A DNA stretch of 64,000 bases, taken from NCBI GenBank assembly GCA_964509895.1, contig CAZDZJ010000119.1:817-64816 (forward strand), given 5' to 3'. Positions within the stretch are counted from its first letter, which is position 1, and each line of letters opens with the position of its first letter. The DNA comes from an uncultured Gemmatimonadota bacterium. GTDB taxonomy: Bacteria; Gemmatimonadota; Gemmatimonadetes; Palauibacterales; Palauibacteraceae. The notes beneath the pieces were generated by a model, which was not told the DNA's origin, did no database searches, and saw only the letters and a program-made list of their open reading frames with translations. The position numbers and the translations under genes were made by a program. Positions 1 to 64,000 of this stretch are shown piece by piece.

Positions 1-447
1 GCCACCGATGGCCGGGCCCATCATGATGCCGAGGCCCGAGGCGGCGCCGATCAGTCCGAGCCCCCGGGCCCGTTCCTCGCCTTCCGTGGAATCCGCGACG
101 TAGGCCTGCGCGATCCCGACTGTCCCTCCCGCGGCGCCCGCCGTCGCCCGCGAGAGCAGGAGGAGCCACAGGTTGTCGGCGAGCGCGAACAGGAGGTAGG
201 AGAGGGCCGACGCGAACAGTCCGATGAGGAGGAGGCGCCGGCGTCCCACGCGGTCGGAGAACCGCCCCCAGATCGGAGCGGCCAGGAGTTGCGTGACCGA
301 GAACGCCGCGATGATGACCGTCACCAGGACCGGCGTGGCGCCCAGATCCTGCGCGTAGAAGGGGAGGAGCGGGAGGACGATGCCGAAGCCCATCATGTCC
401 ACCATCACCGTCCCGAACAGGACGCCCAGACCGGAGCGTCTCAGCAT
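1..447 (-). CDS. MFS transporter, N-terminal portion (gene continues beyond window start)
   Basis: Minus-strand translation from the ATG at 445-447 reads MLRRSGLGVLFGTVMVDMMGFGIVLPLLPFYAQDLGATPVLVTVIIAAFSVTQLLAAPIWGRFSDRVGRRRLLLIGL... It has hydrophobic TM segments and an MFS motif-A-like GRFSDRVGRRR loop. It is absent from the ORF track because it runs off the window edge. Confidence 0.8.
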   Translation of the reverse strand, partial: MLRRSGLGVLFGTVMVDMMGFGIVLPLLPFYAQDLGATPVLVTVIIAAFSVTQLLAAPIWGRFSDRVGRRRLLLIGLFASALSYLLFALADNLWLLLLSRATAGAAGGTVGIAQAYVADSTEGEERARGLGLIGAASGLGIMMGPAIGG

Positions 448-720
448 GCGGGCCTCAACATGCGGGCAAGGCGTTCATCCCGTTCTTCAAGCCGGATTCC
501 TCTCCCCATCATCGCGAGAACACTCTGGTCACGACACTCCGCGGCGACGCCGCGTTGCGCCCCGGATCGGGCTCGCGCGCCGGATGAGAACCCGGCGCCA
601 ACTCACTGTACGGCGCGCGGGAGCCGGGATAGTTTCACCCTCCGCCGGAGGGCGGGGACAGCCCCCCGCCGCGGCCTCTCGCACGTCATCTTTCGAGCGG
701 TTCTCAAGAGGAAGGACTCC

Positions 721-1515
721 ATGGCTGACACACTGATTCGATATGCGGCCGAGGACGGCGTCGCGGTCTTCACGATCGACGACCCGCCGGCGAACACATA
801 CACGTACGAGATGATGCACGACCTGGACGACGCGATCCTGCGCGCGCGTTTCGACGAAGACGTACACGTCATCGTCATCCGGGGCGAGGGAGACAGGTTC
901 TTCTCCGCCGGGGCGAACATCAAGATGCTCCAGACCTCGGACCCCTACTTCAAGTACTTCTTCTGCCTCCACGCCAACGAAACGCTGACCCGGCTCGAAC
1001 ACACGCCGAAGCTCGTGATCGGCGCCCTCAACGGGCACACGGTCGGGGGCGGCCTCGAGATCGCGCTCGCCTGCGACATCCGGATCGCGCGGAAGGACGC
1101 GGGGAAGATCGGGCTCCCGGAGGTGAATCTCGGCGTCCTCCCGGGGACCGGCGGGACGCAGCGGCTCGGCCGCCTGCTCGGGAAGCCGAAGGCGATCGAA
1201 CTGATGGCGGAGGGGCGGACGTTCGGGTTCGAGGAGGCGCTCGATCTGGGGCTCGTGAACAAGGTGTTCGAGGGAGATGACGCCTCGTTCCACGCGCAGG
1301 TCATCGAGTACGCACGGCAGTTCACGCCGCCGCACAAGGCGTCGCGCGCGGTGGGCCGCATCAAGCGGTCGGTGTGCAGCGGGGTCGAGGTTCCCTTCTC
1401 CGAGGGACTCGCGATCGAGCGCGAGCTGCAGCAGCTCCTCTTCCAGGGCGACGACGCGCGCGAGGGTCTCGCGGCCTACGTCGAGCGGCGCGCGCCCGAG
1501 TTCGCGGGCCGCTAG
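721..1515 (+). CDS. enoyl-CoA hydratase/isomerase (crotonase) family protein
   Basis: Starts at the internal ATG 721 of ORF 289-1515; the upstream part is Arg-rich junk overlapping the MFS gene. Sequence begins [27 protein letters not shown]. Crotonase segments present: [45 protein letters not shown]. Confidence 0.9.
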
Positions 1516-1559
1516 GAAGCGCGGATCGGGCCGGTGTGGCGAGCACGGGGAGCAGCCGG

Positions 1560-2780
1560 ATGAGCGGCGCGGATCGCACCCCGGTCATCATCGACGCCGT
1601 GCGCACGCCGGTGGGGCGCGCCGGCGGTGCGCTCTCGTCGATCCGGGCCGACGACCTCCTGGCCCATGCCATCCGCGCGCTCGTGGAGCGGACCGGGGTG
1701 CCGCCCGGCCGTATCGAGGACGTCATCGCCGGGTGCACGAACCAGGCCGGCGAGGACAACCGCAACGTGGCGCGGATGGCCGCGCTCCTGGCCGGACTCC
1801 CCGTCCAGGTGGCCGGCCAGACCGTGAACCGGCTCTGCGGCTCGGGGCTGCAGGCCGTCGTCACCGCGGCGCATGCGATCCGGGCCGGCGAAGGCGACGT
1901 GTTCATCGCCGGCGGCGTCGAGAGCATGTCGCGCGCGCCGTGGGTCATGCTCAAGACCGACCGGGCCTTCTCGCGCGTCCCGCCGAAGATCGCGGACACG
2001 ACCGTCGGGTGGCGCTTCGCGAACCCCTCCATGCCCGAACCGTGGACGATCCCGCTCGCCGAGACCGCGGAGGTGGTGGCCGAGGACCACGGCGTCGGCC
2101 GCGACGAGCAGGATGCCTTCGCCGTGGAGAGCCAGCGCCGCGCCGCCGCCGCGATCGAAGCGGGGCGCTTCGCCGAGGAGATCGTTCCCTTCGACGTCCC
2201 GCAGCGAAAGGGCGATCCCGTGCGTGTCGGGGACGATGAGCACCCCCGGCCGGGCACGACCGCCGAGCAGCTCGCGCGCCTGCGCGCGGCCTTTCGGGCC
2301 GATGGCACCGTGACCGCGGGCAACGCCTCCGGCATCAACGACGGGGCGGCCGCGGTCCTCATCGCGAGCCGGGCGGCCGCCGACGAACTGGGTCTCGAGC
2401 CGCTGGCCAGCGTGGGCGCCTCCGCGGTCGCCGGGGTGGAGCCGCAGCGCATGGGCATCGGACCCGTGCCCGCCACGCGAAAAGCCCTTGATCGCGCGGG
2501 ACTTGCGGTCGACGACCTCGACCTGGTCGAGCTGAACGAGGCGTTCGCCGCCCAGGCCCTCCCCTGCATCGCCGAACTGGGCCTCGATCCCGAGAGAGTG
2601 AACGTGAACGGGGGCGCGATCGCGCTCGGGCACCCGCTCGGCTGCACCGGCGCCAAGCTCCTCACGACGCTGGTCCACGAGATGCGGCGGCGCGACGCCG
2701 CCAACGGCCTCGTGACGATGTGCATCGGCGTCGGCCAGGGGATCGCCCTTCTCGTGCATCGCGACACGGAGGCGTCTTGA
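1560..2780 (+). CDS. acetyl-CoA C-acyltransferase (thiolase)
   Basis: Starts at ATG 1560 inside ORF 1374-2780. Sequence begins [23 protein letters not shown]. Active-site Cys context [19 protein letters not shown], and the C-terminal thiolase signature [17 protein letters not shown]. Confidence 0.92.
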
Positions 2781-3604
2781 GCGTCCCGCATGTCGTGCTG
2801 GAGGTCTCCGACCGGGTGGGAACGCTCACCCTCAACCGGCCGGAGAAACTCAACGCCTTCATCGGCGAGATGCGGACCGAGATCGCCGAGGGGATCGAGA
2901 CGCTCGCCGCCGATCAGGACGTGCGCGCGGTCATCATCACGGGTGCCGGGCGCGCCTTCTGCGCGGGCGCCGACGTCGGCTACCTCACGCATCTCATCGA
3001 GACGCAGGCCATCGACGAGGCCACCGCCCTGGTCGAGGCGGGGCGCCGGGTCGCGGGGGCCATCCGCAGGATGCCCAAGCCGGTGATCGCCGCGGTGAAC
3101 GGTCCGGCGGCGGGCGGCGGGGCGAACCTCGCCCTCTCGTGCGACCTGCGTCTCGCCTCCGAGACGGCGTCCATCGGACAGACGTTCAACCGGATCGGGC
3201 TTCATCCGGACTGGGGGGGCAGCTACGCCGTGCCTCGCCTCGTGGGTCCCGCGCGGGCCGCGGAACTCTTCTTCTTCGCGGAGATGATCCCGGCCGCCGA
3301 GTGCGAGCGCATCGGCCTCGTGAACCGGGTCGTTCCCGCCGCCGAACTCATGCCGCTCGCCCGCGAGTGGGCGCTCGAGCTGGCGCGCAAGCCCGTCCTT
3401 CCGCTCCGGCTGGCGAAGGCGGCGGTGCAGCGCTCCCTCTCCTCCAGCTTCGAGGAGATGCTCGACTACGAGATCGCCGCGCAGAAGGCCTGTTTCGAGT
3501 CGGCCGACGCGATCGAGGGAGTCCGGGCGTTCGTGGAGAAGCGGCCTCCGAGCTTCGGAGGCTCCGAGCAGCGATCGCAGACGGAGGTTGGAAAGCGTGT
3601 CTGA
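2777..3604 (+). CDS. enoyl-CoA hydratase/isomerase family protein
   Basis: TTG 2777 overlaps the thiolase stop (TTGA). Motifs: [52 protein letters not shown]. The exact start is uncertain. Confidence 0.85.
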
Positions 3605-4115
3605 GGGAGTCTCGGTTCGCCCGGCCCGGGTCGAAGACATCGACGAACTCGTCGCCATGTGGACCCGGTACATGAGGATCCACGCCCACAATCCCGCTTA
3701 CCGGCGGCTTCGGACGGACGCGATCGAAACGCGCGCCGGCATGTTCCGACGCCATATCGAGGAGGCCACGAGCGTCGTCTTCGTGCTGGAGGCGGAAGAT
3801 GGCGGCCTCGACGGCATGCTGGTCTGCTTCGTGGAGGAGAACGAGCCGCTCTTCGACCCGCCTCGCTACGTCCGCATTCAGACGCCTTTCGTTCGGCGCG
3901 AGGCGCGGCGGCGCGGGCACCTTCGGCGCCTGCTGGGCGCCGCCTTCGAGTGGGCGTCGGACTGGGACATCCATGAGGTGCGCCTCTTCACCGGTGCGGA
4001 CAACCTCATCGCCAACGCGCTGGCCGACGATCTGGGTTTCGAGGCGGTCGAGGTCGTGCGCCGCTATTCGCTCCGCCCCGAACCGGAAATGAACCCGGAG
4101 GATTGGCTCGAATGA
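3597..4115 (+). CDS. GNAT family N-acetyltransferase
   Basis: GTG 3597 lies 8 nt after GGAGG (3584-3588); TTG 3588 is an alternative. It overlaps the upstream stop. N-terminus VRPARVEDIDELVAMW, and an acetyl-CoA-binding-like segment RREARRRGHLRRLLGAAFEWA typical of the GNAT fold. Confidence 0.75.
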   Translation: MSEGVSVRPARVEDIDELVAMWTRYMRIHAHNPAYRRLRTDAIETRAGMFRRHIEEATSVVFVLEAEDGGLDGMLVCFVEENEPLFDPPRYVRIQTPFVRREARRRGHLRRLLGAAFEWASDWDIHEVRLFTGADNLIANALADDLGFEAVEVVRRYSLRPEPEMNPEDWLE

Positions 4116-4969
4116 GCGATCGCCCTTCCCTCGCGGTGCTCGGGGCCGGGACCATGGGTCACGGCATCGCCCAGGTCGCGGCGATGTCCGGCTACGAGAC
4201 CCGTCTCTTCGACATCATGCCCGAGGCGCTGGAGGCGGCCCGCGAGCGGATCGAGGCCAACCTCCGCAAGGGGATCCAGCGCGGGAAGGTGTCGTCCGGG
4301 GAGCGGGAGCGCACGCTCGCCGGGCTGACTTTCACCCGCTATCTGAGCGAAGCCGCCGACGGGGTCGGGATCGCGATCGAAGCCGTGCCGGAGAACCTGG
4401 ACCTCAAGCAGAAGGTCCTGTCGGCATGCGCCGAGGCGGCAGCGGACGACGCGGTGCTCGCCACGAACACGTCCGCCCTTTCCATCACCGCGATCGCAGA
4501 GCGCCTCCCGTCGCCGGAACGCGTGATCGGGATGCACTTCTTCAACCCCGTTCACATCATGGCGCTCGTCGAGGTCGTGCGCGGGGCGGAGACATCGGAC
4601 GACACCGTGGCGCGGGCCCGCGAGGCGGTCGAACGACTCGGGAAGACGCCGATCGTCATCGCGGACTCGCCCGGATTCGCCTCCTCGCGGCTGGGACTCG
4701 CGCTCGGGCTCGAGGCGATCCGGATGGTCGAGGAAGGCGTGGCAAGTCCCGAGGACATCGACACCGCGATGATGCTGGGCTACCGGCACCCCATGGGACC
4801 GCTGAAGCTCGGTGACCTCGTCGGACTCGACGTTCGGCTGGACATCGCCCGCTACCTGCACGAGGCGCTGGAGTCGCCCGTGTTCGAGCCGCCGGCCCTG
4901 CTCGAACGCATGGTTGCGGCGGGCCGCCTCGGCCGGAAGAGCGGCCGCGGCTTCTACCGCTGGGACTGA
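4112..4969 (+). CDS. 3-hydroxyacyl/3-hydroxybutyryl-CoA dehydrogenase
   Basis: ATG 4112 overlaps the GNAT stop (ATGA). Rossmann motif LAVLGAGTMGHGIAQVAA, plus FFNPVHIMALVEV and PGFASSRL. Confidence 0.92.
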   Translation: MSDRPSLAVLGAGTMGHGIAQVAAMSGYETRLFDIMPEALEAARERIEANLRKGIQRGKVSSGERERTLAGLTFTRYLSEAADGVGIAIEAVPENLDLKQKVLSACAEAAADDAVLATNTSALSITAIAERLPSPERVIGMHFFNPVHIMALVEVVRGAETSDDTVARAREAVERLGKTPIVIADSPGFASSRLGLALGLEAIRMVEEGVASPEDIDTAMMLGYRHPMGPLKLGDLVGLDVRLDIARYLHEALESPVFEPPALLERMVAAGRLGRKSGRGFYRWD

Positions 4970-5011
4970 TATTCTTAGCTGGGACTGAGAAACCGGAATC
5001 AGGAGAACCTC

Positions 5012-6367
5012 GTGAGCAACGTACGGACCGCCCCGCCGACGCCCTCCACGGACGTCCCCGATGCCGCCGCAGCCGCCGAACCCCGAAGCCGGGCCCTGAC
5101 GGCCGCGCACACCGACTACCTCTACCCCTGGGTCCGTCCCTACTACGGCAACCCGCTGGCGCTCGCCGAGGGGGATGGCGTCTGGCTCCGGGACGTGGAT
5201 GGCGACGAGTACCTGGATCTGTTCGCGGGCATCCTCACGACCTCGGTGGGCCACTGCAATCCGGTGGTCGTCGAGGCGGCGCGCGCGCAGATGGAGCGGC
5301 TGGGACACACCTCGGCGCTCTACGTGACGGAAGGCCAGATCGAGGCCGCCCGCTCGCTGGCGGAGATCACGCCGGGAGCCCTCCGGACGACCTGCTTCAC
5401 GAACAGCGGCACGGAGGCCGTGGAGTCGGCGATCGCGACCGCGCGCCTCTACACGGGCCGACACGAGATCGTCGCGCTGCGGCTCTCCTACTCGGGACGG
5501 AGCACGCTCACCAGCCACATGACGGCGCAGGGCGCCTGGCGTCTCCCCGGGGGAGGCGTCGACGGCGTCGTCCACACCCGGTCGCCGTATCCCTACCGGT
5601 CGCCCGTCGGCGCCGGGCCCGAGGCGACGGACTTCTTCATCGACGACCTCGTGGAAGTGATCGAAACGACGACCGGCGGCAAGCCGGCCGCCTTCTTCGC
5701 CGAGACGATCCAGGGCGTGGCGGGCGTCATCGTACCGCCTCCGGACTACTTCCGGCGCGCGGCCGACGTGATTCGGAGCTACGGCGGCCTCTTCATCATC
5801 GACGAGGTCCAGGCCGGGTTCGGAAGGACCGGGAACCACTGGTTCGGGATTGAACACTGGGGGGTCGAGCCGGACATCATGGTGATGGCGAAGGGGATCG
5901 CGAACGGGTTCCCGGTCGGGGCGACGGTCACGCGGCCCGAGATCGCCGAGGCCTGGCAGGGACCGTCCATTTCCACTTACGGGGGCAACTCGATTTCGAT
6001 GGCGGCGATGTGCGCGACGCTCGGCGTGATGAAGAGCGAGGACGTGCCGGCCCGCTCCGCCGAGCGGGGGGCGCAACTCCGCGCCGGGCTGGAGGCGCTG
6101 AAGAGCGCGTACGACTGGATCGGCGAGGTGCGCGGGATGGGACTCATGCAGGGAATCGAGATGGTCGGGGACCGCGCCGGGAAGGCGCCCGACGGCGGGC
6201 GGGCCGGGGCGCTGCTCGAGGCGGCGCGCGAGGAGCGCCTGCTCATCGGACGCGGCGGATCGAAGGGGCACGTGATCCGGATCGGTCCGTCGCTCCTCAT
6301 CACGGAAGGCGAGATGGAGGAGGGCATCCGCCGGCTCGGAGCCGCCTGCCGGCGGATCGACGGCTGA
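5012..6367 (+). CDS. class-III (AGXT2/beta-alanine-pyruvate-like) PLP aminotransferase
   Basis: GTG start at 5012. Motifs: FTNSGTEAVESAI, IIDEVQAGFGRTGNHWF, and MVMAKGIANGFP (PLP lysine). Confidence 0.9.
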   Translation: MSNVRTAPPTPSTDVPDAAAAAEPRSRALTAAHTDYLYPWVRPYYGNPLALAEGDGVWLRDVDGDEYLDLFAGILTTSVGHCNPVVVEAARAQMERLGHTSALYVTEGQIEAARSLAEITPGALRTTCFTNSGTEAVESAIATARLYTGRHEIVALRLSYSGRSTLTSHMTAQGAWRLPGGGVDGVVHTRSPYPYRSPVGAGPEATDFFIDDLVEVIETTTGGKPAAFFAETIQGVAGVIVPPPDYFRRAADVIRSYGGLFIIDEVQAGFGRTGNHWFGIEHWGVEPDIMVMAKGIANGFPVGATVTRPEIAEAWQGPSISTYGGNSISMAAMCATLGVMKSEDVPARSAERGAQLRAGLEALKSAYDWIGEVRGMGLMQGIEMVGDRAGKAPDGGRAGALLEAAREERLLIGRGGSKGHVIRIGPSLLITEGEMEEGIRRLGAACRRIDG

Positions 6368-6407
6368 CGGCACGCGTCCGCAGAGTTTGCCGGGAGAAAG
6401 CGACGCC

Positions 6408-7340
6408 GTGAACCGGCGGCTGGCCGGGCGCGTGGCGATAGTGACGGGCGCCGGCCGCGGGATCGGCCGGGCCCACGCGCTCGCGCTGGCGGCCGGCGGG
6501 GCGAGCGTCGTCGTCAACGACCTCGGCACGGGCGTCGGCGGCGAGGGTGCCGACAGCGGCCCGGCGCAATCCGTCTGCGCCGAGATCCGGGCCGGCGGCG
6601 GCCGAGCCGTGGCCAGCCGTCACGACGTCTCCGACTGGACCGCCGCCCGCGACCTCGTCGCCCTTGCGGTCGATGCCTTCGGGGGTCTCGACATCCTGGT
6701 CAACAACGCCGGCATCCTCCGCGACCGTGCCCTCTTCAACATGTCCGAAGACGAGTGGGACGCGGTCGTGGCCGTCCACCTCAAGGGCCACGCGGCGCCC
6801 AGCCGGCACGCGCTGGCGTGGTGGCGCGCCGAGGCCAAGGCGGGCCGCCCGCGCGCGGCCTCCGTCATTCACACCACGTCCTCTTCCGGATTGTGCGGCA
6901 ACTTCGGACAGGCGAACTACGGGGCCGCGAAGATGGGCGTCATCGGTCTCTCGAAGGTCCTTTCCATCGAGGGCGCCCCGTACGGCGTCCGCTCGAACGT
7001 GATCTCGCCCTCCGCGCGCACGCGCATGGTGGCCGGCATGACGGGAGCCGAACAACTCGGCGAGCCGGACGAGACCGGGTACGACCCGTTCGGACCCGAG
7101 CACATCGCCGTCGTGGCGGCGTGGCTGGCCGAGGCCGACTGCCCGGCGAGGAACCAGGTGTTCCACGTGTCCGGGCGGCGGGTGCGCGTCCTTGAAGTCC
7201 CGGGCATCGCCTTCGAGGCCACGTCGGAGCGCGACTTCACCCCGGCCGCGCTCGGCGGCGCGATTGGCGAGCGGCTCGTTGTTCCGTTGGACGCCTTCGA
7301 TCTGATCCTGGGCCGAAATCGGCCCGCAGCGGCGGGTTAG
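6408..7340 (+). CDS. SDR family oxidoreductase (MFE-2-type hydroxyacyl-CoA dehydrogenase-like)
   Basis: GTG 6408 with GGAG about 11 nt upstream; TTG 6387 is the ORF-track alternative. Motifs: VAIVTGAGRGIGRAHAL, NNAGI, and YGAAK (YxxxK). Confidence 0.85.
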   Translation: MNRRLAGRVAIVTGAGRGIGRAHALALAAGGASVVVNDLGTGVGGEGADSGPAQSVCAEIRAGGGRAVASRHDVSDWTAARDLVALAVDAFGGLDILVNNAGILRDRALFNMSEDEWDAVVAVHLKGHAAPSRHALAWWRAEAKAGRPRAASVIHTTSSSGLCGNFGQANYGAAKMGVIGLSKVLSIEGAPYGVRSNVISPSARTRMVAGMTGAEQLGEPDETGYDPFGPEHIAVVAAWLAEADCPARNQVFHVSGRRVRVLEVPGIAFEATSERDFTPAALGGAIGERLVVPLDAFDLILGRNRPAAAG

Positions 7341-7397
7341 TTGCACTCCGCGGGAAGCCGGCAGGCGGTCAACCGTGAGGGGCACCGGCGGCGACGC

Positions 7398-7425
7398 TTG
7401 ACGATTCCGGCCACGGCGATAGAGT
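7398..7425 (+). promoter_or_regulatory. putative sigma70-like promoter for the ACP/hydrolase pair
   Basis: TTGACG (7398-7403), a 16-nt spacer, then TAGAGT (7420-7425), in the 165-bp gap after the SDR gene and about 80 nt upstream of ATG 7506. Pattern match only. Confidence 0.35.
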
Positions 7426-7505
7426 ATCGGGCGCGGCACCGAGCGATCGCGCCGCACATCATCGCAGGCGTACCCGTTTCCTACTCTTTGTGAAAGGCAG
7501 CACCG

Positions 7506-7724
7506 ATGGCCGCTGAAGCTCGCCTCCGAGAACTCGTCGCCGAGCATCTGGACCTGGGTCGTGAACCGCAGTGGGACGGCGGGATCGCGGATTCAGGCAT
7601 CTCCTCGCTCGACGCCGTCGCCTTCAAGAAGGTCGTCGAGCAGGAATTCGGCGTCTCAATCCCCCCGGAGTGCTTTGACACGCTGCGCAAGCTGGCCGCG
7701 TACATCGACTCCCAGGCCGGCTGA
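7506..7724 (+). CDS. discrete acyl/peptidyl carrier protein
   Basis: 72 aa. The helix-II phosphopantetheine-site context IADSGISSLDAVAFKKVVEQEFGVSIP matches the carrier-protein pattern (G-x-D/S-S-L-D-x-V). Confidence 0.8.
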   Translation: MAAEARLRELVAEHLDLGREPQWDGGIADSGISSLDAVAFKKVVEQEFGVSIPPECFDTLRKLAAYIDSQAG

Positions 7725-7787
7725 ACGCACCTCACCGGCACTTGACCGCGCCCTCCCGGGCCGACCGGTTCGGGGGGGCGGGGTGAC

Positions 7788-8702
7788 ATGAGTTCCGGCA
7801 CCGTTTGGAGGTTACCGGAACCGCATTCCGTAGATGACGTCCGGCACGACGACGGCAGCGTCACCAGATTGCGACGACACGGGAACCCCCGGGGTCTCCG
7901 ACTGCTCGTGGGCCACGGCAACGGTCTCGCGGTCGACCTCTACTACCCGTTCTGGTCGCGGCTCCTGGACGACTTCGATGTATTCGTCTACGACCTGAGG
8001 AACCACGGGTGGAACGCCATCGGCCCGCGCAGCGGGCACAACGTCCCCAACCTGATCCAGGACCAGGAACAGGTCGTCGAGGCTCTGGCCGCGCGTTACG
8101 GCCGGGCGCCCACGATCGGGGTCTTCCACTCCCTGTCGGCGCTTACGGCACTCCTCTCCGATTCGCTCGGCACCGGCCGCACTGGCGATCTGTCGGCCTG
8201 GATCCTCTTCGATCCGCCGCTCTACAAGCCGAGGCTGGGCGAGGCCGAGTTCGACAAGTCCGCCGACAGGTCCGCGGAACTCGCGCGGCGCCGCACGGAT
8301 CGGTTCGGCAAGGAGGCCGAGTTCTCGGAACTCCTCCATCACCTGGTGCTGACGCGGGCCGTGCCCGGTGCCGCGGACCTGATGGCCAGCACCGTCCTGC
8401 GGAAGTCGGCGGACGGTGAGAGCGTCGAGCTTCGGTGCCCCCGCGAATACGAGGCTCAGATCTTCTCGTACGCGCGCACCTACGCCTTCCTCGTGGATCT
8501 CGGAGATCTGCCGTGCCCGACCAAGGTCATCGGATCGGATCCCACGATGACGTTCGCATACATGCCGAGCTTCAACCTCAGTCACATCAACACGGTCGAC
8601 TACGACTTCATCCCGGAATCCACGCACTTCCTCCAGGTGGAGCATCCGAGGGAGTGCGCCGACCTGATGCGCGCCTTCCTCGAGGAACACGGCCTCCTGT
8701 AG
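7788..8702 (+). CDS. alpha/beta hydrolase
   Basis: Oxyanion HG motif LLVGHGNG, nucleophile elbow variant GVFHSLSA, and C-terminal catalytic His context PESTHFLQVEHP. Convergent with the permease gene. Confidence 0.75.
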   Translation: MSSGTVWRLPEPHSVDDVRHDDGSVTRLRRHGNPRGLRLLVGHGNGLAVDLYYPFWSRLLDDFDVFVYDLRNHGWNAIGPRSGHNVPNLIQDQEQVVEALAARYGRAPTIGVFHSLSALTALLSDSLGTGRTGDLSAWILFDPPLYKPRLGEAEFDKSADRSAELARRRTDRFGKEAEFSELLHHLVLTRAVPGAADLMASTVLRKSADGESVELRCPREYEAQIFSYARTYAFLVDLGDLPCPTKVIGSDPTMTFAYMPSFNLSHINTVDYDFIPESTHFLQVEHPRECADLMRAFLEEHGLL

Positions 8703-8736
8703 CCAGGCCTCCCGTCGCCGGGCCACGCGCCGCCCT

Positions 8737-10482
8737 CTATGGGACGGCGACTCTCACGGTGACGATGTCCGTGTCGTGGTACTGCTGATGGCGAACCGAC
8801 GAAGCGAGGTGGCGCAGGAGGCGCAGCGATACCTCGCTCTCCGCGGACGTCTCCCCGACCTCCCCGCTCAGCAGAGCGAGGCGATCCTGGAGGTTCTCGT
8901 CCCGCGGTGCGACCACGAATTCGAGCGCGACCTCATCCTTGTCGCGGTGCGCGGACATCACGAGCCGACGCCGGGAGCGATCGTCTCCGGACGGCTCCGG
9001 CCGGGCCAGCGAGAGCAGCGCCTCCTCGGCGGCGGCGTCCAGACGGTCCGCGACCTCCTCATCCAGGCCGGCTTTCGCGGCGAAGGGCGCGAGGAACTCC
9101 CGAATCCGCGGTAGCGCCGAGGGCCCGAATTCGGTTTCGATGCGGGCTCGCCGGGGTTCGGTCAGGCGAAGGAAGAGGGTGAGGGCGATGGCCGTGAAGC
9201 CGCCCGCGTTCATCCCGTTCGCCAGCAGACCTCCGGCGAAGGCGGACACCTGATCGGGAAGAATGAGCCCATACTGGAATCCAACCCCCGTCAGGAATGC
9301 GAGACCGACGACGATGCCGTCGCGGTAGCCGAGTCCGCCCTGCAGGATGATCCTGAGGCCGATCGCGAACAGCATCGCGAGGAGGACGGTCAGGTAACCC
9401 GCGAAGACCGGATCCGGGATCGCGAGCACGACCGCGAACGCCTTGGGCAGAAACGCGAAGGCGATGAAGGCGGCGCCGGCCGCCAGACCCACCCCCCGCG
9501 CCGCGACGCCGGTGAGCTGCGTCAACGGGACGCTCGTGGTGGTGGCGCTGCCGGGCACCGTCCCGGCGAGACCGGCGAGGAGGTTGCCGACGCCGTCCAC
9601 GGCCACCGCCCCCTGCACGGCCCGGAAATCGGTCGCGCGACCCGCGCGCCGCCACGACACCCGCTGGATCGCGACAGCGCTGCTCATCGTCCGGATGGCC
9701 GCGATCACGGCAACGAGCAGGAACGAAGGCAGGAGGGTCCAGAAGGCCGGCCCGAAGCCGAGGTCGAAGCCGGGCGGACGCGGGCGCGGCAGCGCGACCC
9801 AGGCCGCGTCGGCTATGCGCTCCACATCGTAGAGGCCGTGAAGGCCGGCGATGGCGGTACCGACGATCACGCCGATCACCGGTGCCCACAGGCGGAGCGC
9901 CCCCGTACCGCGCAGGGCGATGCAGCCGATCAGGATCATGGTTGCGAAGAAGCTGAGTGCGGTGCCCGGGGGCCCGCTGCCGCCGGGCGCGGTGGCAAGG
10001 AGCCCCGACACGAAGGGCAGCACCGTCACCGGGATCAGCATGATCACCGTACCGGAGACGGATGGGGTCAGAATCCGCTGGAAGAGAGACAGCCGCCACG
10101 AAAGCAGCAGCGGGATGACCGCGGCGACCGCGACGAGCGTGGCGAGAAGGGCCGGGCCGCCCTCGGTGAGCGCCATGATGCTCGCGGGGATGAACGCGCC
10201 GGAGGTGCCCATCAGGAGAACGTGCCCCGTACCGAAGCGCCCGGCCCGGACGGCTTGCAGCATCGTCGCCAGTCCGCAGGCCGTGACGGACGCCAGCACC
10301 GCCCAGGAGAGATACTCCTCGCGCACTCCCGCGGCGCGCATGACGACCAGCGGGATCAACACGATCGCCGCGATGTTCAGCACGGCGAGCTGCAGCCCGA
10401 CGCCGAGCGCCAGGGGCGTCGGGGCCTTCTCGTCCGGCTCGTAGCGGACGCCGGCCCGGCCGTCCGCCGCGGAGGCGCTCAA
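8737..10482 (-). CDS. NCS2/SulP-superfamily (xanthine/uracil-permease-like) transporter with a C-terminal RsbW-like degenerate GHKL domain
   Basis: The TTG start overlaps the PKS stop (TTGA, 10479-10482). It is the only start codon upstream of the conserved VRYEPDE segment shared with the paralog at 41519-43276. About 440 aa of TM helices (LALGVGLQLAVLNIAAIVLIPLVV, VDGVGNLLAGLAGTVPGS), then about 135 soluble aa ending SLRLLRHLASSVRHQQYHDTDIVTVRV. Confidence 0.8.
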   Translation of the reverse strand: MSASAADGRAGVRYEPDEKAPTPLALGVGLQLAVLNIAAIVLIPLVVMRAAGVREEYLSWAVLASVTACGLATMLQAVRAGRFGTGHVLLMGTSGAFIPASIMALTEGGPALLATLVAVAAVIPLLLSWRLSLFQRILTPSVSGTVIMLIPVTVLPFVSGLLATAPGGSGPPGTALSFFATMILIGCIALRGTGALRLWAPVIGVIVGTAIAGLHGLYDVERIADAAWVALPRPRPPGFDLGFGPAFWTLLPSFLLVAVIAAIRTMSSAVAIQRVSWRRAGRATDFRAVQGAVAVDGVGNLLAGLAGTVPGSATTTSVPLTQLTGVAARGVGLAAGAAFIAFAFLPKAFAVVLAIPDPVFAGYLTVLLAMLFAIGLRIILQGGLGYRDGIVVGLAFLTGVGFQYGLILPDQVSAFAGGLLANGMNAGGFTAIALTLFLRLTEPRRARIETEFGPSALPRIREFLAPFAAKAGLDEEVADRLDAAAEEALLSLARPEPSGDDRSRRRLVMSAHRDKDEVALEFVVAPRDENLQDRLALLSGEVGETSAESEVSLRLLRHLASSVRHQQYHDTDIVTVRVAVP

Positions 10483-13400
10483 GCCCCGGTCTCGATCCAG
10501 TGGCGTCGGCGCTGGAACGGATAACCGGGCAGCGCAATCCGGCGTCTCGTCTCACCGGCAAACAGGCCCACGAATGAGACCGGGAGCCCTGCCTCGTACG
10601 CTCTCGCCACGGCGACCGGGAACGGATGTTCGGCACCACCCCGTTCGTCGGGCCAGTCGCCGAGCGCCGCCGGGCCCGCGGACGAGGACGGCCCGATTTC
10701 GATCACGTGGTCGACACCGAGGTCCGCCAGCGCCCGGGAGGTACGGCCGCGATCTCCGCGCGCCGACGCCTGCTCGCGCCAGTAGGCACCGTCCGGTGCC
10801 CGCGCGGCATCCATCCGCCGGCCCGTCACCTGGCTGATGATCGCCATCGCAGGCGATGAGAGTCCCATCCCCTGCGCGGCGGCTTCCAGCTCTTCCAGTG
10901 GGTCGCTCTTCGGGTCGTCCGGATCGTCGCCCGGCATGGCGGCCGCCAGGCGCTGCTTCGGCCGGGCCATGGCGGCTCCCCTCGCCGCCGAGAGCCGCAG
11001 CCCGTCGTCCAGGCTGAAGATCCCGGCGACCCAGCCGGCGGCCAACTCGCCGACACCGTGTCCCGCCACCGCGCCGGGGCGGATGCCGGCGCTCGCCCAG
11101 AGCGCCGTGAGCGCGCAGCCCAGTGCGTAGGCGGCCGGCTGCGCCCACTCGGGATCCCGCAGCGTTCCCTGCGCGCCTGCGCGGCCGAACATCACGTCGA
11201 GAAGCGATGCCCCGTCACGTTCCTCCCCGAGCACCAGTTCACAGCGATCGAGGATGGCGCGCACGACCGGCTCCCGGTCGTACAGCTCCTCGCCCGACCC
11301 GTCCCGGGCGCCCTCCTCTCCGGCGAAGACGAAGGCCACCTTCGGAGCGGTGCCCGGCCCGGCGTCGCGGCGCCACTCGTCCTCGACCTCCCGCTCGGCG
11401 AGGACGCCCAGTCCCTCGCGGAGCGACGCGACATCGCGGAAAACGAGGCCGGCCCGGTGTGCGAGGTGAGACCGGCCGACGCCCGCCGTCCAGGCCATGT
11501 CCGCGAGCACCGAGGCCCCGGCGCCACCCTCGTCGGGCACCCCTTCCGGCGCCTCGCCAACGCGTCCCTCCAGCCACTCGAGGTACAGCCGCGCCAGCTC
11601 CCTCAACGCCCGGGGCGACTTCGCCGAAAGAGGCAGAAGGCGCGTCTCCCGGGGTCCGGCATCGCCGGCGAGCGGCGGCCATCCCTCCGACTCGGGAAGG
11701 GCGAGCGGAACCGTGACCCCGGGGCCCGCAGGCATCCGGGCTCCGTTCAGGATCGAAGCGCGGTCCGGCCCGCCGTTCCCCTCGACGACGACGTGCGCGT
11801 TCGTCCCCGAAATCCCGAACGAACTCACCCCTGCCCTGGGCGGACGATCGCCGTTCGACGGCCACGCCACGGCCTCGTCGGTGACCCGCACCGGGAGATC
11901 CTCCCAGGCCAGGTGGGGGTTCGGGTTGTGGAAGTGCAGCTGCTTCGGGATCCGGCCTTCGTTCATGGCGAGGACGGCCTTGATCAGGCTCGCGATCCCG
12001 GCCGCGCACTCGAGGTGGCCGATGTTCGTCTTCACCGAACCGATCAGGAGGGGCCGCTCCTCGTCGCGTCCCTCCCCGTAGACCGCCGCGGCCGCCTGCA
12101 CCTCGATCGGGTCGCCGAGATCGGAGCCCACCCCGTTCGCCTCGAGGTAGTCCACCGACGCCGGCGCCACGCCCGCCCGTGCGAGCGCCTCCTCGATCAC
12201 GCGTTCCTGGGCCGGCCCGTTGGGGACGGTGAGCCCCGCGCTGGTCCCGTTCTGGTTGACCGCGGATCCGCGGATCACACCCCAGATCCGGTCGCCGTCG
12301 GCCTTCGCATCGGCGAGCCGCTTGAGGACGACCACCCCGCAGCCCTCTCCGCGCACGAACCCGTCCGCCGCCGCATCGAAGCTGTGGCAGGTTCCACTCG
12401 CCGAGAGCAGCCCGACTTCCTTCATGAAGGTGGCCGTCTCGGGCCACAGGATCGCGTTGACGCCTCCGACGAGGGCCAGTTCCACTTCTCCCTGCCGGAC
12501 CGCGGCGGCGGCCTGGTGAACGGCCACGAGCGAGGAGGCGCACGCCATGTCGAGTGGGACCGCGGGCCCGGTGAGACCAAGGGCGAAGGAGATCCGGCCC
12601 GCGGTCACGCTCATCGTCGTCCCCAGGTATCCGTGTCCATGGCCCATGGCCGCGGCAAGGTCCCTGTAGTCTCCCGTCGTGACGCCCGCATAGACCCCCG
12701 TATTCGTGCCCTTCAGCCGCGCCGCATCCAGGCCGGCGTCCTCCAGTGCGTGCCACGTCGTCTCGAGCAGGAGACGCTGTCGCGGATCCATCATGCGCGC
12801 CTCGATCGGGGTGATCCCGAAGAAGCGCGCGTCGAACTTGTCGATATCCTCGAGGAACGCGCCGCGGCGCGAGTTGGGGTCCTCGGAGGCGGGATCCCCG
12901 GCCACGCCGTTCCACGGACCCGCGTCCCGGCGTCCGTCCGTGACCGCATCCACCCCGGCGTCGAGCTGGCGCCAGAAGGCGGCGAGGTCCGGCGCGCCGG
13001 GGAAGCGGCATGCCATGCCGACGATCGCGACGCCGTCGTCCTCGGCCTCCCCGGCACCGGCCGCCGAGTCTCCCACGGCCGGTTGGACCGGCGCCTCCGT
13101 GGCGGCTTCCGGCGTGGCGGCAGGCGCCTCGCCCCCTTCGCCGAGTGCCTCGGCCAGGTGCGCGGCGAGTTCGGCGATGTTGGGATAGTCGAACACCAGC
13201 GTGTTCGGCGCCGTGTACGTCCCGGCGAACGCCCGGTTCAGCCGGTTCCGCAGCTCCACGGCCATCAGCGAGTCCATCCCGAGATCGAAAAATCCCACGG
13301 TGGGAGCCGGGGCCGACGACAGCCTCAGGACAGCCTGAACCTCGCCCTGCACGAAAGAGACGAGGAGGTCCTGCCGCTCCGCCGCCAGCGTTCCGCGGAG

Positions 13401-16400
13401 TCGCGTGAGGACGTCCTCGGAGGACGAGGCGTCACCCGCCCGGGCCTCGGACGCCGCGGAGAGCAGGTCTTCGAGCATGGGCGGAGGGTCGTCGACGGCC
13501 TCCTCGAACACGTCCCAATCCATCGACATGACGACGGATGCCGTGGCGTCCTGCCGCACGAGCCGGTCGAACGCCCGCATGCCCTGCTGCGGGGTGAACC
13601 AGCGGCCTCCGAGGGCCGAGCGCTGCCGGTCGATCCGGTCGCGCTGTTCCGCGGCTTCCCCGATGTCCGACCAGGCACCCCAGGCGATGGCCTGCCCCGG
13701 GAGCCCCAGCGCGCGGCGGTGGCCGGCGAGCTGGTCCAGAAAGGCGTTCGCCGAGGCATGGTTCGCCTGGCCCGGATTCCCCATGACCCCGACGCGGCTC
13801 GAGAAGAGCGTGAAGAAGTCCAGGTCGAGGTCGCGCGTGGCGCCGTGCAGGTGCCAGGCACCGAGAATCTTGGGCCACAGCACGCGCTCGAAGCGCTCCC
13901 AGTTCTGGTTCGTGAGCGCGCCATCCGACAGCACGCCCACGCTGTGGATCACGCCGCCGAGCGGCGGCAGGTCGCGCTCGATGCGAGCGAGCATGCCGTC
14001 GATGGCGGCCTGGTCGGTCATGTCGGCCAACTCGACCTGGACCGTCACGCCGCGCTGCCGGAGCGCGCCGATGGCCTCTTCGGCCTCCGGATCCGGGTCC
14101 CGGCGGCCGTTCAGCACGACCGCGCCCGCGCCCCGCTCGGCGAGCCAGTTGGCCACGGCGATCCCGATCCCGCCCAGGCCACCCGTCACCAGGTAGCTCC
14201 GATCTCCCCGCAACCCGCCCCGCACGAGGGGCGGCGTTGTCACGACGATCTTCCCGAGGTGGCGGGCCGAGCGCATGAACGACAGCGCGGCGCCCGCTTC
14301 GGCCAGCGGCCACCGGCTGTGCACGATGGGCTCGATTTCGCCCGTCGAGAGCTGCTCCATCACCCCCCGCAGCACCCGCCCGACCCATGCCGGGTCGGTC
14401 TTCTTGAGCACATCCAGTTCGAGGATCCAGTACCCCACGTCAGGGCGCACGGCCGCCATCTCCTCCTCGGTGAGGATGTCGCGCCGGGCCATCTCGACGA
14501 AGCGGCCGCCTTCCCGGAGGCAGGCGAGGCTCGCGTCGATGAAGCCCTCGCTCGTGAGGCTGTTCAGGACCACGTCCACGCCCTCGCCACCCGTCGCCTC
14601 CAGGATCTCGTGCCCGAAGTCGGTCGTGCGGCTGTCGAACACGTGCTCGACGCCCAGCGAGCGCAGATACGCCTGCTTCGGGACGCTCGCCGTGGCGAAC
14701 ACCTCCGCCCCGGCTGCCTGCACGAGCTGGATCGCGGCCAAGCCCACGCCGCCCGCGCCCGCGTGGACGAGGACGCGCTCGCCCGCCTCCAGCCCGGACA
14801 ACTCGAAGGAGAGCGCCGCCGACACGTACGCGCTCGGCACCGTCGCCAGTCCGCTCACGGAGAAGCCATCCGGCGCGGGGGCGACCAGCTCCTCGTGCGT
14901 GATCATCTGCGGCCCGAAAGCTCCGAAGCCGAGACCCACGATGTGATCGCCGACCGAGACGGAAGACACTTCCGGGCCCACCTCGAGGATGTGGCCGCAC
15001 ATCTCCCGTCCGAGGAGGCCCTCCTCGATGAAGCCGAGCGACCGGAACACGTCCCAGAAATTCAGGCCGGAGGCCTCGACCGCGACGCGGACTTCATGCG
15101 GTTCCAGCGGCCGCGCGGGCAGGGGCTGCACGTACGGCCGGTCGAACACGCCCCCCGTGTCCGGCGCCAACACCCATTCCGTCTCCTCCGGGAACTCGAG
15201 GCGCTCGGCGCCGGCGCCCATGCGCACGAGACGCGCCACCTGACGGCTTCCACGCCGGTACGCGATGTGATTCTCGGGGTCCGGGTAGAGGAGTTCGTTG
15301 GCAAGATCCGGTTCCGCCGCCATCGAGCCCGGATCGAGGTCGAGCATGCGCGGCTCCAGGTGCGCGGCTTCCCGGGCCACCCCCTTGCCGAATCCCCACA
15401 CGGCGGCGCCAGCGAGTTCTCCGCCCCGCTCGCGCTCGAGGATCTGTGCCCCCCGGGTGATGAACCACACGCCCCTTTCGGGGGTCAGATCCGAATCGCC
15501 CACGCCCTGCACGAGCGCGAGCGCGCTCGCCACGGCACGTTCGACATCCGCCGCCATCTCCTCGGTCGTGGCGCGCTCCCCGTGCCCGTCCAGCGCCGCG
15601 AGGTGTACGGCGCCGCAGAACGGGACGTCCCCCGGCAGACTCTCGATCAGCGAGCGCCACGCCTCGCGGTCGCCCCCATCCGTCGCGCTCGCCACGACGA
15701 CGGTCTGGTTCCGCGCCCTCATCCGGGCGGCCAGCCTCTCCGCCACTCCTCCATCGTCCGCCGCGAGAACCCAGGCGCCGGCGGACTCGGTCACCTTCGC
15801 CGGGCCCTGCGCCACGATCACGCCCTTGTCGAGCTTCATGTCCGGATCGGACTCGTCCACGCCGAGGATCTCGACCGCCTCGAACCCCGCGTCGCCGAGG
15901 GCCTGCCGCCATACGCCGGGACCGGCCAGCGCGTGGTGCGGGCGGTAGTCGTCGGCGAAGCGCCACCAGCCGTCGAGCTGTCCGAACGTCAGGTCCATCC
16001 AGCCCAGGCCCGTGAGGTTCTCGAGCGCGACGATCTGCCCGGATGGCGCCATGAGGTCCCTGCAATGCCCGAGCGTCTCCTCCAGGTATCGCGTCGCGTG
16101 CAGCACGTTCGAGGCGATCATGAGGTCGTAGCCGTGGGCGTCGAAGCCCTGGGCGATGGGATCCTTCTCGATATCCAGGGGACGGTACTCGATGCATCCG
16201 CCGGCGTCGCCGAAGCGCGCCTCCGCCTCCGCGAAGAAACCGGCGGAGATGTCCGTGTACACGTAGTCGAACCGCCCTTCCGGAAGCTCCGGGAGTACCG
16301 ACGCGGTCGCCGACCCCGTCCCCGCCCCGACCTCGATCACGCGCAGGCGGCGGCCCTCGGGGAGCGCGGCGACCAGCGCCCGCACCGCCTCGGCCAGCAT

Positions 16401-19400
16401 CTCGTTGGCCGCTCGCGCGACGGGCGCCTTCAGGTACAGGTCGGCGGCCGTCGGTTCCCCGCTGCTGAACAGGAGCGTGAGGGGATCGGCGTCACCCCGG
16501 AGCGCATCGGCCAGTGCCATGCCCGAGCGACGGAAGAGGCCAACCTCCGTGAGGCCGTGCGCATGGCGGCCGGCCATCTCGGTCGCGAACGCTTCGAGAT
16601 CCCGCGGCAGGTGCTCCGGCAACGGGTCGTCCGGGCCCACAAGGATGTGGAAGCCCTCGGCCGTCTCCTCCGCCACGCCGCACCAGTCGAGCATCTCGAA
16701 CATGCGGCGGAAGAGGCGTCCGTGTTCCGGGAGCACATCCAGCTTCTGCCGGAGTCGCTCCGGGTCCACCGTCTCCCCGGCCGTCCTGCGCCAGCCCAGA
16801 TCCTCGAGGGTCCGGAGGGCGCGGGCGTGCGACCAGCGCTCCAGATCGGCCAGGAGGGCGTTCCGGTCCTCCGGATCGACGCCCGCGTCCGTCAGGTAGC
16901 CCGCGAACAACTGCGCGCCCCCCGCGATGGCGGCGGGGCTCGGGAAGAAATCGGCGGGGTCGATCCCCTTCGGAAGGTCGCGTTCGCGCCACACGACCTC
17001 GTACAGCAGATCCTTGACCCCCTCGACCGCCGAGAGCAGCGCCTGCCGGGTGGCCCGCTTCACCGTGTAGCCGCTCAGGCGGCCGAGCGGCGTGCCGTCC
17101 GGATCGTAGATGCGGAGTTCGCCGCTCAGGACCTCCGCGGGCTCGCCCCCTTCGGCTTCCGCCTCACGCGAGGCTTCGCTCAGGCGGACGTGACAGACCA
17201 CCCGGTCGGGCAGCCGCCCGGCCAGCCACAGCCGCTCCCAGCCGAACGGGAGATACGTGGCGCCGCCCTCGCTTCCCGCCACGTTGCGGGCCACGCCCAC
17301 GGCCTGGAAGCAGCCGTCCAGCACGAGCGGATGCACGTCGAGTCCGTGCCCGGCCATCCCCTCCGGGAGCGAGACCTCGGCCACCGCCTCCCCCGGCCCG
17401 GACCACGCCCTCCCCAGCGTGCGGAAGGACGGACCGAGGTCGACGCCGGTGCTCGCCCGGTGGCGGTAGTATTCCGCCACTTCCACGCGGGAGAGATCGG
17501 CCTTGAGGCCCTCGAGGTCGGTGCGGCCGCCGTCTTCAGGGTCGGGAACGCCGACCGCCAGGCGGCCCTCCACGTGGACCGTCCACACGCCCCCGCTCCC
17601 CCGGCTGAAGATCTGGACGCCGCGCGGCGCGGTCGGATCGGGAGCATCGAGCACGACCTGCAGCGTCCGCCCCGCCGCGTCCGCTTCGCCCTCGTCCTCA
17701 TCGAAGACGAGCGGGTTGTGCAACTGCATCTCCTCGACGACGACCGATCCCCCCTCCTCGAGGAGGGACGCCGCTATCGTCATGGCCCCGTACAGCGCCC
17801 CGGGCGCCACGACGCGGCTGAACACCCGGTGGTCGTCCATCCAGGCCGGATCCGAGGGGAAGACCTCCGTCTCGAAGGTGATCTCGCCGCGCGCGGACTC
17901 ATGCCGCGCCCCGAGAAGCGGGTGCTCCGCGCCCCCGCGCCGGCGTTTCGGGAGGGCGATCCAGTGATGCTTCCGCTGGAACGGGTAGCTGGGCAGCGAG
18001 ATCCGGCGCGGCGCCTCTCCCGCGAACAACCCGGCGAAACGGATGGTGAGGCCCGCCTCGTATGCCTCGGCCACCGCCTCGGTAAAACCATCCGGGCCGC
18101 CGGAGCCCGGATCGTCCGGCGCGGGCGGGCGAAGGCTCGAGAGCACCACCGGCGCCCGCGACGACTCCGGCCAGGCCGAGGCCGCCATCGGGGCCAGCAC
18201 CGACCTCGGGCCGATTTCCAGCACGGCATCCACGCCGAGTTCCGCGAGCGCCTCCACCCCCTGGGCGAAGGCCACCGCCTCCCGGGCATGCCGCCGCCAG
18301 TAGGCCCCATCCAGCGTCTGACCCGGTTCCACGGCCCGGCCCGTCAGGTTGCTGACCACGGTGAGGGAGGGCGTTCCGATCGCGGCGCCCTCGAGGCACG
18401 CCTCCAGTTCATCCAGGATGGGTTCCACCAGGGCGCTGTGGAACGCCCGCTTCGTGTTGAGGCGCCTGACCCGGACGCCTTCCTCGTCCAGGCGCTTCGA
18501 GATGGTCTCGATGTCCGCGACCGGCCCGCTGACGACCTGGTGACTGCCGTTGTAGCCCGAGATGCCGAGCCCCGCACCGGAAGAACCCGCGTTCACCGCC
18601 TCGACCGCCGACGCCACCTGCTCGGGCGGGGCGAACACGGCGGCCATGGCGCCCTCCTCCATGCCCGACATCAGCGCGCCCCGCGTGGCCGCGAAGCGCA
18701 TGCCGTCTTCGAGGCTGAATACGCCCGCCGCCTGGGCCGCGGCGATCTCTCCGATGCTGTGGCCCACGACCACGGCGGGACGGACGCCGAGGCTCGACCA
18801 CAGCGCCGTCAGCGCGCACCCCAGGGCGTAGAGCGCCGGCTGCTCCCAGGCCGTATCGCCGAGATCCGCGCTTCCGCCGCCACGCCCGAACATGACGTCG
18901 AGCAGCGAGCTTCCCCGTTCCTCCAGGAACACCGCCTCGCAGCGGTCCAGGACGGCCCGGGCCACCGGCTCGCTCTCGTAGAGCGCCGCTCCCATGCCGG
19001 CCCACTGGCTGCCCTGCCCCGTGTAGGCGAAGGCCACGCGGGCCGGCGCGGCGGACGGCTCGCCCTCCTCCGTTGCGGCCAGCGCGCGGAGTCCTTCGCG
19101 CAACGTCTCCGCATCGCGGAAGACCACGCCCGCGCGATGGTCGAAGTGGCTCCGTCCCACGCCCGCCGTCCACGCCATGTCGGAGAGGAGCGGGTCCGAA
19201 GCGAGGTCGCCGGAAGAAAGTTCCCCCGCGTGCTCGTCCAGCCAGGACAGGTACCGCCCGGCGAGGTCGCGGAGCGCACCCCGGGACTTGCCGGACAGCG
19301 GAAGGACACGCGTCGTGCGGTGTTCGACCTCCGGCCCCGTCGATTCCGGCACGCCTCGCGCCATCGGAACCGGCACCGGAATCGCGGCGCCCGCGGCCCA

Positions 19401-20750
19401 CTCTCCATCGACGGACGCACCCTCCGCGTCGCGGTACTCCTCCATCACGACATGGGCGTTCGTCCCCGATATCCCGAACGAGTTGACCCCGGCGCGCCGC
19501 GGCCGTCCCGGTTGATCCGGCCAGTCCATCATCGACGACGTCACCCGCAGCGGAAGACGATCCCAGTCGACATTCGGGTCGGGATTCCGGAAATGGAGGT
19601 GCCGTGGAATCACGCCGCGGTTGAGGACCAGCGCCGCCTTGATCACGCCCGCCACGCCCGCCGCCGATTCGAGATGCCCGATGTTCGTCTTCACCGAACC
19701 GATGAGAAGCGGGCGCCCCGCGTCGCGGCCCTCCCCGTAGACGGCGGACACGGCTTCGACCTCGATCGGGTCGCCCACCGTGGTGCCGGTCCCGTGAGCC
19801 TCCAGGTAGTCGACGTCCGAGGGAGAAACGCCCGCGTCCGAGAGCGCCGCGTGCATCACCTCTTCCAGGGCGGGCGTGTGCGGCACGGTGAGCCCGGTCC
19901 CCGCACCCCCGTGGTTCACCGCCGAGCCGCGGATCACCGCCCAGATCCGGTCGCCGTCCCGCTCCGCCTCGCTCAGCCGCTTGAGGACGACGACCCCGCA
20001 GCCTTCGCCCCGCACGTACCCGTTTGCCGAGGCGTCGAAGGTCTTGCACTGCCCATCCGGCGACAGCATCATCGCGTCCGCGCGCAGCTCGTAGATGCGG
20101 CCGTTGAGGATCGCCTGCACGCCGCCCGCAATGGCGAGGTCCGCCCTGCCCTGCTGCAGATCCGCCACCGCGTCGTGGACCGACACCATGGAGGATGCGC
20201 ACGCGGCGTCCACCGCCTTGGCCGGCCCCCGGAGCCCGAGCACGAAGGAGACGCGTCCGCTCGTGCCGTTCAGGTTCGTGCCGCTGAGCGCGTAGAGACA
20301 GCTGGCGGCCTCGGCCGGCTTGCTCGAGTCCACGACGAGCATGCGGTACTCGTCGTTGCTGATCCCGGTGTAGACGCCGGTGAGCGTCTCCCTGAGCCCG
20401 TCGGGATCCATCCCCGCGTCCTCGAGCGCCTCCCACGTCGTCTCCAGCATCATGCGCTGCTGCGGGTCCAGCAGCTCCGCCTCCACCGGCGAGATCCTGA
20501 AGAAGGCGTCGTCGAAGAGGTCGATGTCATCCACGAAAGCGCCGAAACGGCAGCCATCGCTCTGCACGGCATCGTCCCCGAAGATCTGGCCCCAGCGCCC
20601 CACGCCGGAACCCGGGACTCCCTCCTGGACGGAGTTCCCGCCCTCTTCGAGCAATCGCCAGAAGGCCGGAATGCTCGACGCGCCGGGAAAACGGCACGCC
20701 ATCCCTACGATCGCGATCGGCTCGCCCCGCCGCCCGTTCCTATCCGCCAT
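10479..20750 (-). CDS. type I polyketide synthase: KS-AT-DH-cMT-psiKR-ER-KR-ACP-KS(C-N-H)-AT(degenerate)
   Basis: Start at ATG 20750; the upstream GTG 20801 is also open. Domains by motif, given as minus-strand nt ranges: KS1 19437-20723 (DAACASS, EAHGTGT, NIGHLE). AT1 18162-19040 (GQGSQW, GHSIGE, RAFHS). DH 17052-17930 (HPLLG, DDHRVFSRVVAP, LDGCFQ, LPFGW). cMT 15852-16604 (VIEVGAGTG). psi-KR 15312-15779. ER 14241-15194 (LVHAGAGGVG). KR 13542-14204 (VTGGLGGIG). ACP 13143-13379 (LGMDSL). KS2 11778-13031 (DMACASS, EANGVGS, NIGHLE). AT2 remnant 10677-11345 (GHGVGE). No TE, R or C release domain. Confidence 0.97.
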   Translation of the reverse strand: MADRNGRRGEPIAIVGMACRFPGASSIPAFWRLLEEGGNSVQEGVPGSGVGRWGQIFGDDAVQSDGCRFGAFVDDIDLFDDAFFRISPVEAELLDPQQRMMLETTWEALEDAGMDPDGLRETLTGVYTGISNDEYRMLVVDSSKPAEAASCLYALSGTNLNGTSGRVSFVLGLRGPAKAVDAACASSMVSVHDAVADLQQGRADLAIAGGVQAILNGRIYELRADAMMLSPDGQCKTFDASANGYVRGEGCGVVVLKRLSEAERDGDRIWAVIRGSAVNHGGAGTGLTVPHTPALEEVMHAALSDAGVSPSDVDYLEAHGTGTTVGDPIEVEAVSAVYGEGRDAGRPLLIGSVKTNIGHLESAAGVAGVIKAALVLNRGVIPRHLHFRNPDPNVDWDRLPLRVTSSMMDWPDQPGRPRRAGVNSFGISGTNAHVVMEEYRDAEGASVDGEWAAGAAIPVPVPMARGVPESTGPEVEHRTTRVLPLSGKSRGALRDLAGRYLSWLDEHAGELSSGDLASDPLLSDMAWTAGVGRSHFDHRAGVVFRDAETLREGLRALAATEEGEPSAAPARVAFAYTGQGSQWAGMGAALYESEPVARAVLDRCEAVFLEERGSSLLDVMFGRGGGSADLGDTAWEQPALYALGCALTALWSSLGVRPAVVVGHSIGEIAAAQAAGVFSLEDGMRFAATRGALMSGMEEGAMAAVFAPPEQVASAVEAVNAGSSGAGLGISGYNGSHQVVSGPVADIETISKRLDEEGVRVRRLNTKRAFHSALVEPILDELEACLEGAAIGTPSLTVVSNLTGRAVEPGQTLDGAYWRRHAREAVAFAQGVEALAELGVDAVLEIGPRSVLAPMAASAWPESSRAPVVLSSLRPPAPDDPGSGGPDGFTEAVAEAYEAGLTIRFAGLFAGEAPRRISLPSYPFQRKHHWIALPKRRRGGAEHPLLGARHESARGEITFETEVFPSDPAWMDDHRVFSRVVAPGALYGAMTIAASLLEEGGSVVVEEMQLHNPLVFDEDEGEADAAGRTLQVVLDAPDPTAPRGVQIFSRGSGGVWTVHVEGRLAVGVPDPEDGGRTDLEGLKADLSRVEVAEYYRHRASTGVDLGPSFRTLGRAWSGPGEAVAEVSLPEGMAGHGLDVHPLVLDGCFQAVGVARNVAGSEGGATYLPFGWERLWLAGRLPDRVVCHVRLSEASREAEAEGGEPAEVLSGELRIYDPDGTPLGRLSGYTVKRATRQALLSAVEGVKDLLYEVVWRERDLPKGIDPADFFPSPAAIAGGAQLFAGYLTDAGVDPEDRNALLADLERWSHARALRTLEDLGWRRTAGETVDPERLRQKLDVLPEHGRLFRRMFEMLDWCGVAEETAEGFHILVGPDDPLPEHLPRDLEAFATEMAGRHAHGLTEVGLFRRSGMALADALRGDADPLTLLFSSGEPTAADLYLKAPVARAANEMLAEAVRALVAALPEGRRLRVIEVGAGTGSATASVLPELPEGRFDYVYTDISAGFFAEAEARFGDAGGCIEYRPLDIEKDPIAQGFDAHGYDLMIASNVLHATRYLEETLGHCRDLMAPSGQIVALENLTGLGWMDLTFGQLDGWWRFADDYRPHHALAGPGVWRQALGDAGFEAVEILGVDESDPDMKLDKGVIVAQGPAKVTESAGAWVLAADDGGVAERLAARMRARNQTVVVASATDGGDREAWRSLIESLPGDVPFCGAVHLAALDGHGERATTEEMAADVERAVASALALVQGVGDSDLTPERGVWFITRGAQILERERGGELAGAAVWGFGKGVAREAAHLEPRMLDLDPGSMAAEPDLANELLYPDPENHIAYRRGSRQVARLVRMGAGAERLEFPEETEWVLAPDTGGVFDRPYVQPLPARPLEPHEVRVAVEASGLNFWDVFRSLGFIEEGLLGREMCGHILEVGPEVSSVSVGDHIVGLGFGAFGPQMITHEELVAPAPDGFSVSGLATVPSAYVSAALSFELSGLEAGERVLVHAGAGGVGLAAIQLVQAAGAEVFATASVPKQAYLRSLGVEHVFDSRTTDFGHEILEATGGEGVDVVLNSLTSEGFIDASLACLREGGRFVEMARRDILTEEEMAAVRPDVGYWILELDVLKKTDPAWVGRVLRGVMEQLSTGEIEPIVHSRWPLAEAGAALSFMRSARHLGKIVVTTPPLVRGGLRGDRSYLVTGGLGGIGIAVANWLAERGAGAVVLNGRRDPDPEAEEAIGALRQRGVTVQVELADMTDQAAIDGMLARIERDLPPLGGVIHSVGVLSDGALTNQNWERFERVLWPKILGAWHLHGATRDLDLDFFTLFSSRVGVMGNPGQANHASANAFLDQLAGHRRALGLPGQAIAWGAWSDIGEAAEQRDRIDRQRSALGGRWFTPQQGMRAFDRLVRQDATASVVMSMDWDVFEEAVDDPPPMLEDLLSAASEARAGDASSSEDVLTRLRGTLAAERQDLLVSFVQGEVQAVLRLSSAPAPTVGFFDLGMDSLMAVELRNRLNRAFAGTYTAPNTLVFDYPNIAELAAHLAEALGEGGEAPAATPEAATEAPVQPAVGDSAAGAGEAEDDGVAIVGMACRFPGAPDLAAFWRQLDAGVDAVTDGRRDAGPWNGVAGDPASEDPNSRRGAFLEDIDKFDARFFGITPIEARMMDPRQRLLLETTWHALEDAGLDAARLKGTNTGVYAGVTTGDYRDLAAAMGHGHGYLGTTMSVTAGRISFALGLTGPAVPLDMACASSLVAVHQAAAAVRQGEVELALVGGVNAILWPETATFMKEVGLLSASGTCHSFDAAADGFVRGEGCGVVVLKRLADAKADGDRIWGVIRGSAVNQNGTSAGLTVPNGPAQERVIEEALARAGVAPASVDYLEANGVGSDLGDPIEVQAAAAVYGEGRDEERPLLIGSVKTNIGHLECAAGIASLIKAVLAMNEGRIPKQLHFHNPNPHLAWEDLPVRVTDEAVAWPSNGDRPPRAGVSSFGISGTNAHVVVEGNGGPDRASILNGARMPAGPGVTVPLALPESEGWPPLAGDAGPRETRLLPLSAKSPRALRELARLYLEWLEGRVGEAPEGVPDEGGAGASVLADMAWTAGVGRSHLAHRAGLVFRDVASLREGLGVLAEREVEDEWRRDAGPGTAPKVAFVFAGEEGARDGSGEELYDREPVVRAILDRCELVLGEERDGASLLDVMFGRAGAQGTLRDPEWAQPAAYALGCALTALWASAGIRPGAVAGHGVGELAAGWVAGIFSLDDGLRLSAARGAAMARPKQRLAAAMPGDDPDDPKSDPLEELEAAAQGMGLSSPAMAIISQVTGRRMDAARAPDGAYWREQASARGDRGRTSRALADLGVDHVIEIGPSSSAGPAALGDWPDERGGAEHPFPVAVARAYEAGLPVSFVGLFAGETRRRIALPGYPFQRRRHWIETGA

Positions 20751-20811
20751 GACAGATCCCCTTGCCGGCCGGCTTCCCCGAACCGGACATTGGTTGGCCA
20801 CAGAATGTGAT

Positions 20812-20831
20812 TGAAATATGTCCTGAAATAT
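20812..20831. promoter_or_regulatory. direct repeat TGAAATAT x2 in the divergent PKS/creatininase control region
   Basis: TGAAATAT occurs at 20812-20819 and 20824-20831 (12-bp period) in the only AT-rich stretch of the spacer. It is flanked by the inverted heptamers GTTGGCC (20793-20799) and GGCCAAC (20848-20854). Confidence 0.4.
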
Positions 20832-20887
20832 CGCGTCGTAGTAGTCCGGCCAACGCGGCCCGGCGAAGAGACGACAGGAGGAGGACG

Positions 20888-21799
20888 ATGATGCACGCCC
20901 GTTCGACTTTGACCACCCTGGTCGCCCTCATCGCGATCCCCCTCGCAGCCCCCGCCGGAGCCATGGGTCAGAACCGGGAGATGACGCCGGAGGAGCGCGC
21001 CCGGGTCATGGCCGAGTACGAAGCCCGGATCGACGCCGAACTCGTCTCCGAGCGGCCGATCGAGATGTTCGACTCGATCTGGATCGAGGAACTCACGTGG
21101 ATGGAAGTCCGCGACATGATGGCGGACGGCTACGACATCGCGATCATCTCCACCGGCGGGATCGAGCAGAACGGGCCCTACGTCGCGACGGGCAAGCACA
21201 ACTACGTGCTGCAGGGGACGTGCGAGGCGATCGCACGGGAACTGGGCAGCGCGCTCTGCGCGCCGATCATGAAGCTCGTTCCCGAGGGGAACATCGACGA
21301 ACCGTCGGGTCACATGCGCTACCCCGGCACGATCTCGCTCCGCCCGGAGACGTTCGAGGCCGTGCTCGATGACGTCGCCTCCAGCCTCCGGGCTCACGGC
21401 TTCGAGCACATCGTCTTCATCGGGGACAGCGGCGGGAACGTGCAGGGGATGGCAAACGTCGCGGCGCGCCTCAACGAGCGCTGGGACGACGCCCACGCCC
21501 ACCACATCCCCGAGTACTACCGTTACGGCGGCGGCGACTTCCTCGAGTCCGAACTCGGGATCGTGGAGACCGAGAACGACGGCATCCACGACAGCTTCGG
21601 GATCACGAGCCTGATGATGACCGTCGACCCGACCGTCGTCCGCTACGACCAGCGGGTGAAGGCGGGGCTGGCGAAGATCAACGGCGTCCCGATCGCCCCG
21701 AAGGAGAAGACGATCGAGATCGGCCTCAGGCTCCAGGCCTACCGGACCGCGCTTACCGTGAAGAAGATCCGCGAGTCGATCGCCAACGCGGGCGGATAG
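20888..21799 (+). CDS. creatininase (creatinine amidohydrolase) family hydrolase with signal peptide
   Basis: ATG 20888 is preceded by AGGAGGAGGA (20876-20885). Sec-type signal MMHARSTLTTLVALIAIPLAAPAGAMG. Creatininase-fold segments ISTGGIEQNGPY and FIGDSGGN. Confidence 0.85.
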   Translation: MMHARSTLTTLVALIAIPLAAPAGAMGQNREMTPEERARVMAEYEARIDAELVSERPIEMFDSIWIEELTWMEVRDMMADGYDIAIISTGGIEQNGPYVATGKHNYVLQGTCEAIARELGSALCAPIMKLVPEGNIDEPSGHMRYPGTISLRPETFEAVLDDVASSLRAHGFEHIVFIGDSGGNVQGMANVAARLNERWDDAHAHHIPEYYRYGGGDFLESELGIVETENDGIHDSFGITSLMMTVDPTVVRYDQRVKAGLAKINGVPIAPKEKTIEIGLRLQAYRTALTVKKIRESIANAGG

Positions 21800-21931
21800 C
21801 GAGCGCTCCCCCATCGCGCGGCCCGCGCGGAGAGCGTCCTCGCCGAGGATGTCCGCGCGGGTCCGTTGAATCCCGCCGCCCCCCGCGAGGCGTAACTCCT
21901 CCTTTCGGCCGACCCCTGGAAAGAAGAACGA

Positions 21932-23008
21932 GTGGCGAGTTCCCAACCGACGTCCCCCATGCCCGCGCGAGGCAAGCTGCTCATCGGCACGCTCGCGTTC
22001 GGGGGGCTCACGGTACTGGGCCTCGTGGCGCTCATCCGGTGGCGCCCTCCATCGGAACTCGACAGCATCCTGGCCCGCATCACGCCGGCGTTCGCCCTTG
22101 CCCTGCTGGCGCTGCTCGCGCTCGACTTCACGCTGGGCGGGGTCCGATATCGACTGCTCCTCGACGGCCGCGTCTTCTCGCGCGTATCGCTGTGGCACTG
22201 CGTGCGTGCGAATTGGGCGAACATGTTTCTGGGCGCGATCACGCCGGCGCAGACGGGTGGGGGCGCCGCGCAACTCTATGTGCTGTGCCGGCGCGGGGCG
22301 CGGTTGTCCGAAGCGATTCTCTGCTCGCTGCTGACGTTTGTCGCCACGCTGCTCTTCTTCGCGCTCGGCGGTCTGGCGGCCCTCGCGTTTCTGCCGGACG
22401 AGGCGCTGTCCCGGGGCGTCCTGGTCACGCTCGTCATCGCGGTGGCGGTCATAACGGCGCTGTCGGCCCTGCTCATTTCAGCCATCGCCACGCGGCGCCG
22501 CACCGTTCGGTGGGTTCGACGTTTCCTCAACCTGATCTCGAGACGGGGGACGCGGGTCCGGCGCTGGGCAGCGGCGGGCCGGCAACTGCTGAGCCGTGAG
22601 ATCGATCGGCTGGCCTCCGGGGTCCGGGCCGTTGCATCGCGAGGCAGGGTGACGCTCCTCTGGGTGTGCGCCGCGACCGTGGTGCTCTACTTCAACAAGT
22701 ACCTCATGGGCTACGTGCTTGCGGCCGCGCTCCAGGGGCCGGTCGATGTCTCCTTCATCGGCCTCCAGCTTCTCCAGCACATCGTCCTCTACTTCGCGCC
22801 GACACCGGGAGCCTCGGGCGTCGCCGAGGCTTCGACGGGGCTCCTGATGAACCGGGTGCTGCTCGTGGAGGTCACGGTCCTGTGGGTCGTCGGATGGCGG
22901 CTGCTCACGACGTTCTTCGGGACGATCCTCGGGGCCTTCGTGCTGCTCGTCGAGGCGCGTCGCCACGTCGAGGATGTCCGGGCCGAAGGGAAAGGCGCAG
23001 CCGCGTGA
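21932..23008 (+). CDS. UPF0104 / lysyl-phosphatidylglycerol-synthase-TM (flippase-like) membrane protein
   Basis: Multi-pass membrane protein. RANWANMFLGAITPAQTGGGAAQLYVL matches the family's conserved TP-x-x-x-GG loop. GTG 21932 is used; ATG 21959 is an alternative. Confidence 0.75.
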   Translation: MASSQPTSPMPARGKLLIGTLAFGGLTVLGLVALIRWRPPSELDSILARITPAFALALLALLALDFTLGGVRYRLLLDGRVFSRVSLWHCVRANWANMFLGAITPAQTGGGAAQLYVLCRRGARLSEAILCSLLTFVATLLFFALGGLAALAFLPDEALSRGVLVTLVIAVAVITALSALLISAIATRRRTVRWVRRFLNLISRRGTRVRRWAAAGRQLLSREIDRLASGVRAVASRGRVTLLWVCAATVVLYFNKYLMGYVLAAALQGPVDVSFIGLQLLQHIVLYFAPTPGASGVAEASTGLLMNRVLLVEVTVLWVVGWRLLTTFFGTILGAFVLLVEARRHVEDVRAEGKGAAA

Positions 23009-24276
23009 CCGGGTCCGGCGCACGGACGCCTCCGACCGACGCCAGGGCGCCTGCGACCGACGCGAGAATGCCCGCGACGGATGCAAGGACACTTCCGGCG
23101 AGCCGGACCGCTCACGCACCGATGCGGCTCTGCCTCGGCGGGGCCGAGTTCTGGACCCACCTCCGGCGCGACATCGGAGAGGCTCGCGACTACGTCTATC
23201 TGCAGACGCTCTCCTTCGAGGGCGACGCGGCCGGGCTGGGCCTGGCGGAAGCCCTCCTCGCCTGTGAAGCGCCGCGGAGGCGCATCGTCGCCGACGCCGT
23301 GACGAAGTACCTGATCAACGACCGGTTCATCGGGCTACCGGCGGCGCGGCGCGACCCGGTCCTGCAGCGCGAGGTCGCGGCCACCGGCGAGATGTGCGAC
23401 CGGCTCGAGCGTGGGGGGGTGCCCGTCCGGTTCGCATGGCCCGTGGGGTGGCGATTTCACCGACTCATCGCCCGCAACCACAAGAAGCTGATCGCCATCG
23501 ACGACCGGATCGCGTACCTGGGCGGGATCAACTTCAGCGAGCACAACTTCGCCTGGCACGATTTCATGATCCGGATCGAGAATCCGGGGATCGCGGCGTT
23601 CCTGCGCGAGGACTTCGAGCACACGTGGCAGGGGCGCGACCGGGCTGCCGCCGCGGAGATCGACGGCGACGAGATCGTGGTCGGAGAGGGGCGGGGGAAC
23701 GCCGTGCTGCGTGAGGCCGTTTCCCGCGCGCTCGACCGCGCGAAGGACCGGATCGTCGTCCAGTGCCCCTACGTCAGCGAGCCGTTCTGGAGCGCGCTCG
23801 GCCGGGCACACCGCCGCGGCGTGCACGTCACGGTGATGATGCCGGAGGATCACAACCGGGCCGTCATGAAATGGGGTACGCTCGACGCCGCCCGGCGCGA
23901 AGGCTTCGAGGTCCTCATGCTGCCCGGGCCCATGACGCACGCCAAGGTGTTGCAGGTCGACGACGCCGTCGTCCTCGGTTCGGCGAACTTCGACTACGTG
24001 AGCTTCCGCATGCAGCCGGAGGTCGTGCTCATCACGAGCGCGCCGGGACTCGTCCGTGAGATCGGAGAGCGCATCCTCGAGCCCGACCTTGCGCGCTGCC
24101 GGGAGCCGTTGGAGGAGCGCCGGCAGCGGTGGCGCGAACGCCTGGGCGGCATGTCGATGCGTGCACTGGAGTTGCTGTCCTCCTCGGTACGCGAACGCCG
24201 GCCGGGCCCGATCCCCCTTGCAACCTGGCGCGACGGACTCCTGGTCCCCGGCTCCCGCCAGCCGCCCGACCGCTGA
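23005..24276 (+). CDS. phospholipase D / cardiolipin-synthase-like protein (two HKD motifs)
   Basis: GTG 23005 overlaps the upstream stop (GTGA); ATG 23122 is an alternative. HKD1 is ARNHKKLIAIDDRIAYLGGINF and HKD2 is MTHAKVLQVDDAVVLGSANFD. Confidence 0.85.
   Translation: MTGSGARTPPTDARAPATDARMPATDARTLPASRTAHAPMRLCLGGAEFWTHLRRDIGEARDYVYLQTLSFEGDAAGLGLAEALLACEAPRRRIVADAVTKYLINDRFIGLPAARRDPVLQREVAATGEMCDRLERGGVPVRFAWPVGWRFHRLIARNHKKLIAIDDRIAYLGGINFSEHNFAWHDFMIRIENPGIAAFLREDFEHTWQGRDRAAAAEIDGDEIVVGEGRGNAVLREAVSRALDRAKDRIVVQCPYVSEPFWSALGRAHRRGVHVTVMMPEDHNRAVMKWGTLDAARREGFEVLMLPGPMTHAKVLQVDDAVVLGSANFDYVSFRMQPEVVLITSAPGLVREIGERILEPDLARCREPLEERRQRWRERLGGMSMRALELLSSSVRERRPGPIPLATWRDGLLVPGSRQPPDR
23029..23091 (+). 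repeat. 3 x 21-bp in-frame tandem repeat encoding (P-[PA]-T-D-A-R-x)3
   Basis: The DNA units cctccgaccgacgccagggcg, cctgcgaccgacgcgagaatg and cccgcgacggatgcaaggaca encode PPTDARA, PATDARM and PATDART. They lie in the predicted N-terminal extension of the PLD-like protein. Confidence 0.7.
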
Positions 24277-24339
24277 CGGGCCTCCCCGTGAAGCGCTCGA
24301 CCATCCCCGTGGTCAGGGTTGGCGCGTTAGTATGAACCG

Positions 24340-25446
24340 ATGACTTCGTGGTTTCGGCGGTACCTGCTGCCGGGGTTCGTTTTCCAGTCCATCATCATCG
24401 GGGGCGGGTACGGGACGGGGCGCGAACTCGTCGAGTTCTTCCTCCGCTTCGGCCCGCTCGGCGGACTGCTCGGGATGCTCCTTCCGGCGACGATGCTCAT
24501 GAGCCTCACTTCGATGGCCTCGTTCGAGTTCGTGCGCGTGTTCGGGACGTACGACTACCGGACGTTCTTCCAGCAGATGCTCGGGCGATGGTGGGTCACG
24601 TACGAAATCGGCTACCTGTGCGCCGTCCTGCTCTTCCTGGCCGTGATCGGTGCGGCCGCGGGGACCTTTCTCCTCGAGACGTTCGGGCTCCCGTTCGCGG
24701 CCGGCGTCACCGGACTTCTCGTCGCCATCGGTTTCCTGGTCTTCAAGGGGACGGAGACGATCGAACGGTTCTTTTCCGGCTGGTCGTTCCTCCTGTACGG
24801 CGTCTATCTCATCTTCTTCGCCTGGTCGATCGCCCGCTTCGGGGACGGCATCGGGAGGGCCTTCACGTCGGGCGAGGCCGGGGAGGGATGGGCGCTTTCG
24901 GGGTTCCGTTACGGCGTGCTCCAGGTATCGCTCCTGCCCGCGATGCTGTTCGCGACGCGGCACATCGGGAGGCGGCGGGAAGCGCTGTGGGCCGGCGCCC
25001 TCACGGGACCGATCGCGATCATCCCGGGCGTCCTCTTCCTCGTGGCGATGGCGGGCCAGTACCCGGGGATCGTGGACCGCCCCGTGCCGGCCAACCATCT
25101 CCTCGAACTCCTGGGGTCGCGAGGGTTCCAGATCGCCTTCCAGGTCGTCCTCTTCGGCACTCTCATCGAGTCCGGGACCGGGGTGATCCACGCGTTCAAC
25201 GAGCGCCTCGCCGGCGTGTTCGCGGCGCGGAAGGCCCGCATGCCGGCGGCGATGCGGCCCGCGGTCGCCATCGTTCTCCTGATCGTCGCTTCGCTCCTGT
25301 CGAGGTTCGGGATCATCGATCTCATCGCGACCGGCTACGGGGCGCTGAGCTGGGCCTTCCTCTTCATCTTCGTCCTCCCACTGTTCACGATCGGGATCCA
25401 CAAGCTGCGCCGGCGCGGAGCGGCAGCGAGCGGAGGATCCGCGTAG
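24340..25446 (+). CDS. YkvI-like membrane protein (putative transporter)
   Basis: Polytopic membrane protein. The N-terminal FVFQSIIIGGGYGTGRELVEFF resembles the YkvI family G-A-G-F-A-S-G-Q-E motif. Confidence 0.7.
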   Translation: MTSWFRRYLLPGFVFQSIIIGGGYGTGRELVEFFLRFGPLGGLLGMLLPATMLMSLTSMASFEFVRVFGTYDYRTFFQQMLGRWWVTYEIGYLCAVLLFLAVIGAAAGTFLLETFGLPFAAGVTGLLVAIGFLVFKGTETIERFFSGWSFLLYGVYLIFFAWSIARFGDGIGRAFTSGEAGEGWALSGFRYGVLQVSLLPAMLFATRHIGRRREALWAGALTGPIAIIPGVLFLVAMAGQYPGIVDRPVPANHLLELLGSRGFQIAFQVVLFGTLIESGTGVIHAFNERLAGVFAARKARMPAAMRPAVAIVLLIVASLLSRFGIIDLIATGYGALSWAFLFIFVLPLFTIGIHKLRRRGAAASGGSA

Positions 25447-25530
25447 GGCGGAATCGGGTCGGCGTCCCTATATTGAAGGGTTGAAGTCGAAGGGTGACGT
25501 GTACCGCCGCCGCGGGGGGCGAGCGATTCC

Positions 25531-28032
25531 ATGAAGAGATTCGCAGTTGCGTTGTCCTGCATCGCGCTCTGGGCGCTGATCGCCGCCCTTTCCGGGGGGG
25601 CATCCCGCTTCGCCCCGCCCGCGGCGCACGCGCACGGACTCGTCCCGGACACGATCCCGCAGTCCATCGTGAACCAGGTCTGCACGAACTGCCACAATGA
25701 TGCGCGGCTCCTGGGGAACCTCACGCTGGAGCGCTTCGAGGTGGCATCGGCTCACCTCGAAGCCGAGACGGCGGAGAAGATGATCCGGAAGCTGCGGGCC
25801 GGGATGATGCCGCCGCCGGGGATCCGGCGCCCGCCGCCGGAAGACCTGCTCGAACTCGCCATGGCGCTCGAGGCGCGGGTCGATGCCGTGGCCGCGGACC
25901 GCCCCGATCCCGGCGTCCGCTCCTTCCAGCGACTGAACCGGGCCGAGTACGAGCGCTCCATCCGGGCGCTCCTCGGGCTCGATATCGACGCCTCGGCGTA
26001 CCTCCCGAACGAGACGATCAGCGCGGGCTTCGACAACATCGCGGACGTGCAGAACCTGTCCGCCACGCTGCTTGAAGGATACCTGACGGCGGCGAGCGAG
26101 ATCAGCCGGCTGGCGCTCGGCGACCCGACCGTAACCCCGAGCGAGGCGGAATACGAGGTATCGCGCTACGCCGAGCAGCGGCAGCATGTGCCCGGCACGC
26201 CGATCGGGACGCGGGGCGGGATCGCCGTCGTGCACAACTTCACCGCCGACGGGGACTACGTCTTCCGCCTCGCCTTCCAGCACGAGTCGACCGGGAACTT
26301 CTTCGGGCAGACGACGCCGTTCGACGAGCAGGTCGAACTCTCGATCGACGGGGAGCGGCGGGCGCTCATCGACATCGACCGGTGGATGCACCGGCAGGAC
26401 CCCAACGGCGTACAGGTCGAGACGGAGCCGATCCATGTCACGGCGGGTCCGCACCGCGTGGCCGCCGCCTTCATCAAGCGCTTCGACGGGCCGATCGAAG
26501 ATCTGATGTCGCCGCACGAGTGGAGCCTGGCCGACAAGAAGATCGGCTACTCCCACGGGATCACCGTCGTCGCCCACCTGCGCGACCTCACGGTCCGTGG
26601 GCCGTTCGGCGTGTCGGGCGTGTCGGAGACGCCGACGAGGGCGCGCGTGCTGACGTGCCGGCCCGACACCGGCGATGCGGCCGCCGAACGCCGCTGCGCG
26701 CGGGAGATCGTGGCGCGCCTCGCGGCGCGGGCGTACCGGCGGCCGGTGGACGCGGCGGACATCGACCCTCTCCTTGCCCTGTACGACGCGGGGGCGGAGG
26801 AGGACGGCTTCGAGGTCGGGGTGCGGACGGCGCTCCAGGGCATTCTCGCGAGCCCGGACTTCATCTTCCGTTTCGAGGAACCGCCCGCCGGGGCCGGGAC
26901 CGGGGGTCCGTACCGCATCGCGCCGCTCGATCTCGCTTCGAGGCTCGCCTTCTTCCTGTGGGGGATGCCGCCGGACGAAACGCTCATCGAGGCGGCGCAG
27001 TCGGGCGGACTCGGCCACCTGGCGGGCGTGGAAGCCCAGGTCCGCCGCATGCTCGGGCACCCGAACGCCGAAGGGCTGGCGACGCGATTCGCGGCGCAGT
27101 GGCTCAGGCTGCAGGATCTCGACAGCGTGCACCCGGACGCGCTCCGCTTCCCCGACTTCTACGAACAGCTCGCCCGCGACATGCGGCGCGAGACGGAGCT
27201 CCTGTTCGAGCACCTCGTGCGGGAGGACCGGAGCTTTTTCGAGCTGCTGACGGCGGACTACACCTTCGTCAACGGGCGGCTCGCGAGGCACTACGGGATC
27301 CCCGACGTGGCCGGGACCCACTTCCGGAAGGTCGACTATCCCGACGACACCCGCCGCGGCGTGCTGGCGCATGGGAGCATCCTCACGTCGACCTCGCACG
27401 CGAACCGGACCTCGCCGGTGCTCCGCGGCAAGTGGATCATGGAGGTCCTGTTCGGGACGCCGCCGCCCCCGCCGCCACCGGATGTCCCCGATCTGGAGGC
27501 GATCGACGAGGCGGAGGAGGGCCGCTTCCTCACCGTGCGCGAGCGGCTCGAGATGCACCGGGCCAGCCCGGCGTGCCGGTCGTGCCACCGCGTCATCGAC
27601 CCGCTCGGACTCGCGCTCGAGAACTTCGACGTGACCGGCGCGTACCGGATCAACGACCAGGGGCGCACCGTCGATCCCAGCGGCGACCTGTACGACGGGA
27701 CGCCGCTGTCCGGGCTGGCCGATCTGCGGACCGCCCTTCTCTCGCGGCGCGAGTCGCTGGCGCGGGCGTTCACCGAGAGCCTCATGGCCTACGCTCTCGG
27801 GCGCCGCGTCGAGTACTTCGATATGCCGACCGTGCGCCGGATCACGCGGCGGGCGGAGGCGGAGGACTACCGCATGTCCGCCTTCATCCTCGGGGTGGCG
27901 GAGAGCCCGGCTTTCCTCATGAGCCGCGGCGGCGCCATCGTCGAGCAGGACGGCGAGGCAGGCGTTCGGAACCACGGGACCGACCAGGCGAGGCGCCAGG
28001 GGTCCCACCAGCGGACGAACGAGGGGATGTAG
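25531..28032 (+). CDS. DUF1592/DUF1588/DUF1585-type protein with cytochrome c motif
   Basis: Signal peptide, heme-binding CTNCH, and an LRAGMMPPPG segment. It has the size and position typical of the DUF1592 partner of DUF1552 proteins. Confidence 0.85.
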   Translation: MKRFAVALSCIALWALIAALSGGASRFAPPAAHAHGLVPDTIPQSIVNQVCTNCHNDARLLGNLTLERFEVASAHLEAETAEKMIRKLRAGMMPPPGIRRPPPEDLLELAMALEARVDAVAADRPDPGVRSFQRLNRAEYERSIRALLGLDIDASAYLPNETISAGFDNIADVQNLSATLLEGYLTAASEISRLALGDPTVTPSEAEYEVSRYAEQRQHVPGTPIGTRGGIAVVHNFTADGDYVFRLAFQHESTGNFFGQTTPFDEQVELSIDGERRALIDIDRWMHRQDPNGVQVETEPIHVTAGPHRVAAAFIKRFDGPIEDLMSPHEWSLADKKIGYSHGITVVAHLRDLTVRGPFGVSGVSETPTRARVLTCRPDTGDAAAERRCAREIVARLAARAYRRPVDAADIDPLLALYDAGAEEDGFEVGVRTALQGILASPDFIFRFEEPPAGAGTGGPYRIAPLDLASRLAFFLWGMPPDETLIEAAQSGGLGHLAGVEAQVRRMLGHPNAEGLATRFAAQWLRLQDLDSVHPDALRFPDFYEQLARDMRRETELLFEHLVREDRSFFELLTADYTFVNGRLARHYGIPDVAGTHFRKVDYPDDTRRGVLAHGSILTSTSHANRTSPVLRGKWIMEVLFGTPPPPPPPDVPDLEAIDEAEEGRFLTVRERLEMHRASPACRSCHRVIDPLGLALENFDVTGAYRINDQGRTVDPSGDLYDGTPLSGLADLRTALLSRRESLARAFTESLMAYALGRRVEYFDMPTVRRITRRAEAEDYRMSAFILGVAESPAFLMSRGGAIVEQDGEAGVRNHGTDQARRQGSHQRTNEGM

Positions 28033-29442
28033 ATGGAGATCATCACGGGAAAGCACATTCCGCGCCGCACCTTCCTCCGGGGCGTCGGTGCCACGGTGGC
28101 GCTTCCGATGCTGGACGCCATGGTCCCGGCCGGGAGGCTCCGGGGTTCGATCCACCCCGCGGATCCGACGCGGCTCATCGCGATCGAGATGGTGCACGGT
28201 GCCGCCGGCTCGACGGCGTACGGGGCATCGCGCGGCTACTGGTCGCCGCTTCAGACCGGCCGCGACTTCGACCTCGGCACGGGCGCGCTCGCGTCCCTCG
28301 AGCCGTTCCGGGACCATCTCACCATCATCAGCGACACCGACATCGAGGCGGCGGAGGCAAGGATCCCCAAGGAGATCGGGGGCGACCACTTCCGCTCCAG
28401 CGCGACCTTCCTGACCCAGGCCCATCCTCGGCAGACCGAAGGCTCCGACATCCTGGCCGGCACCTCCATGGACCAGCTCTACGCCCAGCGCTTCGGACAG
28501 GACACGCCGATCCCCTCCATGCAGCTCTGCATCGAGAACGTGGACCAGTCGGGAGGCTGCGCGTACGGCTATGCCTGCGTCTACACGGACACGATCAGCT
28601 GGCAGTCGCCTACGGAGCCGCTCCCGATGATTCGAGATCCGAGGGTGGCCTTCGACCAGCTGTTCGGGGCCGGGGGGAGCGCGGAGGAACGCGCCGCCCG
28701 CCGGCGCGCGAACCGGAGCGTCCTCGACTTCATCGCGGGGCGCATCGGACAGCTCCGCCGTGAGCTGGGACCCGTCGACGTCCGCCGGCTCGACCGCTAC
28801 CTCGACAACGTCCGGGAGATCGAGCGGCGCATCGAACGCGTCGAGACACAGAACCGAAGCGGCGAGGAGCGGGCGCTTCCCGAGGCGCCGGCCGGCGTGC
28901 CCGACTCCTTCGTCGAACACGTGCACCTGATGTTCGACCTCCAGGCGCTCGCCTTCGAGTCGGACATGACGCGGGTGTTTTCGTTCAAGCTGGGGCGAGA
29001 TTCGTCGGCGCGGGTCTTCCCCGAGAGCGGCGTCGACAAGCCGTTCCACCCGGCGTCCCATCACGGAGCGGACGAGGGGAACATCGACGACTTCGCGCAG
29101 ATCAACCGCTTCCACGTCTCGATGGTCCCGTACCTGCTCGAGCGGCTGCAGAACACGATGGACGGAGACACGGACCTGCTCGAGAAGACGATGGTGATCT
29201 ACGGCTCGCCCATGGGCGACCCGAACGTGCACAACCACAAGCGCTGCCCGCTGTTCGTGGCGGGCGGTGCGAACGGGAAACTGGACGGCGGACTGCACGT
29301 GCGGGCCGCCCCGGGCACGCCGATGGCCAACGCCCTGCTCTCGCTCATGCACGCCCTCGGGATGGAGGATGTCGAACAGTTCGGGGACAGCACGGGAGCC
29401 CTGTCGCTCGCGGCCCCCGGCACGAGCGCGGCCGGCTCGTGA
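28033..29442 (+). CDS. DUF1552 domain-containing protein (TAT signal)
   Basis: The ATG directly follows the upstream TAG. The N-terminus MEIITGKHIPRRTFLRGVGATVALPMLDAM is characteristic of DUF1552. Confidence 0.88.
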   Translation: MEIITGKHIPRRTFLRGVGATVALPMLDAMVPAGRLRGSIHPADPTRLIAIEMVHGAAGSTAYGASRGYWSPLQTGRDFDLGTGALASLEPFRDHLTIISDTDIEAAEARIPKEIGGDHFRSSATFLTQAHPRQTEGSDILAGTSMDQLYAQRFGQDTPIPSMQLCIENVDQSGGCAYGYACVYTDTISWQSPTEPLPMIRDPRVAFDQLFGAGGSAEERAARRRANRSVLDFIAGRIGQLRRELGPVDVRRLDRYLDNVREIERRIERVETQNRSGEERALPEAPAGVPDSFVEHVHLMFDLQALAFESDMTRVFSFKLGRDSSARVFPESGVDKPFHPASHHGADEGNIDDFAQINRFHVSMVPYLLERLQNTMDGDTDLLEKTMVIYGSPMGDPNVHNHKRCPLFVAGGANGKLDGGLHVRAAPGTPMANALLSLMHALGMEDVEQFGDSTGALSLAAPGTSAAGS

Positions 29443-31232
29443 GGCGCGCCGGCTTCCCGCGGCGGGGGCGCCCGGCCGCACGACTGGCCGCTGTGGCCCT
29501 CCTGACACTGTCCGTGGCAGCCGGGCACGCGCCGGATTCGCCGGTCGCCGACGCGGCCATGGCGGGCGACCTCGCCGGAGTGCGCGCACTCCTCTCCGAC
29601 GGTGCCGACGTGAACGCGCCGCAGGGCGACGGGATGACCGCGCTCCACTGGGCCGCCCGGTCGGCCAGCGCCGACATGGCCCGGCTGCTCCTCGAATCGG
29701 GCGGCGACGTGGACGCGGCCACGCGCATCGGGGGCTACACGCCGCTGCACCTCGCGAGCGAGGTCGGGAGCGCGGACGTCGTGGGCCTGCTACTCGCGAC
29801 CGGAGCCGCGCAGACCGCCACGACCGAGGACATCGGCGGCGCGACCCCGCTGCATCTCGCCGCCGGCGCCGGCGACCCGCAAGCCGTCCGCCTTCTCCTC
29901 GAGCACGGCGGCGACGCCAACGCCCGCGAGCTGCGCTGGGGCCAGACGCCGCTCATCTACGCGGCGGCGCGCGGCCGGGAAGCCGCCGCCCGGGCGCTGA
30001 TCGAGGGCGGGGCCGATCCCGGCCTCGCGACCTGGGTGACCGACATCACGGCGCTGACCGCGTGGTCGCAGGCCGACCGCCGCGCCCGCACGGCGAGGAT
30101 GCGGGGAGAGCCCGAACCGGCAGTCCCGCCCCGGCCCGCGCCCTCCGATGCGCCGCTCGCCGACGCGGCCCACGCGCCCGGCGACCGGTCCGCGACGGAG
30201 GACGATGAAGACTACGAGCGCCCGATCGAGGAACCCGAGCCGCTCGGTTACGGCGACCTCATCGGCGGCCACGGCGGCATGACCGCCCTGCTGCACGCCG
30301 CCCGCGAGGGCCACGCCGGCACCGCGCGCGTACTCATCGAAGGCGGAGCGGACGTGAACCGGGTGAGCGGCGGCGACCGCACGAGTCCCATGCTCATCGC
30401 GATGATCAACGGCCACTTCGACCTCGCGCTGGAGCTGATGGAGGCCGGGGCCGATCCCCGGATCGCCTCCGCCGCGGGCGCGACGCCGCTCTTCGCCGCC
30501 CTCAACGCCCACTGGGCACCCAAGTCACGCTATCCGCAGCAGCACGCCTACGGGCAGCAGCGGCACAGCTACCTCGAGGTCATGCGCCGCCTGCTCGACG
30601 CGGGCGTGGACCCCAACGCCCGTCTCGATAAGCACCTCTGGTGGGTGTCGTACAACTTCGACCTGCTGCAGATCGACCTGAAGGGCGCGACGCCGTTCTG
30701 GCGCGCGGCGTACAGCCTGGACGTGGAGGCCATGAAGCTCCTCGTCGAATACGGCGCCGACCCCGGCCTCGCCACGATCAAGGTGCCCCCGCGGCGCCTC
30801 CCCGCGTGGGACCGCGAGAAGCGCGACCTCTCCGGCGTCCCGCCCGTCCCCGTGGGAGGCCCCGCCGACTACCCGATCCACGCCGCGACCGGCATCGGCT
30901 ACGGCCAGGGCTTCCCCAGCAACGCGCACCGGTATGTGCCGGACGGCTGGCTGCCGGCCGTCCGCTATCTCGTGGAGGAGCTGGGCGCCGACGTGAACCG
31001 TCGCGACGACGAGGGCTACACGCCGCTCCACAACGCGGCCTCGCGCGGCGACCTCGAAGTGATCCGCTTCCTCGTCGAGCATGGCGCGGATCCGACCGCC
31101 GTCAGCCGCGTCGGCCAGACCACGGCGGACATGGCGAACGGCCCCTACCAGCGAACGCAGCCCTTCCCGGAGGCGGTGGCCCTGCTCGAAAGCCTCGGCT
31201 CCAAGAACAACCGCAACTGCGTGTCCTGCTGA
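29439..31232 (+). CDS. ankyrin-repeat protein with signal peptide
   Basis: GTG 29439 overlaps the DUF1552 stop (GTGA). Repeated G-x-TALH/TPLH-x-A...LL..GADVN units, for example DGMTALHWAARSASADMARLLLESGGDVD and GYTPLHLASEVGSADVVGLLL. Confidence 0.85.
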   Translation: MRRAGFPRRGRPAARLAAVALLTLSVAAGHAPDSPVADAAMAGDLAGVRALLSDGADVNAPQGDGMTALHWAARSASADMARLLLESGGDVDAATRIGGYTPLHLASEVGSADVVGLLLATGAAQTATTEDIGGATPLHLAAGAGDPQAVRLLLEHGGDANARELRWGQTPLIYAAARGREAAARALIEGGADPGLATWVTDITALTAWSQADRRARTARMRGEPEPAVPPRPAPSDAPLADAAHAPGDRSATEDDEDYERPIEEPEPLGYGDLIGGHGGMTALLHAAREGHAGTARVLIEGGADVNRVSGGDRTSPMLIAMINGHFDLALELMEAGADPRIASAAGATPLFAALNAHWAPKSRYPQQHAYGQQRHSYLEVMRRLLDAGVDPNARLDKHLWWVSYNFDLLQIDLKGATPFWRAAYSLDVEAMKLLVEYGADPGLATIKVPPRRLPAWDREKRDLSGVPPVPVGGPADYPIHAATGIGYGQGFPSNAHRYVPDGWLPAVRYLVEELGADVNRRDDEGYTPLHNAASRGDLEVIRFLVEHGADPTAVSRVGQTTADMANGPYQRTQPFPEAVALLESLGSKNNRNCVSC

Positions 31233-31290
31233 CCCCAATCCTCCCCGGCAACCGGCTCCCGGCCCGGCCGCCCGCCGGCTTTCGCCGCGC

Positions 31291-33273
31291 ATGATCGGTG
31301 TTTCGGGCCTCGGAAAGGCGTTCGGCGGCCAGGTCCTCTTCCGGGATGCGACGTTCCTCCTCAACCCCGGCGAGTGCTACGGCCTCGTGGGCGCGAACGG
31401 ATCCGGCAAGACGACGCTGCTGAACATCCTCGGGGGCACCGAGGATCCGACGGAGGGATCCGTCACGATCCCCCGGCGACTCCGGCTCGGGGTACTTCGA
31501 CAGGAGCACTTCCTGCACGAAGACGAGCAGATCCTCGGCGCCACGCTGATGGGAGATCCCGAACTCTGGCGCACGATGGTGGAGCGGGAGGCGCTGATCG
31601 AGGCGGAGGACGGAGACTTCGACTCCGACCGTTTCTCGGAACTCGAAGAGATCTTCCAGCGCCACGACGGCTACACGGCGGAGGCCCGCGCGGGCGAGAT
31701 CCTCGAGGGACTCGGGTTGCCGAGCGATGTCCACCGCCAGGCTCTCTCGACACTCTCGGGCGGGTTCAAGCTCCGGGTGCTGCTCGCGCAAACGCTTGCG
31801 GGCGCGCCCGATGTCCTTCTCCTCGACGAGCCGACGAACCACCTGGACATCCTCTCCATCCGGTGGCTCGAGAAATTCCTGCGGGAGTTCACGGGAGCGA
31901 TCGTCGTCATCTCGCACGACCACCGGTTCCTCGACAATATCGCCTCCCACATTCTCGATATCGACTATGAGACGATCACAGTCTACAGGGGCAACTACGA
32001 CGACTATCTCAATCGAAAGAGAGAGGACCAGGAGAGACGCGAGAAGGAACTCGCCAGGCGGGAGCGGGAGATCGCCCACCACCAGCAGTTCGTCGACCGC
32101 TTCCGGGCCAAGGCGAGCAAGGCGCGGCAGGCCCAGAGCAAGCTGCGCCTGATCGAGAAGCGGGCCGAGGCGCTACAACCGCTCCCGGTGTCCTCGCGCC
32201 GTTATCCGAAGTTCCGCTTCGAGTCCCGGCGCCCGAGCGGGCGCACCGTCCTCGGCGTCGAGGGCGTAAAAAAGGCGTTCGGCGACAATGAAGTCCTTCA
32301 CGGGGTCGACCTCTCGCTCGAACGCGGGGACCGGATGGCGATCATGGGCCCGAACGGGATCGGCAAGTCGACGCTGCTCAAGATCGTGATGGGCGAACTC
32401 GACCCGGACGCCGGCGGCGTCACCTGGGGCTACGAGACGCACCCGGGCTACTTCGCGCAGGACCAGGAGGCCCGCTTCGATTCTCCGGGACAGACGGCGG
32501 AAGACTGGATCGCCGGGTTCTGCGCGGGGAAGACGCTCGGCTTCGTGCGCGGCGAGATGGGGCGCGTGCTCTTCTCCGGCGACGACGCGAAGAAGCGGGT
32601 CGGCAACCTCTCCGGCGGCGAGGCCGCCCGACTCGTGTTCTGCCGCATGGCGATCGAGCGGCCCAACGTGCTCGTGCTCGACGAACCCACGAACCATCTC
32701 GACCTGGAGTCCATCGAAGCGCTGGTCGGGGCGCTGCGAAGCTACGACGGCACGCTGATGCTGGTATCGCACGACCGCTGGTTCGTCTCCCGGCTCGCCA
32801 CGCGCATCGTCGAGATCTCCGAGGACGGAATCCGCGACTTCAAGGGCAGCTACGAGGAGTACGTCCACTACTGCGGAGACGACCACCTCGACGTGGATAC
32901 CGTCGTCCTCAAGGCGCGACGCGAAAAGCGGGCCGCCCGCGCCGCGAGCGCCGAAACCGGCGGCATCAGTGGCGCGGCGGCAGGAGGCCCGGCCGCGCGA
33001 AGAGCGAGCCCGGGGGACGCGAGGGGGAGCCGGAACCGCTACCGGGGCGGATCGCTGCGGACGAAGCTGAACGACATTACGAAGCGGATCGAAGCCTCCG
33101 AGGCCCGCCTCGCCGAGATCGACGAGATCTTCGCCGACCCCGTCTTCTACGCCGATACCCCCATCGACGAGGTCCGCACGCTCGAGACCGAGCGCACCGC
33201 CCGGAAGTCGGAACTCGAAGAACTCATGGCGGCCTGGGAAGAAGTCGAGACCGAACTCGCCCGCCTGGACTGA
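31291..33273 (+). CDS. ABC-F family ATPase (Uup-like, C-terminal coiled coil)
   Basis: Starts at ATG 31291 inside ORF 31081-33273. Walker A GANGSGKTT and GPNGIGKST; signatures LSGGFKLRV and LSGGEAARL; no TM domain. Confidence 0.9.
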   Translation: MIGVSGLGKAFGGQVLFRDATFLLNPGECYGLVGANGSGKTTLLNILGGTEDPTEGSVTIPRRLRLGVLRQEHFLHEDEQILGATLMGDPELWRTMVEREALIEAEDGDFDSDRFSELEEIFQRHDGYTAEARAGEILEGLGLPSDVHRQALSTLSGGFKLRVLLAQTLAGAPDVLLLDEPTNHLDILSIRWLEKFLREFTGAIVVISHDHRFLDNIASHILDIDYETITVYRGNYDDYLNRKREDQERREKELARREREIAHHQQFVDRFRAKASKARQAQSKLRLIEKRAEALQPLPVSSRRYPKFRFESRRPSGRTVLGVEGVKKAFGDNEVLHGVDLSLERGDRMAIMGPNGIGKSTLLKIVMGELDPDAGGVTWGYETHPGYFAQDQEARFDSPGQTAEDWIAGFCAGKTLGFVRGEMGRVLFSGDDAKKRVGNLSGGEAARLVFCRMAIERPNVLVLDEPTNHLDLESIEALVGALRSYDGTLMLVSHDRWFVSRLATRIVEISEDGIRDFKGSYEEYVHYCGDDHLDVDTVVLKARREKRAARAASAETGGISGAAAGGPAARRASPGDARGSRNRYRGGSLRTKLNDITKRIEASEARLAEIDEIFADPVFYADTPIDEVRTLETERTARKSELEELMAAWEEVETELARLD

Positions 33274-33293
33274 CGTCGCCGGGCGGAGAGCGG

Positions 33294-35654
33294 CTACAGC
33301 GGCCAGACGACGGGGAGGAAGAAGACGACGAGCAGCAGCAGGAGCACGAAGAGCGGCGCACCCACCTTCGTGTAGTCGACGACCCTGTAGCCGCCCACAC
33401 CCATGACGAGGAGGTTCACCGGGTGGCCGAAGGGGCTCAGGAAGGCGCACGAGGAGCCCACCGCCACGACCATGAGCAGCGCCCGCGCCGAGAGGTCGAG
33501 TTCGGAGGCCGCGCTGAGCGCGATCGGCGCGACGAGGACGGCGACCGCCGAGGTGGGGACGAACTGCGCCGCGAGCGCACAGATGAGGAAGATGCTCGCG
33601 ATGAGGACGCGCGGTCCGATCGCCGCCGCCCGGCCCACGACTTCGCGCGCGATGAGTTCCGCCGTGCCGGAGTCCTCCATCGCGAGACCCAGCGCCAGCA
33701 TTCCGCCGAGGAGCAGGACAACCCGCCATTCCACGAAGGTGTAGACCTCGTTCCCCTTCACGCAGCCCGTGAAGACCATGAGGAGCGCGCCGAGCAGGGC
33801 CGCGATGTACACGGGCAGCAGGTTGAGCGATGCCGTGAGGATGAAGCCCACCATGAGCGCGCCCGCGATCCACGCTCTGTGGACGCGGAAGACCTCGTGC
33901 AGCTGCCCGTGCAGGACCAGGAATCGCGGGTCGCGGGCGAGGAGCGCGATCCGCTTTCGATTGCCGTAGACGAGGAGGGCGTCCCCGAACTCCAGCGCCG
34001 TCCGCGCGATGCGGAGGTTCGAGTGGAAGGCGCGGCCGCCCCGGAAGATCGAGATCAAGTTGAGTCCGTAGGACTCGCGGAAGAGGACCTCGCGCAGCGT
34101 CTTCCCCACCAGATCGGAACTCGGAGCCAGCGTCACTTCCGCAAACCCGACATCTTCCGATTCCAGTTCTCCGACGGAAGGTGGCTCCTCCGCGGGGACG
34201 AGCGCCTGGAGCGCCTCCAGAACGGCGAAGGCGTCCGGATCTCCCTCTACGATGAGGCGGTCGCCGGCCTGCAGCCGCTCCGACGCCTGCGGCAGCGCGA
34301 TGTCGCCCCCCTCGCGCTCGATTTCCAGGACCGTGAGATCGAAGGCGCGCCGCAGTCGGGACGCGGCCAGCGTGCGTCCGTCCAGCCAGGAACCGTCCGG
34401 GATCTGTAGCCGCATCAGCGAGCGGTACAACTCGTATTCCCCGGTGGCGGAACCGATATCCGTCCACCCGATCGAGGAGAACTCCGTGGCGTAACGCAGT
34501 TGCTGCAGCTGGTCCTCGCGGCCCAGGAGGAGGAGCGCGTCTCCCGCCTCGAGCTTCACCGTCTGGAACGAGCCGCTGAGCACTTCCGCGCCACGCCGCA
34601 GGGCCACGACATGCGCCTGGAACCGGTTCCGGAAGTCGATGCCGCGAACCGTGCTGTCCACGAGGTCCGAACCCTCGCCGATTTCCACCTCTGCCAGCAC
34701 CGTGGAGTCCTTCACGAGGCGCCCCAGGGCGTCCTCCGACTCCCGGTGCCTGACGAGGTGGCCCCAGTCGTGGATTTGCTCGAGCGCGTCGACCCGCCCC
34801 TCGACGATGAGAACATCCTCGCTTCGCAGCACGAAATCGCGTGCCGGAGCCCGCGCCAGGTGGTGCCCCTTTCGGCGCACGGCAAGGAGATCGTACCCCA
34901 GCGCCTGTCCCAGACGGGCCTCGACGAGCGTGCAGCCGTCGAGCGCGGAGCCCGATGGAATCCGGAGCGCGATCAGCGATTCGGCGAGATGGTAGCGGCC
35001 GCCCAGGTCGATCTCGTCGCCCCCCGCGTCGTCGCCGGTGGATCGATCCGGAAGGAAGTGTCTCCCCGCGAGGACCACGTAGAAGACCCCGAGCGCGAGC
35101 GCGGTCGCGCCCACCGGGGTGAAGGAGAAGAAGCCGAACCCTCCCTGTCCCATGCGCTCGAGTATGCTCGAGAGGAGGATGTTGGGGCCCGTCCCGATGA
35201 GCGTCGTCATGCCGCCGAGGAGCGCGGCGAAGGAGAGCGGGATGAGCAGACGGGAGGGACGCATGCCCAGCCGGCGCGAGATCTCGATCACGACGGGAAT
35301 GAGGAGTGCGACGGCGGCCGTGTTGTTCATCACGCCCGACATGATCCCCGACGTGAGCATCAGCAGGGCGGTCACCCGTACCGGAGAGTCCCCCGCCAGA
35401 CGCAGGACCTGGGCTCCGACGAGGTTCGCGACGCCCGTCTTGTAGAGTCCGCCGCTCATCACGAGCACGGCCGCGATCGTAACCACGGCGGGGTTGGCGA
35501 ACCCCTCGATGGCGCGGGCCATGGGGATGACGCCGGAGATCGCCAGGGAGAGGAGAACCATGAGCGCCACGCCGTCGTAGCGGACCCACTCCGTGACGAA
35601 GAGGACGACCGCCACCGCGACGATGGCGAGGACGATGATGACGTCGGCCGTCAT
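33294..35654 (-). CDS. SLC13/DASS family permease with four central TrkA-C (RCK_C) domains
   Basis: N-terminus [35 protein letters not shown]. Four TrkA-C-like units (for example LRIPSGSALDGCTLVEARL..., VEIGEGSDLVDSTVRGIDF..., LQIPDGSWLDGRTLAASRL..., VTLAPSSDLVGKTLREVLF...) sit between two TM halves. Confidence 0.88.
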   Translation of the reverse strand: MTADVIIVLAIVAVAVVLFVTEWVRYDGVALMVLLSLAISGVIPMARAIEGFANPAVVTIAAVLVMSGGLYKTGVANLVGAQVLRLAGDSPVRVTALLMLTSGIMSGVMNNTAAVALLIPVVIEISRRLGMRPSRLLIPLSFAALLGGMTTLIGTGPNILLSSILERMGQGGFGFFSFTPVGATALALGVFYVVLAGRHFLPDRSTGDDAGGDEIDLGGRYHLAESLIALRIPSGSALDGCTLVEARLGQALGYDLLAVRRKGHHLARAPARDFVLRSEDVLIVEGRVDALEQIHDWGHLVRHRESEDALGRLVKDSTVLAEVEIGEGSDLVDSTVRGIDFRNRFQAHVVALRRGAEVLSGSFQTVKLEAGDALLLLGREDQLQQLRYATEFSSIGWTDIGSATGEYELYRSLMRLQIPDGSWLDGRTLAASRLRRAFDLTVLEIEREGGDIALPQASERLQAGDRLIVEGDPDAFAVLEALQALVPAEEPPSVGELESEDVGFAEVTLAPSSDLVGKTLREVLFRESYGLNLISIFRGGRAFHSNLRIARTALEFGDALLVYGNRKRIALLARDPRFLVLHGQLHEVFRVHRAWIAGALMVGFILTASLNLLPVYIAALLGALLMVFTGCVKGNEVYTFVEWRVVLLLGGMLALGLAMEDSGTAELIAREVVGRAAAIGPRVLIASIFLICALAAQFVPTSAVAVLVAPIALSAASELDLSARALLMVVAVGSSCAFLSPFGHPVNLLVMGVGGYRVVDYTKVGAPLFVLLLLLVVFFLPVVWPL

Positions 35655-37909
35655 TGTCCCGACCTCTGCCCCGGCCTCGGGATCGTCGAGACCGCCTGCG
35701 CGAGCCCGCGCGCAGCGAGCGTCCCCGCCTGGCGGCGCCGGCTGATGAGGATCAGCGGTATGTCCGTCCGGCGGGCAAGTTCGATCGCGAAGGACCCGAT
35801 CGCGCGCTGCCCGGGCCCGCTGCGTTGCATCCCCAATACCGCGAGGTCGCTGGCGGCGGCCCGCCGCGCCACGGCCTCAATGGGGTCGTCCGCGTATTCG
35901 AAGGCGACCTCATGGGGCCCCACGGCCTCCTCGTGCGCGAGTTGGCGGACGGTGCGTTCGATCCTGCGGCGCCGGTCGGGTGTCGCCTCGGCGGGGGCCG
36001 CGCGCATGAACGTCACGGTGCGGTCGCCGGAGCGCGACAGGCTCGCCAGCAGACGCGCGCGCAGTTCGCTGTGGTCCCACCGCCCCTTGACCGGCAGGAG
36101 GATTCTCTGCGCATCGGAGATCTGCCAGCGGGGTGGCGCGCGCACGATGACGACATCGGCATCGATCCGGCTGATCAGCCTCTCCAGTCGCGTCTCCACT
36201 CCCGGTTCGGCAAGCCGGGGCAGGCCCATGAGCACCGTCTCGCAGCGCTGGCTGTTGGCCACGCGCTCGATCTCGCCCCAGACGTCCGTGGCGATGGTGA
36301 ACAGCGCTTCCGGCTGCACCGATCCCTCCAGGCCCCGCATGACGGACTCGCCCAGGATGTCCTTCGCGTCCCGCGCCACGGTATCCGTCACGACGGCGCG
36401 TCCCTCCTTCGAGATGACCGACAGGAGAAGTACGCGGCCCACGCCGGGGGTGCGCACCGTCGCCGCTACGTCGATCAGGTTCGACGCGCTCTCCGGATTG
36501 GCGATCGGCACGAGGACCAGGGGACGTCGGCCGCGCAGCCGGGCCAGATCCGGGTCGCGCGCCACGGCGCTGGCGTCGGCGAGCCGCGCGCCCGGGGCGA
36601 GCAGCGTCAGGTAGAGCGCGACCCCCAGTCCCAGCCACAGCGCGACGACCCGCCCGGCCTCGGGGACGGCGATGGCCTGGAAGAGCGCCAGGCCCAGGCA
36701 GAGCGCGGCGCCGATGGCCGGAAGTCCGCCCGGATTCGGGTGGCCGGAGCGGCGCCGCGCCAGCATGGCCGCCCAGTGCACCATCGCGAACGAGATGAGG
36801 AAGATGAGGCTCGAGGCGGCGCCCGCGGCGGCCACGTTCCCCACCACGACCGCGATCAGCGTCATCATCGCCGCCGTCGTCACCACGGCGATGGCGGGCG
36901 TGCCCGTGCGCCCCCGCAGCGCCCCCACGCGGTGCGGCAGCGTCCGGTCCCGCGCCATGGAGAACGCGACGCGCGAGGCCCCGAACAGGTTCGCGTGGAG
37001 GGCGGACAGCATGGAGAGGAGCCCGGCCCCGATCACGAGCCAGTACCCGGCGGGACCCATGAAACGCTCAGCGGCCACGGCCACGAGCCCCTCCGGGTCC
37101 GTCCGCGCCGCCGCCTGGATGCCCTCGGGCGGCGCGCCGATCGTCGAGACCACCACGAGCAGCGGGATGTAGACCGCCAGCGCGATTCCGAGCGACAGGT
37201 ACATGGCCCGCGGCACGGTGCGCTCCGGATCGCGGACCTCTCCTCCGACAGCCGCGATGAGGTCGAATCCCTGCAGGGCGATGAACGTGTATCCCATGGC
37301 CTGAAGCAGGCCGAGCGAACCGTCGGGTGCGAACGGACTGAGGCGCCTGAGTGCTTCCGCGGGCTCGCCCACGATCCAGGCCACGAAGCCCCCGGCGATG
37401 AGGACGGCGAACACCGCCACCTTGCCGATGGTGGCCGCGTTGCCCCCGCCGGACGTGCGCTGCACCAGGAGGACCGAGTAGCCGGCCACGGCGGCGAGCG
37501 CGATCAGTAGCTGCGTTCTTCCGTGGCCCAACCAGTCCCACGACGCACCGAGTGCCGGGCCGAGGCGCTCCAGGCCCTCCACCGTGAACGCCGCGAACCC
37601 CAGCGCATACAGCACGCCAGCCAGGATGGACGCGAACCAGACGACCCACCCCACGACGAAGGCGACCTCGATCGAGAGCACCTTCTTCGCGTACGTGTAC
37701 GTGCCTCCCGATTCCGGGAAACGGCGAGCGAGCCGCGCGAAGCTCACCGCGGTGAGAAAGGCGATGCCCCCGTTCAGCGTGAAGGCGAGGATCGCGGCGG
37801 GACCGGCGGTGGCGAAGGCGACGCCGGCGAGAGCGAGGACGCCACCCCCCACGATCGCCCCGACTCCGAGCGCGGTCGCGCCATAGAGTCCCATATGCCG
37901 TTCGCTCAT
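35651..37909 (-). CDS. APC family amino-acid permease fused to two universal stress protein (Usp) domains
   Basis: Starts at ATG 37909 inside ORF 35651-38128. N-terminus [29 protein letters not shown], then [13 protein letters not shown]. The C-terminus has two Usp-like units ([21 protein letters not shown]... and [21 protein letters not shown]...). It overlaps the downstream gene by 4 nt. Confidence 0.88.
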
Positions 37910-38000
37910 CCCCGAGTTCCGATCCCTGCCGTGTGAGGTTCCGTTCGCGTTGCCGTTGTCTCCGCCGGAGGGCCCGCTAATCTTGGGGCCCACCCCGACA

Positions 38001-39380
38001 ATGTCACCCCGGCCCGGTCGCCATGACGCGGTCGCCACGACCCGGCCGCTGCACGGAGCGCGCGTGAACGCCCCAGCCCTCTTCTCGAAGCGGTCCCTCG
38101 AACTCCAGGCGCGCGTACGCGACTTCATGGAGACGCACGTTCACCCGAACGAAACGACCTTCCACGACGAGATCGAGGCGGCGGAGAACCGGTTCTCGAC
38201 CCCGCCCATCCTCGAGGCGCTCAAGGCGCGGGCGCGGGACGAGGGGCTCTGGAACCTCTTCCTCCCTCCGGACGCCGAGCCCGCGGGAGAACCGCGGTCG
38301 GCGGAACATCCTGAGGCGGCGGGAGATCCGGACGCGGGAGGACACGGGCAGCCCCGCTGCGGCGCGGGGCTCTCGAACCTTGAATACGCCCTCATCTGCG
38401 AGGTGATGGGACGGGTGGAATGGGCTCCGGAGGTCTTCAACTGCAATGCGCCCGACACCGGCAACATGGAGACGCTGGCCCGCTACGGGACGCCCGCCCA
38501 GCGGAAGGAATGGCTCGAACCGCTCCTCGCGGGGGAGATCCGCTCCTCCTTCGCCATGACGGAGCCGGACGTGGCGTCTTCGGACGCGACGAACATCCGC
38601 TCATCCATCGTCCGGGAAGGCGGCGAGTGGGTGGTCAACGGCCACAAGTGGTGGGCCACGCAGGCCCCTCGGGCCGAGTGCCGGCTCTTCGTCTTCATGG
38701 GGAAGACAGACCCGGGCGCGGCGCGCCACCGGCAGCAGTCGATGGTGCTCGTGCCGCGCGACGCCCCGGGGATCGAAGTCGTCCGTCCGCTCGGCGTGTT
38801 CGGCTATGACAGCGCCCCGGTCGGCCACGGCGAGGTGCGGTTCACCGATGTCCGCGTGCCGGTCGACAACATGCTCCTCGGCCCGGGCCGCGGGTTCGAG
38901 ATCGCGCAGGGGCGCCTCGGGCCCGGCCGCATCCACCACTGCATGCGGCTCATCGGCGTCGCCGAACGGGCCATCGAGGACATGGCCGCCCGCGCGACGA
39001 CCCGCGTCGCCTTCTCCGGCCCCCTCGCCGAGAAGGGCGCCCTGCGCCACGCGCTCGCCGAGTGCCGCATTGCCGTCGACCAGGCCCGGCTCCTCACCCT
39101 GCACGCCGCCCACATGATGGACACGGTCGGGAACAAGGCCGCGCGCCGGGAGATCGCGATGATCAAAGTGGTCGCGCCCCGCATGGCCTGCCGCGTCCTC
39201 GACCAGGCGATCCAGGTCCACGGCGCCCTCGGCGTGAGCCCCGACACGTGGCTCGCCGCCGCCTACGCCCACTCCCGGACGCTGCGCCTCGCCGACGGCC
39301 CGGACGAAGTCCACCTCGAGGCGCTCGCCAAGCTCGAACTGCGGGGGGCGCGGGAGTCGCAAGGGGTGCGACGGAGCTAA
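38001..39380 (+). CDS. ACAD10/ACAD11-type acyl-CoA dehydrogenase
   Basis: [77 protein letters not shown] closely follows the ACAD10/11 (FadE2-like) family core. The start is uncertain: ATG 38001 or GTG 38064. Confidence 0.9.
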
Positions 39381-40435
39381 GCCCGGCGGGCGAATCCCCA
39401 GGCGGCTTCGGCCAGCATGGGCGCCTTGGCGCCGACCTCCAGCGCGTTTCGGGAACTCGCGTTGCCCTGGAGGGCCCGGGCATGAACTCCCTGGCATATC
39501 GAGGCGAGCCGGAAGAGGCCGAACGCCATGAAGAACTCCCAGTGCGGCACGCCGTCGCGTCCCGTCCGCCGGCAGTACGCGGCGACGTAGTCCTCCTGCG
39601 ACGGGATGCCCAGCGCCTCGCAGTCGACGTCGCCGAGGCCCTTCCACAGCGGGCCCTCGGGCAGATGATACGTCATGCAGTTGTAGGCGAGGTCGGCCAG
39701 CGGATGGCCCAGCGTCGACAGCTCCCAGTCCACGATCGCCAGCACCCGCGGTTCCGTCGCGTGGAGGATCATGTTGTCGAGCCGGTAGTCCCCGTGCGCG
39801 ATCGTCGTCTCGTCCTCCGACGCGTCGCTGGCGGGGATGTGTGCGGGGAGCCACGCGACGAGCGCCTCCATGGCCGGGATCGGTTCGGTCCGGGACGCCT
39901 CGTACTGCCTCGTCCAGACGGAGACCTGCCGCGCGACGTAGTCCGTCGGCTTTCCGAATTCCCCGAGACCGACCGCGGCCCAGTCGACCGCATGGAGCCT
40001 TGCCAGCGCCTCGTTCATCGCGTCGTAGATCGCCGCACGCTCCGCCGGCGAGTCGACCTCGGGCAGACCCGGCGCCGACGGCACCCGCCCCTCCACGTGC
40101 TCCATGACGAAGAACGCCTGCCCGATCACGCCGGGATCCTCGCACAGGTGGATCATGCCGGGGACGGGAACGTCGGTCTCCGCGAGCGCCTTCATCACGC
40201 GGTATTCACGCTCGATGAGGTGGGCCGAAGGCAGCAGCTCGCCGGGCGGTTTCTTCCTGAGGACGAAGTAGCGGCCGCCCGCTGCAAGGCGATACGTGGG
40301 GTTGGACTGGCCACCCTGGTACTGGAGCGCCGTCAGCCCGGACGCGAACTCCCGCAGGCCGTGCGCGCACAGGTAGCCCGCGAGCCGCCGCTCGTCGAAA
40401 CCGTGCGGGGCGGTGATGGGTCCCAGCGTAGCCAA
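39377..40435 (-). CDS. phosphotransferase (APH/ACAD10-N-terminal-like kinase) family protein
   Basis: Motifs: [38 protein letters not shown] and [11 protein letters not shown] (Brenner-type catalytic loop). Its stop overlaps the convergent ACAD stop. Confidence 0.88.
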
Positions 40436-40518
40436 CCGGTGTCTCCTGCCGCGTGCAGTGCGAGGTCAGGGAGGGACAGTAGACGTTCCCGCGGGAACGT
40501 CGAGCCCCCCATCCTCGC

Positions 40519-41517
40519 TCATCGTGCCGCGCCGAACAGGCGGATGACGTCGCCCGCGGTCACGTCGCCCACCCGGCGCGCAAGACCCGCTTCGCGGACG
40601 CCCGCGATCGCCCGGTCGAAGCGGCGTCTTTCGCCTTCCGCGAGATCGATCATCTCGACGCCCGCCTCTTCCGCGAGGCGCAGGCCGTCGGCACCGGCGC
40701 GCGCGTACGCCACGGCCCCGGCCCTGGACATCGCGGCATCGGCGGCTTCGTCGATCCAGCCCCGCTCCTCGGGCGAAAGGGCCTCGTACACACCCTGATT
40801 CATCAGCAACACGAAGGGCAGCCCGGACGCGGGCAGCCAGGTCGTCAGGTAGGCTGCCGGCTCGTGCAGCTGGAACGTCGCGATGCCCGAAGGGGAGATG
40901 GCCACGCCGTCGATGACTCCCGTGGTCAGACTCTGGTGGACGACCGTGCCGGACTGCATGACGGCGCTGGCCCCGAGGGCCTCGATGAACGGGATGAGGC
41001 TCCTCGAGGAAACCCGGATCTTGAGCCCGCGCATATCCTCGAGCCGGCGCACGGGCGTGTTTCGCGTGAGCAGCACGGGGGGAGAGTTGGCCCAGATCCC
41101 CAGAACCTTCGCCGCGTATTCCCGCTCGAGGACCGGGCGGGCGCGCAGCATCGCTTCGGTGCATTCCAGCGCGGTGCCGCACACGCCGGGGTATCCGATC
41201 AGGTCGGTCTTCGGAAAGAGGTCGGCGGTGTAGGCGGGAATGGCGAGGGCGATATCTGCCACGCCGTTGAGCAGAATCGAGTACTGCGCCGGAGCCGACG
41301 AATTCAGCGCGCCCGCGGGGAACTGTCTTACGGTCAGTTTGCCGCCCGAGAGCTCCTCGAGTCTCCGCGACAGCGGGGTGAACACGGCCTCGTTCAGCGG
41401 ATGATCCGCTGCCAGGAAGTGCGCCAGCGACAGCTCCCTCGTCCCGGAAGGGTCTCCACCTCCGCAGGCGATGAGCGCTCCGGCCGCGAGGACGAGGATC
41501 GGCCTGGTCCTCGCCAC
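40519..41517 (-). CDS. dctP: TRAP transporter substrate-binding protein (DctP family), lipoprotein
   Basis: GTG 41517 lies 1 nt after the upstream stop and gives VARTRPILVLAAGALIACGGG (lipobox). The ORF track uses TTG 41547. DctP-like body: SLAHFLAADHPLNEAVFTPL..., TVRQFPAGAL. Confidence 0.85.
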   Translation of the reverse strand: MARTRPILVLAAGALIACGGGDPSGTRELSLAHFLAADHPLNEAVFTPLSRRLEELSGGKLTVRQFPAGALNSSAPAQYSILLNGVADIALAIPAYTADLFPKTDLIGYPGVCGTALECTEAMLRARPVLEREYAAKVLGIWANSPPVLLTRNTPVRRLEDMRGLKIRVSSRSLIPFIEALGASAVMQSGTVVHQSLTTGVIDGVAISPSGIATFQLHEPAAYLTTWLPASGLPFVLLMNQGVYEALSPEERGWIDEAADAAMSRAGAVAYARAGADGLRLAEEAGVEMIDLAEGERRRFDRAIAGVREAGLARRVGDVTAGDVIRLFGAAR

Positions 41518-41518
41518 G

Positions 41519-43276
41519 TCAGGAGTCGCGCCGGGGGGCGGGGGCAACGCGGAGCGTGAGGATGTCCATGTCGTGAAACTGCTGGTGTCGGACCGAGGAC
41601 GCGAGGTGCCGGAGCAGCCGCAGGGATATCTCCTGCTCCACCCGGCCGGCGCGGGTCTCCGTGCCGAGCCACGCCAGGCGGTCCTGGAGATTGAGTTCGT
41701 CGCTGTCCGCCGCGCCGACCCTGAACTCCAGCACGGCCTCGCCCTCCTCCTCGCTCGCCGTCAGCTGCAGTTCGCTCCGGCCGCGGGCCGCTGTTTCTCC
41801 CACCCCATCCAGTTCCTCGCGCGACTGGAGCAGCGTGAGCAACGCCTCCTCGCCGGCAGCCTCGAGGCGCTCCCCGATGGCCTGCATCCCGTGCCGCGCC
41901 GCAAACTCCTGAAGCCACTCCCGCATGCGGGGCATTTCGGCCACGTCAAGCTCGCCCCTGAACCGGCGCTTCCGCCGTGCGGTCAGCGCCGTGAGCAGGA
42001 GCGCCACCAGGCCCCCCGTGGTCAACCCGTTGCTCACGAGACCGCCCGCGAACTCCGCGAACCAGTCCGGGAATATCATGTCGAACTCGAACGCGACGCC
42101 TGTCCAGAATGAGACGCCCGCGATCAGACCGTTGCGGGGGTTCGTGCCCATGCTTCGCACGACTTCCCGCATCCCGACCGCAAACAGCGTCGCCATGACC
42201 ACGGCAATCGAGGCAGCCACGACCGCGGGGGGGACGGCGAGGATGAGAGCGAGCGCCTTCGGGAGGAAAGCCAGGACGACAAAGGCGCTCCCGGCTGCAA
42301 CACCGACGCTGCGCGCCGCGACGCCGGTGATCTCGACGGCGGCTACGGCTCCCGCGTGTGGCGTGCCGGGCATCGTGCCCGCGAGGCCGGCCAGCAGGTT
42401 CCCGGCGCCTTCCGCAGCCACGGCGCGCTGCACCGCGCGATAGTCAATGGCGCGCGGCCGACGCCACGCCACGCGCTGGGCGGCGATCGCAACGGCGACC
42501 GACTTGGTCGAACCGATCAGGGCAACGAAGAGGAACGCCGGCAGGAGCCCCCAGAAGGCGGGCCCGAAGTCGAGGTCCAGCCCGGGCAGCCGGCCGTGGG
42601 GAATGCCGACCCAGCCGGCATCGGCCACGCGCGCGGTGTCGTAGATCCCGAAGAATGCGCCCACCAGGGCGCCGGCAACGATGCCGGCCGCGGGCGCCCA
42701 GAGGCGCAACGTCCCCTTCCCCTTGAGCGCCATCGCGAGGATCGTGCAGATCGTCACACCGGCGCTCACGGGCACGGCCATCGTCGGCGCTCCGGCGGGC
42801 AGCTCGTTGAGCATGCCGAACAGAATCGGCATCACCGTGACGGGAAGGAGCATGACCACCGTCCCCGTGACGACCGGCGTGAGAAGCCGGTGCAGCAACG
42901 AGAGCCTGGCGGCCAGGGCCGCCTGGGCGAGCGCCGAGATGACGACGAGCGTGGCGAGCAGCCCCGGCCCTCCCTGCAGCAGGGCCTCCGCGCAGACGGC
43001 GATGAAGATGGCCGAGCTGACGTGCGTCAGAGCGAATCCCGCGCCGATCCGTCCCACCCGTGCGGCCTGCATGATCGCGGAAACGCCGCACGCCAGGACG
43101 GAGGCGAACGCCGCCCAGAATACGAGGTCCTCGGCGCCGGCAGCCCGGAACACGATCGTCGGCATCAGCACGACCCCGTTGACGCACAGGGCGGCGAGCT
43201 GCAGGCCGAGGCCGAGCGAGAGGAATCCGGGAATCCGGTCGTCGACTTCGTACCGGAGGTCCTCTTCGGAGCCCAT
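41519..43276 (-). CDS. second NCS2/SulP-superfamily permease with C-terminal RsbW-like degenerate GHKL domain (paralog of 8737-10482)
   Basis: Starts at ATG 43276 inside ORF 41519-44707; the upstream part is a shadow frame over dctM. It aligns along its full length with the PKS-linked permease (about half the positions identical by eye). It shares the C-terminal SLRLLRHLASSVRHQQFHDMDILTLRV. Confidence 0.8.
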   Translation of the reverse strand: MGSEEDLRYEVDDRIPGFLSLGLGLQLAALCVNGVVLMPTIVFRAAGAEDLVFWAAFASVLACGVSAIMQAARVGRIGAGFALTHVSSAIFIAVCAEALLQGGPGLLATLVVISALAQAALAARLSLLHRLLTPVVTGTVVMLLPVTVMPILFGMLNELPAGAPTMAVPVSAGVTICTILAMALKGKGTLRLWAPAAGIVAGALVGAFFGIYDTARVADAGWVGIPHGRLPGLDLDFGPAFWGLLPAFLFVALIGSTKSVAVAIAAQRVAWRRPRAIDYRAVQRAVAAEGAGNLLAGLAGTMPGTPHAGAVAAVEITGVAARSVGVAAGSAFVVLAFLPKALALILAVPPAVVAASIAVVMATLFAVGMREVVRSMGTNPRNGLIAGVSFWTGVAFEFDMIFPDWFAEFAGGLVSNGLTTGGLVALLLTALTARRKRRFRGELDVAEMPRMREWLQEFAARHGMQAIGERLEAAGEEALLTLLQSREELDGVGETAARGRSELQLTASEEEGEAVLEFRVGAADSDELNLQDRLAWLGTETRAGRVEQEISLRLLRHLASSVRHQQFHDMDILTLRVAPAPRRDS

Positions 43277-43323
43277 CCGAGGCGCCGCGCGAGCGCCCGC
43301 CGGCGCGTCTCCGGGGGTCCCGC

Positions 43324-44631
43324 TCACCCGTACATGGCGTTCGGCAGGAACGTGGCGACCCGCGGGAACATCGCGATCAGAATCAGCGCCGCCAGCAGGG
43401 CGAGCCAGAATGGCAGGACGCCGCGGAACATCGTCCGGACCGGCACATCGGGGGCGACGCCCTTGACCACGAAAATGTTCAGCCCCACAGGTGGCGAGAT
43501 CAGTCCCATTTCGAGCGTGATGACGATCATCACGCCGAACCAGATCATATCGATGCCCAGCGACGCGAGGATCGGCTGGACCAGGGGAACCGTCAGCACG
43601 AGCATGGCGAATCCGTCGAGGAACGTGCCGAGCACGACGAACATGATCAATACGAGCGCTACCACCTGCGGACCCGAAAACCCCTGTTCGCCGACCCACT
43701 CGGAGGCGACGAACGCGATGCCGGTGAGGCCAAGGAAGACCTTGAACACGAACGCGCCGAACAGGACGAGAAAGGCCGTGCCGCTCGCCTTCAGCGTGCC
43801 GCCGACGATCTCGATCACGGTCTTCCGGTTCAGCGTTCGCCGCACGCAGGCCGCGACCAGCGTCAGCAGCGCACCCACTCCGGCCGCTTCGATGGCGGAG
43901 AAGATGCCGGCGTATATGCCACCGATGGTCACGATGACGATGCCCAGGATCCACCCCGATCTCGCGGTGGCCCGGAAACGCTCCCGCCACGTAACGGGCG
44001 CCCCGGCGTGCGGGGCCTTGTCCGGGTCCCGCCTGACGACGATCCAGACAGCGAGGACGAAGAGAATCGTGAGCAGAATCCCGGGCATCACGCCCGCCAT
44101 GAACAGGCGACCGATGCTCTCTTCCGTGATGATCCCGTAGATGACGAGCCCCGCCGAGGGTGGAATCAGTATTCCGAGCGTTCCGCCGGCGGCGATGGCG
44201 CCCGTCGCCAGCGAGTCGTCGTACCTGAACCGCCGCATCTCGGGAAGCGACACGCGGCCCATGGTGAGCGCGGCGGCCAGCGATGAGCCGGAAAGCGCCG
44301 AGAACCCGGCGCATGCGATGATCGACGCGGACGCGAGGCTGCCCCGCACACGCCCGAGCCAACCGTGTGCGGCGCGGTACAGATCCTGACTCATCCCGGA
44401 GACCACGGCCAGGTTCCCCATCAGCATGAACAGCGGCAGGATGGTGAGCGAATACCGCGAGGCGACCGCGAATACCTCTCCCGCCAGAACCGGCATGACG
44501 GCGCCCGGGCGGATCACGGCGATTCCGGCCACGCCCACGATCAGCATCGCGAGCCCCGCGGGCACCCTGATGAGCAGCAGAACGAAGAGGGCGAGAAAGC
44601 CCAGAAGCGCGATGCCGCTTCCGTCCATCAT
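43324..44631 (-). CDS. dctM: TRAP transporter large permease (DctM)
   Basis: ATG 44631 overlaps the dctQ stop (ATGA). N-terminus MMDGSGIALLGFLALFVLLLIRVPAGLAMLIVGVAG, then ACAGFSALSGSSLAAALTMG. Confidence 0.9.
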   Translation of the reverse strand: MMDGSGIALLGFLALFVLLLIRVPAGLAMLIVGVAGIAVIRPGAVMPVLAGEVFAVASRYSLTILPLFMLMGNLAVVSGMSQDLYRAAHGWLGRVRGSLASASIIACAGFSALSGSSLAAALTMGRVSLPEMRRFRYDDSLATGAIAAGGTLGILIPPSAGLVIYGIITEESIGRLFMAGVMPGILLTILFVLAVWIVVRRDPDKAPHAGAPVTWRERFRATARSGWILGIVIVTIGGIYAGIFSAIEAAGVGALLTLVAACVRRTLNRKTVIEIVGGTLKASGTAFLVLFGAFVFKVFLGLTGIAFVASEWVGEQGFSGPQVVALVLIMFVVLGTFLDGFAMLVLTVPLVQPILASLGIDMIWFGVMIVITLEMGLISPPVGLNIFVVKGVAPDVPVRTMFRGVLPFWLALLAALILIAMFPRVATFLPNAMYG

Positions 44632-45182
44632 TCGTCCGGCTCGTTGGGGTCCTCGGCGTTCCACGTCGCAAGCCCGAGGAGGAACTGGGATGCGAGCAGC
44701 AGGCCATAGGCGGCCAGCGACGCGCCGAGCGCGTAGTAGAACGGCAGGTGGGGGATCGACACGCTCCCGGTCACCGCGCCGCAGGGAAGGCCGCAACTGC
44801 CGTGCACGAACAGGGCGGCCGCGGCCACGGCGGTCGCTCCCACGCCGAGAAGCCGGGCAGCGGCGTCGGTGACCCGGGTCACGCGCCGGCCCGCAAGGCG
44901 CGCGATGAGGTTCACCGAGACGTGAGAGCCCTCGCGCGCGCCGTACGCGACCGCCGCCGCAACCACGACAGCCAGCGACATCGTGGAGAGGTCCTCGATC
45001 CAGAGGAGTGAGTCGTTCAGGACGTAGCGCCAGAAGACCTCGGCCACCGTGACGGCGAGCAACACCGCGAGCGCGATGCCGCCGGCCACGGCGAACGCCG
45101 ACGCCACGCGGCCGCAGTACGATTCGACGCGTGCGAATCGGTCCAGATGTCTCTCGAAGAATCGCGCTCCGGACGGGTCCAT
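44628..45182 (-). CDS. dctQ: TRAP transporter small permease (DctQ)
   Basis: 184 aa with four hydrophobic segments, including the DctQ-like VAEVFWRYVLNDSLLWIEDLS. The gene directly abuts the oxygenase beta-subunit stop. Confidence 0.85.
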   Translation of the reverse strand: MDPSGARFFERHLDRFARVESYCGRVASAFAVAGGIALAVLLAVTVAEVFWRYVLNDSLLWIEDLSTMSLAVVVAAAVAYGAREGSHVSVNLIARLAGRRVTRVTDAAARLLGVGATAVAAAALFVHGSCGLPCGAVTGSVSIPHLPFYYALGASLAAYGLLLASQFLLGLATWNAEDPNEPDE

Positions 45183-45677
45183 TCAGAAGATGATGCTCAC
45201 CGCGCCGTGCCAGGAGAGGTCTTCGAGGTCGAGCACCGCGCGGCGGTACGCTATCCTCAAGTCCCCGCCGTCCCTCCTGAGGATGTACTCGATCGTGCCG
45301 ACGTACGGCGCTCCCTCGCCGCTGCGAAACCGGTAGACCAGGACGTTCGCGGAGACCCGGAACTCCCCGTCGCCGGCTTCTTCAACCCGCACGTTCGAAA
45401 CGAACCGGCGGGTCCGGGATCGCGGACTCTCGCGGTGGGAGTGGCGGCTGTTCAACCGCGCGACGCGAGCGCGCAGGCGGATGATGTCGTCGTCAATGAA
45501 CACCAGGTCGCTCCGGGGATCCCCTTCCGGCAGATCCGTAGAGGGGACCACGTACCGGGCGTCGTCCGTAAACAGCTTGACCCAGTCCTCCAACTTCCAA
45601 TCGTCCAGGAGCGCCGCTTCCCTGTACAGGAATTCCTCTACGGCCTCCCTGAGCGCGGAGCCGCCGTTGGCCGTCAT
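45183..45677 (-). CDS. aromatic-ring-hydroxylating oxygenase beta subunit (NTF2-like)
   Basis: The ATG (codon 41 of ORF 45183-45797) overlaps the alpha-subunit stop (ATGA). Contains EEFLYREAALLDDWKLEDWVKLFTDDARYVVP. Confidence 0.85.
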   Translation of the reverse strand: MTANGGSALREAVEEFLYREAALLDDWKLEDWVKLFTDDARYVVPSTDLPEGDPRSDLVFIDDDIIRLRARVARLNSRHSHRESPRSRTRRFVSNVRVEEAGDGEFRVSANVLVYRFRSGEGAPYVGTIEYILRRDGGDLRIAYRRAVLDLEDLSWHGAVSIIF

Positions 45678-47029
45678 CGTTCGCCCGGTCCGCTCGCGGC
45701 ATGGCCGCCGGCGTCCGAGGCCACCGCTGCGCGCGACGCCCCGGACGGCCCGTCCTGTACGTTGGCGGCGTTCAGACCCTGCATGTGGGCGTGCCACTGC
45801 CGCCAGAAGCCCCGCATCTGGAGTTCATCCGACGTGCCCGGGCACGGATTCAACATGCCTCTGGAGATGTCGGACCACTCGGTCCCGGTGGCGCGGAAGC
45901 CGGCCTGACACGACTCGAGGACCTCCACGTCATCCGGCGTGGCGAAGCCGCCCGGTCCGAGGAAGGTCAGGTAACTGTCGAGTCGGGTGGCCAGAACGGG
46001 ACCCGACTCCTCCCTGGGGACGAGATGCCAGGCCGTGACCTCCATCCTGTCCGGCGCCACCGGTTCGATGTACCTGATGCTGATCGCCACGAAGTCCATG
46101 ATCAGCAGGTTCGGATAGATGAGCAGGTTGCGCGACGTGTCGGCCATCCGGTACGTGCGCTCTTCTCCGTATTTCCGCACCAGACGCCGGCGCACTCGCG
46201 CGATGCGCTCCCTGGCCTCCTCGCCGAAGATCGGGTGCCAGCGGGCGATGGGACGGCCGTTCCGGGAGATGTTCTCCGACACGCAGTGGCCGCGGCCCAG
46301 GGCCCTCGCGACGCCGGGAGGGCGGGCGGACACCTTCTCTCCACTGTCGTCCGTCCCGAATCCGGCGATGTAGTCCACGTAGGTTCGATGCGTCGGAACC
46401 AGGTGGTATCCGTCGAGGCTGTTCTCGGCCAGCAGCTTCCAGTTGGCCCTGATGGCGTACTTGTTGGAACCGGGAATCACCCGCATCCCTTCCTCGGCCT
46501 GGTCGACCACCAGGTCCAGGTAGTCCCTGGCTCCCGCCAGGTAGGTGACCAGGTCCTCGACCTGCGGGTTGAAGCTCACGAAATGGAAGCCCCGGTAGCT
46601 GTCGACCCTGGGTGGTTCCTTCAGGCAGAACTCTTTCCGGTCGAAGTCGGGGCCGTAGGCATCCTCCCCGGGGACGCCGATCAGATCGCCGTCCGTGTTG
46701 AAAGACCAGGCGTGATAGAAGCACTGCAGAACTTTCGCATTGCCGGCGTCGCGACGGCAGATCAAGGCGCCGCGGTGCGGGCAGGAATTGAGGAACACCC
46801 GTACCCGGCCATCCCTGCCGCGGACAAAGAAGAGCGGCCGGCCGGCGACCGTACGGCGGCGGTAGTCGCCGGGGGCCTCCACTTCCGATTCATGTCCCAG
46901 GTAGATCCAGCACCGGTCGAGAATCCGTTCCCGTTCCTGCCGGAACAGATCGTCGGAAGTCATGCACGACCGGTGTACCCTGAAGACCCCGCGCTCCCGG
47001 TCGTCGATGATCAGGTCTTTGATGTCCAT
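45674..47029 (-). CDS. Rieske [2Fe-2S] ring-hydroxylating oxygenase alpha subunit
   Basis: Rieske ligands CPHRGA...CFYHAWSF, followed by a catalytic domain of about 300 aa. Confidence 0.92.
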   Translation of the reverse strand: MDIKDLIIDDRERGVFRVHRSCMTSDDLFRQERERILDRCWIYLGHESEVEAPGDYRRRTVAGRPLFFVRGRDGRVRVFLNSCPHRGALICRRDAGNAKVLQCFYHAWSFNTDGDLIGVPGEDAYGPDFDRKEFCLKEPPRVDSYRGFHFVSFNPQVEDLVTYLAGARDYLDLVVDQAEEGMRVIPGSNKYAIRANWKLLAENSLDGYHLVPTHRTYVDYIAGFGTDDSGEKVSARPPGVARALGRGHCVSENISRNGRPIARWHPIFGEEARERIARVRRRLVRKYGEERTYRMADTSRNLLIYPNLLIMDFVAISIRYIEPVAPDRMEVTAWHLVPREESGPVLATRLDSYLTFLGPGGFATPDDVEVLESCQAGFRATGTEWSDISRGMLNPCPGTSDELQMRGFWRQWHAHMQGLNAANVQDGPSGASRAAVASDAGGHAASGPGER

Positions 47030-47135
47030 GGCCTACCGACCGAGACCGCCCCGGTATCGCCGAACGTCGATTCGAAGCCGATGCCGGCGTCCCGTCACGA
47101 GCGGACTCCGGAAGCCGTGCGATGCGACCGGAAGA

Positions 47136-47435
47136 TCAGCCGGGGCGTCCCGTGGTCCAGTCCCACGCGTGGACATGGCATTCGGCGAACACGTTCGCCT
47201 TGCCGAACGGGCTGTCGGCCAGGAACGCGCGCGCCGCCTCGACCGAGGGAGCCTCCAGAAGAAGCACCCGCCCGACGATGCTCTCGCCGTCGTCGGCGAG
47301 CGTCGGCCCGCCATGATGCACGACGACACCCGGATGGGCCGGATGGCTGCGGAGGTACTCCAGGAATGCCTCGCGCGTTTCGGCCCGCGCCGGCTCCGCG
47401 TCGGGCTTATCGGTGACGAATGCAGCAACGTACAT
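47136..47435 (-). CDS. YciI family protein
   Basis: Internal ATG of ORF 47136-47480. Sequence MYVAAFVTDKPDAEPARAETREAFLEYLRSHP...HGGPTL...LLLEAPSVEAARAFLADSPF has the typical YciI length and pattern. Confidence 0.75.
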   Translation of the reverse strand: MYVAAFVTDKPDAEPARAETREAFLEYLRSHPAHPGVVVHHGGPTLADDGESIVGRVLLLEAPSVEAARAFLADSPFGKANVFAECHVHAWDWTTGRPG

Positions 47436-47448
47436 GGGCGTGCCTCTC

Positions 47449-47481
47449 CGGACGGTACTCCACTGCGGACGGTGCTCCACT
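47449..47481. repeat. tandem direct repeat CGGACGGT(A/G)CTCCACT x2 upstream of yciI
   Basis: cggacggtactccact (47449-47464) and cggacggtgctccact (47466-47481), with a 17-bp period, lie immediately 5' of the yciI start on the minus strand. Confidence 0.5.
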
Positions 47482-47591
47482 ACGTCAAGCTGAGGTCCCG
47501 GTTGGCGTCACGCAACGTTCCCGCTCCTGCTCCCGTTGTCGCCCCGGCGGGAACGCGTGATCGCCGCGGACGAGCACTCGGAACGCGATCC

Positions 47592-48455
47592 CTACTGGCT
47601 GCGGAGCGCGCCGATGCGGCGGGCGACACCCTCTTCGTAGTCGGACTCCTCGAAGCCCTCGCGCTTGAACTGAATGAGCCCCGACCGATCCACGTACAGC
47701 GTCGTCGGGTAGGCAAGGATCTCGTAGTCCAGGGCGAGCCCCTGCTCGTCGAAGAGGACGGGGAAGGTGAAGCCGCCCTCCTCGATCTGCTGGGCGACCT
47801 GATCTCGGGGCGACCCTGCGGTGGCAACGGTCAGGAACACGACGTCCTCGTCGGCCTCATACGTCTTCAGGAGTTCGATGAAGTGAGGGAATTCCTCGAT
47901 GCACGGGCCGCACCACGTGGCCCAGAACTTGAGCACGACGATCTTCCCCTCGAGGTCGGCCAGCCGCCATTCGACGCCGGTCTGGTCCGCGAGGGCGAAC
48001 GCCGGGGCCTCCCGCTCGATGCGCTGGCCGAGTTCCCGCTGCTCCAGCTCCCTTTCGACCACGGGGGTCCGCACGGCGAGCCTCTCCTCCACGGCCTCCT
48101 CGGACAGGCCGATCGCCTCGGCGGTCTCCACGGCGGCGGGGCGATACCACGCGCGGAATGCGGTGGCTTCCACTAGGACGTCCAGCGCCTCCTCGCGCCG
48201 ACCTTCGCGCAGGAGGTGCCGACCGTATTCCGCCAGCGTCCAGCTTCGCCGGGACTCCGTGGCGAGCGCCTCGAACAATGCGCCGGCCGCCTCGATCTCG
48301 CCGAGCTGGGTGAGCGCTCGGGCCTGAATCACGCGGGCCTGGTCGATGAAGCTCAGGCGTGACGTCTCCCGCTCCTGGCCCCGGCTTCCCGCATACAGGT
48401 ATCCCGGGCGGTCCGCGCGGAGCGCCTCCTCCAGCGCGATCGCCCGCTCGAGCAC
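47592..48455 (-). CDS. TlpA-family thiol:disulfide oxidoreductase (thioredoxin fold) with helical N-terminal region, no signal peptide
   Basis: Active site FWATWCGPCIEEFP, then AYPTTLYVDRSG. It is in the same frame as the upstream ORF, separated only by a TAA and 7 codons. Confidence 0.8.
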   Translation of the reverse strand: MLERAIALEEALRADRPGYLYAGSRGQERETSRLSFIDQARVIQARALTQLGEIEAAGALFEALATESRRSWTLAEYGRHLLREGRREEALDVLVEATAFRAWYRPAAVETAEAIGLSEEAVEERLAVRTPVVERELEQRELGQRIEREAPAFALADQTGVEWRLADLEGKIVVLKFWATWCGPCIEEFPHFIELLKTYEADEDVVFLTVATAGSPRDQVAQQIEEGGFTFPVLFDEQGLALDYEILAYPTTLYVDRSGLIQFKREGFEESDYEEGVARRIGALRSQ

Positions 48456-48476
48456 GACCTCTGGCTGGATCCCGAA

Positions 48477-49625
48477 TTAGAGCAGCGTGAGGAGCGTGTA
48501 GCCGTAGACGCCGTCCTGCCACCGGATCTCCTCCAGCGCGGCGCTCAACAGCGACTCGGCGGCCTCCGGATCGAGCGCCGGACCCGGCGGCTCGGCCGCG
48601 CCGAGCGGGTAGTTCAGTTCGTCGGACGACGGCGCCGGATCCAGCGAGGCCATCACCTCCGCCCGCACGGTCACGTAGCGCCGGGTGGCCCATGCGGCCC
48701 GTTCTCCGAGCTGCTTCGACCTCAGTCCCCGAGCGACGACCCGGGACACGTCGTCCCACCGTTCTCGCTCGCCTTCACCGCCATCGCCACTTTCGCCACG
48801 ATCGCCGTACAGGGCGTCCTGCCACTCGATGGCCAGATCCCAGTAGCGAAGATCGTCCGCCAGGTCGCCGCGGTCCGGGGCGGCCTCCAGGCGCTCCAGC
48901 CAGCGGTCCGCATCGTCCTCCCGCCTGAGCATCGTGAAGTCGTAGCCCGCCGCGAGCCGATACAGAACCGGTGCGGGAACATCCGGATCGCCTTCGGCCT
49001 CGGCGGCGAGCGCGTCGAGGACGGCCCGGATCGAATCCCGCACGGCCTGGCCCCGGTCGCCCTCCTCCTGCTCGGCGCGCGCGATGTGGAGCGACGCCAG
49101 GGCGTGCAGCAGGATCTGGTTGTCCGGCCGCATGGCCTCGACCTCGGCCAGGATCGCGGCGTAGGCCTGGAGTTGTCCGAGGTCCGACGCCGCCTCCTGG
49201 GCATCGTCGTAGAGGACGGGACGATCCGGCGCGTTGCGGAGCGCCTCGGGCAGAACCTGGAGGATCTTCTCGCCATACCGGCGGTCGGTCTCGAAGATGC
49301 CGGCCCAGCGGAGGGCGCCGATGTACGCCTCCCAGTCGGCAGCGCGTTCGGGTTCCAACGCGAGTGCGCGCTCCCACGCCTCCGCGGACTCCGCGTTCAG
49401 GCTGAAGTAGTTGGCGAGCCTCGCATACTGCCGGTGCGCTTCGGCGTCATTCGGGGAGGCGGTCCGGGCGGAGTCGAAGCGGACCATCGCGCGTTCCAGC
49501 CGGATCGCTTCCACGTCGGCGGCCGCATCGGCCATCAGTTCCGCGTGCGGGCGGGACTCCGCGCAGCCCGTAACGAGGGTCAGACCTGCCGCGAGGAGAA
49601 TCCCATGAAGCTCCAACGCCTTCAT
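48477..49625 (-). CDS. TPR-like helical-repeat lipoprotein
   Basis: An internal ATG gives MKALELHGILLAAGLTLVTGCAE (lipobox VTGC). The rest is Ala/Leu/Glu-rich helical repeats (AEAHRQYARLANYF, AEAWERALALEP). Confidence 0.6.
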   Translation of the reverse strand: MKALELHGILLAAGLTLVTGCAESRPHAELMADAAADVEAIRLERAMVRFDSARTASPNDAEAHRQYARLANYFSLNAESAEAWERALALEPERAADWEAYIGALRWAGIFETDRRYGEKILQVLPEALRNAPDRPVLYDDAQEAASDLGQLQAYAAILAEVEAMRPDNQILLHALASLHIARAEQEEGDRGQAVRDSIRAVLDALAAEAEGDPDVPAPVLYRLAAGYDFTMLRREDDADRWLERLEAAPDRGDLADDLRYWDLAIEWQDALYGDRGESGDGGEGERERWDDVSRVVARGLRSKQLGERAAWATRRYVTVRAEVMASLDPAPSSDELNYPLGAAEPPGPALDPEAAESLLSAALEEIRWQDGVYGYTLLTLL

Positions 49626-49816
49626 CGCCGCCTCCATCTTCTCTGCCTGCGCACGCTGCAATCCCGGGGCATGTCACGTTGACCCGACGCCCGGCGCCCC
49701 TCGGCGGGACTTCGTACCGTCGACACCTGATGCTTGGACGACGGTTGTCAGCGGAGCGTTTCAGGTGGAAGGTAGGTTGCCCGGGAGCGCACATCACAAC
49801 GCAAACGGAGGACTGC

Positions 49817-51322
49817 ATGCCGTCTCCCGTGATCATCGGCGTCGTCGTCGCCTATCTCGTCTTTCTCCTCCTCATCGGCGTATGGGGCGGGAAGGAATCG
49901 CACGACGTGAAGGGGTACTACGCTGCGGGCAAGAAGCTCCCATCCTGGGTCCTCGCCTTCTCGTCCAACGCGACCGGGGAGAGCGCCTGGCTCCTGCTCG
50001 GGCTCACGGGGATCGGCTACGCGCTGGGCATGCACGCGCTCTGGGTCGTGCTCGGTGAAGTGCTGGGCGTCGCCCTCGCCTGGGCCTTCGTAGCCCGGCC
50101 GTTCAAGGCGTTCACCGACCGCTACGGCTCGATCACCGTCCCCGACTACCTCGAGGACCGCTTCCGCGACACCCGGCACGCCTTCCGGATCGTCGGGGCC
50201 GCGATCGTGCTCTCGATGGTCGCCTTCTACGTGGGGGCGCAGCTCACGGCGACCGGCAAGGCGTTCGACTCCTTCCTCGGCACCGGATACCACGCGGGCG
50301 TCTACCTCGGCCTCGCCGTGGTCCTCTTCTACACGGTCGTGGGCGGCTTCAAGGCGGTGGCGTACTCGGACTTCGCGCAGGGCGTGCTCATGTTCACCTG
50401 CCTGCTCGTCCTTCCCTTCGTCGGGATCACGGCGGTCGGCGGCTGGGGCGCGCTCCTGGAGGGCCTGAGGGCGGCCGAACCGCTGGCCTTCTTCAGCGGG
50501 ATGCAGGCGTCGGGGTCGGACCTGCTGCGGCTCGACGGCGGGCTCGGGCTCACGCCGGCCGGGATCGCGAGCGCGGCCGGGTTCGTTGGGGTGGGCCTCG
50601 CGTTCCTCGGCGCCCCGCAGCTTCTGGCGCGCTTCCTCGCGGCGCGCGACCAGCGCGAGATCCGGAAGGCGGGACCGATCGCCGTCGGCTGCATCATCGT
50701 GTTCGATCTGGGCGCGGTGGTCACGGGGATGGCCGGGCGCGTGCTCTACGAGGGGCTCGCCGACCCGGAGACGGTGCTGCCGGCCATGGCCGCGGGGCTC
50801 CTGCCCGACCTGTTCACCGGGCTCGTCCTCGTCGTCGTCCTCGCCGCCATCATGTCGACGGCGGATTCGCTGCTGATCCTTGCCTCCTCCGCGGCGGTGC
50901 GGGACGTGTATCAGAAGATCTTCCGCCCGGACGCCGGGCAGCGCGCGCTCTCCGTGCTGGGCAAGGCCGTAACGGTCGTGCTCGGGCTCACGGGTCTCGT
51001 GCTCGCACTCACGGCGGAGCGCGCGATCTTCTGGTTCGTCCTCTTCGCGTGGTCAGGTCTCGCGGCGGCCTTCGCACCGGTCGTGCTGTGTTCGCTGTTC
51101 TGGGCGCGCACGACCCGCGCCGGGGCCCTCGCGGGCATGATCGCCGGCTTCCTCGTGACGATGCTGTGGGTCGTCCTCTTCAAGGAGGGCTTTTACAACC
51201 TGTACGAGATGCTCCCGGGCTTCGCGGCCGGCTTCGCCGTCACGATCGGCGTGAGCCTGTTCACCCAACCGCCCGACGGCGCCGCCGAAGAACTCGCCGC
51301 GATCCGCGAGGAGATCAGGTAG
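49817..51322 (+). CDS. sodium:solute symporter (SSS family, PutP-like)
   Basis: ATG 49817 is preceded by GGAGGA. N-terminus MPSPVIIGVVVAYLVFLLLIGVWGGKESHDVKGYYAAGKKLPSWVLAFSSNATGESAWLLLG is characteristic of SSS transporters. Confidence 0.88.
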   Translation: MPSPVIIGVVVAYLVFLLLIGVWGGKESHDVKGYYAAGKKLPSWVLAFSSNATGESAWLLLGLTGIGYALGMHALWVVLGEVLGVALAWAFVARPFKAFTDRYGSITVPDYLEDRFRDTRHAFRIVGAAIVLSMVAFYVGAQLTATGKAFDSFLGTGYHAGVYLGLAVVLFYTVVGGFKAVAYSDFAQGVLMFTCLLVLPFVGITAVGGWGALLEGLRAAEPLAFFSGMQASGSDLLRLDGGLGLTPAGIASAAGFVGVGLAFLGAPQLLARFLAARDQREIRKAGPIAVGCIIVFDLGAVVTGMAGRVLYEGLADPETVLPAMAAGLLPDLFTGLVLVVVLAAIMSTADSLLILASSAAVRDVYQKIFRPDAGQRALSVLGKAVTVVLGLTGLVLALTAERAIFWFVLFAWSGLAAAFAPVVLCSLFWARTTRAGALAGMIAGFLVTMLWVVLFKEGFYNLYEMLPGFAAGFAVTIGVSLFTQPPDGAAEELAAIREEIR

Positions 51323-51362
51323 CTTTAGGGTCCGGTCTCGAAACTACGGGAAGGAGCGCCCA

Positions 51363-51644
51363 GTGTCCGAGCGCGAGCGAGGGAAGTCCAAGGTAGTCCT
51401 GAACATCGACGACACGTTGCTGCGGCGTCTGCGCGAAGAGGCCCAGCGGCGGCAGACAACCGCATCTGAACTCCTGGAGGCGGGGCTGAGGCGCGTGCTG
51501 GCCGAGCCGAGCACGGTCGACGCCGATCTCGACGCGCTGAAACCCCTTCCAACCTGGCGTGGCGGCGAACCTCTGGTCGACATCGCCGATCGGGACGCGC
51601 TCTACGGCGTGATGGAGGAGGAGTACGGAGTTGTCCGGCTGTAA
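51363..51644 (+). CDS. ribbon-helix-helix (VapB/CopG-like) antitoxin-like protein, no cognate toxin gene
   Basis: GTG 51363 lies 6 nt after AAGGAG. KVVLNIDDTLLRRLREEAQRRQTTASELLEAGLRRVL fits an RHH fold. The C-terminal PTWRGGEPLVDIADRDALYGVME resembles the toxin-binding tails of PIN-associated antitoxins. Confidence 0.55.
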   Translation: MSERERGKSKVVLNIDDTLLRRLREEAQRRQTTASELLEAGLRRVLAEPSTVDADLDALKPLPTWRGGEPLVDIADRDALYGVMEEEYGVVRL

Positions 51645-51811
51645 TCTGCACCGCTTGGGATGGCTTGGCCGTTGTTTCGCGCGAATGTATGCTTCAAAGG
51701 CGATGCAACCTGTACCGGGGATCGTCCGCTCATGCTAGGGACGGAGGGCGACGGAAGCCCCTTATCGGTTCATCTCGGAGCCTTCTAATCTCCCTGCCAA
51801 GGAAAAGCCTA

Positions 51812-52015
51812 CTACTCGACCATCAGTAGCTTGCAGGGCGAGGGATCAACGCTGATCTGGAGCGGTCTGGCGAGGCTTGTGAAGGAGATGATTGCTTGGC
51901 CGGGTGCGAGGGAAGGTACGTTTTTCCAGAGAGCCTCGCTGATTCCACCGATGGAGCGCCGGAGACGGTTCACGACGTTCGCATCCCCAATCTTGTGGAG
52001 GACCCAGTTGAGTAG
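51812..52015 (-). pseudogene. C-terminal fragment of a HerA/DUF87-like ATPase (decayed)
   Basis: The minus-strand frame reads ...LLNWVLHKIGDANVVNRLRRSIGGISEALWKNVPSLAPGQAIISFTSLARPLQISVDP...*. This resembles the L-P-S-L-x-x-G-E-A-I-v tail of HerA-type ATPases. There is no upstream ATPase body. It lies in AT-richer DNA. Confidence 0.4.
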
Positions 52016-52365
52016 CGCAGAAACTGCTGATCCTCCTTCGGCAGTTGCTTGCGCACGGCAGGGAGCCGGATTCCCGTGATCTTATCCTGCGCTTTCTCGA
52101 GTACTCGATTTGCGGTCGACTCTAGCGGTTCCTTTGGTAGAGTCCGTGTCGCAACCCGGCTCAAGAGGACGGCAAAGGGATCGCGATCAAAGCCGATTCC
52201 TTGTCGCCTCAAGCGCTGGGCCGCGATCAGGTGCTCGGCAACACCAGCAGGCATGCGCGCCGGAAACGGGTGCAGAGAGACCGCACTGATTCCCTGACCC
52301 TTGGCGTCGACTCCCTCAAGCGCTTTGAGCGCATCACGCACCCGCTCATCTGTCAGAGTGCTCAT
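51970..52365 (-). pseudogene. N-terminal remnant of a DNA methyltransferase (decayed, catalytic/SAM motifs deleted)
   Basis: The ORF begins MSTLTDERVRDALKALEGV...SLHPFPARMPAGVAEHLI and then jumps to AAQRLRRQGIGFDRDPFAVLLSRV. The expected intervening LDPF-x-GSGT SAM-binding segment is missing. The frame breaks into the ATPase fragment. Confidence 0.4.
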
Positions 52366-52509
52366 ACCGCGGAGAGGGTCATAACTGTCAATGGGTCATC
52401 CGCTTGAACCGTATATTCTACAGGTAGAAGATTCGTAGTATGGCCCATCCACGTGACTCCGGCGGCTGCGCGCCCACGCCGATTGGTGGATTGACACCCT
52501 CGCGGAGCG

Positions 52510-53775
52510 CTATACGCGGGCGGCGATGACTCCGAGGAGGCGGTCGATGTCGTCGCGGTTGTTGAACATCGCGACGGCGGCGCGGAGGAGTGCCCCTCCC
52601 TCCTGGTAGGTGAAGAAGACGCCTTCCGCGCGCAGGGCGTCGCCGAGTTCATCCGGGTCCATCCCGTGGTAGAAGCTCACGATCGCCGAGGGGTTGGCGG
52701 GCGGCGTGAAGAGCTTCATTCCGAGTTCCGCGGCGCCCTCCCGGAGCTGGCCCGCGAGCGCGTGCGTGTGCTCGGCGATCCGTTCCAGCCCCACCTCGCC
52801 GAGGAAGCCGAGGGCGGCGTCCATGGCCGCGATCGGGCCGTAGGCGGGGTTCGCGTACTCGTACTTCTGCGCGTCCGTCTTCAGCCGGTACTGGTGCTCC
52901 GGGAGCGTCTCCGCGACGTGCCCATGCCCGAAGCGGTCGGGCTGCATCCACTCGTGGTGCTCCCGACGCACGTACAGCGGCGCGCATCCGAAATCGGCGA
53001 AGAGCCACTTGTAGCCGTTGCCGCACGCGAAGTCTACGCCCTCGTCGTGCAGGTTCGTGGGGAACGTGCCGAACGCCTGGATCCCGTCGGCGAACAGGTA
53101 GCCACCCCGGGCGTGCACGATCTCGCCCAGCGTCGGCAGATCGTGCCGGAACCCGTTCCGGTTCGAGACCCACGCCACGCTGATGAGGCGCGTGCGGTCG
53201 TCGGTGTAGGCGTCGTAGTCCTCGGGTTGGGCGCGCCCGTCGCGAGAGGGGATGATCCGGAGTTCGACTCCGTGGCGCCGCTCGAGCTCGCGGTAAACGA
53301 CGAAGGCGGTGACGAAGTGGAGTTCGTCGATAACCACGTTGTCGCCCGGCTGCCAGTCGACCGCCTTCGCCACCATGTTCTCGCCGTCGCTGGTCGAGAA
53401 CAGGAGCGCGATCTCGTCCTCGTCCGCCCCGAACAGGCTCGCGAAGCGGCCGCGGGCGCGGGCGGTGGCCCGGCCGCGGCTCCCCGGATCGTTGTAGCTC
53501 AGCTTCTCGTCTGCGTACGCGACGAGCGCCTCGTGCACCGGACGCGGGAGCGGCCCCGTGGAGGCCGTGTTCAGATACGCGAACTCCTCCGTGACCGGGA
53601 ACTCGCCCCGGATTCCCAGCGGATCATCGTCCGAACGGGAACCGGCTGTCGGACCCGCCCCCAGTCCGATGCCAGCGGCCCGCGGATCGGTCGCGGCGAG
53701 GGCCGGCGCGGCCGGGAGCGCGAGCCCTGCGGCGGCGGTCACCTTGACGAAGTTTCGGCGGCTCCACTCGGTCAT
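52510..53775 (-). CDS. class-V PLP aminotransferase/desulfurase-fold enzyme with TAT signal
   Basis: TAT signal MTEWSRRNFVKVTAAAGLALPAAPALA. Class-V-like core with FACGNGYKWLFA (PLP lysine context). Confidence 0.88.
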   Translation of the reverse strand: MTEWSRRNFVKVTAAAGLALPAAPALAATDPRAAGIGLGAGPTAGSRSDDDPLGIRGEFPVTEEFAYLNTASTGPLPRPVHEALVAYADEKLSYNDPGSRGRATARARGRFASLFGADEDEIALLFSTSDGENMVAKAVDWQPGDNVVIDELHFVTAFVVYRELERRHGVELRIIPSRDGRAQPEDYDAYTDDRTRLISVAWVSNRNGFRHDLPTLGEIVHARGGYLFADGIQAFGTFPTNLHDEGVDFACGNGYKWLFADFGCAPLYVRREHHEWMQPDRFGHGHVAETLPEHQYRLKTDAQKYEYANPAYGPIAAMDAALGFLGEVGLERIAEHTHALAGQLREGAAELGMKLFTPPANPSAIVSFYHGMDPDELGDALRAEGVFFTYQEGGALLRAAVAMFNNRDDIDRLLGVIAARV

Positions 53776-53910
53776 CCGTCCCTCCTGATCCGTCTCGTGT
53801 GCGGTCTGATGCAGACCCCAAAACGACCCCCGGAAGGTACGTCCGCAACCCGTTCGCGGGACAGCGACGCCCCCCGAACAAGTTCCCGCGGGAACGCGTC
53901 GAAGATCGCG

Positions 53911-54246
53911 CTATTCGCCGTACATCCGGGTGATGACTCGGCGGAGTTCGGCCGCCTTCCCGGGGGAAAGCCGATCGATCTGGCGACGAAGCCGACGCTT
54001 GCTGACCGCACGGATCTGGTCCACGGCGATCTCCGCGTCCTGCCCCGCGCACGGAGTCTGAACGCGTGTACGCCACGTGGGATGCAGTGTCGTGGTCAAA
54101 GGGCATACGACGACGGTTTCGAGCAGTCGATTCATCTCGTTCTGACTGACGACGACGACCGGCCTGACCTTCCTGATTTCGGCGCCGATCGTCGGGTTGA
54201 GGTCGGCGAAGTGGATCGTGTAGCGCTTGGGGAAGTCCCCCATCAA
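53911..54246 (-). CDS. mazF: type II toxin MazF/PemK endoribonuclease
   Basis: YTIHFADLNPTIGAEIRKVRPVVVVSQNEMN...VVVCPLTT is typical of PemK/MazF. The start overlaps the mazE stop (ATGA). Confidence 0.9.
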   Translation of the reverse strand: MMGDFPKRYTIHFADLNPTIGAEIRKVRPVVVVSQNEMNRLLETVVVCPLTTTLHPTWRTRVQTPCAGQDAEIAVDQIRAVSKRRLRRQIDRLSPGKAAELRRVITRMYGE

Positions 54247-54497
54247 TCCAGACCATCGGCCATGGTGGCGTCAAAATCGCTCCAGTCTTCAGCCTCCGCC
54301 GCCATGGCTCGATACGTATCCTCCCAGGAGGTTCGGGGCTCGGTCTCCCGCCGGAGAATCAGCCCGTCTTCCGCCTCTTCCATGACGACAGACTCTCCCC
54401 AACCGTACTTGCGCAGCAGGACCTTCGGCAGCCGGATGCCCCTCGAGTTCCCGATCGCCACAAGCTTGACAGTGCGGGTCGTTGATGCTCGCCCCAT
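54243..54497 (-). CDS. mazE: AbrB/MazE/SpoVT-family antitoxin
   Basis: Swapped-hairpin motif VKLVAIGNSRGIRLPKVLLRKYGW and an acidic C-terminal tail. Confidence 0.85.
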   Translation of the reverse strand: MGRASTTRTVKLVAIGNSRGIRLPKVLLRKYGWGESVVMEEAEDGLILRRETEPRTSWEDTYRAMAAEAEDWSDFDATMADGLD

Positions 54498-54527
54498 GGT
54501 TGGATTCTCCTCTCTGCGAGTTGTGCG

Positions 54528-54544
54528 GTAATTACTGTAATTAC
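54528..54544. promoter_or_regulatory. putative mazEF operator: two adjacent palindromic GTAATTAC boxes
   Basis: GTAATTAC-T-GTAATTAC lies about 30 nt upstream of the mazE start. Each octamer is self-complementary, and this is the only AT-rich element in the divergent spacer. Confidence 0.45.
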
Positions 54545-54654
54545 GCTCCGTCGCCAGTCAAGCCGCGAGCCCAGGCGTGGACCGGGACCCTCGGCCGTGC
54601 TTAGTGTCGTGGGCGGTCTCATCTCTCCATCAATCGAAAGACCGGAGCCAGACC

Positions 54655-55179
54655 ATGTCGAAGCTGATCGTCGTCGCCCTCGCGGCAGGTGTCCTGTGGA
54701 GCGCGCCCGGCGACAGGCCGGACAACCCGCCGGCCACGTACATCTCCGCGGCCGACATCCTCGCCACGATCGCGAACGCGCCCGAGGGCCGGGTCAGCGA
54801 CCAGCAGATCCGGCATATCGACGCGGGGGGACACAACGCCGGCGTCGGCGTGGTCCAGCGCCCGCCGACCACGTCGCTCGGGGCGATCCAGCACCATCAG
54901 CAGACCGAGGTCTACTACGTCGTCTCCGGACGCGGGACTTTGGTGACGGGTGGCGAACTGTCGGACGCCCGCGAACTCGACCCCGAGGGCCGAACCGTGC
55001 TCACGCTCACCGGCCCCAGCGCCGTGGGCGGGATCGTGGGGGGCCGGAGCCAGGAGATCGGCCCCGGCGACATGCTCATCATTCCGGCGGGCTCGCCGCA
55101 CGGCTTCAGCGAGATCACCGAGACGATCACCTACATCGTCGTGCGCGTGGACCCCGAGCAACTCGTCGAGCTGAAGTAG
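54655..55179 (+). CDS. cupin domain protein with signal peptide
   Basis: Starts at ATG 54655 (GGAG upstream) inside ORF 54577-55179. N-terminus MSKLIVVALAAGVLWSAP. Cupin strands HHQQTEVYYVVSGRGTL and GDMLIIPAGSPHGF. Confidence 0.7.
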   Translation: MSKLIVVALAAGVLWSAPGDRPDNPPATYISAADILATIANAPEGRVSDQQIRHIDAGGHNAGVGVVQRPPTTSLGAIQHHQQTEVYYVVSGRGTLVTGGELSDARELDPEGRTVLTLTGPSAVGGIVGGRSQEIGPGDMLIIPAGSPHGFSEITETITYIVVRVDPEQLVELK

Positions 55180-55189
55180 GAGGCACGGT

Positions 55190-56908
55190 ATGGGCGACTT
55201 CACGCGGCGTGACTTCATGGCGGTCTCCGGCCTCGCGGCGGGAGGCGCGGCGCTTGCCGGCTGCGGGCCCGGGGGCGCCGGCGGCGGATCCGGCTCCGCC
55301 GCCGGTACCGCCGCGGGTGGCCACGCGGATATCGTCGTGCGCGGCGCGACCGTCTACACGGTAGACGACGACCTGCCGCGCGCCGAGGCGTTCGCCGTCA
55401 GGAGCGGCCGCTTCCTCGCCGTGGGATCGAGCGACGACGTGTCGAACCTCATCGGCCAGGGCACGGAGGTCATCGACGCCACCGGCCACACCGTCGTCCC
55501 CGGCTTCATCGACGCCCACAACCACCCGTTCTACTCCGGCACCAAGCACCTCAAGCAGGTCAGCCTCGACGTGCGCTCGATCCAGGGGATCAAGAGCGCG
55601 CTCAGCGAGCGCGCCCAGAACACGCCGCCGGGCCAGTGGGTACAGGGCTTCCTCTACGACGACACGAAGCTGGAGGACGGCCGTCCCCTGACCCGGGCCG
55701 ACATCGACGACGCCGTCCCCGACCACCCCGTCTCCGTCACGCACCGGGGCGGCCACACCGGCGTCTACAACTCGAGGGCGTTCGAACTCGCCGGGATCAC
55801 CGCCGACACGCCGGACCCGCCCGGCGGCAAGTTCTACAAGGAGAACGGGGCACTCACCGGGCGCGTGGCGGAACACGCCAAGGACCCGCTCGAGAGCCTC
55901 ATCCCCGCCGGCACGACCCGCGCGGAGCGGCAGGAGAGCATCCGCCTCATCGGCGAACGCATGGCGGCGGCCGGCCTCACCTCGGTCCACGAGACCGGGG
56001 CCGGCAACGACCTCGTGAGCTACCAGGACGCCCATGAGGCAGGGGAACTGCACTTCCGCGCCTACGTCTTCCCGAACGCCGGCGACCCCTCCGGCCTCTT
56101 CGACGCCCTCAAGGCGGCGGGCATCCGCACCGGCTTCGGGGACGAGTGGGTGAAGGTGGGCGGGATCAAGTACGGGGCGGACGGCTCCGCCTCCGAGCGC
56201 ACGATGGCGATGTCGACGCCCTACGTCGGGCGTCCGGACGACTACGGCATCCTCACCATGAACCAGGAGGAGATCCACGAGGCGGTGGATGACGCGGTCC
56301 GGAACGGTTGGCAGATCGGCATCCACGCCAACGGCGATCTCGCGATCGACATGTGCCTCAACGCCTTCGAGCGTGCGCAGCGGGAGATGCCGCAGGCCGA
56401 CCCCCGTTTCCGCCTCGAGCACTGCTCTCTCGTGAACGACGACCTCCTGCGCAGGATCCGGGACGTGGGGGCGATCCCGACCCCCTTCTACACCTACGTC
56501 CACTTCCACGGGAACAAGTGGGGCGAGTACGGCGCCGAGAAGATGGAGTGGATGTTCGCCCACCGCCGCTTCATCGACTACGGAATCCCGGTGGCGGGCG
56601 CCTCCGACTATCCGCCGGGCCCCTTCGAGGCGTTGATGGGCATCCAGAGCATGGTCACGCGCACCGACATGCAGGGACGCGAGTGGGGCCCGAGCCAGAA
56701 GATCACGGTTCCCGAGGCGCTCCGCGTGTGCACGATCAACGGCGCGCACGCGGCGTTCGAGGAAGACGGCAAGGGCTCGATCACGGCAGGCAAGCTGGCG
56801 GATTTCGTGATCCTGGCGGAGGATCCGCACGCGGTCGATCCCTTCGCGATCAAGGAGATCGAGATTCTGCGCACCGTAGTCGGCGGCCGCGCGACCTACG
56901 AAGCCTGA
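55190..56908 (+). CDS. amidohydrolase family (Amidohydro_3-like) metallo-hydrolase, TAT lipoprotein
   Basis: AGGAGG RBS. Signal RRDFMAVSGLAAGGAALAGC. Motifs: PGFIDAHNHP (HxH), IGIHANGD, GASDYPPGP. Confidence 0.9.
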   Translation: MGDFTRRDFMAVSGLAAGGAALAGCGPGGAGGGSGSAAGTAAGGHADIVVRGATVYTVDDDLPRAEAFAVRSGRFLAVGSSDDVSNLIGQGTEVIDATGHTVVPGFIDAHNHPFYSGTKHLKQVSLDVRSIQGIKSALSERAQNTPPGQWVQGFLYDDTKLEDGRPLTRADIDDAVPDHPVSVTHRGGHTGVYNSRAFELAGITADTPDPPGGKFYKENGALTGRVAEHAKDPLESLIPAGTTRAERQESIRLIGERMAAAGLTSVHETGAGNDLVSYQDAHEAGELHFRAYVFPNAGDPSGLFDALKAAGIRTGFGDEWVKVGGIKYGADGSASERTMAMSTPYVGRPDDYGILTMNQEEIHEAVDDAVRNGWQIGIHANGDLAIDMCLNAFERAQREMPQADPRFRLEHCSLVNDDLLRRIRDVGAIPTPFYTYVHFHGNKWGEYGAEKMEWMFAHRRFIDYGIPVAGASDYPPGPFEALMGIQSMVTRTDMQGREWGPSQKITVPEALRVCTINGAHAAFEEDGKGSITAGKLADFVILAEDPHAVDPFAIKEIEILRTVVGGRATYEA

Positions 56909-56919
56909 GGGAGACGAGG

Positions 56920-58623
56920 ATGAGCGAGGTCAATCGGCGGGAATTCATGGCCCTTTCGGGGCTGGCGGCGGGTGGCGCCGCACTCGCGGGCTGCGCCCAG
57001 TCGGGGCGAGGCGGGGCGCGCGCGGGCGCCGACGGCGGACACGCGGACCAGATCGTGACGAACGCCACCATCTACACGGTCGACGATGACCTCCCGCAGG
57101 CCGAGGCGCTCGCCGTGAAGAGCGGCCGCTTCCTCGCCGTGGGCTCGAACCGCGACATCGAGAACCTCGCCGGACCCGGCACCGAGCGCATCGACGCCGG
57201 CGGCGGCACCATCGTCCCGGGCTTCATCGACGCGCACAACCACCCCTCGTCCGCCGGCATGCGCCACCTCACGCAGGTGGACATGAACATCCGCACGATC
57301 GAGGGGATGAAGTCCGCGCTCCGCGAGCGGGCCCAGAACACGCCACCGGGCGAGTGGGTCGTCGGCTTCCTGTACGACGACACGAAGATCGAGGAGGGCC
57401 GGCCCCTCAACCGCCTCGACATCGACGACGCGGTCCCCGACCATCCGGTGCAGGTCACGCACCGCGGCGGCCACACGAGCGTGTACAACTCGAAGGCGTT
57501 CGAACTCGCCGGGATCACGGTCGACACGCCGGACCCGCCCGGCGGGCACTTCTACCGCGAGGACGGCGAACTGACGGGCAAGGTGGCGTCACTCGCTCGC
57601 CGCCCGCTGCAGCGCCTCGTCCCCGGAGGGAGCACGCGCGACGAGCGCGCGGCCGGCGTCGCCCTCATCGGAGAGCTGATGTCGGCCGCCGGCATCACCT
57701 CGGTCCACGAGACCGGCGGGAGCAGCCAGGGCCTCACCGCGCTGCAGGACGCGTACGACGCCGGGGACCTCCGCTTCCGCATGTACTACTTCCCCTCCGG
57801 AGGCGGCGGCCTGTTCGCGGCCCTCAAGCAGGCCGGCGTCCGGACCGGCTTCGGGGACGAGAACCTGCGTATCGGCGCGGTCAAGTACAGCGCGGACGGC
57901 TCGGCCTCGGAGCGCACGATGGCGATGCGCACGCCGTACGTCGGGCGCCCCGACGACTACGGCATCAGCACCATGAGCCAGGAGGATATCCACGAGGCGG
58001 TGGACGACGCCGTCCGCGCCGGCTTCCAGATCGGGATCCACGCGAACGGCGACAAGACAATCGACATGTGTCTCAACGCCTTCGAGCGCGCCCAGCGGGA
58101 GATGCCGCAGGCCGACCCCCGCTTCCGCCTCGAGCACTGCTCGCTGGTGGACGATCCCCTCCTCCGGCGTATCCGGGACATCGGCGCCATCCCCACCCCG
58201 TTCTACACCTACATCCACTTCCACGGGAACAAGTGGGGCGAGTACGGGCCGGAGAAGATGGAATGGATGTTCGCCCACCGGAGGTTCCTCGACTACGACA
58301 TCCCGGTGGCGGGCGCGTCCGACTACCCGCCGGGCCCGTTCGAGGCGATGATGGCGATCCAGAGCATGGTCACGCGCACGGACATGCAGGGCCGCGAATG
58401 GGGCCCCAGCCAGAGAATCTCCGTCCCGGAGGCGCTCCGCATCTGCACGATCAACGGAGCCCACGCCTCCTTCGAGGAGGACATCAAGGGCTCGATCACG
58501 GAGGGCAAGCTGGCGGACTACGTCGTGCTCGGGGCCGATCCCCATACGGCGGACCCGTACGCCATCAAGGAGATCGAGGTCGTCCGCACCGTTCTGGGCG
58601 GCCGTACCACCCACGAAGCCTGA
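56920..58623 (+). CDS. amidohydrolase family metallo-hydrolase, TAT lipoprotein (tandem paralog)
   Basis: Starts at ATG 56920 inside ORF 56308-58623. Signal RREFMALSGLAAGGAALAGC. Same motifs as the upstream copy, with long identical runs such as IDMCLNAFERAQREMPQADPRFRLEHCSLV. Confidence 0.9.
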   Translation: MSEVNRREFMALSGLAAGGAALAGCAQSGRGGARAGADGGHADQIVTNATIYTVDDDLPQAEALAVKSGRFLAVGSNRDIENLAGPGTERIDAGGGTIVPGFIDAHNHPSSAGMRHLTQVDMNIRTIEGMKSALRERAQNTPPGEWVVGFLYDDTKIEEGRPLNRLDIDDAVPDHPVQVTHRGGHTSVYNSKAFELAGITVDTPDPPGGHFYREDGELTGKVASLARRPLQRLVPGGSTRDERAAGVALIGELMSAAGITSVHETGGSSQGLTALQDAYDAGDLRFRMYYFPSGGGGLFAALKQAGVRTGFGDENLRIGAVKYSADGSASERTMAMRTPYVGRPDDYGISTMSQEDIHEAVDDAVRAGFQIGIHANGDKTIDMCLNAFERAQREMPQADPRFRLEHCSLVDDPLLRRIRDIGAIPTPFYTYIHFHGNKWGEYGPEKMEWMFAHRRFLDYDIPVAGASDYPPGPFEAMMAIQSMVTRTDMQGREWGPSQRISVPEALRICTINGAHASFEEDIKGSITEGKLADYVVLGADPHTADPYAIKEIEVVRTVLGGRTTHEA

Positions 58624-58624
58624 G

Positions 58625-58647
58625 CCTGTCCGGCACCTGAGGACAGG
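58625..58647 (+). terminator. hairpin directly after the amidohydrolase stop (possible terminator, no U-tract)
   Basis: CCTGTCC (58625-58631), a 9-nt loop, then GGACAGG (58641-58647). Confidence 0.3.
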
Positions 58648-58778
58648 GGTCCGAATCCCCGGGGTCTCGAAGGACCTTGCATAGCCCCGCCAGGTCTCGC
58701 GTGATACCGTTCGACCGGCGCACCGCCCGGACCGCCACAAACGCTCGAAACCAGCCAACCTGAAGCATCGGAGTCGTC

Positions 58779-59558
58779 ATGAGTGACGTCCTTCTCGTCG
58801 AGAAGCTCGACGGACATATCGCCAAACTCACGGTTAACCGGCCGGACAAGCTCAACGCGCTGAACGGCGCCGTCCGCTGCGCCGTCTTCGGCGCGCTGGA
58901 CCGTCTTGCGGCCGACGACGATGTCCGCGTCGTCGTCATCACGGGAGCCGGCGACCGCTCCTTCATCGCGGGCGCCGACATCTCGGAGTTCAAGGACGCG
59001 CGACCCGTCGAGCAGTACCGCAGCATGGCGCGCGGCGACATCTACGGCGCGGTCGAATCCTTCGCGAAGCCCATCATCGCGATGATCAACGGCTTCTGCC
59101 TCGGCGGGGGCTGCGAACTCGCCATGTCGTGCGACATGCGCGTCGCGTCGACCGAGGCGCGGATCGGCCAGCCGGAGATCAACCTCGGGCTCATCCCGGG
59201 CGCCGGGGGCACGCAGCGCCTCCCGCGGCTGGTCGGCGAGGGATGGGCGATGCGCCTCGTCATGAGCGGCGAACTGATTTCGGGCGAGAAGGCCGAGCGG
59301 ATCGGGCTCGTTGAAGCCGCGGTCGCCCCGGAGGAACTCGAGGACCACGTGATGGCACTGGCCGCGAACATCGCCAGCCGCAGCCCGGTCGCGCTTCAGG
59401 CAGCCAAGGAATCCATCCTCGCCGCCCGGCGGATGCCGCTGGATGAGGGGCTGAAGTTCGAGCGGAGCTGGTTCTCGCTCCTCTTCTCCACGGACGACAT
59501 GGCGGAGGGCGTGGGCGCCTTCCTGGAGAAGCGGAAGCCCGAGTTCAGGGGCTCCTGA
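58779..59558 (+). CDS. enoyl-CoA hydratase/isomerase family protein
   Basis: N-terminus MSDVLLVEKLDGHIAKLTVNRPDKLNAL. Motifs: FIAGADI, INGFCLGGGCELAMSCDMRVA, QPEINLGLIPGAGGTQRL. Confidence 0.9.
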   Translation: MSDVLLVEKLDGHIAKLTVNRPDKLNALNGAVRCAVFGALDRLAADDDVRVVVITGAGDRSFIAGADISEFKDARPVEQYRSMARGDIYGAVESFAKPIIAMINGFCLGGGCELAMSCDMRVASTEARIGQPEINLGLIPGAGGTQRLPRLVGEGWAMRLVMSGELISGEKAERIGLVEAAVAPEELEDHVMALAANIASRSPVALQAAKESILAARRMPLDEGLKFERSWFSLLFSTDDMAEGVGAFLEKRKPEFRGS

Positions 59559-59581
59559 GGAGGTTCGACGAAACCGTGGCG

Positions 59582-59601
59582 GCGCCGGGACTGCCCGGCG
59601 C
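59582..59601. terminator. perfect 8-bp GC hairpin between convergent genes (possible bidirectional terminator)
   Basis: GCGCCGGG-ACTG-CCCGGCGC lies between the crotonase stop (59558) and the rpmA stop (59658). There is no U-tract. Confidence 0.3.
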
Positions 59602-59657
59602 GGCTGCAGCCGGTGGCGGTACGGCTGCGAGCGCGCGGCGGGCTGGCGTCGTGACGA

Positions 59658-59915
59658 CTATGCTCCCGGCGTCACCACGCTGACGAAGCGGCGGCCTCGC
59701 CGCCGGTGGAACTCCACCTGTCCGTCGGCGAGCGCGAACAGCGTGTCGTCCCTGCCCCGGCCGACGTTGCGGCCCGGGTGGAAGGCCGTTCCCCGTTGCC
59801 GGACAATGATGTTGCCGGCGATGACCTGCTCGCCCCCATACCTCTTGACCCCGAGATACTGAGGGTTCGAATCGCGTCCGTTGCGGCTGGAGCCGACACC
59901 CTTCTTGTGTGCCAT
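59658..59915 (-). CDS. rpmA: 50S ribosomal protein L27
   Basis: [43 protein letters not shown]..., 85 aa. The start shares 1 nt with the rplU stop (TGATG). Confidence 0.97.
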
Positions 59916-60496
59916 CAGTCGCCTTCCTTCGCCCCAATGGCCTTGTCCACATCGCTCTTGAGGATCCGGCCGTCCTTGCCCGTCCCCTCGATCGTCGCGA
60001 GGTCGATGCCGTGTTCCTCGGCCAGCTTCCGGGCCACCGGCGTGATGTCCACCGGCGTGCGCTCGGCGGCCTCGGATTCCGGAGCGGCCTCCGCTGCGGG
60101 AGTCGCTTTCGGCTCCGCGGCGGCCTTCGGCTTCGGCGCCTTCGGGGCCGCCTTCGCCTTCGGGGCCGCCTCCTGCGGCTCGTCGGGCAGATCGATGCCG
60201 ACAATCCGGATCTCGGTGTACCCCTGGCGGTGGCCCTGCTTCCGCCGGTAGCCCTTCCGCCGCTTCATCTTGTAGACGACGATCTTGTCGCCGCGCCCGT
60301 GGCTCACGACCTCGGCCGCGACCGAGGCGCCCGTCACGCACGGGGCTCCGACATGCACGTCCCCGTCCTGCTCGGCGAGCAGCACATCGTCGAACCTGAC
60401 CGTCTCCCCGGGCTCGGCCGCGAGGGAGGGGATGCGGAGCACGGCGTCTTCCACCGCGCGGAACTGCTTCCCCTGTGCCTTGAATATCGCGTACAT
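59915..60496 (-). CDS. rplU: 50S ribosomal protein L21 with C-terminal Ala/Pro/Lys linker and E3-binding (PSBD)-like domain
   Basis: The L21 core is [23 protein letters not shown]...[28 protein letters not shown] (about 100 aa). An [20 protein letters not shown] linker follows, then [36 protein letters not shown]. Confidence 0.93.
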
Positions 60497-60564
60497 ATCG
60501 TCAGATCACTGCTGGAATTCCACGAATTGCGAGCCGTTGAGACTATCCGCGACGGGCGGACGTG

Positions 60565-60598
60565 TCAAACAAAATCGCGCCCGGAAGCCGCCGGGAGC
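60565..60598 (-). terminator. putative intrinsic terminator/attenuator between rng and rplU
   Basis: The minus strand reads GCTCCCGG-CGGCTT-CCGGGCGC (7 of 8 bp paired) followed by GATTTTGTTTG. Confidence 0.4.
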
Positions 60599-60632
60599 GG
60601 ACGGGTCCACAGGTTCCGTCGACCTCCTGCGA

Positions 60633-62156
60633 TCAGCTCGAAATGTACTTCTTCGTAACGTCGGCGTCGGCGGGGTGCGCCAGGAGCCGGAACTCGTCGA
60701 GACCGAGTAACGGATCGTCGCGCAGCTCGATCGCGATCCCGCCGTTGCTCCGCATTCGGTCCAGGAACTCGCGCTCGCGTTCCAGCAGGTGGAGGGCGAT
60801 CACCGGGTGCGTGAGGATCGTGATCCCGCTCTCTCTTCCCGCGGCCGTAACCCGGTCCAGCGCCCGCTCGAGGCGGCGGACGACCGTCTCCGAAGCGAGG
60901 ATTCTCCCCGCGCCCTCGCAGTAGGGGCAGGGTTCCATCATCCGCTGGTGGAGGCTGGGACTCACGCGCTGGCGGCTGAGCTGGAGGAGGCCGAGTTCGG
61001 AGAGGCCGAACACCTTCGTGCGCGCGCGGTCGTGGCCGAGCAGCGTTCTTACCTGCTGCACGACCTTGTTGCGCGACTCTTCCTCGTTCATGTCGATGAA
61101 GTCGATGACGATGATCCCGCCCACGTCCCGCAGCCGGAGTTGGCGGGCGATCTCCCCCGCCGCCTCGAGGTTCGTCTTGAGGATGGTTCTTGCCGGATCC
61201 TTGCGCCCGGTGTAGCGGCCCGTGTTCACGTCGATCGAGACGAGTGCCTCCGTCTGCTCGATGACGACGTGGCCACCGGACTTGAGATGTACCTTGCGCC
61301 GGAAGGCCCGCCGGATCTCCTCCTCGATCCCGAACTCGTCGAAAATCGGTGCGGAGCCGTCGTACCGGCTCACGCGTTCGAGCAGGTCCGGGTCCACCTG
61401 CCCCAGGTAGGAGCGGATCTCGTGGTACAGCTCCTGCGAATCCACCGTGAGGAGGTCGATCCGATCGCTGAACAGGTCGCGGATGATGCCCGACGTCAGC
61501 CGCGCGTCCTGGTACACGAGCGCGGGCGCCTTCATCCCCTTCTGCCGGCGGCGCGCCTTCGTCCACGTCTTCCGCAGGGATTTCAGTTCCCGCTCGCACG
61601 CCTCTTTCGTCAACTCCTCCCCGACGGTCCGGACGATGACACCGCCTTCGTCGCCGAGGATGTCCCGCACCATCTTCCGCAGGCGGGAGCGCGTCTCGCG
61701 GTCGTCGATCTTGCGGCTGACCCCGATGTGGGAGGAGTCCGGGATGTACACGAGGAACCGGCCCGGCAGGGAGACCTGCGTCGTGACGCGCGCGCCCTTC
61801 GTCCCGATGGGCTCCTTGACGACCTGGACGAGGAGCGTCTGATCCTTGCGGATCGATTCCTCGATGCGTGGCTGGTTGCCGTTGCGGCTGCCGCGACGGC
61901 CCCCGTTCCCCTCATCGTCGGCATCCTCATCGGGCTGCAGATCGGAGGCGTGCAGGAAGGCGGACTTCTCGGCCCCGATGTTGACGAAGGCCGCCTGAAG
62001 TCCGGGTACGATCGCTTCGACCACGCCGAGATAGATATCTCCGGCCATGCGCCGCTCGTCGGGCCGTTCGTACATCAGTTCGACGAGCTTGTGGTCTTCG
62101 AGGATCGCGACCCGTGTCTCGCGGGTCGTGGCGTTTACGACGATCTCGCGGCGCAC
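60633..62156 (-). CDS. rng: ribonuclease E/G family protein (RNase G-like)
   Basis: N-terminal S1 domain GDIYLGVVEAIVPGLQAAFVNIG, catalytic core GGIIVIDFIDM, and the Zn-link-like CPYCEGAG. It is about 500 aa and lies upstream of rplU-rpmA, as in many bacteria. Confidence 0.92.
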   Translation of the reverse strand: MRREIVVNATTRETRVAILEDHKLVELMYERPDERRMAGDIYLGVVEAIVPGLQAAFVNIGAEKSAFLHASDLQPDEDADDEGNGGRRGSRNGNQPRIEESIRKDQTLLVQVVKEPIGTKGARVTTQVSLPGRFLVYIPDSSHIGVSRKIDDRETRSRLRKMVRDILGDEGGVIVRTVGEELTKEACERELKSLRKTWTKARRRQKGMKAPALVYQDARLTSGIIRDLFSDRIDLLTVDSQELYHEIRSYLGQVDPDLLERVSRYDGSAPIFDEFGIEEEIRRAFRRKVHLKSGGHVVIEQTEALVSIDVNTGRYTGRKDPARTILKTNLEAAGEIARQLRLRDVGGIIVIDFIDMNEEESRNKVVQQVRTLLGHDRARTKVFGLSELGLLQLSRQRVSPSLHQRMMEPCPYCEGAGRILASETVVRRLERALDRVTAAGRESGITILTHPVIALHLLEREREFLDRMRSNGGIAIELRDDPLLGLDEFRLLAHPADADVTKKYISS

Positions 62157-62319
62157 GTTATCTCAGTGCGCGCACGGGGCCGCCGTGCCCGGTTGCACTA
62201 CCAGAGGACTGACATCCTGTGAGACTCGATTCTTCGATGCGGACCGCCGGTCGCGCCGACCGGGGGCCCGTGTATGTCTTCGTTGCCGCGCGCCTTATGC
62301 GAAGCCTGCTCCGCGCAAT

Positions 62320-63546
62320 CTAATCGAGGGAGCCCGCTTCGCGCAGCATCTCCCGCGAAATGACGATCTTGAGGATCTCGCTCGTCCCCTCTCCGATCTC
62401 CGTGATCTTTGCGTCGCGCATCATCCGCTCGACGGGATACTCGCGCGAATAGCCGTACCCGCCGTGCAGCTGGACGGCCATCGTCGTCACGTCCATCGCC
62501 GTCTCCGAGGCGAACAGCTTGGCCATCGCGGCCTCCTTCTTGTGCCTCTTCCCCGCCATCCGGAGTCGCGCGGCCTCGTGCATCATGAGCCGCGCCGCGT
62601 GAATGCGCGTCTGGGCCTCGGCGAGCATGAAGCGAACGCCCTGGAAGTCGTGGATCTTCCGCTTGAACTGCTTCCGCTCGCCCGTGTAGCGGACGGTCTG
62701 ATCGAGGGCGCCCTGCGCGATCCCGATCGCGTGCGCGGCGATCCCGACCCGTCCACCGTCCAGCGTGTCGAGGAAGACGGGGAAACCCCGGTCGATCTCG
62801 CCGAGCACGTTCTCCTCCGGGACCTCCACGTCCTCCAGTGTGAGTTCGCGCGTATCGGACGCGTTCCAACCCAGCTTGCGCAGCTTCTGGCCCGCGGTGA
62901 ACCCCGGCATCGCGTCCAGGTCGGGAGAATGGCCGAACCCGACGCGCACGGCATCCTCCAGATCGCACGTCTCCTTGGTGAGGACGAACGCCGTGATCCC
63001 GCGCGAGCCCTTATCGGGCGACGTGAGGGCCCCGACGACGAACACTTCCCCAACACCGCCGTGGGTGATCCACGTCTTGCGACCGTTGAGAATCCACCGG
63101 TCCCCCGCCTTCCTGGCCGTCGTCCGCATGCCGCCCGCATCGGACCCCGAGCCCGGCTCCGTCAGCCCGAAGCCGCCGAGGACCCGGCCGGTGGCGAGGG
63201 GTCGGAGGAAGCGCTCCTTCTGCGCTTCCGTTCCCCAGCGCGCGATCGGCGTCGCGGCCAGGCTCGTGTGCGCCCCGACCATGATCGAATGACTCGCGTC
63301 CACGCGGGCAAGTTCCTCGACGGCGATCGATGCGGCGAGCAGGTCCATGCCGGCGCCGCCCAGCGATTCGTCGAACGGAATGCCGAACAGCCCCAGTTCC
63401 GACATGAGGGCGCCGGTGTCCCACGGGAAGTCCTCCGACTCGTCGTAGCGGGCGGCGACGGGCGCGATCTCGGCTTCCGCGAACTCGCGCACCATCTCGC
63501 GGATCAACCCGTGGTGATCCTCCAGAAAGTGGTCCGAATCTTCCAT
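62320..63546 (-). CDS. acyl-CoA dehydrogenase (short/medium-chain type)
   Basis: Motifs: GGFGLTEPGSGSDAGGM, WITHGG, and the C-terminal RDAKITEIGEGTSEI. Confidence 0.93.
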   Translation of the reverse strand: MEDSDHFLEDHHGLIREMVREFAEAEIAPVAARYDESEDFPWDTGALMSELGLFGIPFDESLGGAGMDLLAASIAVEELARVDASHSIMVGAHTSLAATPIARWGTEAQKERFLRPLATGRVLGGFGLTEPGSGSDAGGMRTTARKAGDRWILNGRKTWITHGGVGEVFVVGALTSPDKGSRGITAFVLTKETCDLEDAVRVGFGHSPDLDAMPGFTAGQKLRKLGWNASDTRELTLEDVEVPEENVLGEIDRGFPVFLDTLDGGRVGIAAHAIGIAQGALDQTVRYTGERKQFKRKIHDFQGVRFMLAEAQTRIHAARLMMHEAARLRMAGKRHKKEAAMAKLFASETAMDVTTMAVQLHGGYGYSREYPVERMMRDAKITEIGEGTSEILKIVISREMLREAGSLD

Positions 63547-63783
63547 CCGACTCCTCGGTTCGGTGGGCCCGGCCGGCCTCGGGCTCGACCGGTCTCGGGG
63601 TTTCGTGGCGGGCTGACTTCGGGACGCCGCGCCCCTAACGTACCGGAGGCGGGCCCACCGCCGAAACTTCAGGCGGCACCGGACGCGTCACGATAGGACT
63701 CCGGCAGGCGTTCACCCTATGGATGGCAAGGGTACAGGCCACGGTGCTATTCGCGTTCCGGTAACGGTGTCGAGAGGAGAACC

Positions 63784-64000
63784 GTGGACTTCGAGGCGGC
63801 GTACAAGAGCCACTGGGCGCCACTCTTCCGGTATGTCGACCGGTTGGTGGGTGACGCCGACCTTGCGGCGGACGTCGTACAGGAGGCGTTCGTTCGGCTG
63901 CTGGACCGGAGCCTTCCGAACGAGGAGGTGCGACGCTGGCTGTTCACGGTTGCCACGAACCTGGTGCGGGACGACGCCCGCATGAGCGCGCGACGGCGAC
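63784..64000 (+). CDS. ECF (sigma-70 family) RNA polymerase sigma factor, N-terminal part (continues past window end)
   Basis: The frame from GTG 63784 reads VDFEAAYKSHWAPLFRYVDRLVGDADLAADVVQEAFVRLLDRSLPNEEVRRWLFTVATNLVRDD, a region-2 pattern. It is not in the ORF track because it has no stop inside the window. Confidence 0.75.
   Translation, partial: MDFEAAYKSHWAPLFRYVDRLVGDADLAADVVQEAFVRLLDRSLPNEEVRRWLFTVATNLVRDDARMSARRR

Follow-up and report, generated by a model that had tools for sequence, protein, structure and literature searches.

A likely Candidatus Palauibacter version of the sponge-symbiont sup cluster, with a terminal KS-AT didomain whose AT appears dead

The window analyzed in this study, a stretch of 64,000 nucleotides, contains a type I PKS gene that lies beside genes for a permease, a free-standing ACP and an alpha/beta hydrolase (Table 1). 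The PKS reading frame starts with ATG ('cat' at 20748-20750 on the minus strand), and Pfam places in it, in order, KS, AT, DH, Methyltransf_12, ER (ADH_zinc_N), KR, PP-binding, a second KS and a second AT, with no Pfam domain beyond the last two; the protein ends in YPFQRRRHWIETGA followed by the stop, directly after the post-AT linker. The gene is a mosaic. Its stop overlaps the start of the permease gene (gcTTGAgcg), and the ACP and hydrolase genes converge on the PKS-permease pair from the opposite strand. One sigma-70-like site was found in positions 7300-8800, where 0.1 was expected. No PPTase was detected in the window, either among the ORFs scanned or by tblastn with a sup-cluster PPTase (best E 0.3), and the Palauibacter PPTase must be encoded outside the unit. 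The original prediction had described the PKS gene and its domains with nothing after the terminal KS-AT, the overlap with a permease bearing an extra domain, a 72-aa carrier with a promoter-like element, a converging hydrolase and the lack of a PPTase in the window, all of which were borne out.

Table 1. Features of the PKS locus and its flanks, by position in the window
Feature	Position	Strand	Remarks
ECH, thiolase, ECH, GNAT, 3-hydroxyacyl-CoA dehydrogenase (HCDH), class-III aminotransferase, SDR genes	289..7340	+	Probably outside the system
Sigma-70-like promoter match	7398..7425	+	TTGACG-16-TAGAGT, 5' of the ACP gene
Free-standing ACP (SupB-like by position)	7506..7724	+	72 aa; PP-binding 38.6 bits; conserved Ser in GISSLD
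Alpha/beta hydrolase (SupD equivalent by position)	7788..8702	+	Abhydrolase_6; invariant H114-S115, D142, H280
SupE-like NCS2 permease	8737..10482	-	Xan_ur_permease/NCS2 plus ~145 extra C-terminal residues
Permease cytosolic C-terminal domain	8740..9186	-	RsbW/SpoIIAB/UsfX-like fold; AF2 model, pLDDT 69.5
SupA-like type I PKS	10479..20750	-	3423 aa; KS-AT-DH-cMT-ER-KR-ACP-KS2-psiAT2; Pfam and translation
psiAT2	10482..11333	-	GHSxG to GHGVG, GQGSQ to GEEGA; ~61 small-subdomain residues including AFHS deleted
KS2	11781..13034	-	Cys (DMACASS) and second His kept; first His to Asn (NGVGS)
In-line ACP	13155..13352	-	GMDSL; Pfam, motif
KR	13665..14198	-	His where catalytic Tyr expected (GNPGQANHASANAF); Pfam, alignment to AmphB KR Tyr
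ER	14241..15101	-	HAGAGGVG; Pfam, motif
C-methyltransferase (cMT)	15870..16391	-	EVGAGTG, NVLHA; Pfam, motifs
DH	17037..17924	-	HRVFSRVVAPG, LDGCFQ; Pfam, motifs
AT1	18177..19031	-	Active site GHSIGE, RAFHS motif; Pfam, motifs
KS1	19590..20723	-	Cys-His-His triad (DAACASS, HGTGT, NIGHLE) and DPQQR; Pfam, motifs
Creatininase-fold, flippase-like LPG_synthase_TM, PLD/Cls-like and 368-aa membrane protein genes	20888..25446	+	Probably outside the system

Judged by its motifs, AT1 is of the malonyl type (its RAFHS was typed by the HAFH rule, under which this motif marks malonyl-type ATs), and the cMT motifs are intact. The natural product of such a module would be an acyl chain that is methylated from SAM and fully reduced, in support of the SAM-methylated saturated chain proposed originally. 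The prediction of a reduced chain would fail if the KR His were non-functional; of 15 orthologues examined, 14 matched the same His motif and one, L018, gave no match to the pattern. The likeness to fungal highly reducing PKSs and MAS suggested earlier holds for domain order but not for sequence, the nearest solved structure to KS1-AT1 being CurL (652 bits, against 467 for MAS and 376 for LovB). MAS and the fungal enzymes (LovB with its LovG hydrolase) share the order KS-AT-DH-(cMT)-ER-KR-ACP, the lack of a built-in thioesterase, a separate release enzyme and methyl-branched reduced products; however, the methyls of MAS come from methylmalonyl-CoA and not from a cMT, the locus PKS is nearer to cyanobacterial cis-AT modules such as that of CurL, and both MAS and LovB lack a terminal KS-psiAT and a dedicated free ACP.

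The terminal KS2-AT2 is a paralogue of KS1-AT1 (53% identical). The nucleophile Ser and about 60 residues are absent from AT2 in every orthologue where this domain is readable. On its residues, AT2 is catalytically dead and shortened, and the second KS-AT pair noted originally is not a normal module and lacks support as a working one. In KS2, the Cys and second His are invariant wherever the domain is readable, and its conservation (87-96% identity within Palauibacter and 57-82% across other lineages) equals or exceeds that of KS1. Among close relatives the first His is either H or N, with Asn in this window, L002, L003 and L007, and the full Cys-His-His triad is present in most orthologues (L004, L006, L009, L010, L011, L013 and L015-L018). 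Loss of the HGTGT-type first His is a mark of non-elongating KSs in both cis- and trans-AT PKSs, and from established knowledge a KS that keeps its Cys and loses this His is predicted to transfer acyl chains without condensation. The KS2 of this genome resembles the KS0 domains of trans-AT PKSs in both respects; it differs in being of the cis-AT type and joined to a dead AT that ends the protein, and most of its orthologues keep the His. Since active sites of the KAS III type can work with Asn, KS2 might still condense here.

Full-length orthologues of the PKS were found at 14 loci (62-89% identity) in MAGs associated with sponges, under the labels Palauibacter, Latescibacterota, Chloroflexi and Gammaproteobacteria. 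As to the host, the permease and PKS orthologues bear the names of Palauibacter species from sponge MAGs (PMC10469786). Just four or five genes recur as a set, namely the PKS, free ACP, hydrolase and permease and, in some loci, an Sfp-type PPTase. The ACP, hydrolase and permease accompany the PKS in seven or more independent genomic contexts that carry several different phylum labels, which supports the link drawn among them in the original prediction. All five genes make up the unit in L010 (Latescibacterota) and, in differing orders, in L016 (a Chloroflexi MAG), L017 and L018; a four-gene unit without the PPTase occurs in L013 and L015, and L008 has the hydrolase, permease and PKS. In the other lineages, the ACP side of the unit can be seen at six loci, each of which has a small PP-binding gene; the hydrolase beside the PKS is 51-68% identical in other lineages, and the permease is kept beside the PKS at 43-90% identity across loci.

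The flanks of the unit differ in every lineage. In this window, a 137-bp spacer (20751-20887), followed by an ATG led by GGAGGAGG, separates the PKS from four divergent genes. These encode a creatininase-fold protein with a hydrophobic N-terminus or signal peptide, an LPG_synthase_TM/flippase-like protein, a protein with two PLDc_2 domains whose GTG start at 23005 overlaps the preceding stop, and a 368-aa polytopic membrane protein. The first three, the spacer and the overlap were as predicted, but the fourth protein had no match in Pfam or NCBIfam to back the designation 'YkvI-type'. It had been proposed that these genes form one machine with the PKS, ACP/hydrolase and permease, in which the methyl-branched acyl chain would be installed or exported as an envelope lipid. 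The divergent adjacency, its presence in 10 of the 10 Palauibacter loci with a visible upstream flank and the suitability of a lipid end-use for a fatty-acid-like product are consistent with this proposal. However, the synteny reflects only close kinship, since in those loci the unrelated DUF1592/DUF1552 and ABC-F genes show the same degree of synteny (89-97% identity). The four genes adjoin the PKS only in Palauibacter loci, and none was found in the visible flanks of L008, L010, L013 or L015-L018. Upstream of the PKS, where L010 (Latescibacterota) and L008 (a Gammaproteobacteria-labelled MAG) are the only two non-Palauibacter loci with a visible flank, there are CarAB/GreA/transporter genes or periplasmic binding proteins, and five further loci have unrelated genes beyond the core. 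Near sup units, the only gene of the creatininase family lies in L016 and is no more than 25% identical, and PLD homologues occur elsewhere without any of these partners. Relatives whose PKS lacks these neighbours were what the original prediction said would show the adjacency to be coincidental, and a single envelope-lipid machine is improbable. The ECH-to-SDR genes on the other side are likewise confined to Palauibacter loci, with unrelated genes instead in L013 and L015; the ACP/hydrolase pair, previously described as discrete, is not isolated and ends the 8.4-kb same-strand run that begins with them. Both the lipid genes and the beta-oxidation/aminotransferase genes are probably lineage-specific neighbours outside the machine.

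The permease tail is anti-sigma-factor-like according to its AF2 model, for which the top Foldseek matches were anti-sigma factors (E 1e-4, prob 1.0); its HATPase_c_2 score of 19.7 bits lies below the cut-off of 27.4. The permease, which belongs to a solute-uptake family and has such a tail, is more likely to act in coupled transport or sensing than to export lipids. SLC26/SulP-STAS proteins offer a parallel in joining a 7+7 inverted-repeat transporter to a cytosolic domain of the sigma-factor partner-switching type in a fatty-acid context, and E. coli YchM/DauA (SLC26/SulP, with a C-terminal STAS domain) reportedly binds ACP. The locus transporter differs in belonging to NCS2, and its tail resembles the anti-sigma kinase (RsbW/SpoIIAB) and not the STAS antagonist.

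The composition of the unit recalls SupA-SupE, of which SupB-SupD are presumably the ACP, PPTase and hydrolase. This sup (sponge symbiont ubiquitous PKS) cluster, SupA-SupE, is said to be the subject of Fieseler et al. 2007 and Hochmuth et al. 2010. Described in 2007 (PMC3908369, PMC4245539, PMC9426513), sup is dominant in marine-sponge microbiomes. Its PKS is monomodular and specific to HMA sponges, the proposed product is methyl-branched fatty acids and SupE is a permease (PMC3908369, PMC4245539); MAGs from several phyla contain SUP families irrespective of their taxonomy (PMC9426513). It is a known kind of cluster that is biochemically uncharacterised, and no demonstrated product for one was found in the accessible literature. 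The locus had been called an orphan matching no pathway; the unit fits sup as described in these three papers, and it is probably not an orphan. Both come from sponge symbionts, are spread across phyla regardless of taxonomy, and have a single complete PKS module that includes an MT and all reducing domains, a companion permease, a proposed methyl-branched fatty acid product and the DPQQR/HGTGT sites in KS1. A further likeness is the order PKS-ACP-PPTase-hydrolase-permease in L010, L016 and L018, exactly five genes that start with the PKS and end with the permease. In contrast to sup, the Palauibacter unit has no in-cluster PPTase, its permease is translationally coupled to the PKS, its ACP and hydrolase converge from the other strand, its KS2 has Asn for the first His, and its phylum, Gemmatimonadota, is absent from the published list of SUP hosts (Chloroflexota, Spirochaetota, Proteobacteria and Acidobacteriota; PMC9426513).

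Assignment to sup draws on architecture, habitat, the permease and cross-phylum behaviour, the likeness to SupA-SupE being judged from published descriptions and not by alignment; searches by name returned no 'Sup'-named protein. This indirect comparison, the host list and the Palauibacterales paper, which drew no link from its T1PKS to sup (PMC10469786), would also suit a separate, undescribed sponge-symbiont PKS family that merely shares the sup domain content. Such a family is unlikely, however, given that the locus PKS has a single module with an MT, a permease partner and both the DPQQR and HGTGT primer sites, and that its family is abundant (over 120 permease clusters at >=69% identity and over 120 clusters of in-cluster-type PPTases at >=60% identity) and crosses phyla as reported for sup. 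The other sponge-wide family, swf (sponge widespread FAS-like, SwfA-C), is also monomodular and sponge-specific, and near swfA on fosmid pPS11G3 there is a SupE-like permease with 44% identity to SupE (PMC3908369). However, SwfA has neither an MT nor a terminal KS-AT, its partners are a reductase-sulfotransferase (R-ST) and a radical SAM enzyme, and its KS has HATGT and no DPQQ (PMC3908369).

For the sup-type unit of this genome, we infer that module 1 (KS1-AT1-DH-cMT-ER-KR-ACP) would load malonyl through AT1, C-methylate with SAM and reduce fully, giving a methyl-branched saturated acyl thioester, either once on a fatty-acyl primer or iteratively. KS2, on its dead AT2 scaffold, would take up the chain on its conserved Cys and hand it to the free ACP, most likely with no further elongation in this genome because the first His is Asn; relatives with the KS2 His might perform one more condensation with trans-loaded malonyl-ACP. 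The hydrolase would then release or transfer the chain. It is also possible, if rather doubtful, that KS2 and the free ACP form a true second elongation module, in which AT1 or FabD would load malonyl in trans, KS2 would condense the alpha-methyl acyl chain and the beta-ketoacyl-ACP would enter type II fatty-acid synthesis, leaving the methyl branch mid-chain. The Cys-His-His kept by most orthologues, the discrete type II-like ACP that is always present and the dead AT2, which fits trans loading, agree with that scheme, whereas the Asn of this window and its three relatives (the His loss that marks non-elongating KSs), the lack of FabD or any other FAS II gene linked to the unit in any locus and the conserved dedicated hydrolase, which suggests release over onward elongation, argue against it. 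It would explain the mid-chain-branched fatty acids that have been proposed (PMC4245539). There is little probability that KS2-psiAT2 is a non-catalytic remnant of a duplicated KS-AT, at most a dimerisation or docking scaffold, with the hydrolase unloading the in-line ACP directly: its paralogy to KS1-AT1, the clear decay of AT2 and the variable first His would be expected of a remnant, but KS2 is conserved no less than KS1, its Cys and second His do not vary, and the didomain and separate ACP are retained together in every lineage. With transfer by KS2 to the free ACP as the proposed mechanism, we consider it likely that this locus is the version of the sup cluster belonging to Candidatus Palauibacter, a sponge symbiont of the Gemmatimonadota, and that the cluster is a small mobile unit.

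Gene calling guided by GC3 together with Pfam searches (GC content is approximately 70% across the window) reproduced the gene anatomy described in the original prediction, and the resulting features are collected in the table below. No PPTase gene was found in the 64-kb window. The ACP and hydrolase genes form the end of a long same-strand gene run that was previously overlooked and that could represent short-chain acyl-CoA or beta-amino acid metabolism.

Features of the PKS locus and of other genes in the window (positions are those of the window)
Feature	Position	Strand	Remarks
ECH, thiolase, ECH, GNAT, 3-hydroxyacyl-CoA dehydrogenase, class-III aminotransferase, SDR	289-7340	+	Same-strand run directly upstream of the ACP gene
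Sigma-70-like match	7398		Upstream of the ACP gene; the sole match in the region searched
72-aa ACP and Abhydrolase_6 protein		+	Strand opposite to PKS and permease; both converge on the permease
NCS2-family permease		-	TTG start overlaps the PKS TGA; about 145 extra C-terminal residues
Permease C-terminal domain	8740-9186	-	149 residues; conserved across phyla
PKS ORF	10479-20750	-	3423 aa: KS, AT, DH, C-methyltransferase (cMT), ER, KR, ACP, KS, AT; stop immediately after the post-AT linker
KR domain of the PKS	13665-14198	-	
Spacer			137 bp, between the PKS start and the four divergent genes
Four divergent genes	20888-25446	+	Creatininase-fold protein with signal-like N-terminus; flippase-like LPG_synthase_TM protein; two-PLDc protein; 368-aa membrane protein, putatively YkvI-type
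DUF1592/DUF1588/DUF1585/DUF1595/DUF1587 protein, then DUF1552 protein	25531-29442	+	Most conserved part of the neighbourhood (89-97% identity among Palauibacter); such pairs are typical of Planctomycetes-type genomes
Rieske ring-hydroxylating dioxygenase alpha/beta pair adjoining TRAP-transporter genes; separately, two tandem Amidohydro_3 genes	44628-47029; 55190-58623	-; +	Catabolic; no visible link to the PKS
Ribosomal protein L21 ORF	59915-60496	-	C-terminal E3_binding match (59.6 bits), an unusual combination

Comparison with the published description of the "sponge symbiont ubiquitous PKS" (sup) cluster gives good support for considering this locus a member of that family in Candidatus Palauibacter; sup is already known as a cluster family, though not a biochemically characterised one, and the Palauibacter copy is new. 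The sup PKS is a small monomodular enzyme that dominates KS amplicons from high-microbial-abundance marine sponges (PMC3908369; PMC4245539), the same habitat as that of the Palauibacter loci, which come from sponge MAGs belonging to a sponge-associated group of Gemmatimonadota (PMC10469786). The module is likewise the same, with a single complete set of domains including MT, DH, ER, and KR and a predicted methyl-branched fatty acid product (PMC4245539; PMC3908369); mid-chain methyl-branched fatty acids have been put forward for sup as a proposal only (PMC4245539). SupE (ABE03914) is a permease (PMC3908369, Table 1), and the window PKS also has a companion permease, of the NCS2 family. The original assignment of sup to Poribacteria has since been withdrawn (PMC4245539), and SUP gene-cluster families have been found in MAGs of several phyla independently of taxonomy (PMC9426513), matching the distribution observed here. 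The genome paper on the Palauibacterales recorded T1PKS clusters for its sponge MAGs without linking them to sup (PMC10469786). The sup KSs form a clade of their own; both motifs targeted by the sup KS primers (DPQQR and HGTGT) are present in the first KS of the window PKS (KS1), which is thus a candidate for that clade. The five-gene order of three orthologous loci (L010, L016, and L018), which begins with the PKS and ends with the permease, fits the SupA-SupE lettering, in which case SupB, SupC, and SupD are presumably the ACP, PPTase, and hydrolase. Neither the domain string of SupA nor the functions of SupB to SupD were found in the literature searched, which did not extend to the founding 2007 paper, and queries with the region of the second AT and with the L010 PPTase returned no GenBank proteins named "Sup"; all matches were metagenome proteins with a generic name or none.

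Orthologous loci were labelled as Gemmatimonadota, Latescibacterota, Chloroflexi, or Gammaproteobacteria. Among the homologues of the permease and the full-length orthologues of the PKS were proteins named for Candidatus Palauibacter irciniicola, rhopaloidicola, denitrificans, and soopunensis, and loci with sponge bin labels belonged to MAGs of the first three of these. A myxobacterial origin, which the 70% GC and the DUF1592/DUF1552 genes had at first suggested, was abandoned in view of the permease homologues. The Latescibacterota locus (L010) has the order PKS, ACP, Sfp-type PPTase, alpha/beta hydrolase, permease, and the same five genes occur in varying orders in a Chloroflexi MAG (L016) and in two other loci (L017 and L018); PPTase identifiers from the searches described above led to three of the orthologous loci. 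Two loci (L013 and L015) contain the PKS, permease, ACP, and hydrolase without the PPTase, and the Gammaproteobacteria-labelled locus (L008) contains the hydrolase, permease, and PKS. Every examined locus in which the PKS-downstream flank is covered keeps the NCS2 permease with the PKS. Beyond this unit the flanks differ from locus to locus and are ordinary (CarAB, GreA, periplasmic binding proteins, a sulfatase, histidine biosynthesis, ClpB). Within Palauibacter the entire region is syntenic; however, this synteny is uninformative on function because the unrelated DUF1592/DUF1552 and ABC-F genes are equally syntenic, with 89-97% identity.

The distant carriers bear directly on the proposal that the PKS is wired to membrane-lipid enzymes in a machine producing an envelope lipid. 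None of the four divergent lipid genes accompanies the PKS in the flanks visible for the more distant carriers (L008, L010, L013, and L015-L018); for these neighbours, this is the outcome that the original prediction had itself named as refuting it. The core unit is retained, which supports a true partnership of the PKS with the ACP, hydrolase, and permease. The observation behind the original prediction was confirmed and its interpretation was supported in part, but the envelope-lipid reading depends on neighbours that are not conserved. A scan of metagenomes with the PLD protein was uninformative beyond Palauibacter because it returned only distant homologues (30-44% identity) without any of the window partners. 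A SAM methyltransferase and a creatininase-family gene adjoin the Chloroflexi sup unit (L016, 13782-15378), but the latter has only 25% identity to the creatininase-fold protein of the window, and its recurrence is therefore probably due to chance. A beta-amino fatty acid or ceramide-like pathway drawing on the class-III aminotransferase, GNAT, and SDR was rejected, since these genes do not stay with the PKS outside Palauibacter; the ECH-to-SDR run is conserved in Palauibacter only, and none of the beta-oxidation or aminotransferase genes accompanies the PKS elsewhere.

Judging from its motifs, the first module of the PKS (module 1) appears to be active: the KS1 triad is Cys-His-His, AT1 is of the malonyl type (GHSIGE/RAFHS), and the motifs of the DH, cMT, and ER domains are all preserved. 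The domain order does resemble that of fungal HR-PKSs and MAS, as originally proposed; however, the KS-AT sequence does not follow, as the best match of KS1-AT1 among solved structures was the modular cyanobacterial CurL (652 bits), followed by other modular PKSs, compared to 467 bits for MAS and 376 bits for LovB. The KR has a His at the position of the catalytic Tyr (GNPGQANHASANAF), a position held by Tyr in every solved PKS or FAS KR aligned. Of the 15 orthologues examined, 14 (among L002-L017) matched the His motif, and in L018 the pattern gave no match. Among the 150 best 50%-cluster representatives, a crude regular expression classified 22 of approximately 311 KR motifs as His-type, and by the same crude measure a cMT motif lay upstream of 14 of the 22 His-type KRs compared to 1 of 289 Tyr-type KRs. 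Since cMT-containing modules of other PKSs also have KRs of the His type, it seems unlikely that the replacement of Tyr has killed the domain; instead, the His-type KR looks like a functional subtype tied to such modules.

The second KS-AT pair (KS2-AT2) is a paralogue of KS1-AT1 (53% identity). AT2 has GHGVG in place of GHSxG and GEEGA in place of GQGSQ, and approximately 61 residues of the small subdomain are gone, including the AFHS specificity motif. The nucleophilic Ser is absent from every orthologue with a readable AT2, in which the motif takes the forms GHGVG, GHGAG, GHGLG, GHDVG, GEDVG, GQGLG, GQGVG, GSGAG, and GNGSG. KS2 keeps its Cys and second His in every orthologue with a readable KS2, and the His of HGTGT is replaced by Asn in the window and three orthologues (L002, L003, and L007), giving Cys-Asn-His in the window genome and a complete Cys-His-His triad in ten other orthologues. 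The first His of a KS is needed for decarboxylative condensation. As KS2 is as conserved as any catalytic domain (87-96% identity among Palauibacter genomes), it is under selection, but for a job that tolerates loss of this residue. By these residues, KS2-AT2 is not a normal module, with AT2 appearing as a pseudo-AT (psiAT2).

Comparison of the window PKS with four orthologues (L006, L009, L019, and L010) indicated a mosaic gene. Over residues 1-2400 (KS1 to KR), the Latescibacterota gene has 67-93% identity to the window PKS compared to 51-79% for the Palauibacter congeners L006 and L009, even though the flanking genes of these congeners are 85-96% identical to those of the window; over residues 2400-3423 (ACP-KS2-psiAT2) the pattern is reversed and resembles that of the flanks. 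This mosaic suggests that different phyla have exchanged module 1 and that the breakpoint lies close to the point where the KR meets the ACP. Damaged copies were also observed. In Ca. P. rhopaloidicola (L005, 18430-18800), the PKS is cut off within KS2 and joins directly onto the aminotransferase at its residue 123, with KS2-psiAT2, permease, hydrolase, ACP, and SDR missing due to either a deletion or a misassembly, and in L007 (14034-14821) a frameshift splits the PKS.

The C-terminal tail of the permease models as an anti-sigma fold of the RsbW/SpoIIAB/UsfX type, with UsfX, RsbW, and SpoIIAB as the top Foldseek matches (E 1e-4, TM 0.5-0.6) to a model with a pLDDT of 69.5. HATPase_c_2 scored 19.7 bits on the window tail, under the cut-off of 27.4, and gave no match in five of the seven orthologues scanned; no clear N-box or G-box was found in the tail alignment, where ATP-binding boxes are not obvious. 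In a published swf fosmid, a SupE-like permease is flanked by anti-anti-sigma genes (PMC3908369). The permease belongs to a solute-uptake family, and it seems more likely to act as a sensor or in coupled uptake than in lipid export.

In the pathway that these features would allow, module 1 would lengthen a primer by malonate, place a SAM-derived methyl group on the alpha carbon, and carry out full reduction, in either a single pass or iteratively. KS2, on the scaffold of the dead AT2, may then take the chain on its Cys and pass it to the free ACP; with Asn in place of the first His, the window KS2 most likely performs chain transfer only. Its His-bearing relatives might perform one final condensation, using malonyl-ACP that has been loaded in trans, which would suit the mid-chain branch idea. 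The hydrolase, in which His-Ser, Asp, and C-terminal His residues are invariant, would serve in chain release or transfer. We tentatively offer a broader reading that is rather doubtful as a whole: the terminal KS-psiAT and its dedicated free ACP may form a hand-off station of a kind undescribed for any characterised PKS, delivering the finished methyl-branched chain to a type II-style carrier and possibly into the fatty-acid or lipid machinery of the cell, with the transporter and its anti-sigma-like tail linking the pathway either to a solute that is transported or to the control of gene expression. In that case the unit would be a swappable cassette: phyla living in sponges would trade module 1, and each host would keep its own hand-off part.

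Few biosynthetic genes of sponge microbiomes are as abundant as the sup PKS, and almost twenty years after its discovery the literature covered here has yet to settle what it makes, how it works, and which bacteria are its producers. The conserved unit defines a minimal set for heterologous expression (PKS, ACP, hydrolase, and permease, with or without the PPTase); the adjacent phospholipid genes are dispensable in cloning, and a false lead is therefore removed. The dead AT2, the His/Asn polymorphism of KS2, and the His-type KR are residue-level oddities that are open to test. Finally, with a complete copy of the cluster placed in Candidatus Palauibacter, in a clean context, Gemmatimonadota joins the list of candidate producers.

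Follow-up and report, generated by a model that had tools for sequence, protein, structure and literature searches.

A conserved terminal ketosynthase with an acyltransferase remnant in a Sup-like polyketide synthase of an uncultured Gemmatimonadota bacterium

KS0 domains, ketosynthases (KS) that keep the catalytic Cys and have lost the first catalytic His, were reportedly defined in 2016 (Helfrich and Piel) for trans-acyltransferase (trans-AT) polyketide synthases (PKSs). In a case reportedly described in 2019 (Masschelein et al.), a KS0 at the C-terminus and a discrete carrier protein are said to release the enacyloxin chain by "dual transacylation"; that study is referenced in PMC13324335 and in bioRxiv 10.1101/2024.01.29.577497. 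A second point of reference is the Sup (sponge symbiont ubiquitous) cluster, supA-supE, which is said to have been first described in 2007 (Fieseler et al., as cited in PMC3908369, PMC4245539 and PMC9426513). Methyl-branched fatty acids are the product proposed for the Sup PKS in the literature, yet the accessible literature since the cluster's 2007 description contains no established product or mechanism, and a literature search did not retrieve the domain layout of SupA. SUP clusters cross phyla in sponges (PMC9426513), Sup-type genes make up the dominant class in surveys of PKSs from sponge microbiomes (PMC4245539), and SupE has been described as a permease (PMC3908369).

Layout and family of the synthase

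We analyzed a window of 64,000 nucleotides (the whole stretch of DNA considered here; GCA_964509895.1, CAZDZJ010000119.1:817-64816) from an uncultured Gemmatimonadota bacterium that carries a PKS gene on the minus strand (10479..20801; stop codon at 10479-10481, minus). Translation, Pfam and motif coordinates gave a protein of 3440 aa with the order KS1-AT1-DH-cMT-ER-KR-ACP1-KS2-AT2, the last domain being dead. Pfam matched two KS and two AT domains and one set of reducing domains, and it resolved one FAS-like module (KS-AT-DH-MT-ER-KR-ACP, in that order). AT1 is the only active AT, and the translation has no loading module ahead of KS1. The in-cis ACP1 (13146..13364, minus; approximately aa 2480-2552, Pfam PP-binding at aa 2484-2549) carries Ser2510 in a GMDSLM motif, a residue that is invariant in 60 of 60 orthologous open reading frames (ORFs). 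A linker of about 35 aa, as for assembly-line translocation, joins ACP1 to KS2 (11757..13040, minus; aa 2588-3015). Downstream are the KS-to-AT linker domain (LLPLSAKS...DMAWTAGVGRSHLAHRAGLVFRD; 11337..11756, minus), which matches the family consensus, the AT2 remnant (10632..11336, minus; aa 3156-3390), which comprises the large subdomain only, and the post-AT linker AYEAGLPVSFVGLFAGETRRRIALPGYPFQRRRHWIETGA (10482..10631, minus), which forms the protein terminus. A preliminary description of the locus had stated that no ACP follows the terminal didomain and that an elongating module was unlikely. Indeed, the stop codon lies 13 aa past YPFQR, and KS2-AT2 lacks the downstream ACP in the same protein that a canonical elongating cis-AT module has.

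That description overlooked that the didomain is not peculiar to this gene but is the standard ending of a large PKS family from sponge symbionts, in which the layout is uniform. Relatives were found at a minimum of 570 loci, of which the best 78 were used for neighborhood analyses, and 60 full-length ORFs (3350-3600 aa) were examined. All 60, from about ten phyla, share the layout, an intact frame and a similar size. Nearly all of the best 78 of the at least 570 loci are in metagenome-assembled genomes (MAGs) of sponge symbionts, with isolate names that fall in sponge-microbiome series (e.g., SB06xx, APA, RHO, COS, IRC and TsSOB "lac_sponge"); the family occurs almost only in sponge-symbiont bacteria. 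The window PKS is nearest to Candidatus Palauibacter (Gemmatimonadota). The closest relative locus is L079.

The PKS fits the Sup cluster, and by layout, occurrence and gene set it is a putative counterpart of the published SupA (fosmid pAPKS18 and related clones). The likeness extends to one reducing module of FAS-like type that includes a C-methyltransferase, to the spread over many bacterial phyla inside sponges and probably to the permease that adjoins the PKS, a candidate SupE. The genes in the window (PKS, ACP, hydrolase and permease) are those conserved among the 78 sponge-MAG loci. The window differs from the family in having Asn/Val where KS2 otherwise has His/Ala, and in the absence of the phosphopantetheinyl transferase (PPTase) gene.

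The terminal ketosynthase and its acyltransferase

KS2 was first read as a Cys-Asn-His ketosynthase, and the translation agrees. The residues are Cys2754 in DMACASS (12540-12542), Asn2889 in EANGVGS (AAC, 12135-12137) and His2929 in NIGHLE (12015-12017), together with Val2891 and Lys2924 (12030-12032), all on the minus strand. In the family, KS2 is normally Cys-His-His. The Cys and the Lys are kept in 120/120 proteins and 75/75 loci, the second His in 118/120 and 74/75, and the first His in 117/120 and 71/75. Family-wide, the KS2 motif around the first His is relaxed to H-[G/A]-x-G-S whereas the HGTGT of KS1 is invariant, which suggests that the two domains differ in their chemistry. Mean family identity is 0.67 for KS2 and 0.71 for KS1. 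KS2 is under strong purifying selection (dN/dS of about 0.09), with a constraint equal to that on KS1. For the window and a His-type sister its dN/dS was 0.098, and for a pair of Asn-type genes it was 0.089, lower than the corresponding KS1 values of 0.135 and 0.126. The AlphaFold (AF2) model is confident (pLDDT 87, pTM 0.90) and predicts a KS-AT didomain fold overall. Among solved structures it best matches KS-AT didomains, CurL (4mz0) first with a TM score of 0.79; the fold resembles CurL, DEBS module 5 (2hg4) and Lsd14 (7s6b) at TM scores of about 0.7-0.8 and 32-35% identity. These canonical cis-AT didomains differ from the window's in having an AT Ser-His dyad, a small subdomain and a downstream in-cis ACP. 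KS2 is, on these sequence-based measures, a functional and strongly constrained ketosynthase, with catalysis predicted.

The fate of AT2 was different. As first described, GEEGARDGSG replaces the GQGSQW loop and GHGVGE (Gly3249, GGT at 11055-11057) replaces GHSxGE, so that both the loop and the Ser-His dyad of a canonical elongating cis-AT module are missing. The domain is also some 80 aa shorter: 180 aa separate the nucleophile elbow from YPFQR, 79 fewer than the 259 in AT1, and the missing stretch comprises the small subdomain and the AFHS His. The Ser has become Gly in 98/120 and 53/60 sequences, and the AFHS region is deleted from AT2 in 118/120. AT1, by comparison, keeps its Gln, Ser, Arg and His in all 60 ORFs. 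AT2 is not wholly stripped, as the Arg equivalent to FabD Arg117 (AARG) is kept in the window and in 44/60 relatives, but it is predicted to be catalytically dead across the family. Selection on what remains is uneven, with dN/dS values of 0.16-0.20 in the N-terminal half of AT2 and 0.30-0.48 in the remainder. The post-AT linker has a mean family identity of 0.715 and a dN/dS of 0.05-0.08. Four lineages (L036, L039, L040 and L073) have deleted the whole AT2 body, while KS2 and both linkers, KS-AT and post-AT, remain in them. In our reading, AT2 is a remnant without activity that serves as structure or scaffold, and only the two KS-packing linkers of this region are indispensable. The AT-less variants have exactly the composition of a trans-AT KS with its flanking subdomain (KS, linker domain and post-AT linker). 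Unlike trans-AT PKSs, however, the family is a cis-AT lineage with an active AT1, the KS2 fold groups with cis-AT KS-AT didomains, and AT loss can be seen at intermediate stages.

Cluster partners and chain transfer

The two genes that had been named as candidate partners, a discrete ACP and a hydrolase, are both real and co-conserved with the PKS. The free-standing, AcpP-like ACP (7506..7724, plus; 72 aa; PF00550, 38.6 bits) carries a GISSLD motif with the probable phosphopantetheine Ser34 at 7605-7607, and its nearest solved relatives are type II AcpPs. Of the best 78 loci, 55 have it, in many cases as the next gene after the PKS and on the same strand; in about 30% of the loci, no copy was detected in the flanks. 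We also considered it as a duplicate of ACP1 left by a module duplication, and discarded this origin because the two have no detectable similarity. The alpha/beta-hydrolase (7788..8702, plus; 304 aa; Pfam Abhydrolase_6), a probable off-loading enzyme, usually neighbors the PKS. It occurs in 61 of the best 78 loci, where its motifs are strongly conserved and identity is 48-87%, and is absent beside some, including L009, L055, L014, L023 and L029; neither solved structures nor NCBIfam yielded an informative relative. Between the hydrolase and the PKS lies a gene for an NCS2/xanthine-uracil-type permease (8737..10482, minus; 581 aa; Pfam and NCBIfam), whose start overlaps the PKS stop codon. The permease occurs in 39 of the best 78 loci, and in the window its translation is coupled to that of the PKS. 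It is probably the published SupE, matched by description; in a search with the protein, the close relatives had generic names or none, and no "SupE" was among them. A PPTase gene accompanies 35 of the best 78 loci and was not found within the window, nor does the cluster include a dedicated AT for the free ACP. The genes at 289-7340 (aminotransferase, SDR, 3-hydroxyacyl-CoA dehydrogenase, thiolase and enoyl-CoA hydratase) were rejected as partners; they are with the PKS only in L079 and in 0/78 other loci.

On balance, it seems slightly more probable than not that KS2 works with the free ACP as a split terminal module without a working AT, in which AT2 persists as a scaffold remnant. We infer a chain flow in which Cys2754 of KS2 would take the fully reduced, C-methylated chain off the in-cis ACP1 and pass it to the free ACP, from which the hydrolase or type II fatty-acid enzymes could process or release it. 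In the Cys-His-His members, the hand-over would most likely add one malonyl condensation, with the malonyl unit loaded by AT1 or FabD. Several observations weigh against a split module. The relaxed KS2 motif could mean that KS2 was never able to carry out canonical condensation, and the free ACP could instead bring a starter to KS1. The dedicated AT is missing, as is the PPTase gene in the window, and the free ACP and the hydrolase are each absent from the flanks of part of the loci. If correct, the split module gives the loosely described "monomodular PKS" the shape of a defined, reconstitutable two-step system, in which the terminal KS is a conserved unit with predicted catalysis, its AT is dispensable and its likely partners are the free AcpP-like ACP, the PPTase and the hydrolase.

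The Asn/Val variant, alternative roles and age of KS2

The His-to-Asn replacement in KS2 is confined to some Gemmatimonadota, the position holds no residue other than His or Asn, and Asn is always paired with an Ala-to-Val change two residues downstream. The Val codon is GTG, from GCG, in the window and GTC, from GCC, in L004. The different codons point to independent origins, and the Asn state appears to have arisen at least twice. Gene conversion was rejected as the source: the residues on either side match the His-type sisters exactly and the Val codons differ, which makes parallel point mutations more likely. From the pattern of substitutions, the Asn state is predicted to be selected and not the product of decay. 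The initial reading of Asn as the KS0 hallmark holds for the motif itself, in which the Cys is kept and the His lost, but not for the orthologues, which keep the His in the great majority of proteins and loci (see above). Because the Asn form is parallel, is paired with Ala-to-Val and is under purifying selection, the motif alone cannot show that condensation was lost; the strong selection and the pairing show only that some function was kept. Two outcomes are about equally probable for the Asn form: it may have kept condensation, in which case Asn would donate a hydrogen bond and Val would fill the pocket again, or it may carry out pure transacylation.

We tentatively propose, at less than an even chance, that Asn2889/Val2891 represents another active-site state of a type I KS, favored by selection and reached by parallel evolution two or more times in a single PKS family, either as a condensation-competent triad or as a switch from elongation to transfer. 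In the first option, a Cys-Asn-His triad would still be competent for decarboxylative condensation; we know of no such condensing triad described for type I KS domains. The second would be a natural and repeatable switch of an elongating terminal KS to chain transfer, which would change the product by one C2 unit. The series of Sup family forms, in which a full AT is followed by one that lacks the Ser and the small subdomain and finally by the absence of an AT, would then represent a cis-AT module becoming a trans-AT-like split module. The parallel His-to-Asn and Ala-to-Val variants and the AT-less variants are natural mutants that bear on the first catalytic His and on the AT scaffold, and they illustrate how AT-less (trans-AT-like) and split modules can emerge from cis-AT ancestors.

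It is possible, though we rate it well below an even chance, that KS2 is a true KS0, as originally proposed, that lost condensation in the window lineage and does no more than move the completed chain off ACP1 and onto the free ACP for release by the hydrolase, in an enacyloxin-like manner. Asn at the HGTGT His, with the Cys and the second His kept, fits the accepted KS0 definition, and the family-wide relaxation of the motif is consistent with it. As in enacyloxin, the KS follows the last in-cis ACP at the protein end, a stand-alone carrier protein is encoded separately and nearby, and there is a dedicated off-loading enzyme. However, enacyloxin is reportedly off-loaded by a nonribosomal peptide synthetase (NRPS) condensation domain whereas the conserved partner here is a hydrolase, the enacyloxin KS0 is not known to have an AT remnant whereas KS2 carries a dead cis-AT, and the carrier candidate in the window is AcpP-like. 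Most family members also retain the full catalytic set: 95% of the orthologues keep Cys-His-His-Lys with the same partners. Moreover, the recurrence of Asn, always with the Ala-to-Val change, looks like active-site compensation and not loss. Enzymes of the thiolase fold with a Cys-His-Asn triad, such as FabH and chalcone synthase, do decarboxylate.

Less probable still, and in our view unlikely, is that KS2 acts iteratively, as KS1 would, with ACP1 and the same reducing domains but with a different specificity (e.g., for longer or alpha-methyl chains), the free ACP serving, for example, in starter delivery. The retention of all catalytic residues in most KS2 domains, the single active AT and set of reducing domains, and a KS1 that is not preceded by a loading module are all consistent with iteration. 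Yet iteration would leave unexplained the tight and often adjacent co-occurrence of the free ACP and PPTase with the PKS, the position of KS2 behind ACP1 is the normal geometry of downstream translocation, and the contrast between the KS1 and KS2 motifs suggests different chemistries.

The didomain was also described as an intragenic duplication followed by selective decay. KS1-AT1 and KS2-AT2 are 54% identical over 700 aa (E = 0), but only an ancient duplication is tenable, as the decay is limited to the AT and KS2 forms its own clade in the KS tree (98% bootstrap), which appears to be ancient. Nor do the near-copy linkers once taken as signs of duplication serve as such: they are the consensus of the whole family and give no sign of a recent copy. 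A recent, decaying duplicate, left as a vestige or as a structural or dimerization element without catalysis, would account for the similarity of the two didomains and their linkers and for the roughly 79 aa and catalytic residues missing from AT2, but it is largely refuted and very improbable given the separate KS2 clade, a KS1-KS2 identity no higher within one protein (58%) than between proteins (57%), the intact frame and equal size in 60 genomes, the invariant Cys and Lys under a low dN/dS, and linker motifs shared by the entire family.

The terminal KS2-AT2 didomain

The terminal ketosynthase-acyltransferase didomain (KS2-AT2) is the 3' end of a single polyketide synthase (PKS) ORF on the minus strand (10479-20801; 10.3 kb, 3440 aa in translation), whose Pfam domain order is KS, AT, DH, methyltransferase, ER, KR, ACP, KS, AT. 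We recovered each of the KS2 and AT2 motifs quoted in the preliminary description at its coordinates. In the minus-strand translation, KS2 carries the active-site cysteine (DMACASS, Cys2754) and the second catalytic histidine (NIGHLE, His2929), and its first histidine is replaced by asparagine (EANGVGS, Asn2889; codon AAC at 12135-12137, minus strand). The translated AT2 has GEEGARDGSG where GQGSQW would stand, and its nucleophile elbow reads GHGVGE, with Gly3249 (GGT at 11055-11057, minus strand) at the position of the serine. The arginine equivalent to FabD Arg117 is retained. The stretch from the elbow to YPFQR is 79 aa shorter than in AT1, the AT of the first didomain, the absent piece being in the alignment the small subdomain and the AFHS histidine, and the protein ends 13 residues past YPFQR. 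With its serine replaced by Gly3249 and the AFHS histidine deleted along with the small subdomain, AT2 is dead, in line with the preliminary interpretation.

A protein search with KS2-AT2 as the query returned thousands of matches, of which we analysed the best 120. Except for a few generic PKSs, these proteins end 9-24 residues past a YPFQR-like motif. Their KS2 cysteine and lysine are invariant; 117 have the first histidine and 118 the second. The AT2 serine position is glycine in 98, and the AFHS region is missing from AT2 in 118. Scanning GTDB genomes with an AT2 profile turned up relatives at no fewer than 570 loci, the 78 best of which are distributed over Gemmatimonadota, Latescibacterota, Nitrospirales, Chloroflexota, Bryobacterales and other Acidobacteriota, Alpha- and Gammaproteobacteria, Thermodesulfobacteriota, Dadabacteria, Nitrospinaceae and Acidimicrobiia. 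With few exceptions these are MAGs with isolate names that match sponge-microbiome studies; the nearest relative of the window belongs to Candidatus Palauibacter, a Gemmatimonadota genus associated with sponges. An unbroken ORF of 3350-3600 aa with identical domain order that ends right after AT2 is found in 60 of the 78 loci. Thus, the KS2-AT2 ending is a family trait rather than a peculiarity of the window gene.

The catalytic residues of AT1 (Gln, Ser, Arg and His) are kept in 60/60 sequences and the serine position of AT2 is glycine in 53/60. Four lineages (L036, L039, L040 and L073) have lost the AT2 body altogether by deletion, so that the KS-AT linker domain is joined directly to the post-AT linker and a YPFQRRR ending, the same architecture as in a trans-AT KS. 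An AlphaFold model of KS2-AT2 built from 66 sequences was confident (pLDDT 87, pTM 0.90) and superposed on the solved cis-AT KS-AT didomains of CurL, GfsA, Lsd14 and DEBS. The modelled fold, the residue losses and the deletions of the AT2 body together indicate that AT2 is a folded scaffold stripped of its catalytic equipment, with the family displaying successive stages of its loss. In two further loci (L027 and L074) the AT2 region is out of frame over the last ~100 PKS codons, with Pro/Arg/Ser-rich nonsense where the AYEAGL...YPFQR ending is expected; a frameshift, by assembly error or genuine AT2 decay, is the probable cause.

Selection on KS2 and the asparagine variant

We compared constraint across the two didomains as mean pairwise identity among 60 proteins and as dN/dS of the window against its sister L001, which has the histidine, and its closest relative L079, which has the asparagine. 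Identity was 0.71 for KS1 and 0.67 for KS2, 0.72 for the N-terminal core of AT1, 0.64 for the N-terminal half of AT2, 0.40 for the C-terminal part of AT2 and 0.715 for the post-AT2 linker. The dN/dS values (against L001 and L079, respectively) were 0.135 and 0.126 for KS1, 0.098 and 0.089 for KS2, 0.186 and 0.139 for the whole AT1 domain, 0.20 and 0.16 for the N-terminal half of AT2, 0.48 and 0.30 for its remainder, and 0.048 and 0.080 for the post-AT2 linker. At 96.3% identity between the window and L079, KS2 is the most conserved enzymatic domain, exceeded only by the carrier domain ACP1 (98.7%). The KS2 identities and dN/dS values show that selection on KS2 is at least as strong as on KS1, also after the His-to-Asn change; the dN/dS values and the identity to L079 exclude that KS2 is a vestige. 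In L079, a scaffold of Ca. Palauibacter soopunensis, the annotated PKS is divided into two genes (2264 aa and 1175 aa), which share 4 nt within the KR region (9940-10004 of that locus), and the tail of the first does not follow the reading frame of the window; the break reflects a frameshift, through an assembly error or in a pseudogene, or else a genuine split.

All KS1 sequences have the motif HGTGT (71/71), and its counterpart in KS2 is H-[G/A]-x-G-S. Only histidine or asparagine occurs at the first-histidine site of KS2, the asparagine in 4/75 loci and 3/120 proteins, all from Gemmatimonadota. In the KS2 subtree the asparagine sequences occupy three branches, and the window and L079 are nested within sequences that have the histidine. 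Every one of them also has valine for alanine two residues downstream (NGVGS or NSVGS), and over some 40 residues on each side they otherwise hardly differ from the histidine-bearing sisters. The window reads GCG AAC GGG GTG against GCG CAC GGG GCG in L001, and locus L004 reads AAC GGC GTC against CAT GGx GCC in its relatives; these differing codons point to independent point mutations, and not gene conversion, as the origin of the asparagine. Random decay would not yield only these two residues together with a paired valine. The pattern is as would be expected if asparagine were an alternative that is tolerated or selected, with its neighbour compensating for the change. Thus, Asn2889 fits the motif definition of a non-elongating KS (KS0), the label proposed initially, but the label does not establish that condensation has been lost.

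Relation to the Sup family and origin of the two KS-AT copies

The taxonomic distribution, FAS-like module, methyltransferase and coupled permease fit the 'Sup' (sponge symbiont ubiquitous) PKS cluster, a monomodular system that is dominant in sponge metagenomes and spread across phyla, with no established product and with a permease encoded by SupE (PMC4245539, PMC3908369, PMC9426513). The window PKS does not constitute a new kind of system; it is probably a new Gemmatimonadota representative of this known family, carrying a catalytic-residue variant that evolved in parallel, and it offers tangible starting points for an old problem of sponge-symbiont chemistry. Some subclades (L011, L041, L047, L063 and L066) have the KS2 motif E[A/V]HATGS, sharing the H-A-T-G pattern, which has been described as exclusive to the KS domain in the other sponge-specific family, SwfA (HATGT) (PMC3908369).

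The two KS-AT copies had been attributed to an intragenic duplication; the family comparison contradicts a private, recent event. KS2 sequences formed one clade in 98/100 neighbour-joining bootstraps and KS1 sequences another. Mean identity is 70% among KS1 sequences, 67% among KS2 sequences and 57% between the two, and the value inside a single protein (58%) is not above that between proteins. Any duplication is thus older than the spread of the family, and neither the clades nor the identities of KS1 and KS2 point to a recent copy or to gene conversion. The 'near-copy' linkers taken as a mark of copying are, in the alignment, the family consensus at both positions. A Bryobacterales sponge MAG (L050:2-19060) encodes a PKS of 6353 aa whose three KS domains cluster close to the KS1 and KS2 clades of the Sup family; it is possibly a multimodular relative that could help root the split.

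Partner genes and a possible chain hand-over

Using tblastn with the window's neighbour proteins against the 78 loci, we found the 72-aa free ACP (7506-7724, plus strand) in 55, the alpha/beta-hydrolase (7788-8702, plus strand) in 61, the NCS2-type permease (8737-10482, minus strand) in 39 and an Sfp-type PPTase in 35. The free ACP and the hydrolase, already put forward as partners of the didomain, are thus genuine, co-conserved partners. In many loci the free ACP gene follows immediately downstream of the PKS in the same orientation, and the PPTase usually sits between it and the hydrolase. The free ACP scores above the Pfam threshold and resembles type II AcpPs, with no resemblance to ACP1. 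The hydrolase family is highly conserved (matches 48-87% identical to the window protein) and has a plausible Ser/Asp/His set, and no characterised close relative was found.

In the simplest model, KS2 and the free ACP would form a split terminal module without an AT of its own. The reduced, methyl-branched chain would pass from ACP1 to Cys2754 of KS2 and then to the free ACP, from which the hydrolase or type II fatty-acid enzymes could take over. That 95% of members keep the full Cys-His-His-Lys set speaks for a hand-over that normally includes one malonyl condensation, and the relaxed HGTGT motif and recurrent asparagine argue for a weaker first-histidine requirement in KS2 than in KS1. Whether the window KS2 still condenses or transfers only, the two readings are about equally likely. 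In the latter case it would parallel the enacyloxin PKS, in which the chain is reportedly released via a KS0 and a stand-alone carrier protein. Alternatives to the split module are that KS2 acts as a second iterative KS using ACP1, that the free ACP is a starter donor, or that KS2-AT2 is a pure scaffold.

Aminotransferase, SDR and beta-oxidation-like genes were rejected as parts of the system, being found almost nowhere else among the 78 loci. In the window they form a block (289-7340, plus strand; enoyl-CoA hydratase, thiolase, 3-hydroxyacyl-CoA dehydrogenase, class III aminotransferase and SDR) that adjoins the free ACP, is kept only with L079 and is absent beside Sup PKSs elsewhere in the family; its genes could belong to beta-oxidation-like metabolism without a link to the PKS, or form a tailoring set specific to this lineage. 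The permease has a C-terminal extension (aa 447-577; 8752-9144, minus strand) with weak matches to HATPase_c_2 and the RsbA anti-sigma factor, and a SupE-like permease on the swf fosmid adjoins an anti-anti-sigma factor gene (PMC3908369). In another Ca. Palauibacter locus (L020, 827-16367 against window 7506-23008), the shared flanking genes (permease, creatininase-like, LPG-synthase-TM and hydrolase) are 79-87% identical and the ACP-hydrolase-permease block is inverted. Its Sup PKS is ~65% identical to the window's across all domains, as distant as the PKS of a Latescibacterota genome, which suggests that a conserved locus has received a different PKS allele.

Follow-up and report, generated by a model that had tools for sequence, protein, structure and literature searches.

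The window, by which we mean the whole stretch of 64,000 nucleotides that was analysed, contains on its reverse strand the gene of a SupE-type permease, which is directly attached to the gene of a Sup-type PKS and carries a C-terminal tail resembling the anti-sigma factors RsbW and SpoIIAB. The coordinates of these genes, their neighbours and the parts of the tail are collected in the table below. The permease reading frame begins with the codon TTG, and the junction between the two genes reads ...GGG GCT TGA / TTG AGC GCC, so that the stop codon of the synthase and the start codon of the permease share four nucleotides. This overlap, which had been pointed out in the first-pass annotation, is real and conserved, as it recurs in the form of TTGA, ATGA or GTGA in at least 10 other related loci (L001, L002, L005-L008, L032, L045, L064 and L071). 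It had also been argued that the overlap ties the stoichiometry of the permease to that of the synthase; translational coupling can be maintained as a description of the arrangement, but a fixed stoichiometry does not follow from it.

Features of the permease gene, its product and its neighbours in the window
Feature	Position	Strand	Description and basis
Stand-alone acyl carrier protein (ACP)	7506..7724	+	72 aa, motif GISSLD; conserved cluster member
Alpha/beta hydrolase gene	7788..8702	+	304 aa; convergent with the permease gene; conserved cluster member
SupE-type permease gene with RsbW-like pseudokinase tail	8737..10482	-	581 aa; stop codon 8737-8739; ORF, Pfam, NCBIfam
Nearly invariant motif EVSLRLLRHLASSVRHQQYHDTDIVTVRV	8749..8835	-	Degenerate G2 position (S552), helix, two last strands
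Strand and degenerate G1 loop EVALEFVVAPRDENLQD	8884..8934	-	A525 at the adenine-binding Asp position; N530 invariant
N-box-equivalent helix EEVADRLDAAAEEALLSL	9007..9060	-	E486, E487 (nearly) invariant; S491 at the Mg-ATP Asn position
C-terminal cytoplasmic tail, residues 442-581	8740..9159	-	RsbW/SpoIIAB-like Bergerat fold without ATP-binding residues; AlphaFold2, Foldseek, hhalign
Membrane domain, residues 1-441	9160..10482	-	NCS2/SLC23 fold; PF00860; UapA and UraA alignment; family column counts
TTGA overlap of PKS stop (TGA) and permease start (TTG)	10479..10482	-	Sequence read directly
Sup-type PKS	10479..20801	-	3440 aa; KS-AT-DH-MT-ER-KR-ACP-KS-AT; Pfam

The last KS-AT pair of the synthase lacks key catalytic residues, as judged by motif inspection. 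The alpha/beta hydrolase gene was found in 16 related loci as well as in L001-L004, and in the latter four a PP-binding gene occupies the same place as the stand-alone ACP of the window. The closest relatives of the permease come from Candidatus Palauibacter, with 89% identity to the 581-aa protein, and from MAGs whose names point to sponge origin. The sup cluster, which in sponge-associated bacteria we take to consist of a PKS of one module, containing an MT domain and ending in a further KS-AT, and of a permease gene attached to it, is recognizable in the window by its PKS domain order, the overlapping permease gene and the sponge-linked relatives. The permease of the window corresponds to SupE of this cluster, and from the gene context we infer that the two are orthologous; both are permease genes joined directly to a single-module PKS of the Sup type in sponge-associated bacteria. 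In the literature, 'SupE (ABE03914) permease' is given as the nearest homologue for a permease of 557 aa that lies between anti-anti-sigma genes (PMC3908369, Table 1), and the Sup enzymes have been proposed to be makers of mid-chain-branched fatty acids (PMC4245539). In the papers covered by our literature searches SupE is called a permease and no tail is mentioned, and the searches brought up nothing relevant to its function.

A divergent NCS2-type membrane domain

The membrane part of the protein had been described in the first-pass annotation as 'NCS2/SulP-type', of which the first half stands and the second does not: it is NCS2 (SLC23-type) by its match to PF00860 (Xan_ur_permease), which spans residues 28-402 (E 3e-31; 108.9 bits vs a cut-off of 27), and it is not SulP. 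Residues 7-401 align to UapA and residues 90-389 to UraA, and the permease misses the NCBIfam NCS2/pbuX cut-offs (TIGR00801, 153.5 vs 291.8; TIGR03173, 173.3 vs 414). The signature of the NAT transporters is [Q/E/P]-N-x-G-x-x-x-x-T-[R/K/G], to which a Glu in TM8 is added. Like the NCS2 nucleobase transporters UraA, UapA and XanQ, the permease family has kept the T-G-x-x-x-R with which the TM10 motif ends; unlike them, it has replaced the Q/E-N of the signature by T/S-S/G, and column counts found Q/E-N at this position nowhere in the whole family. In the permease of the window T316-S317 lie opposite Q408-N409 of UapA in an alignment of low identity, and the TM8 Glu is absent as well.

The PKS-linked permeases, that of the window included, form one clade and have R264/S268 in TM8. 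R264 is found in all 29 of them (29/29), whereas other permeases mostly have E, D or Q there. The E-x-x-x-D pair of the paralogues has the same spacing as E356/D360 of UapA, although pairing the two requires a two-residue shift of the UapA alignment. The transport site of the PKS-linked clade is predicted from sequence to be altered, with R264/S268 instead of the E/D pair of the paralogues. The NCS2 nucleobase transporters are also without the 140-aa tail that the permease of the window adds. Taken as a whole, the permease is a divergent 14-helix transporter of the NCS2 fold, of the SupE type of the sponge-symbiont sup cluster.

An RsbW-like tail without ATP-binding residues

The separate soluble domain of the permease comprises residues ~445-580. 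The first-pass annotation had proposed that an RsbW/SpoIIAB-like domain follows the membrane domain, and this was borne out by structure prediction, structural search and profile comparison. The AlphaFold2 model, computed from an alignment of 58 sequences (mean pLDDT 76), is of moderate confidence, with residue equivalences based on weak profile alignments, and runs in the order strand, helix, helix, strand, strand, disordered lid, helix, strand, strand, in agreement with the earlier placement of the N-box helix, the G1 strand and the G2 box with the last strands. A single-sequence model was dropped, its first strand having been built as a helix. When the alignment-based model was compared with the PDB by Foldseek, ranks 1-21 were all taken by RsbW, SpoIIAB, UsfX and the RsbW domain of Rv1364c (E 8e-8 to 1.5e-3, with TM values of 0.27-0.82 on the target, the low values of two Rv1364c chains being due to a target of ~350 residues), and histidine kinases appeared below rank 21 only.

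The Pfam model PF13581 (HATPase_c_2) matches residues 454-567 below its gathering threshold of 27.4 bits, with 23.8 bits (E 4.7e-5) for the tail alone and 19.7 bits with the whole permease as query; it is matched at E <= 0.01 by 26 of 58 diverse relatives, and a few members of the family exceed the threshold in precomputed Pfam hits. When the PDB was searched by sequence, using either the tail by itself or the 58-sequence tail profile, only chance matches such as Rad50 and histone H3 came back. By hhalign, the tail family aligned over 135 columns to a profile of genuine RsbW proteins together with SpoIIAB and RsbW (Prob 89.8, E 2.1e-7), a significance that was reached only after the RsbW kinases from partner-switch loci had been added; against a three-sequence SpoIIAB/RsbW profile the match was insignificant (E 0.34), with the first two helices alone aligned. 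Furthermore, the HMMs of the tail and of the RsbW kinases that occur at its own loci find each other reciprocally. Like RsbW, SpoIIAB and UsfX (PF13581), the tail has a Bergerat alpha/beta fold with its elements in the same order, the Glu of the N-box helix is retained, and R461, which is Arg in 186 of 226 tails, lies opposite R20 of SpoIIAB. On the other hand, those proteins are free and of ~140 aa, whereas the tail is fused to a 14-helix transporter, has a shorter lid and has an invariant C-terminal motif of its own.

In the kinases, the N-box Asn (N50 in SpoIIAB) coordinates Mg-ATP, and the G1 and G2 boxes are DxGxG and GxG. All three are absent from the tail family. The position of the N-box Asn is occupied by S491 in the window and, among 226 relatives, by T in 141, S in 60, A in 17 and N in 2, so that T, S or A is found in 218 of 226; the G1 Asp position has A525 in the window and Asp in 0 of 226 relatives; and the G2 Gly position has S552, with Ser in 224 of 226. 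Profile-profile alignment and these column counts thus confirm what had been noticed from a single sequence, namely that the ATP-binding Asn and the Gly boxes are replaced. Since the loss is family-wide, the tail is a GHKL pseudokinase, from whose sequence kinase or ATPase activity is not expected. In place of the ATP-binding residues there is a C-terminal motif of 29 residues that is almost invariant among the 226 relatives. The strongly conserved new surface motif comprises E486-E487, N530-LQDR and S552-LRLLRHLASSVRHQQYHDTD, and an invariant polar cluster is formed by H558, S561, S562, R564, H565, Q567, Y568, H569, D570 and D572.

The tail is unannotated rather than rare. Its family was found in at least 589 species-level genomes from many phyla (560 clusters at E <= 1e-10), and public records name the proteins 'uracil-xanthine permease family protein', 'solute carrier family 23 protein' or 'hypothetical protein'. 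The suggestion that the architecture is new holds in part: our literature searches found no published description of an NCS2 permease with an RsbW-like tail, but the tail is widespread and a few of its members already pass PF13581. The tail is always C-terminal, on permeases or permease fragments. A free-standing form of the domain was considered and rejected, as all short 'tail-only' proteins start inside the last transmembrane helices; they are cut-short gene calls, contig-end fragments, one frameshift (L085) and internal deletions. Two independent in-frame deletions leave a membrane anchor and the tail alone, and we count these sequences as support for a putative independent function of the tail.

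Partner switching and other possible roles of the tail

The gene next to the permease offers one candidate partner. The tail might dock the Sup PKS, the stand-alone ACP or the hydrolase and so tether the synthase to the membrane, with an acyl product or precursor being passed directly to or from the permease; this takes up the first-pass suggestion that the protein may be an exporter or sensor for the product, in its exporter form. The conserved 4-nt overlap, the conserved ACP and hydrolase neighbours, a Sup-type PKS that in about 32 of 84 loci is situated within 10 kb of the permease, and the grouping of the PKS-linked permeases into one clade with a changed transport site are consistent with such docking, for which the STAS domain of E. 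coli YchM/DauA, reportedly crystallised with ACP by Babu et al. in 2010, would be a precedent. However, where a PKS is missing within 10 kb, as in about 52 of 84 loci, the conservation of the tail and of its invariant motif is just as strong, which makes a PKS-specific partner unlikely, tail-only mini-proteins occur in unrelated contexts, and we know of no RsbW fold that binds ACP or KS-AT domains. We consider docking of the synthase quite improbable.

A different set of partners is encoded near related permeases. A STAS gene lies within 10 kb of the permease in 14 of 84 related loci, and 13 of the 14 also encode an intact RsbW kinase and a REC-PP2C (SpoIIE) phosphatase; the permeases adjoining these genes are paralogous ones. 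Gene orders vary among Nitrospinota-type, Nitrospirales and Defluviicoccus genomes, but the 11 Nitrospinota-type loci share synteny, so that only about four associations are independent. The linked STAS proteins retain the phosphorylatable Ser in the motif YISSAGLRA, and the loci encode an input of their own, consisting of a histidine kinase, a binding protein and REC-PP2C. At one locus (L102) the permease and the STAS gene are each present twice, and in another (L067) the STAS gene is located 216 nt downstream of the permease on the same strand. A comparable arrangement is found on fosmid pPS11G3, in which the SupE-like permease ORF17 is followed 82 nt downstream by the anti-anti-sigma ORF18, with a second anti-anti-sigma gene, ORF15, nearby (PMC3908369, Table 1). 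The searches of the related loci were directed ones, raw clustering of ORFs being noisy due to antisense ORFs in GC-rich DNA.

Other observations speak against a link to partner switching. Within 10 kb no STAS gene was found in 70 of 84 loci, an iterative search added none to the 14, and in the loci of the PKS-linked clade there was none except that of L067, which lies beside a second, paralogous copy of the permease. The window itself yielded no STAS, RsbW, PP2C or sigma-factor gene in an HMM search that took in every ORF of 50 aa or longer and in Pfam scans of 32 of the 44 candidate genes. The STAS subfamily was also tried as a permease-specific marker and rejected, because it is generic in a reciprocal scan from STAS, in which a permease was present at only 1 of 80 STAS loci.

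The scarcity of STAS genes near most loci would suit a tail that has no protein partner and acts as a dimerisation, stability or autoinhibitory domain, or confers small-ligand allostery through its remodelled nucleotide pocket. RsbW-type domains are known to dimerise, and the invariant polar cluster could, judging from its residues, make a ligand or metal site. Yet the polar and probably exposed motif is extremely conserved across phyla, which points to contact with a macromolecule or ligand and not to mere dimerisation, the adjacency to STAS genes is repeated with differing gene orders, and the canonical ATP ligands are all lost. A tail without a protein partner thus appears rather unlikely to us.

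The tail could also be a membrane-tethered anti-sigma factor that holds a sigma factor at the membrane and lets it go depending on the state of the transporter or on a STAS antagonist, with the permease serving as a sensor (transceptor) for transcription. Its nearest structural relatives are indeed anti-sigma factors, which bind sigma F or sigma B, and STAS antagonists are close by in some loci. In contrast to what is expected for such a role, and to RsbW, SpoIIAB and UsfX, no sigma-factor gene was found among the scanned window genes or the checked ORFs of L013 and L067; moreover, the partner-switch loci come with an input of their own, which fits the permease as an output and not as a sensor. 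We regard a tethered anti-sigma factor as very unlikely.

The reading that we prefer, to which we give an even chance, is that the tail is the docking site of a partner switch that gates the transporter, the transporter being the output of the switch. The tail would neither bind nor hydrolyse ATP and would serve as a protein-docking module. NCS2 transporters, RsbW and SpoIIAB are all homodimers, and therefore two tails would pair under the dimer of the transporter. A single-domain STAS protein would, while unphosphorylated, dock on the tail and switch transport either on or off. A second protein, an intact kinase of the RsbW type, would phosphorylate the STAS protein and thereby release it from the tail, and the REC-PP2C phosphatase, driven by the histidine kinase and a periplasmic binding protein, would reset it. 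The transporter would thus occupy the usual place of the sigma factor as the output of the partner switch. As the PKS-linked permease is co-translated with the synthase, the step regulated in its clade would probably be one in which a precursor or product of the Sup lipid pathway is taken up or released.

Comparison with other regulated transporters, and significance

A solute-carrier domain joined to a domain of the GHKL fold, as in the permease of the window, is also present in the CbrA type of transporter-kinase fusion, CbrA being an SLC5-like domain fused to a histidine kinase. In CbrA, however, the histidine kinase is active, has a DHp domain and signals through a response regulator, whereas the tail is RsbW-type, predicted to be inactive, and has no DHp. 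Partner-switching modules of STAS, RsbW and PP2C proteins are very common in bacteria, and their outputs are mostly sigma factors and a few enzymes; switches with outputs other than sigma factors include HsbA, SiaC, SypA and BtrV. In these systems and in AmtB-GlnK, as in the mechanism proposed here, a small signalling protein binds its target according to its state of covalent modification, and in AmtB-GlnK the target is a transporter. To our knowledge, no partner switch has been described whose target is a pseudo-RsbW domain forming part of a transporter. The SulP/SLC26-STAS carriers resemble the protein of the window in being 7+7 inverted-repeat transporters, a fold common to SLC26, SLC4 and SLC23 (PMC6497670), with a cytoplasmic C-terminal regulatory domain taken from the partner-switching toolkit; the window protein instead has an NCS2/SLC23 membrane domain and a domain from the RsbW side, not the STAS side. 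STAS-only proteins have been reviewed elsewhere (PMC8256260).

It is possible, and we suggest it tentatively, that this is the first partner switching to gate a transporter directly through a pseudo-anti-sigma tail, a mirror image of SLC26-STAS, distributed by gene transfer over at least 10 phyla of sponge symbionts and, in the Sup clade, controlling how a precursor or product of the abundant Sup lipid pathway flows. If this is true, the direct control of membrane transport would join the outputs of partner switching, as a complement to the STAS domain of the SLC26/SulP carriers, in a large family of at least 589 species-level genomes whose tail is nameless in current annotation. In PKS surveys of sponges the sup cluster is the dominant one, and for the questions of its product, its substrate and its regulation, which date from 2007, testable handles would be provided by the tail, by the residues R264/S268 of the changed transport site and by the linked genes for STAS proteins, kinases and phosphatases.

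The permease tail is an RsbW-like domain

The C-terminal cytoplasmic domain (residues 442-581, hereafter the tail) of the SupE-type permease is a real RsbW-like domain. In Pfam scans, PF00860 covers residues 28-402 of the permease and PF13581 (HATPase_c_2) residues 454-567, the latter below its cut-off of 27.4 bits (23.8 bits, E 4.7e-5, for the tail alone); 26 of the 58 diverse tail sequences in our alignment A1 match PF13581 at E <= 0.01, the sole further Pfam match among them being one GGDEF_2 (E 0.007). Among the NCBIfam models there is a weak match to RsbA anti-sigma. An AlphaFold2 model of the tail, built with A1 (mean pLDDT 76), has the order strand, helix, helix, strand, strand, short helix, disordered loop, helix, strand, strand, and agrees with the N-box helix, G1 strand, G2 helix and final strands assigned in the first-pass annotation. 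In a Foldseek search of the PDB, ranks 1-21 went exclusively to UsfX of M. tuberculosis, RsbW of B. subtilis, SpoIIAB of Geobacillus and the Rv1364c RsbW domain (E 8e-8 to 1.5e-3), with histidine kinases below them at E > 3e-3 and poor TM-scores. Aligned profile to profile, A1 and a set of genuine RsbW kinases, SpoIIAB and RsbW match over 135 columns (Prob 89.8, E 2.1e-7), and the tail and RsbW-kinase HMMs each detect the other's set.

The ATP-binding Asn and Gly boxes had been described as replaced, and this is borne out across 226 relatives. In the alignments the N-box Glu of SpoIIAB (E46) lies opposite the invariant E486-E487 of the tail, and its Mg-ATP Asn (N50) opposite S491, in a column holding T in 141, S in 60, A in 17 and N in 2 of the relatives. 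The G1 Asp position is A525, in a column where Asp never occurs, and the G2 glycines are partly deleted, one being replaced by S552 (Ser in 224 of 226). Because these three defining catalytic features are absent, the tail is best not filed with the kinase family; judged by its residues, it is a pseudokinase. Near-invariant instead are EVSLRLLRHLASSVRHQQYHDTDIVTVRV, a stretch of 29 residues, and N530-L-Q-D-R; both are kept even at an overall identity of just 50-60%, which points to a conserved contact surface and not to decay. R461, an Arg in 186 of the 226 tails, aligns with R20, a key partner-binding residue of SpoIIAB.

Two independent in-frame internal deletions have left short ORFs, intact and called at 181-207 aa, that encode only a membrane anchor and the tail, a hint that the tail may have a function of its own. 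One of these ORFs is divergent to a SulP-STAS transporter gene, and the other lies 164 nt past smpB.

The permease, its PKS and its relatives

The gene encodes a transporter whose RsbW domain is dead, and it is co-translated with a lipid-type PKS. The reported TTGA overlap of permease start and PKS stop is present at the junction (...GGG GCT TGA, next frame TTG AGC GCC), and the 4-nt overlap was found again in 10 loci from two phyla. The PKS has the Pfam domain order KS-AT-DH-MT-ER-KR-ACP-KS-AT. KS1 and AT1 are canonical; in the second pair, KS2 has the motif EANGVGS, with Asn for His at residue 2889, and AT2 the motif GHGVG, with Gly for Ser at residue 3249. Among 84 related loci, about 32 carry a Sup-type PKS within 10 kb of the permease, upstream or downstream and on the same strand except in two; the hydrolase and ACP genes are also kept in PKS-linked loci, and the PKS-linked permeases form one clade (the Sup clade) in a rough tree. 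Mid-chain-branched fatty acids have been proposed as the product of Sup enzymes (PMC4245539).

Coordinates of features in the window (GC ~70%) and in related loci (L numbers)
Feature	Position	Strand	Remarks
Permease gene	8737..10482	(-)	581 aa, TTG start
PKS gene	10479..20801	(-)	3440 aa; stop codon overlapped by permease start
PKS C-terminal KS-AT pair	10479-12500	(-)	residues ~2590-3440; without key catalytic residues
Permease, within TM8	9650-9700	(-)	residues 264 and 268
Stand-alone ACP gene	7506-7724	(+)	converges on permease gene
Alpha/beta hydrolase gene	7788-8702	(+)	converges on permease gene
Creatininase-family gene	20762-21799	(+)	divergent from PKS
DUF1592/DUF1588/DUF1585 protein, DUF1552 protein, then ankyrin-repeat protein	25531-31232	(+)	ankyrin-repeat protein 597 aa
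Two further transporters with regulatory domains	33294-38128	(-)	CitMHS with four TrkA_C domains; amino-acid permease with weak Usp match
MazF/PemK toxin gene	53911-54246	(-)	
Ribosomal protein L21	59915-60496	(-)	C-terminal E3_binding (peripheral subunit-binding) domain
Anchor-plus-tail ORF, L086/L087	7763-8546		N-terminus or TM1, last transmembrane helix, well-conserved tail
Anchor-plus-tail ORF, L088/L089	8001-8624 (L088)		as for L086/L087
Three permease-tail paralogues in a row, L052 (Binatia MAG)	3384-10480		
Split permease copy, L085	6986-8699		frameshift near residue 346-350; pseudogene or assembly error
Amt ammonium transporter, STAS-only gene, then type III glutamine synthetase, L067 (Defluviicoccus MAG)	11847-15807		STAS in place where GlnK is usual

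The membrane domain can be aligned with UapA and UraA but does not reach the NCBIfam NCS2 cut-offs. Where the NAT signature has Q/E-N, the window permease has T-S, and Q/E-N is absent family-wide. Outside the Sup clade, TM8 of the paralogues holds an E-x-x-x-D pair spaced as in UapA E356/D360; the two can be equated only with a two-residue shift of the UapA alignment. At position 264 the PKS-less paralogues among the 84 loci mostly have E, D or Q, and at 268 mostly D or N, and the 29 PKS-linked permeases invariably carry R264 together with S or G at 268. We infer that the presumed binding site has swapped its charge in the Sup clade, which would be compatible with an anionic substrate; given these TM8 residues and the missing NAT Q/E-N, a nucleobase seems an unlikely substrate.

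In a word-indexed database the tail matched 354 proteins, and every one inspected has its own start within the final membrane-spanning helices of this permease. An exhaustive profile search gave 753 clusters at E <= 1e-3 (560 at E <= 1e-10), in which full-length matches carry the tail at the C-terminus of a ~580-aa protein and the remainder are fragments, most likewise ending in the tail. At least 589 stretches of species-representative genomes encode it; the 80 matches listed are all MAGs, many with sponge-project names, from Gemmatimonadota, Alpha- and Gammaproteobacteria, Nitrospinota, Nitrospirales, Latescibacterota, Binatia, Acidobacteriota, Thermodesulfobacteriota and Opitutales. Further MAGs (L050, L067, L073) have two permease-tail paralogues each, in tandem. 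Eukaryote-like ankyrin-repeat proteins, the kind to which the 597-aa protein of the window belongs, are frequently reported from sponge symbionts. The nearest full-length permease relatives (87-89% identity) are from Candidatus Palauibacter, a Gemmatimonadota genus whose species names allude to sponges and corals (PMC10469786). Gemmatimonadota and Gammaproteobacteria copies share 73% identity, which suggests that the gene may have been transferred between phyla.

Partner-switch genes and a possible role of the tail

Paralogues of the window permease adjoin complete partner-switch gene sets. In 13 PKS-less loci the permease is followed by Pfam-confirmed signalling genes, namely those for a stand-alone receiver protein, a REC-SpoIIE (PP2C) phosphatase, a 140-aa RsbW kinase with intact N, G1 and G2 boxes, a HAMP histidine kinase, a periplasmic binding protein and a 112-aa STAS protein. 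Nitrospirales loci have another order, with RsbW convergent with the permease at 113 nt, then STAS and PP2C. In the Defluviicoccus locus a Sup-clade permease adjoins the PKS, and a STAS gene follows a second, paralogous permease by 216 nt; permeases and STAS genes number two each on one metagenome contig (L102). The phosphorylatable serine is retained in the STAS proteins. In a study of sponge PKS clusters (PMC3908369, Table 1), a 557-aa permease on fosmid pPS11G3 has 'SupE (ABE03914), permease' of a sup clone as its top homologue, and a pair of genes named 'anti-anti-sigma regulatory factor' flanks it, one of the pair 82 nt downstream. Since the Nitrospinota-type loci share synteny, the independent associations number only about four, and a reverse search from the STAS protein met the permease at only 1 of 80 metagenome loci, so that this STAS subfamily is generic.

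Both the fold and the signalling logic are already known. To the following reading we give about an even chance: two tails would dimerise beneath the transporter dimer and serve as a docking site for the unphosphorylated STAS protein, whose phosphorylation state would be set by the free RsbW kinase and the REC-PP2C phosphatase, and this docking would gate transport. No STAS gene was found within 10 kb of the permease in 70 of the 84 loci, and an HMM scan of every window ORF of 50 aa or more, with Pfam scans of 32 of its 44 candidate genes, found none for STAS, RsbW, PP2C or sigma factors. That the tail is a dimerisation or ligand-binding domain acting with no protein partner we regard as unlikely. 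Docking of the PKS or ACP on the tail is quite improbable, as it is weakened by the equal conservation of the tail where the PKS is absent, and a membrane-bound anti-sigma factor, against which stands the lack of any sigma-factor gene found nearby, is more improbable still.

The first-pass annotation knew of no description of a transporter with such a domain; our literature searches likewise found none for a domain of RsbW type on an NCS2 permease. The gene has been recorded simply as a permease, and public names of the protein are 'uracil-xanthine permease family protein', 'solute carrier family 23 protein' and 'hypothetical protein'. SLC26/SulP and SLC23 transporters have the 7+7 fold in common (PMC6497670), and the NCS2 permease with its RsbW-type tail is the mirror image of SLC26/SulP carriers with a STAS domain, its transport perhaps gated by a STAS partner switch.
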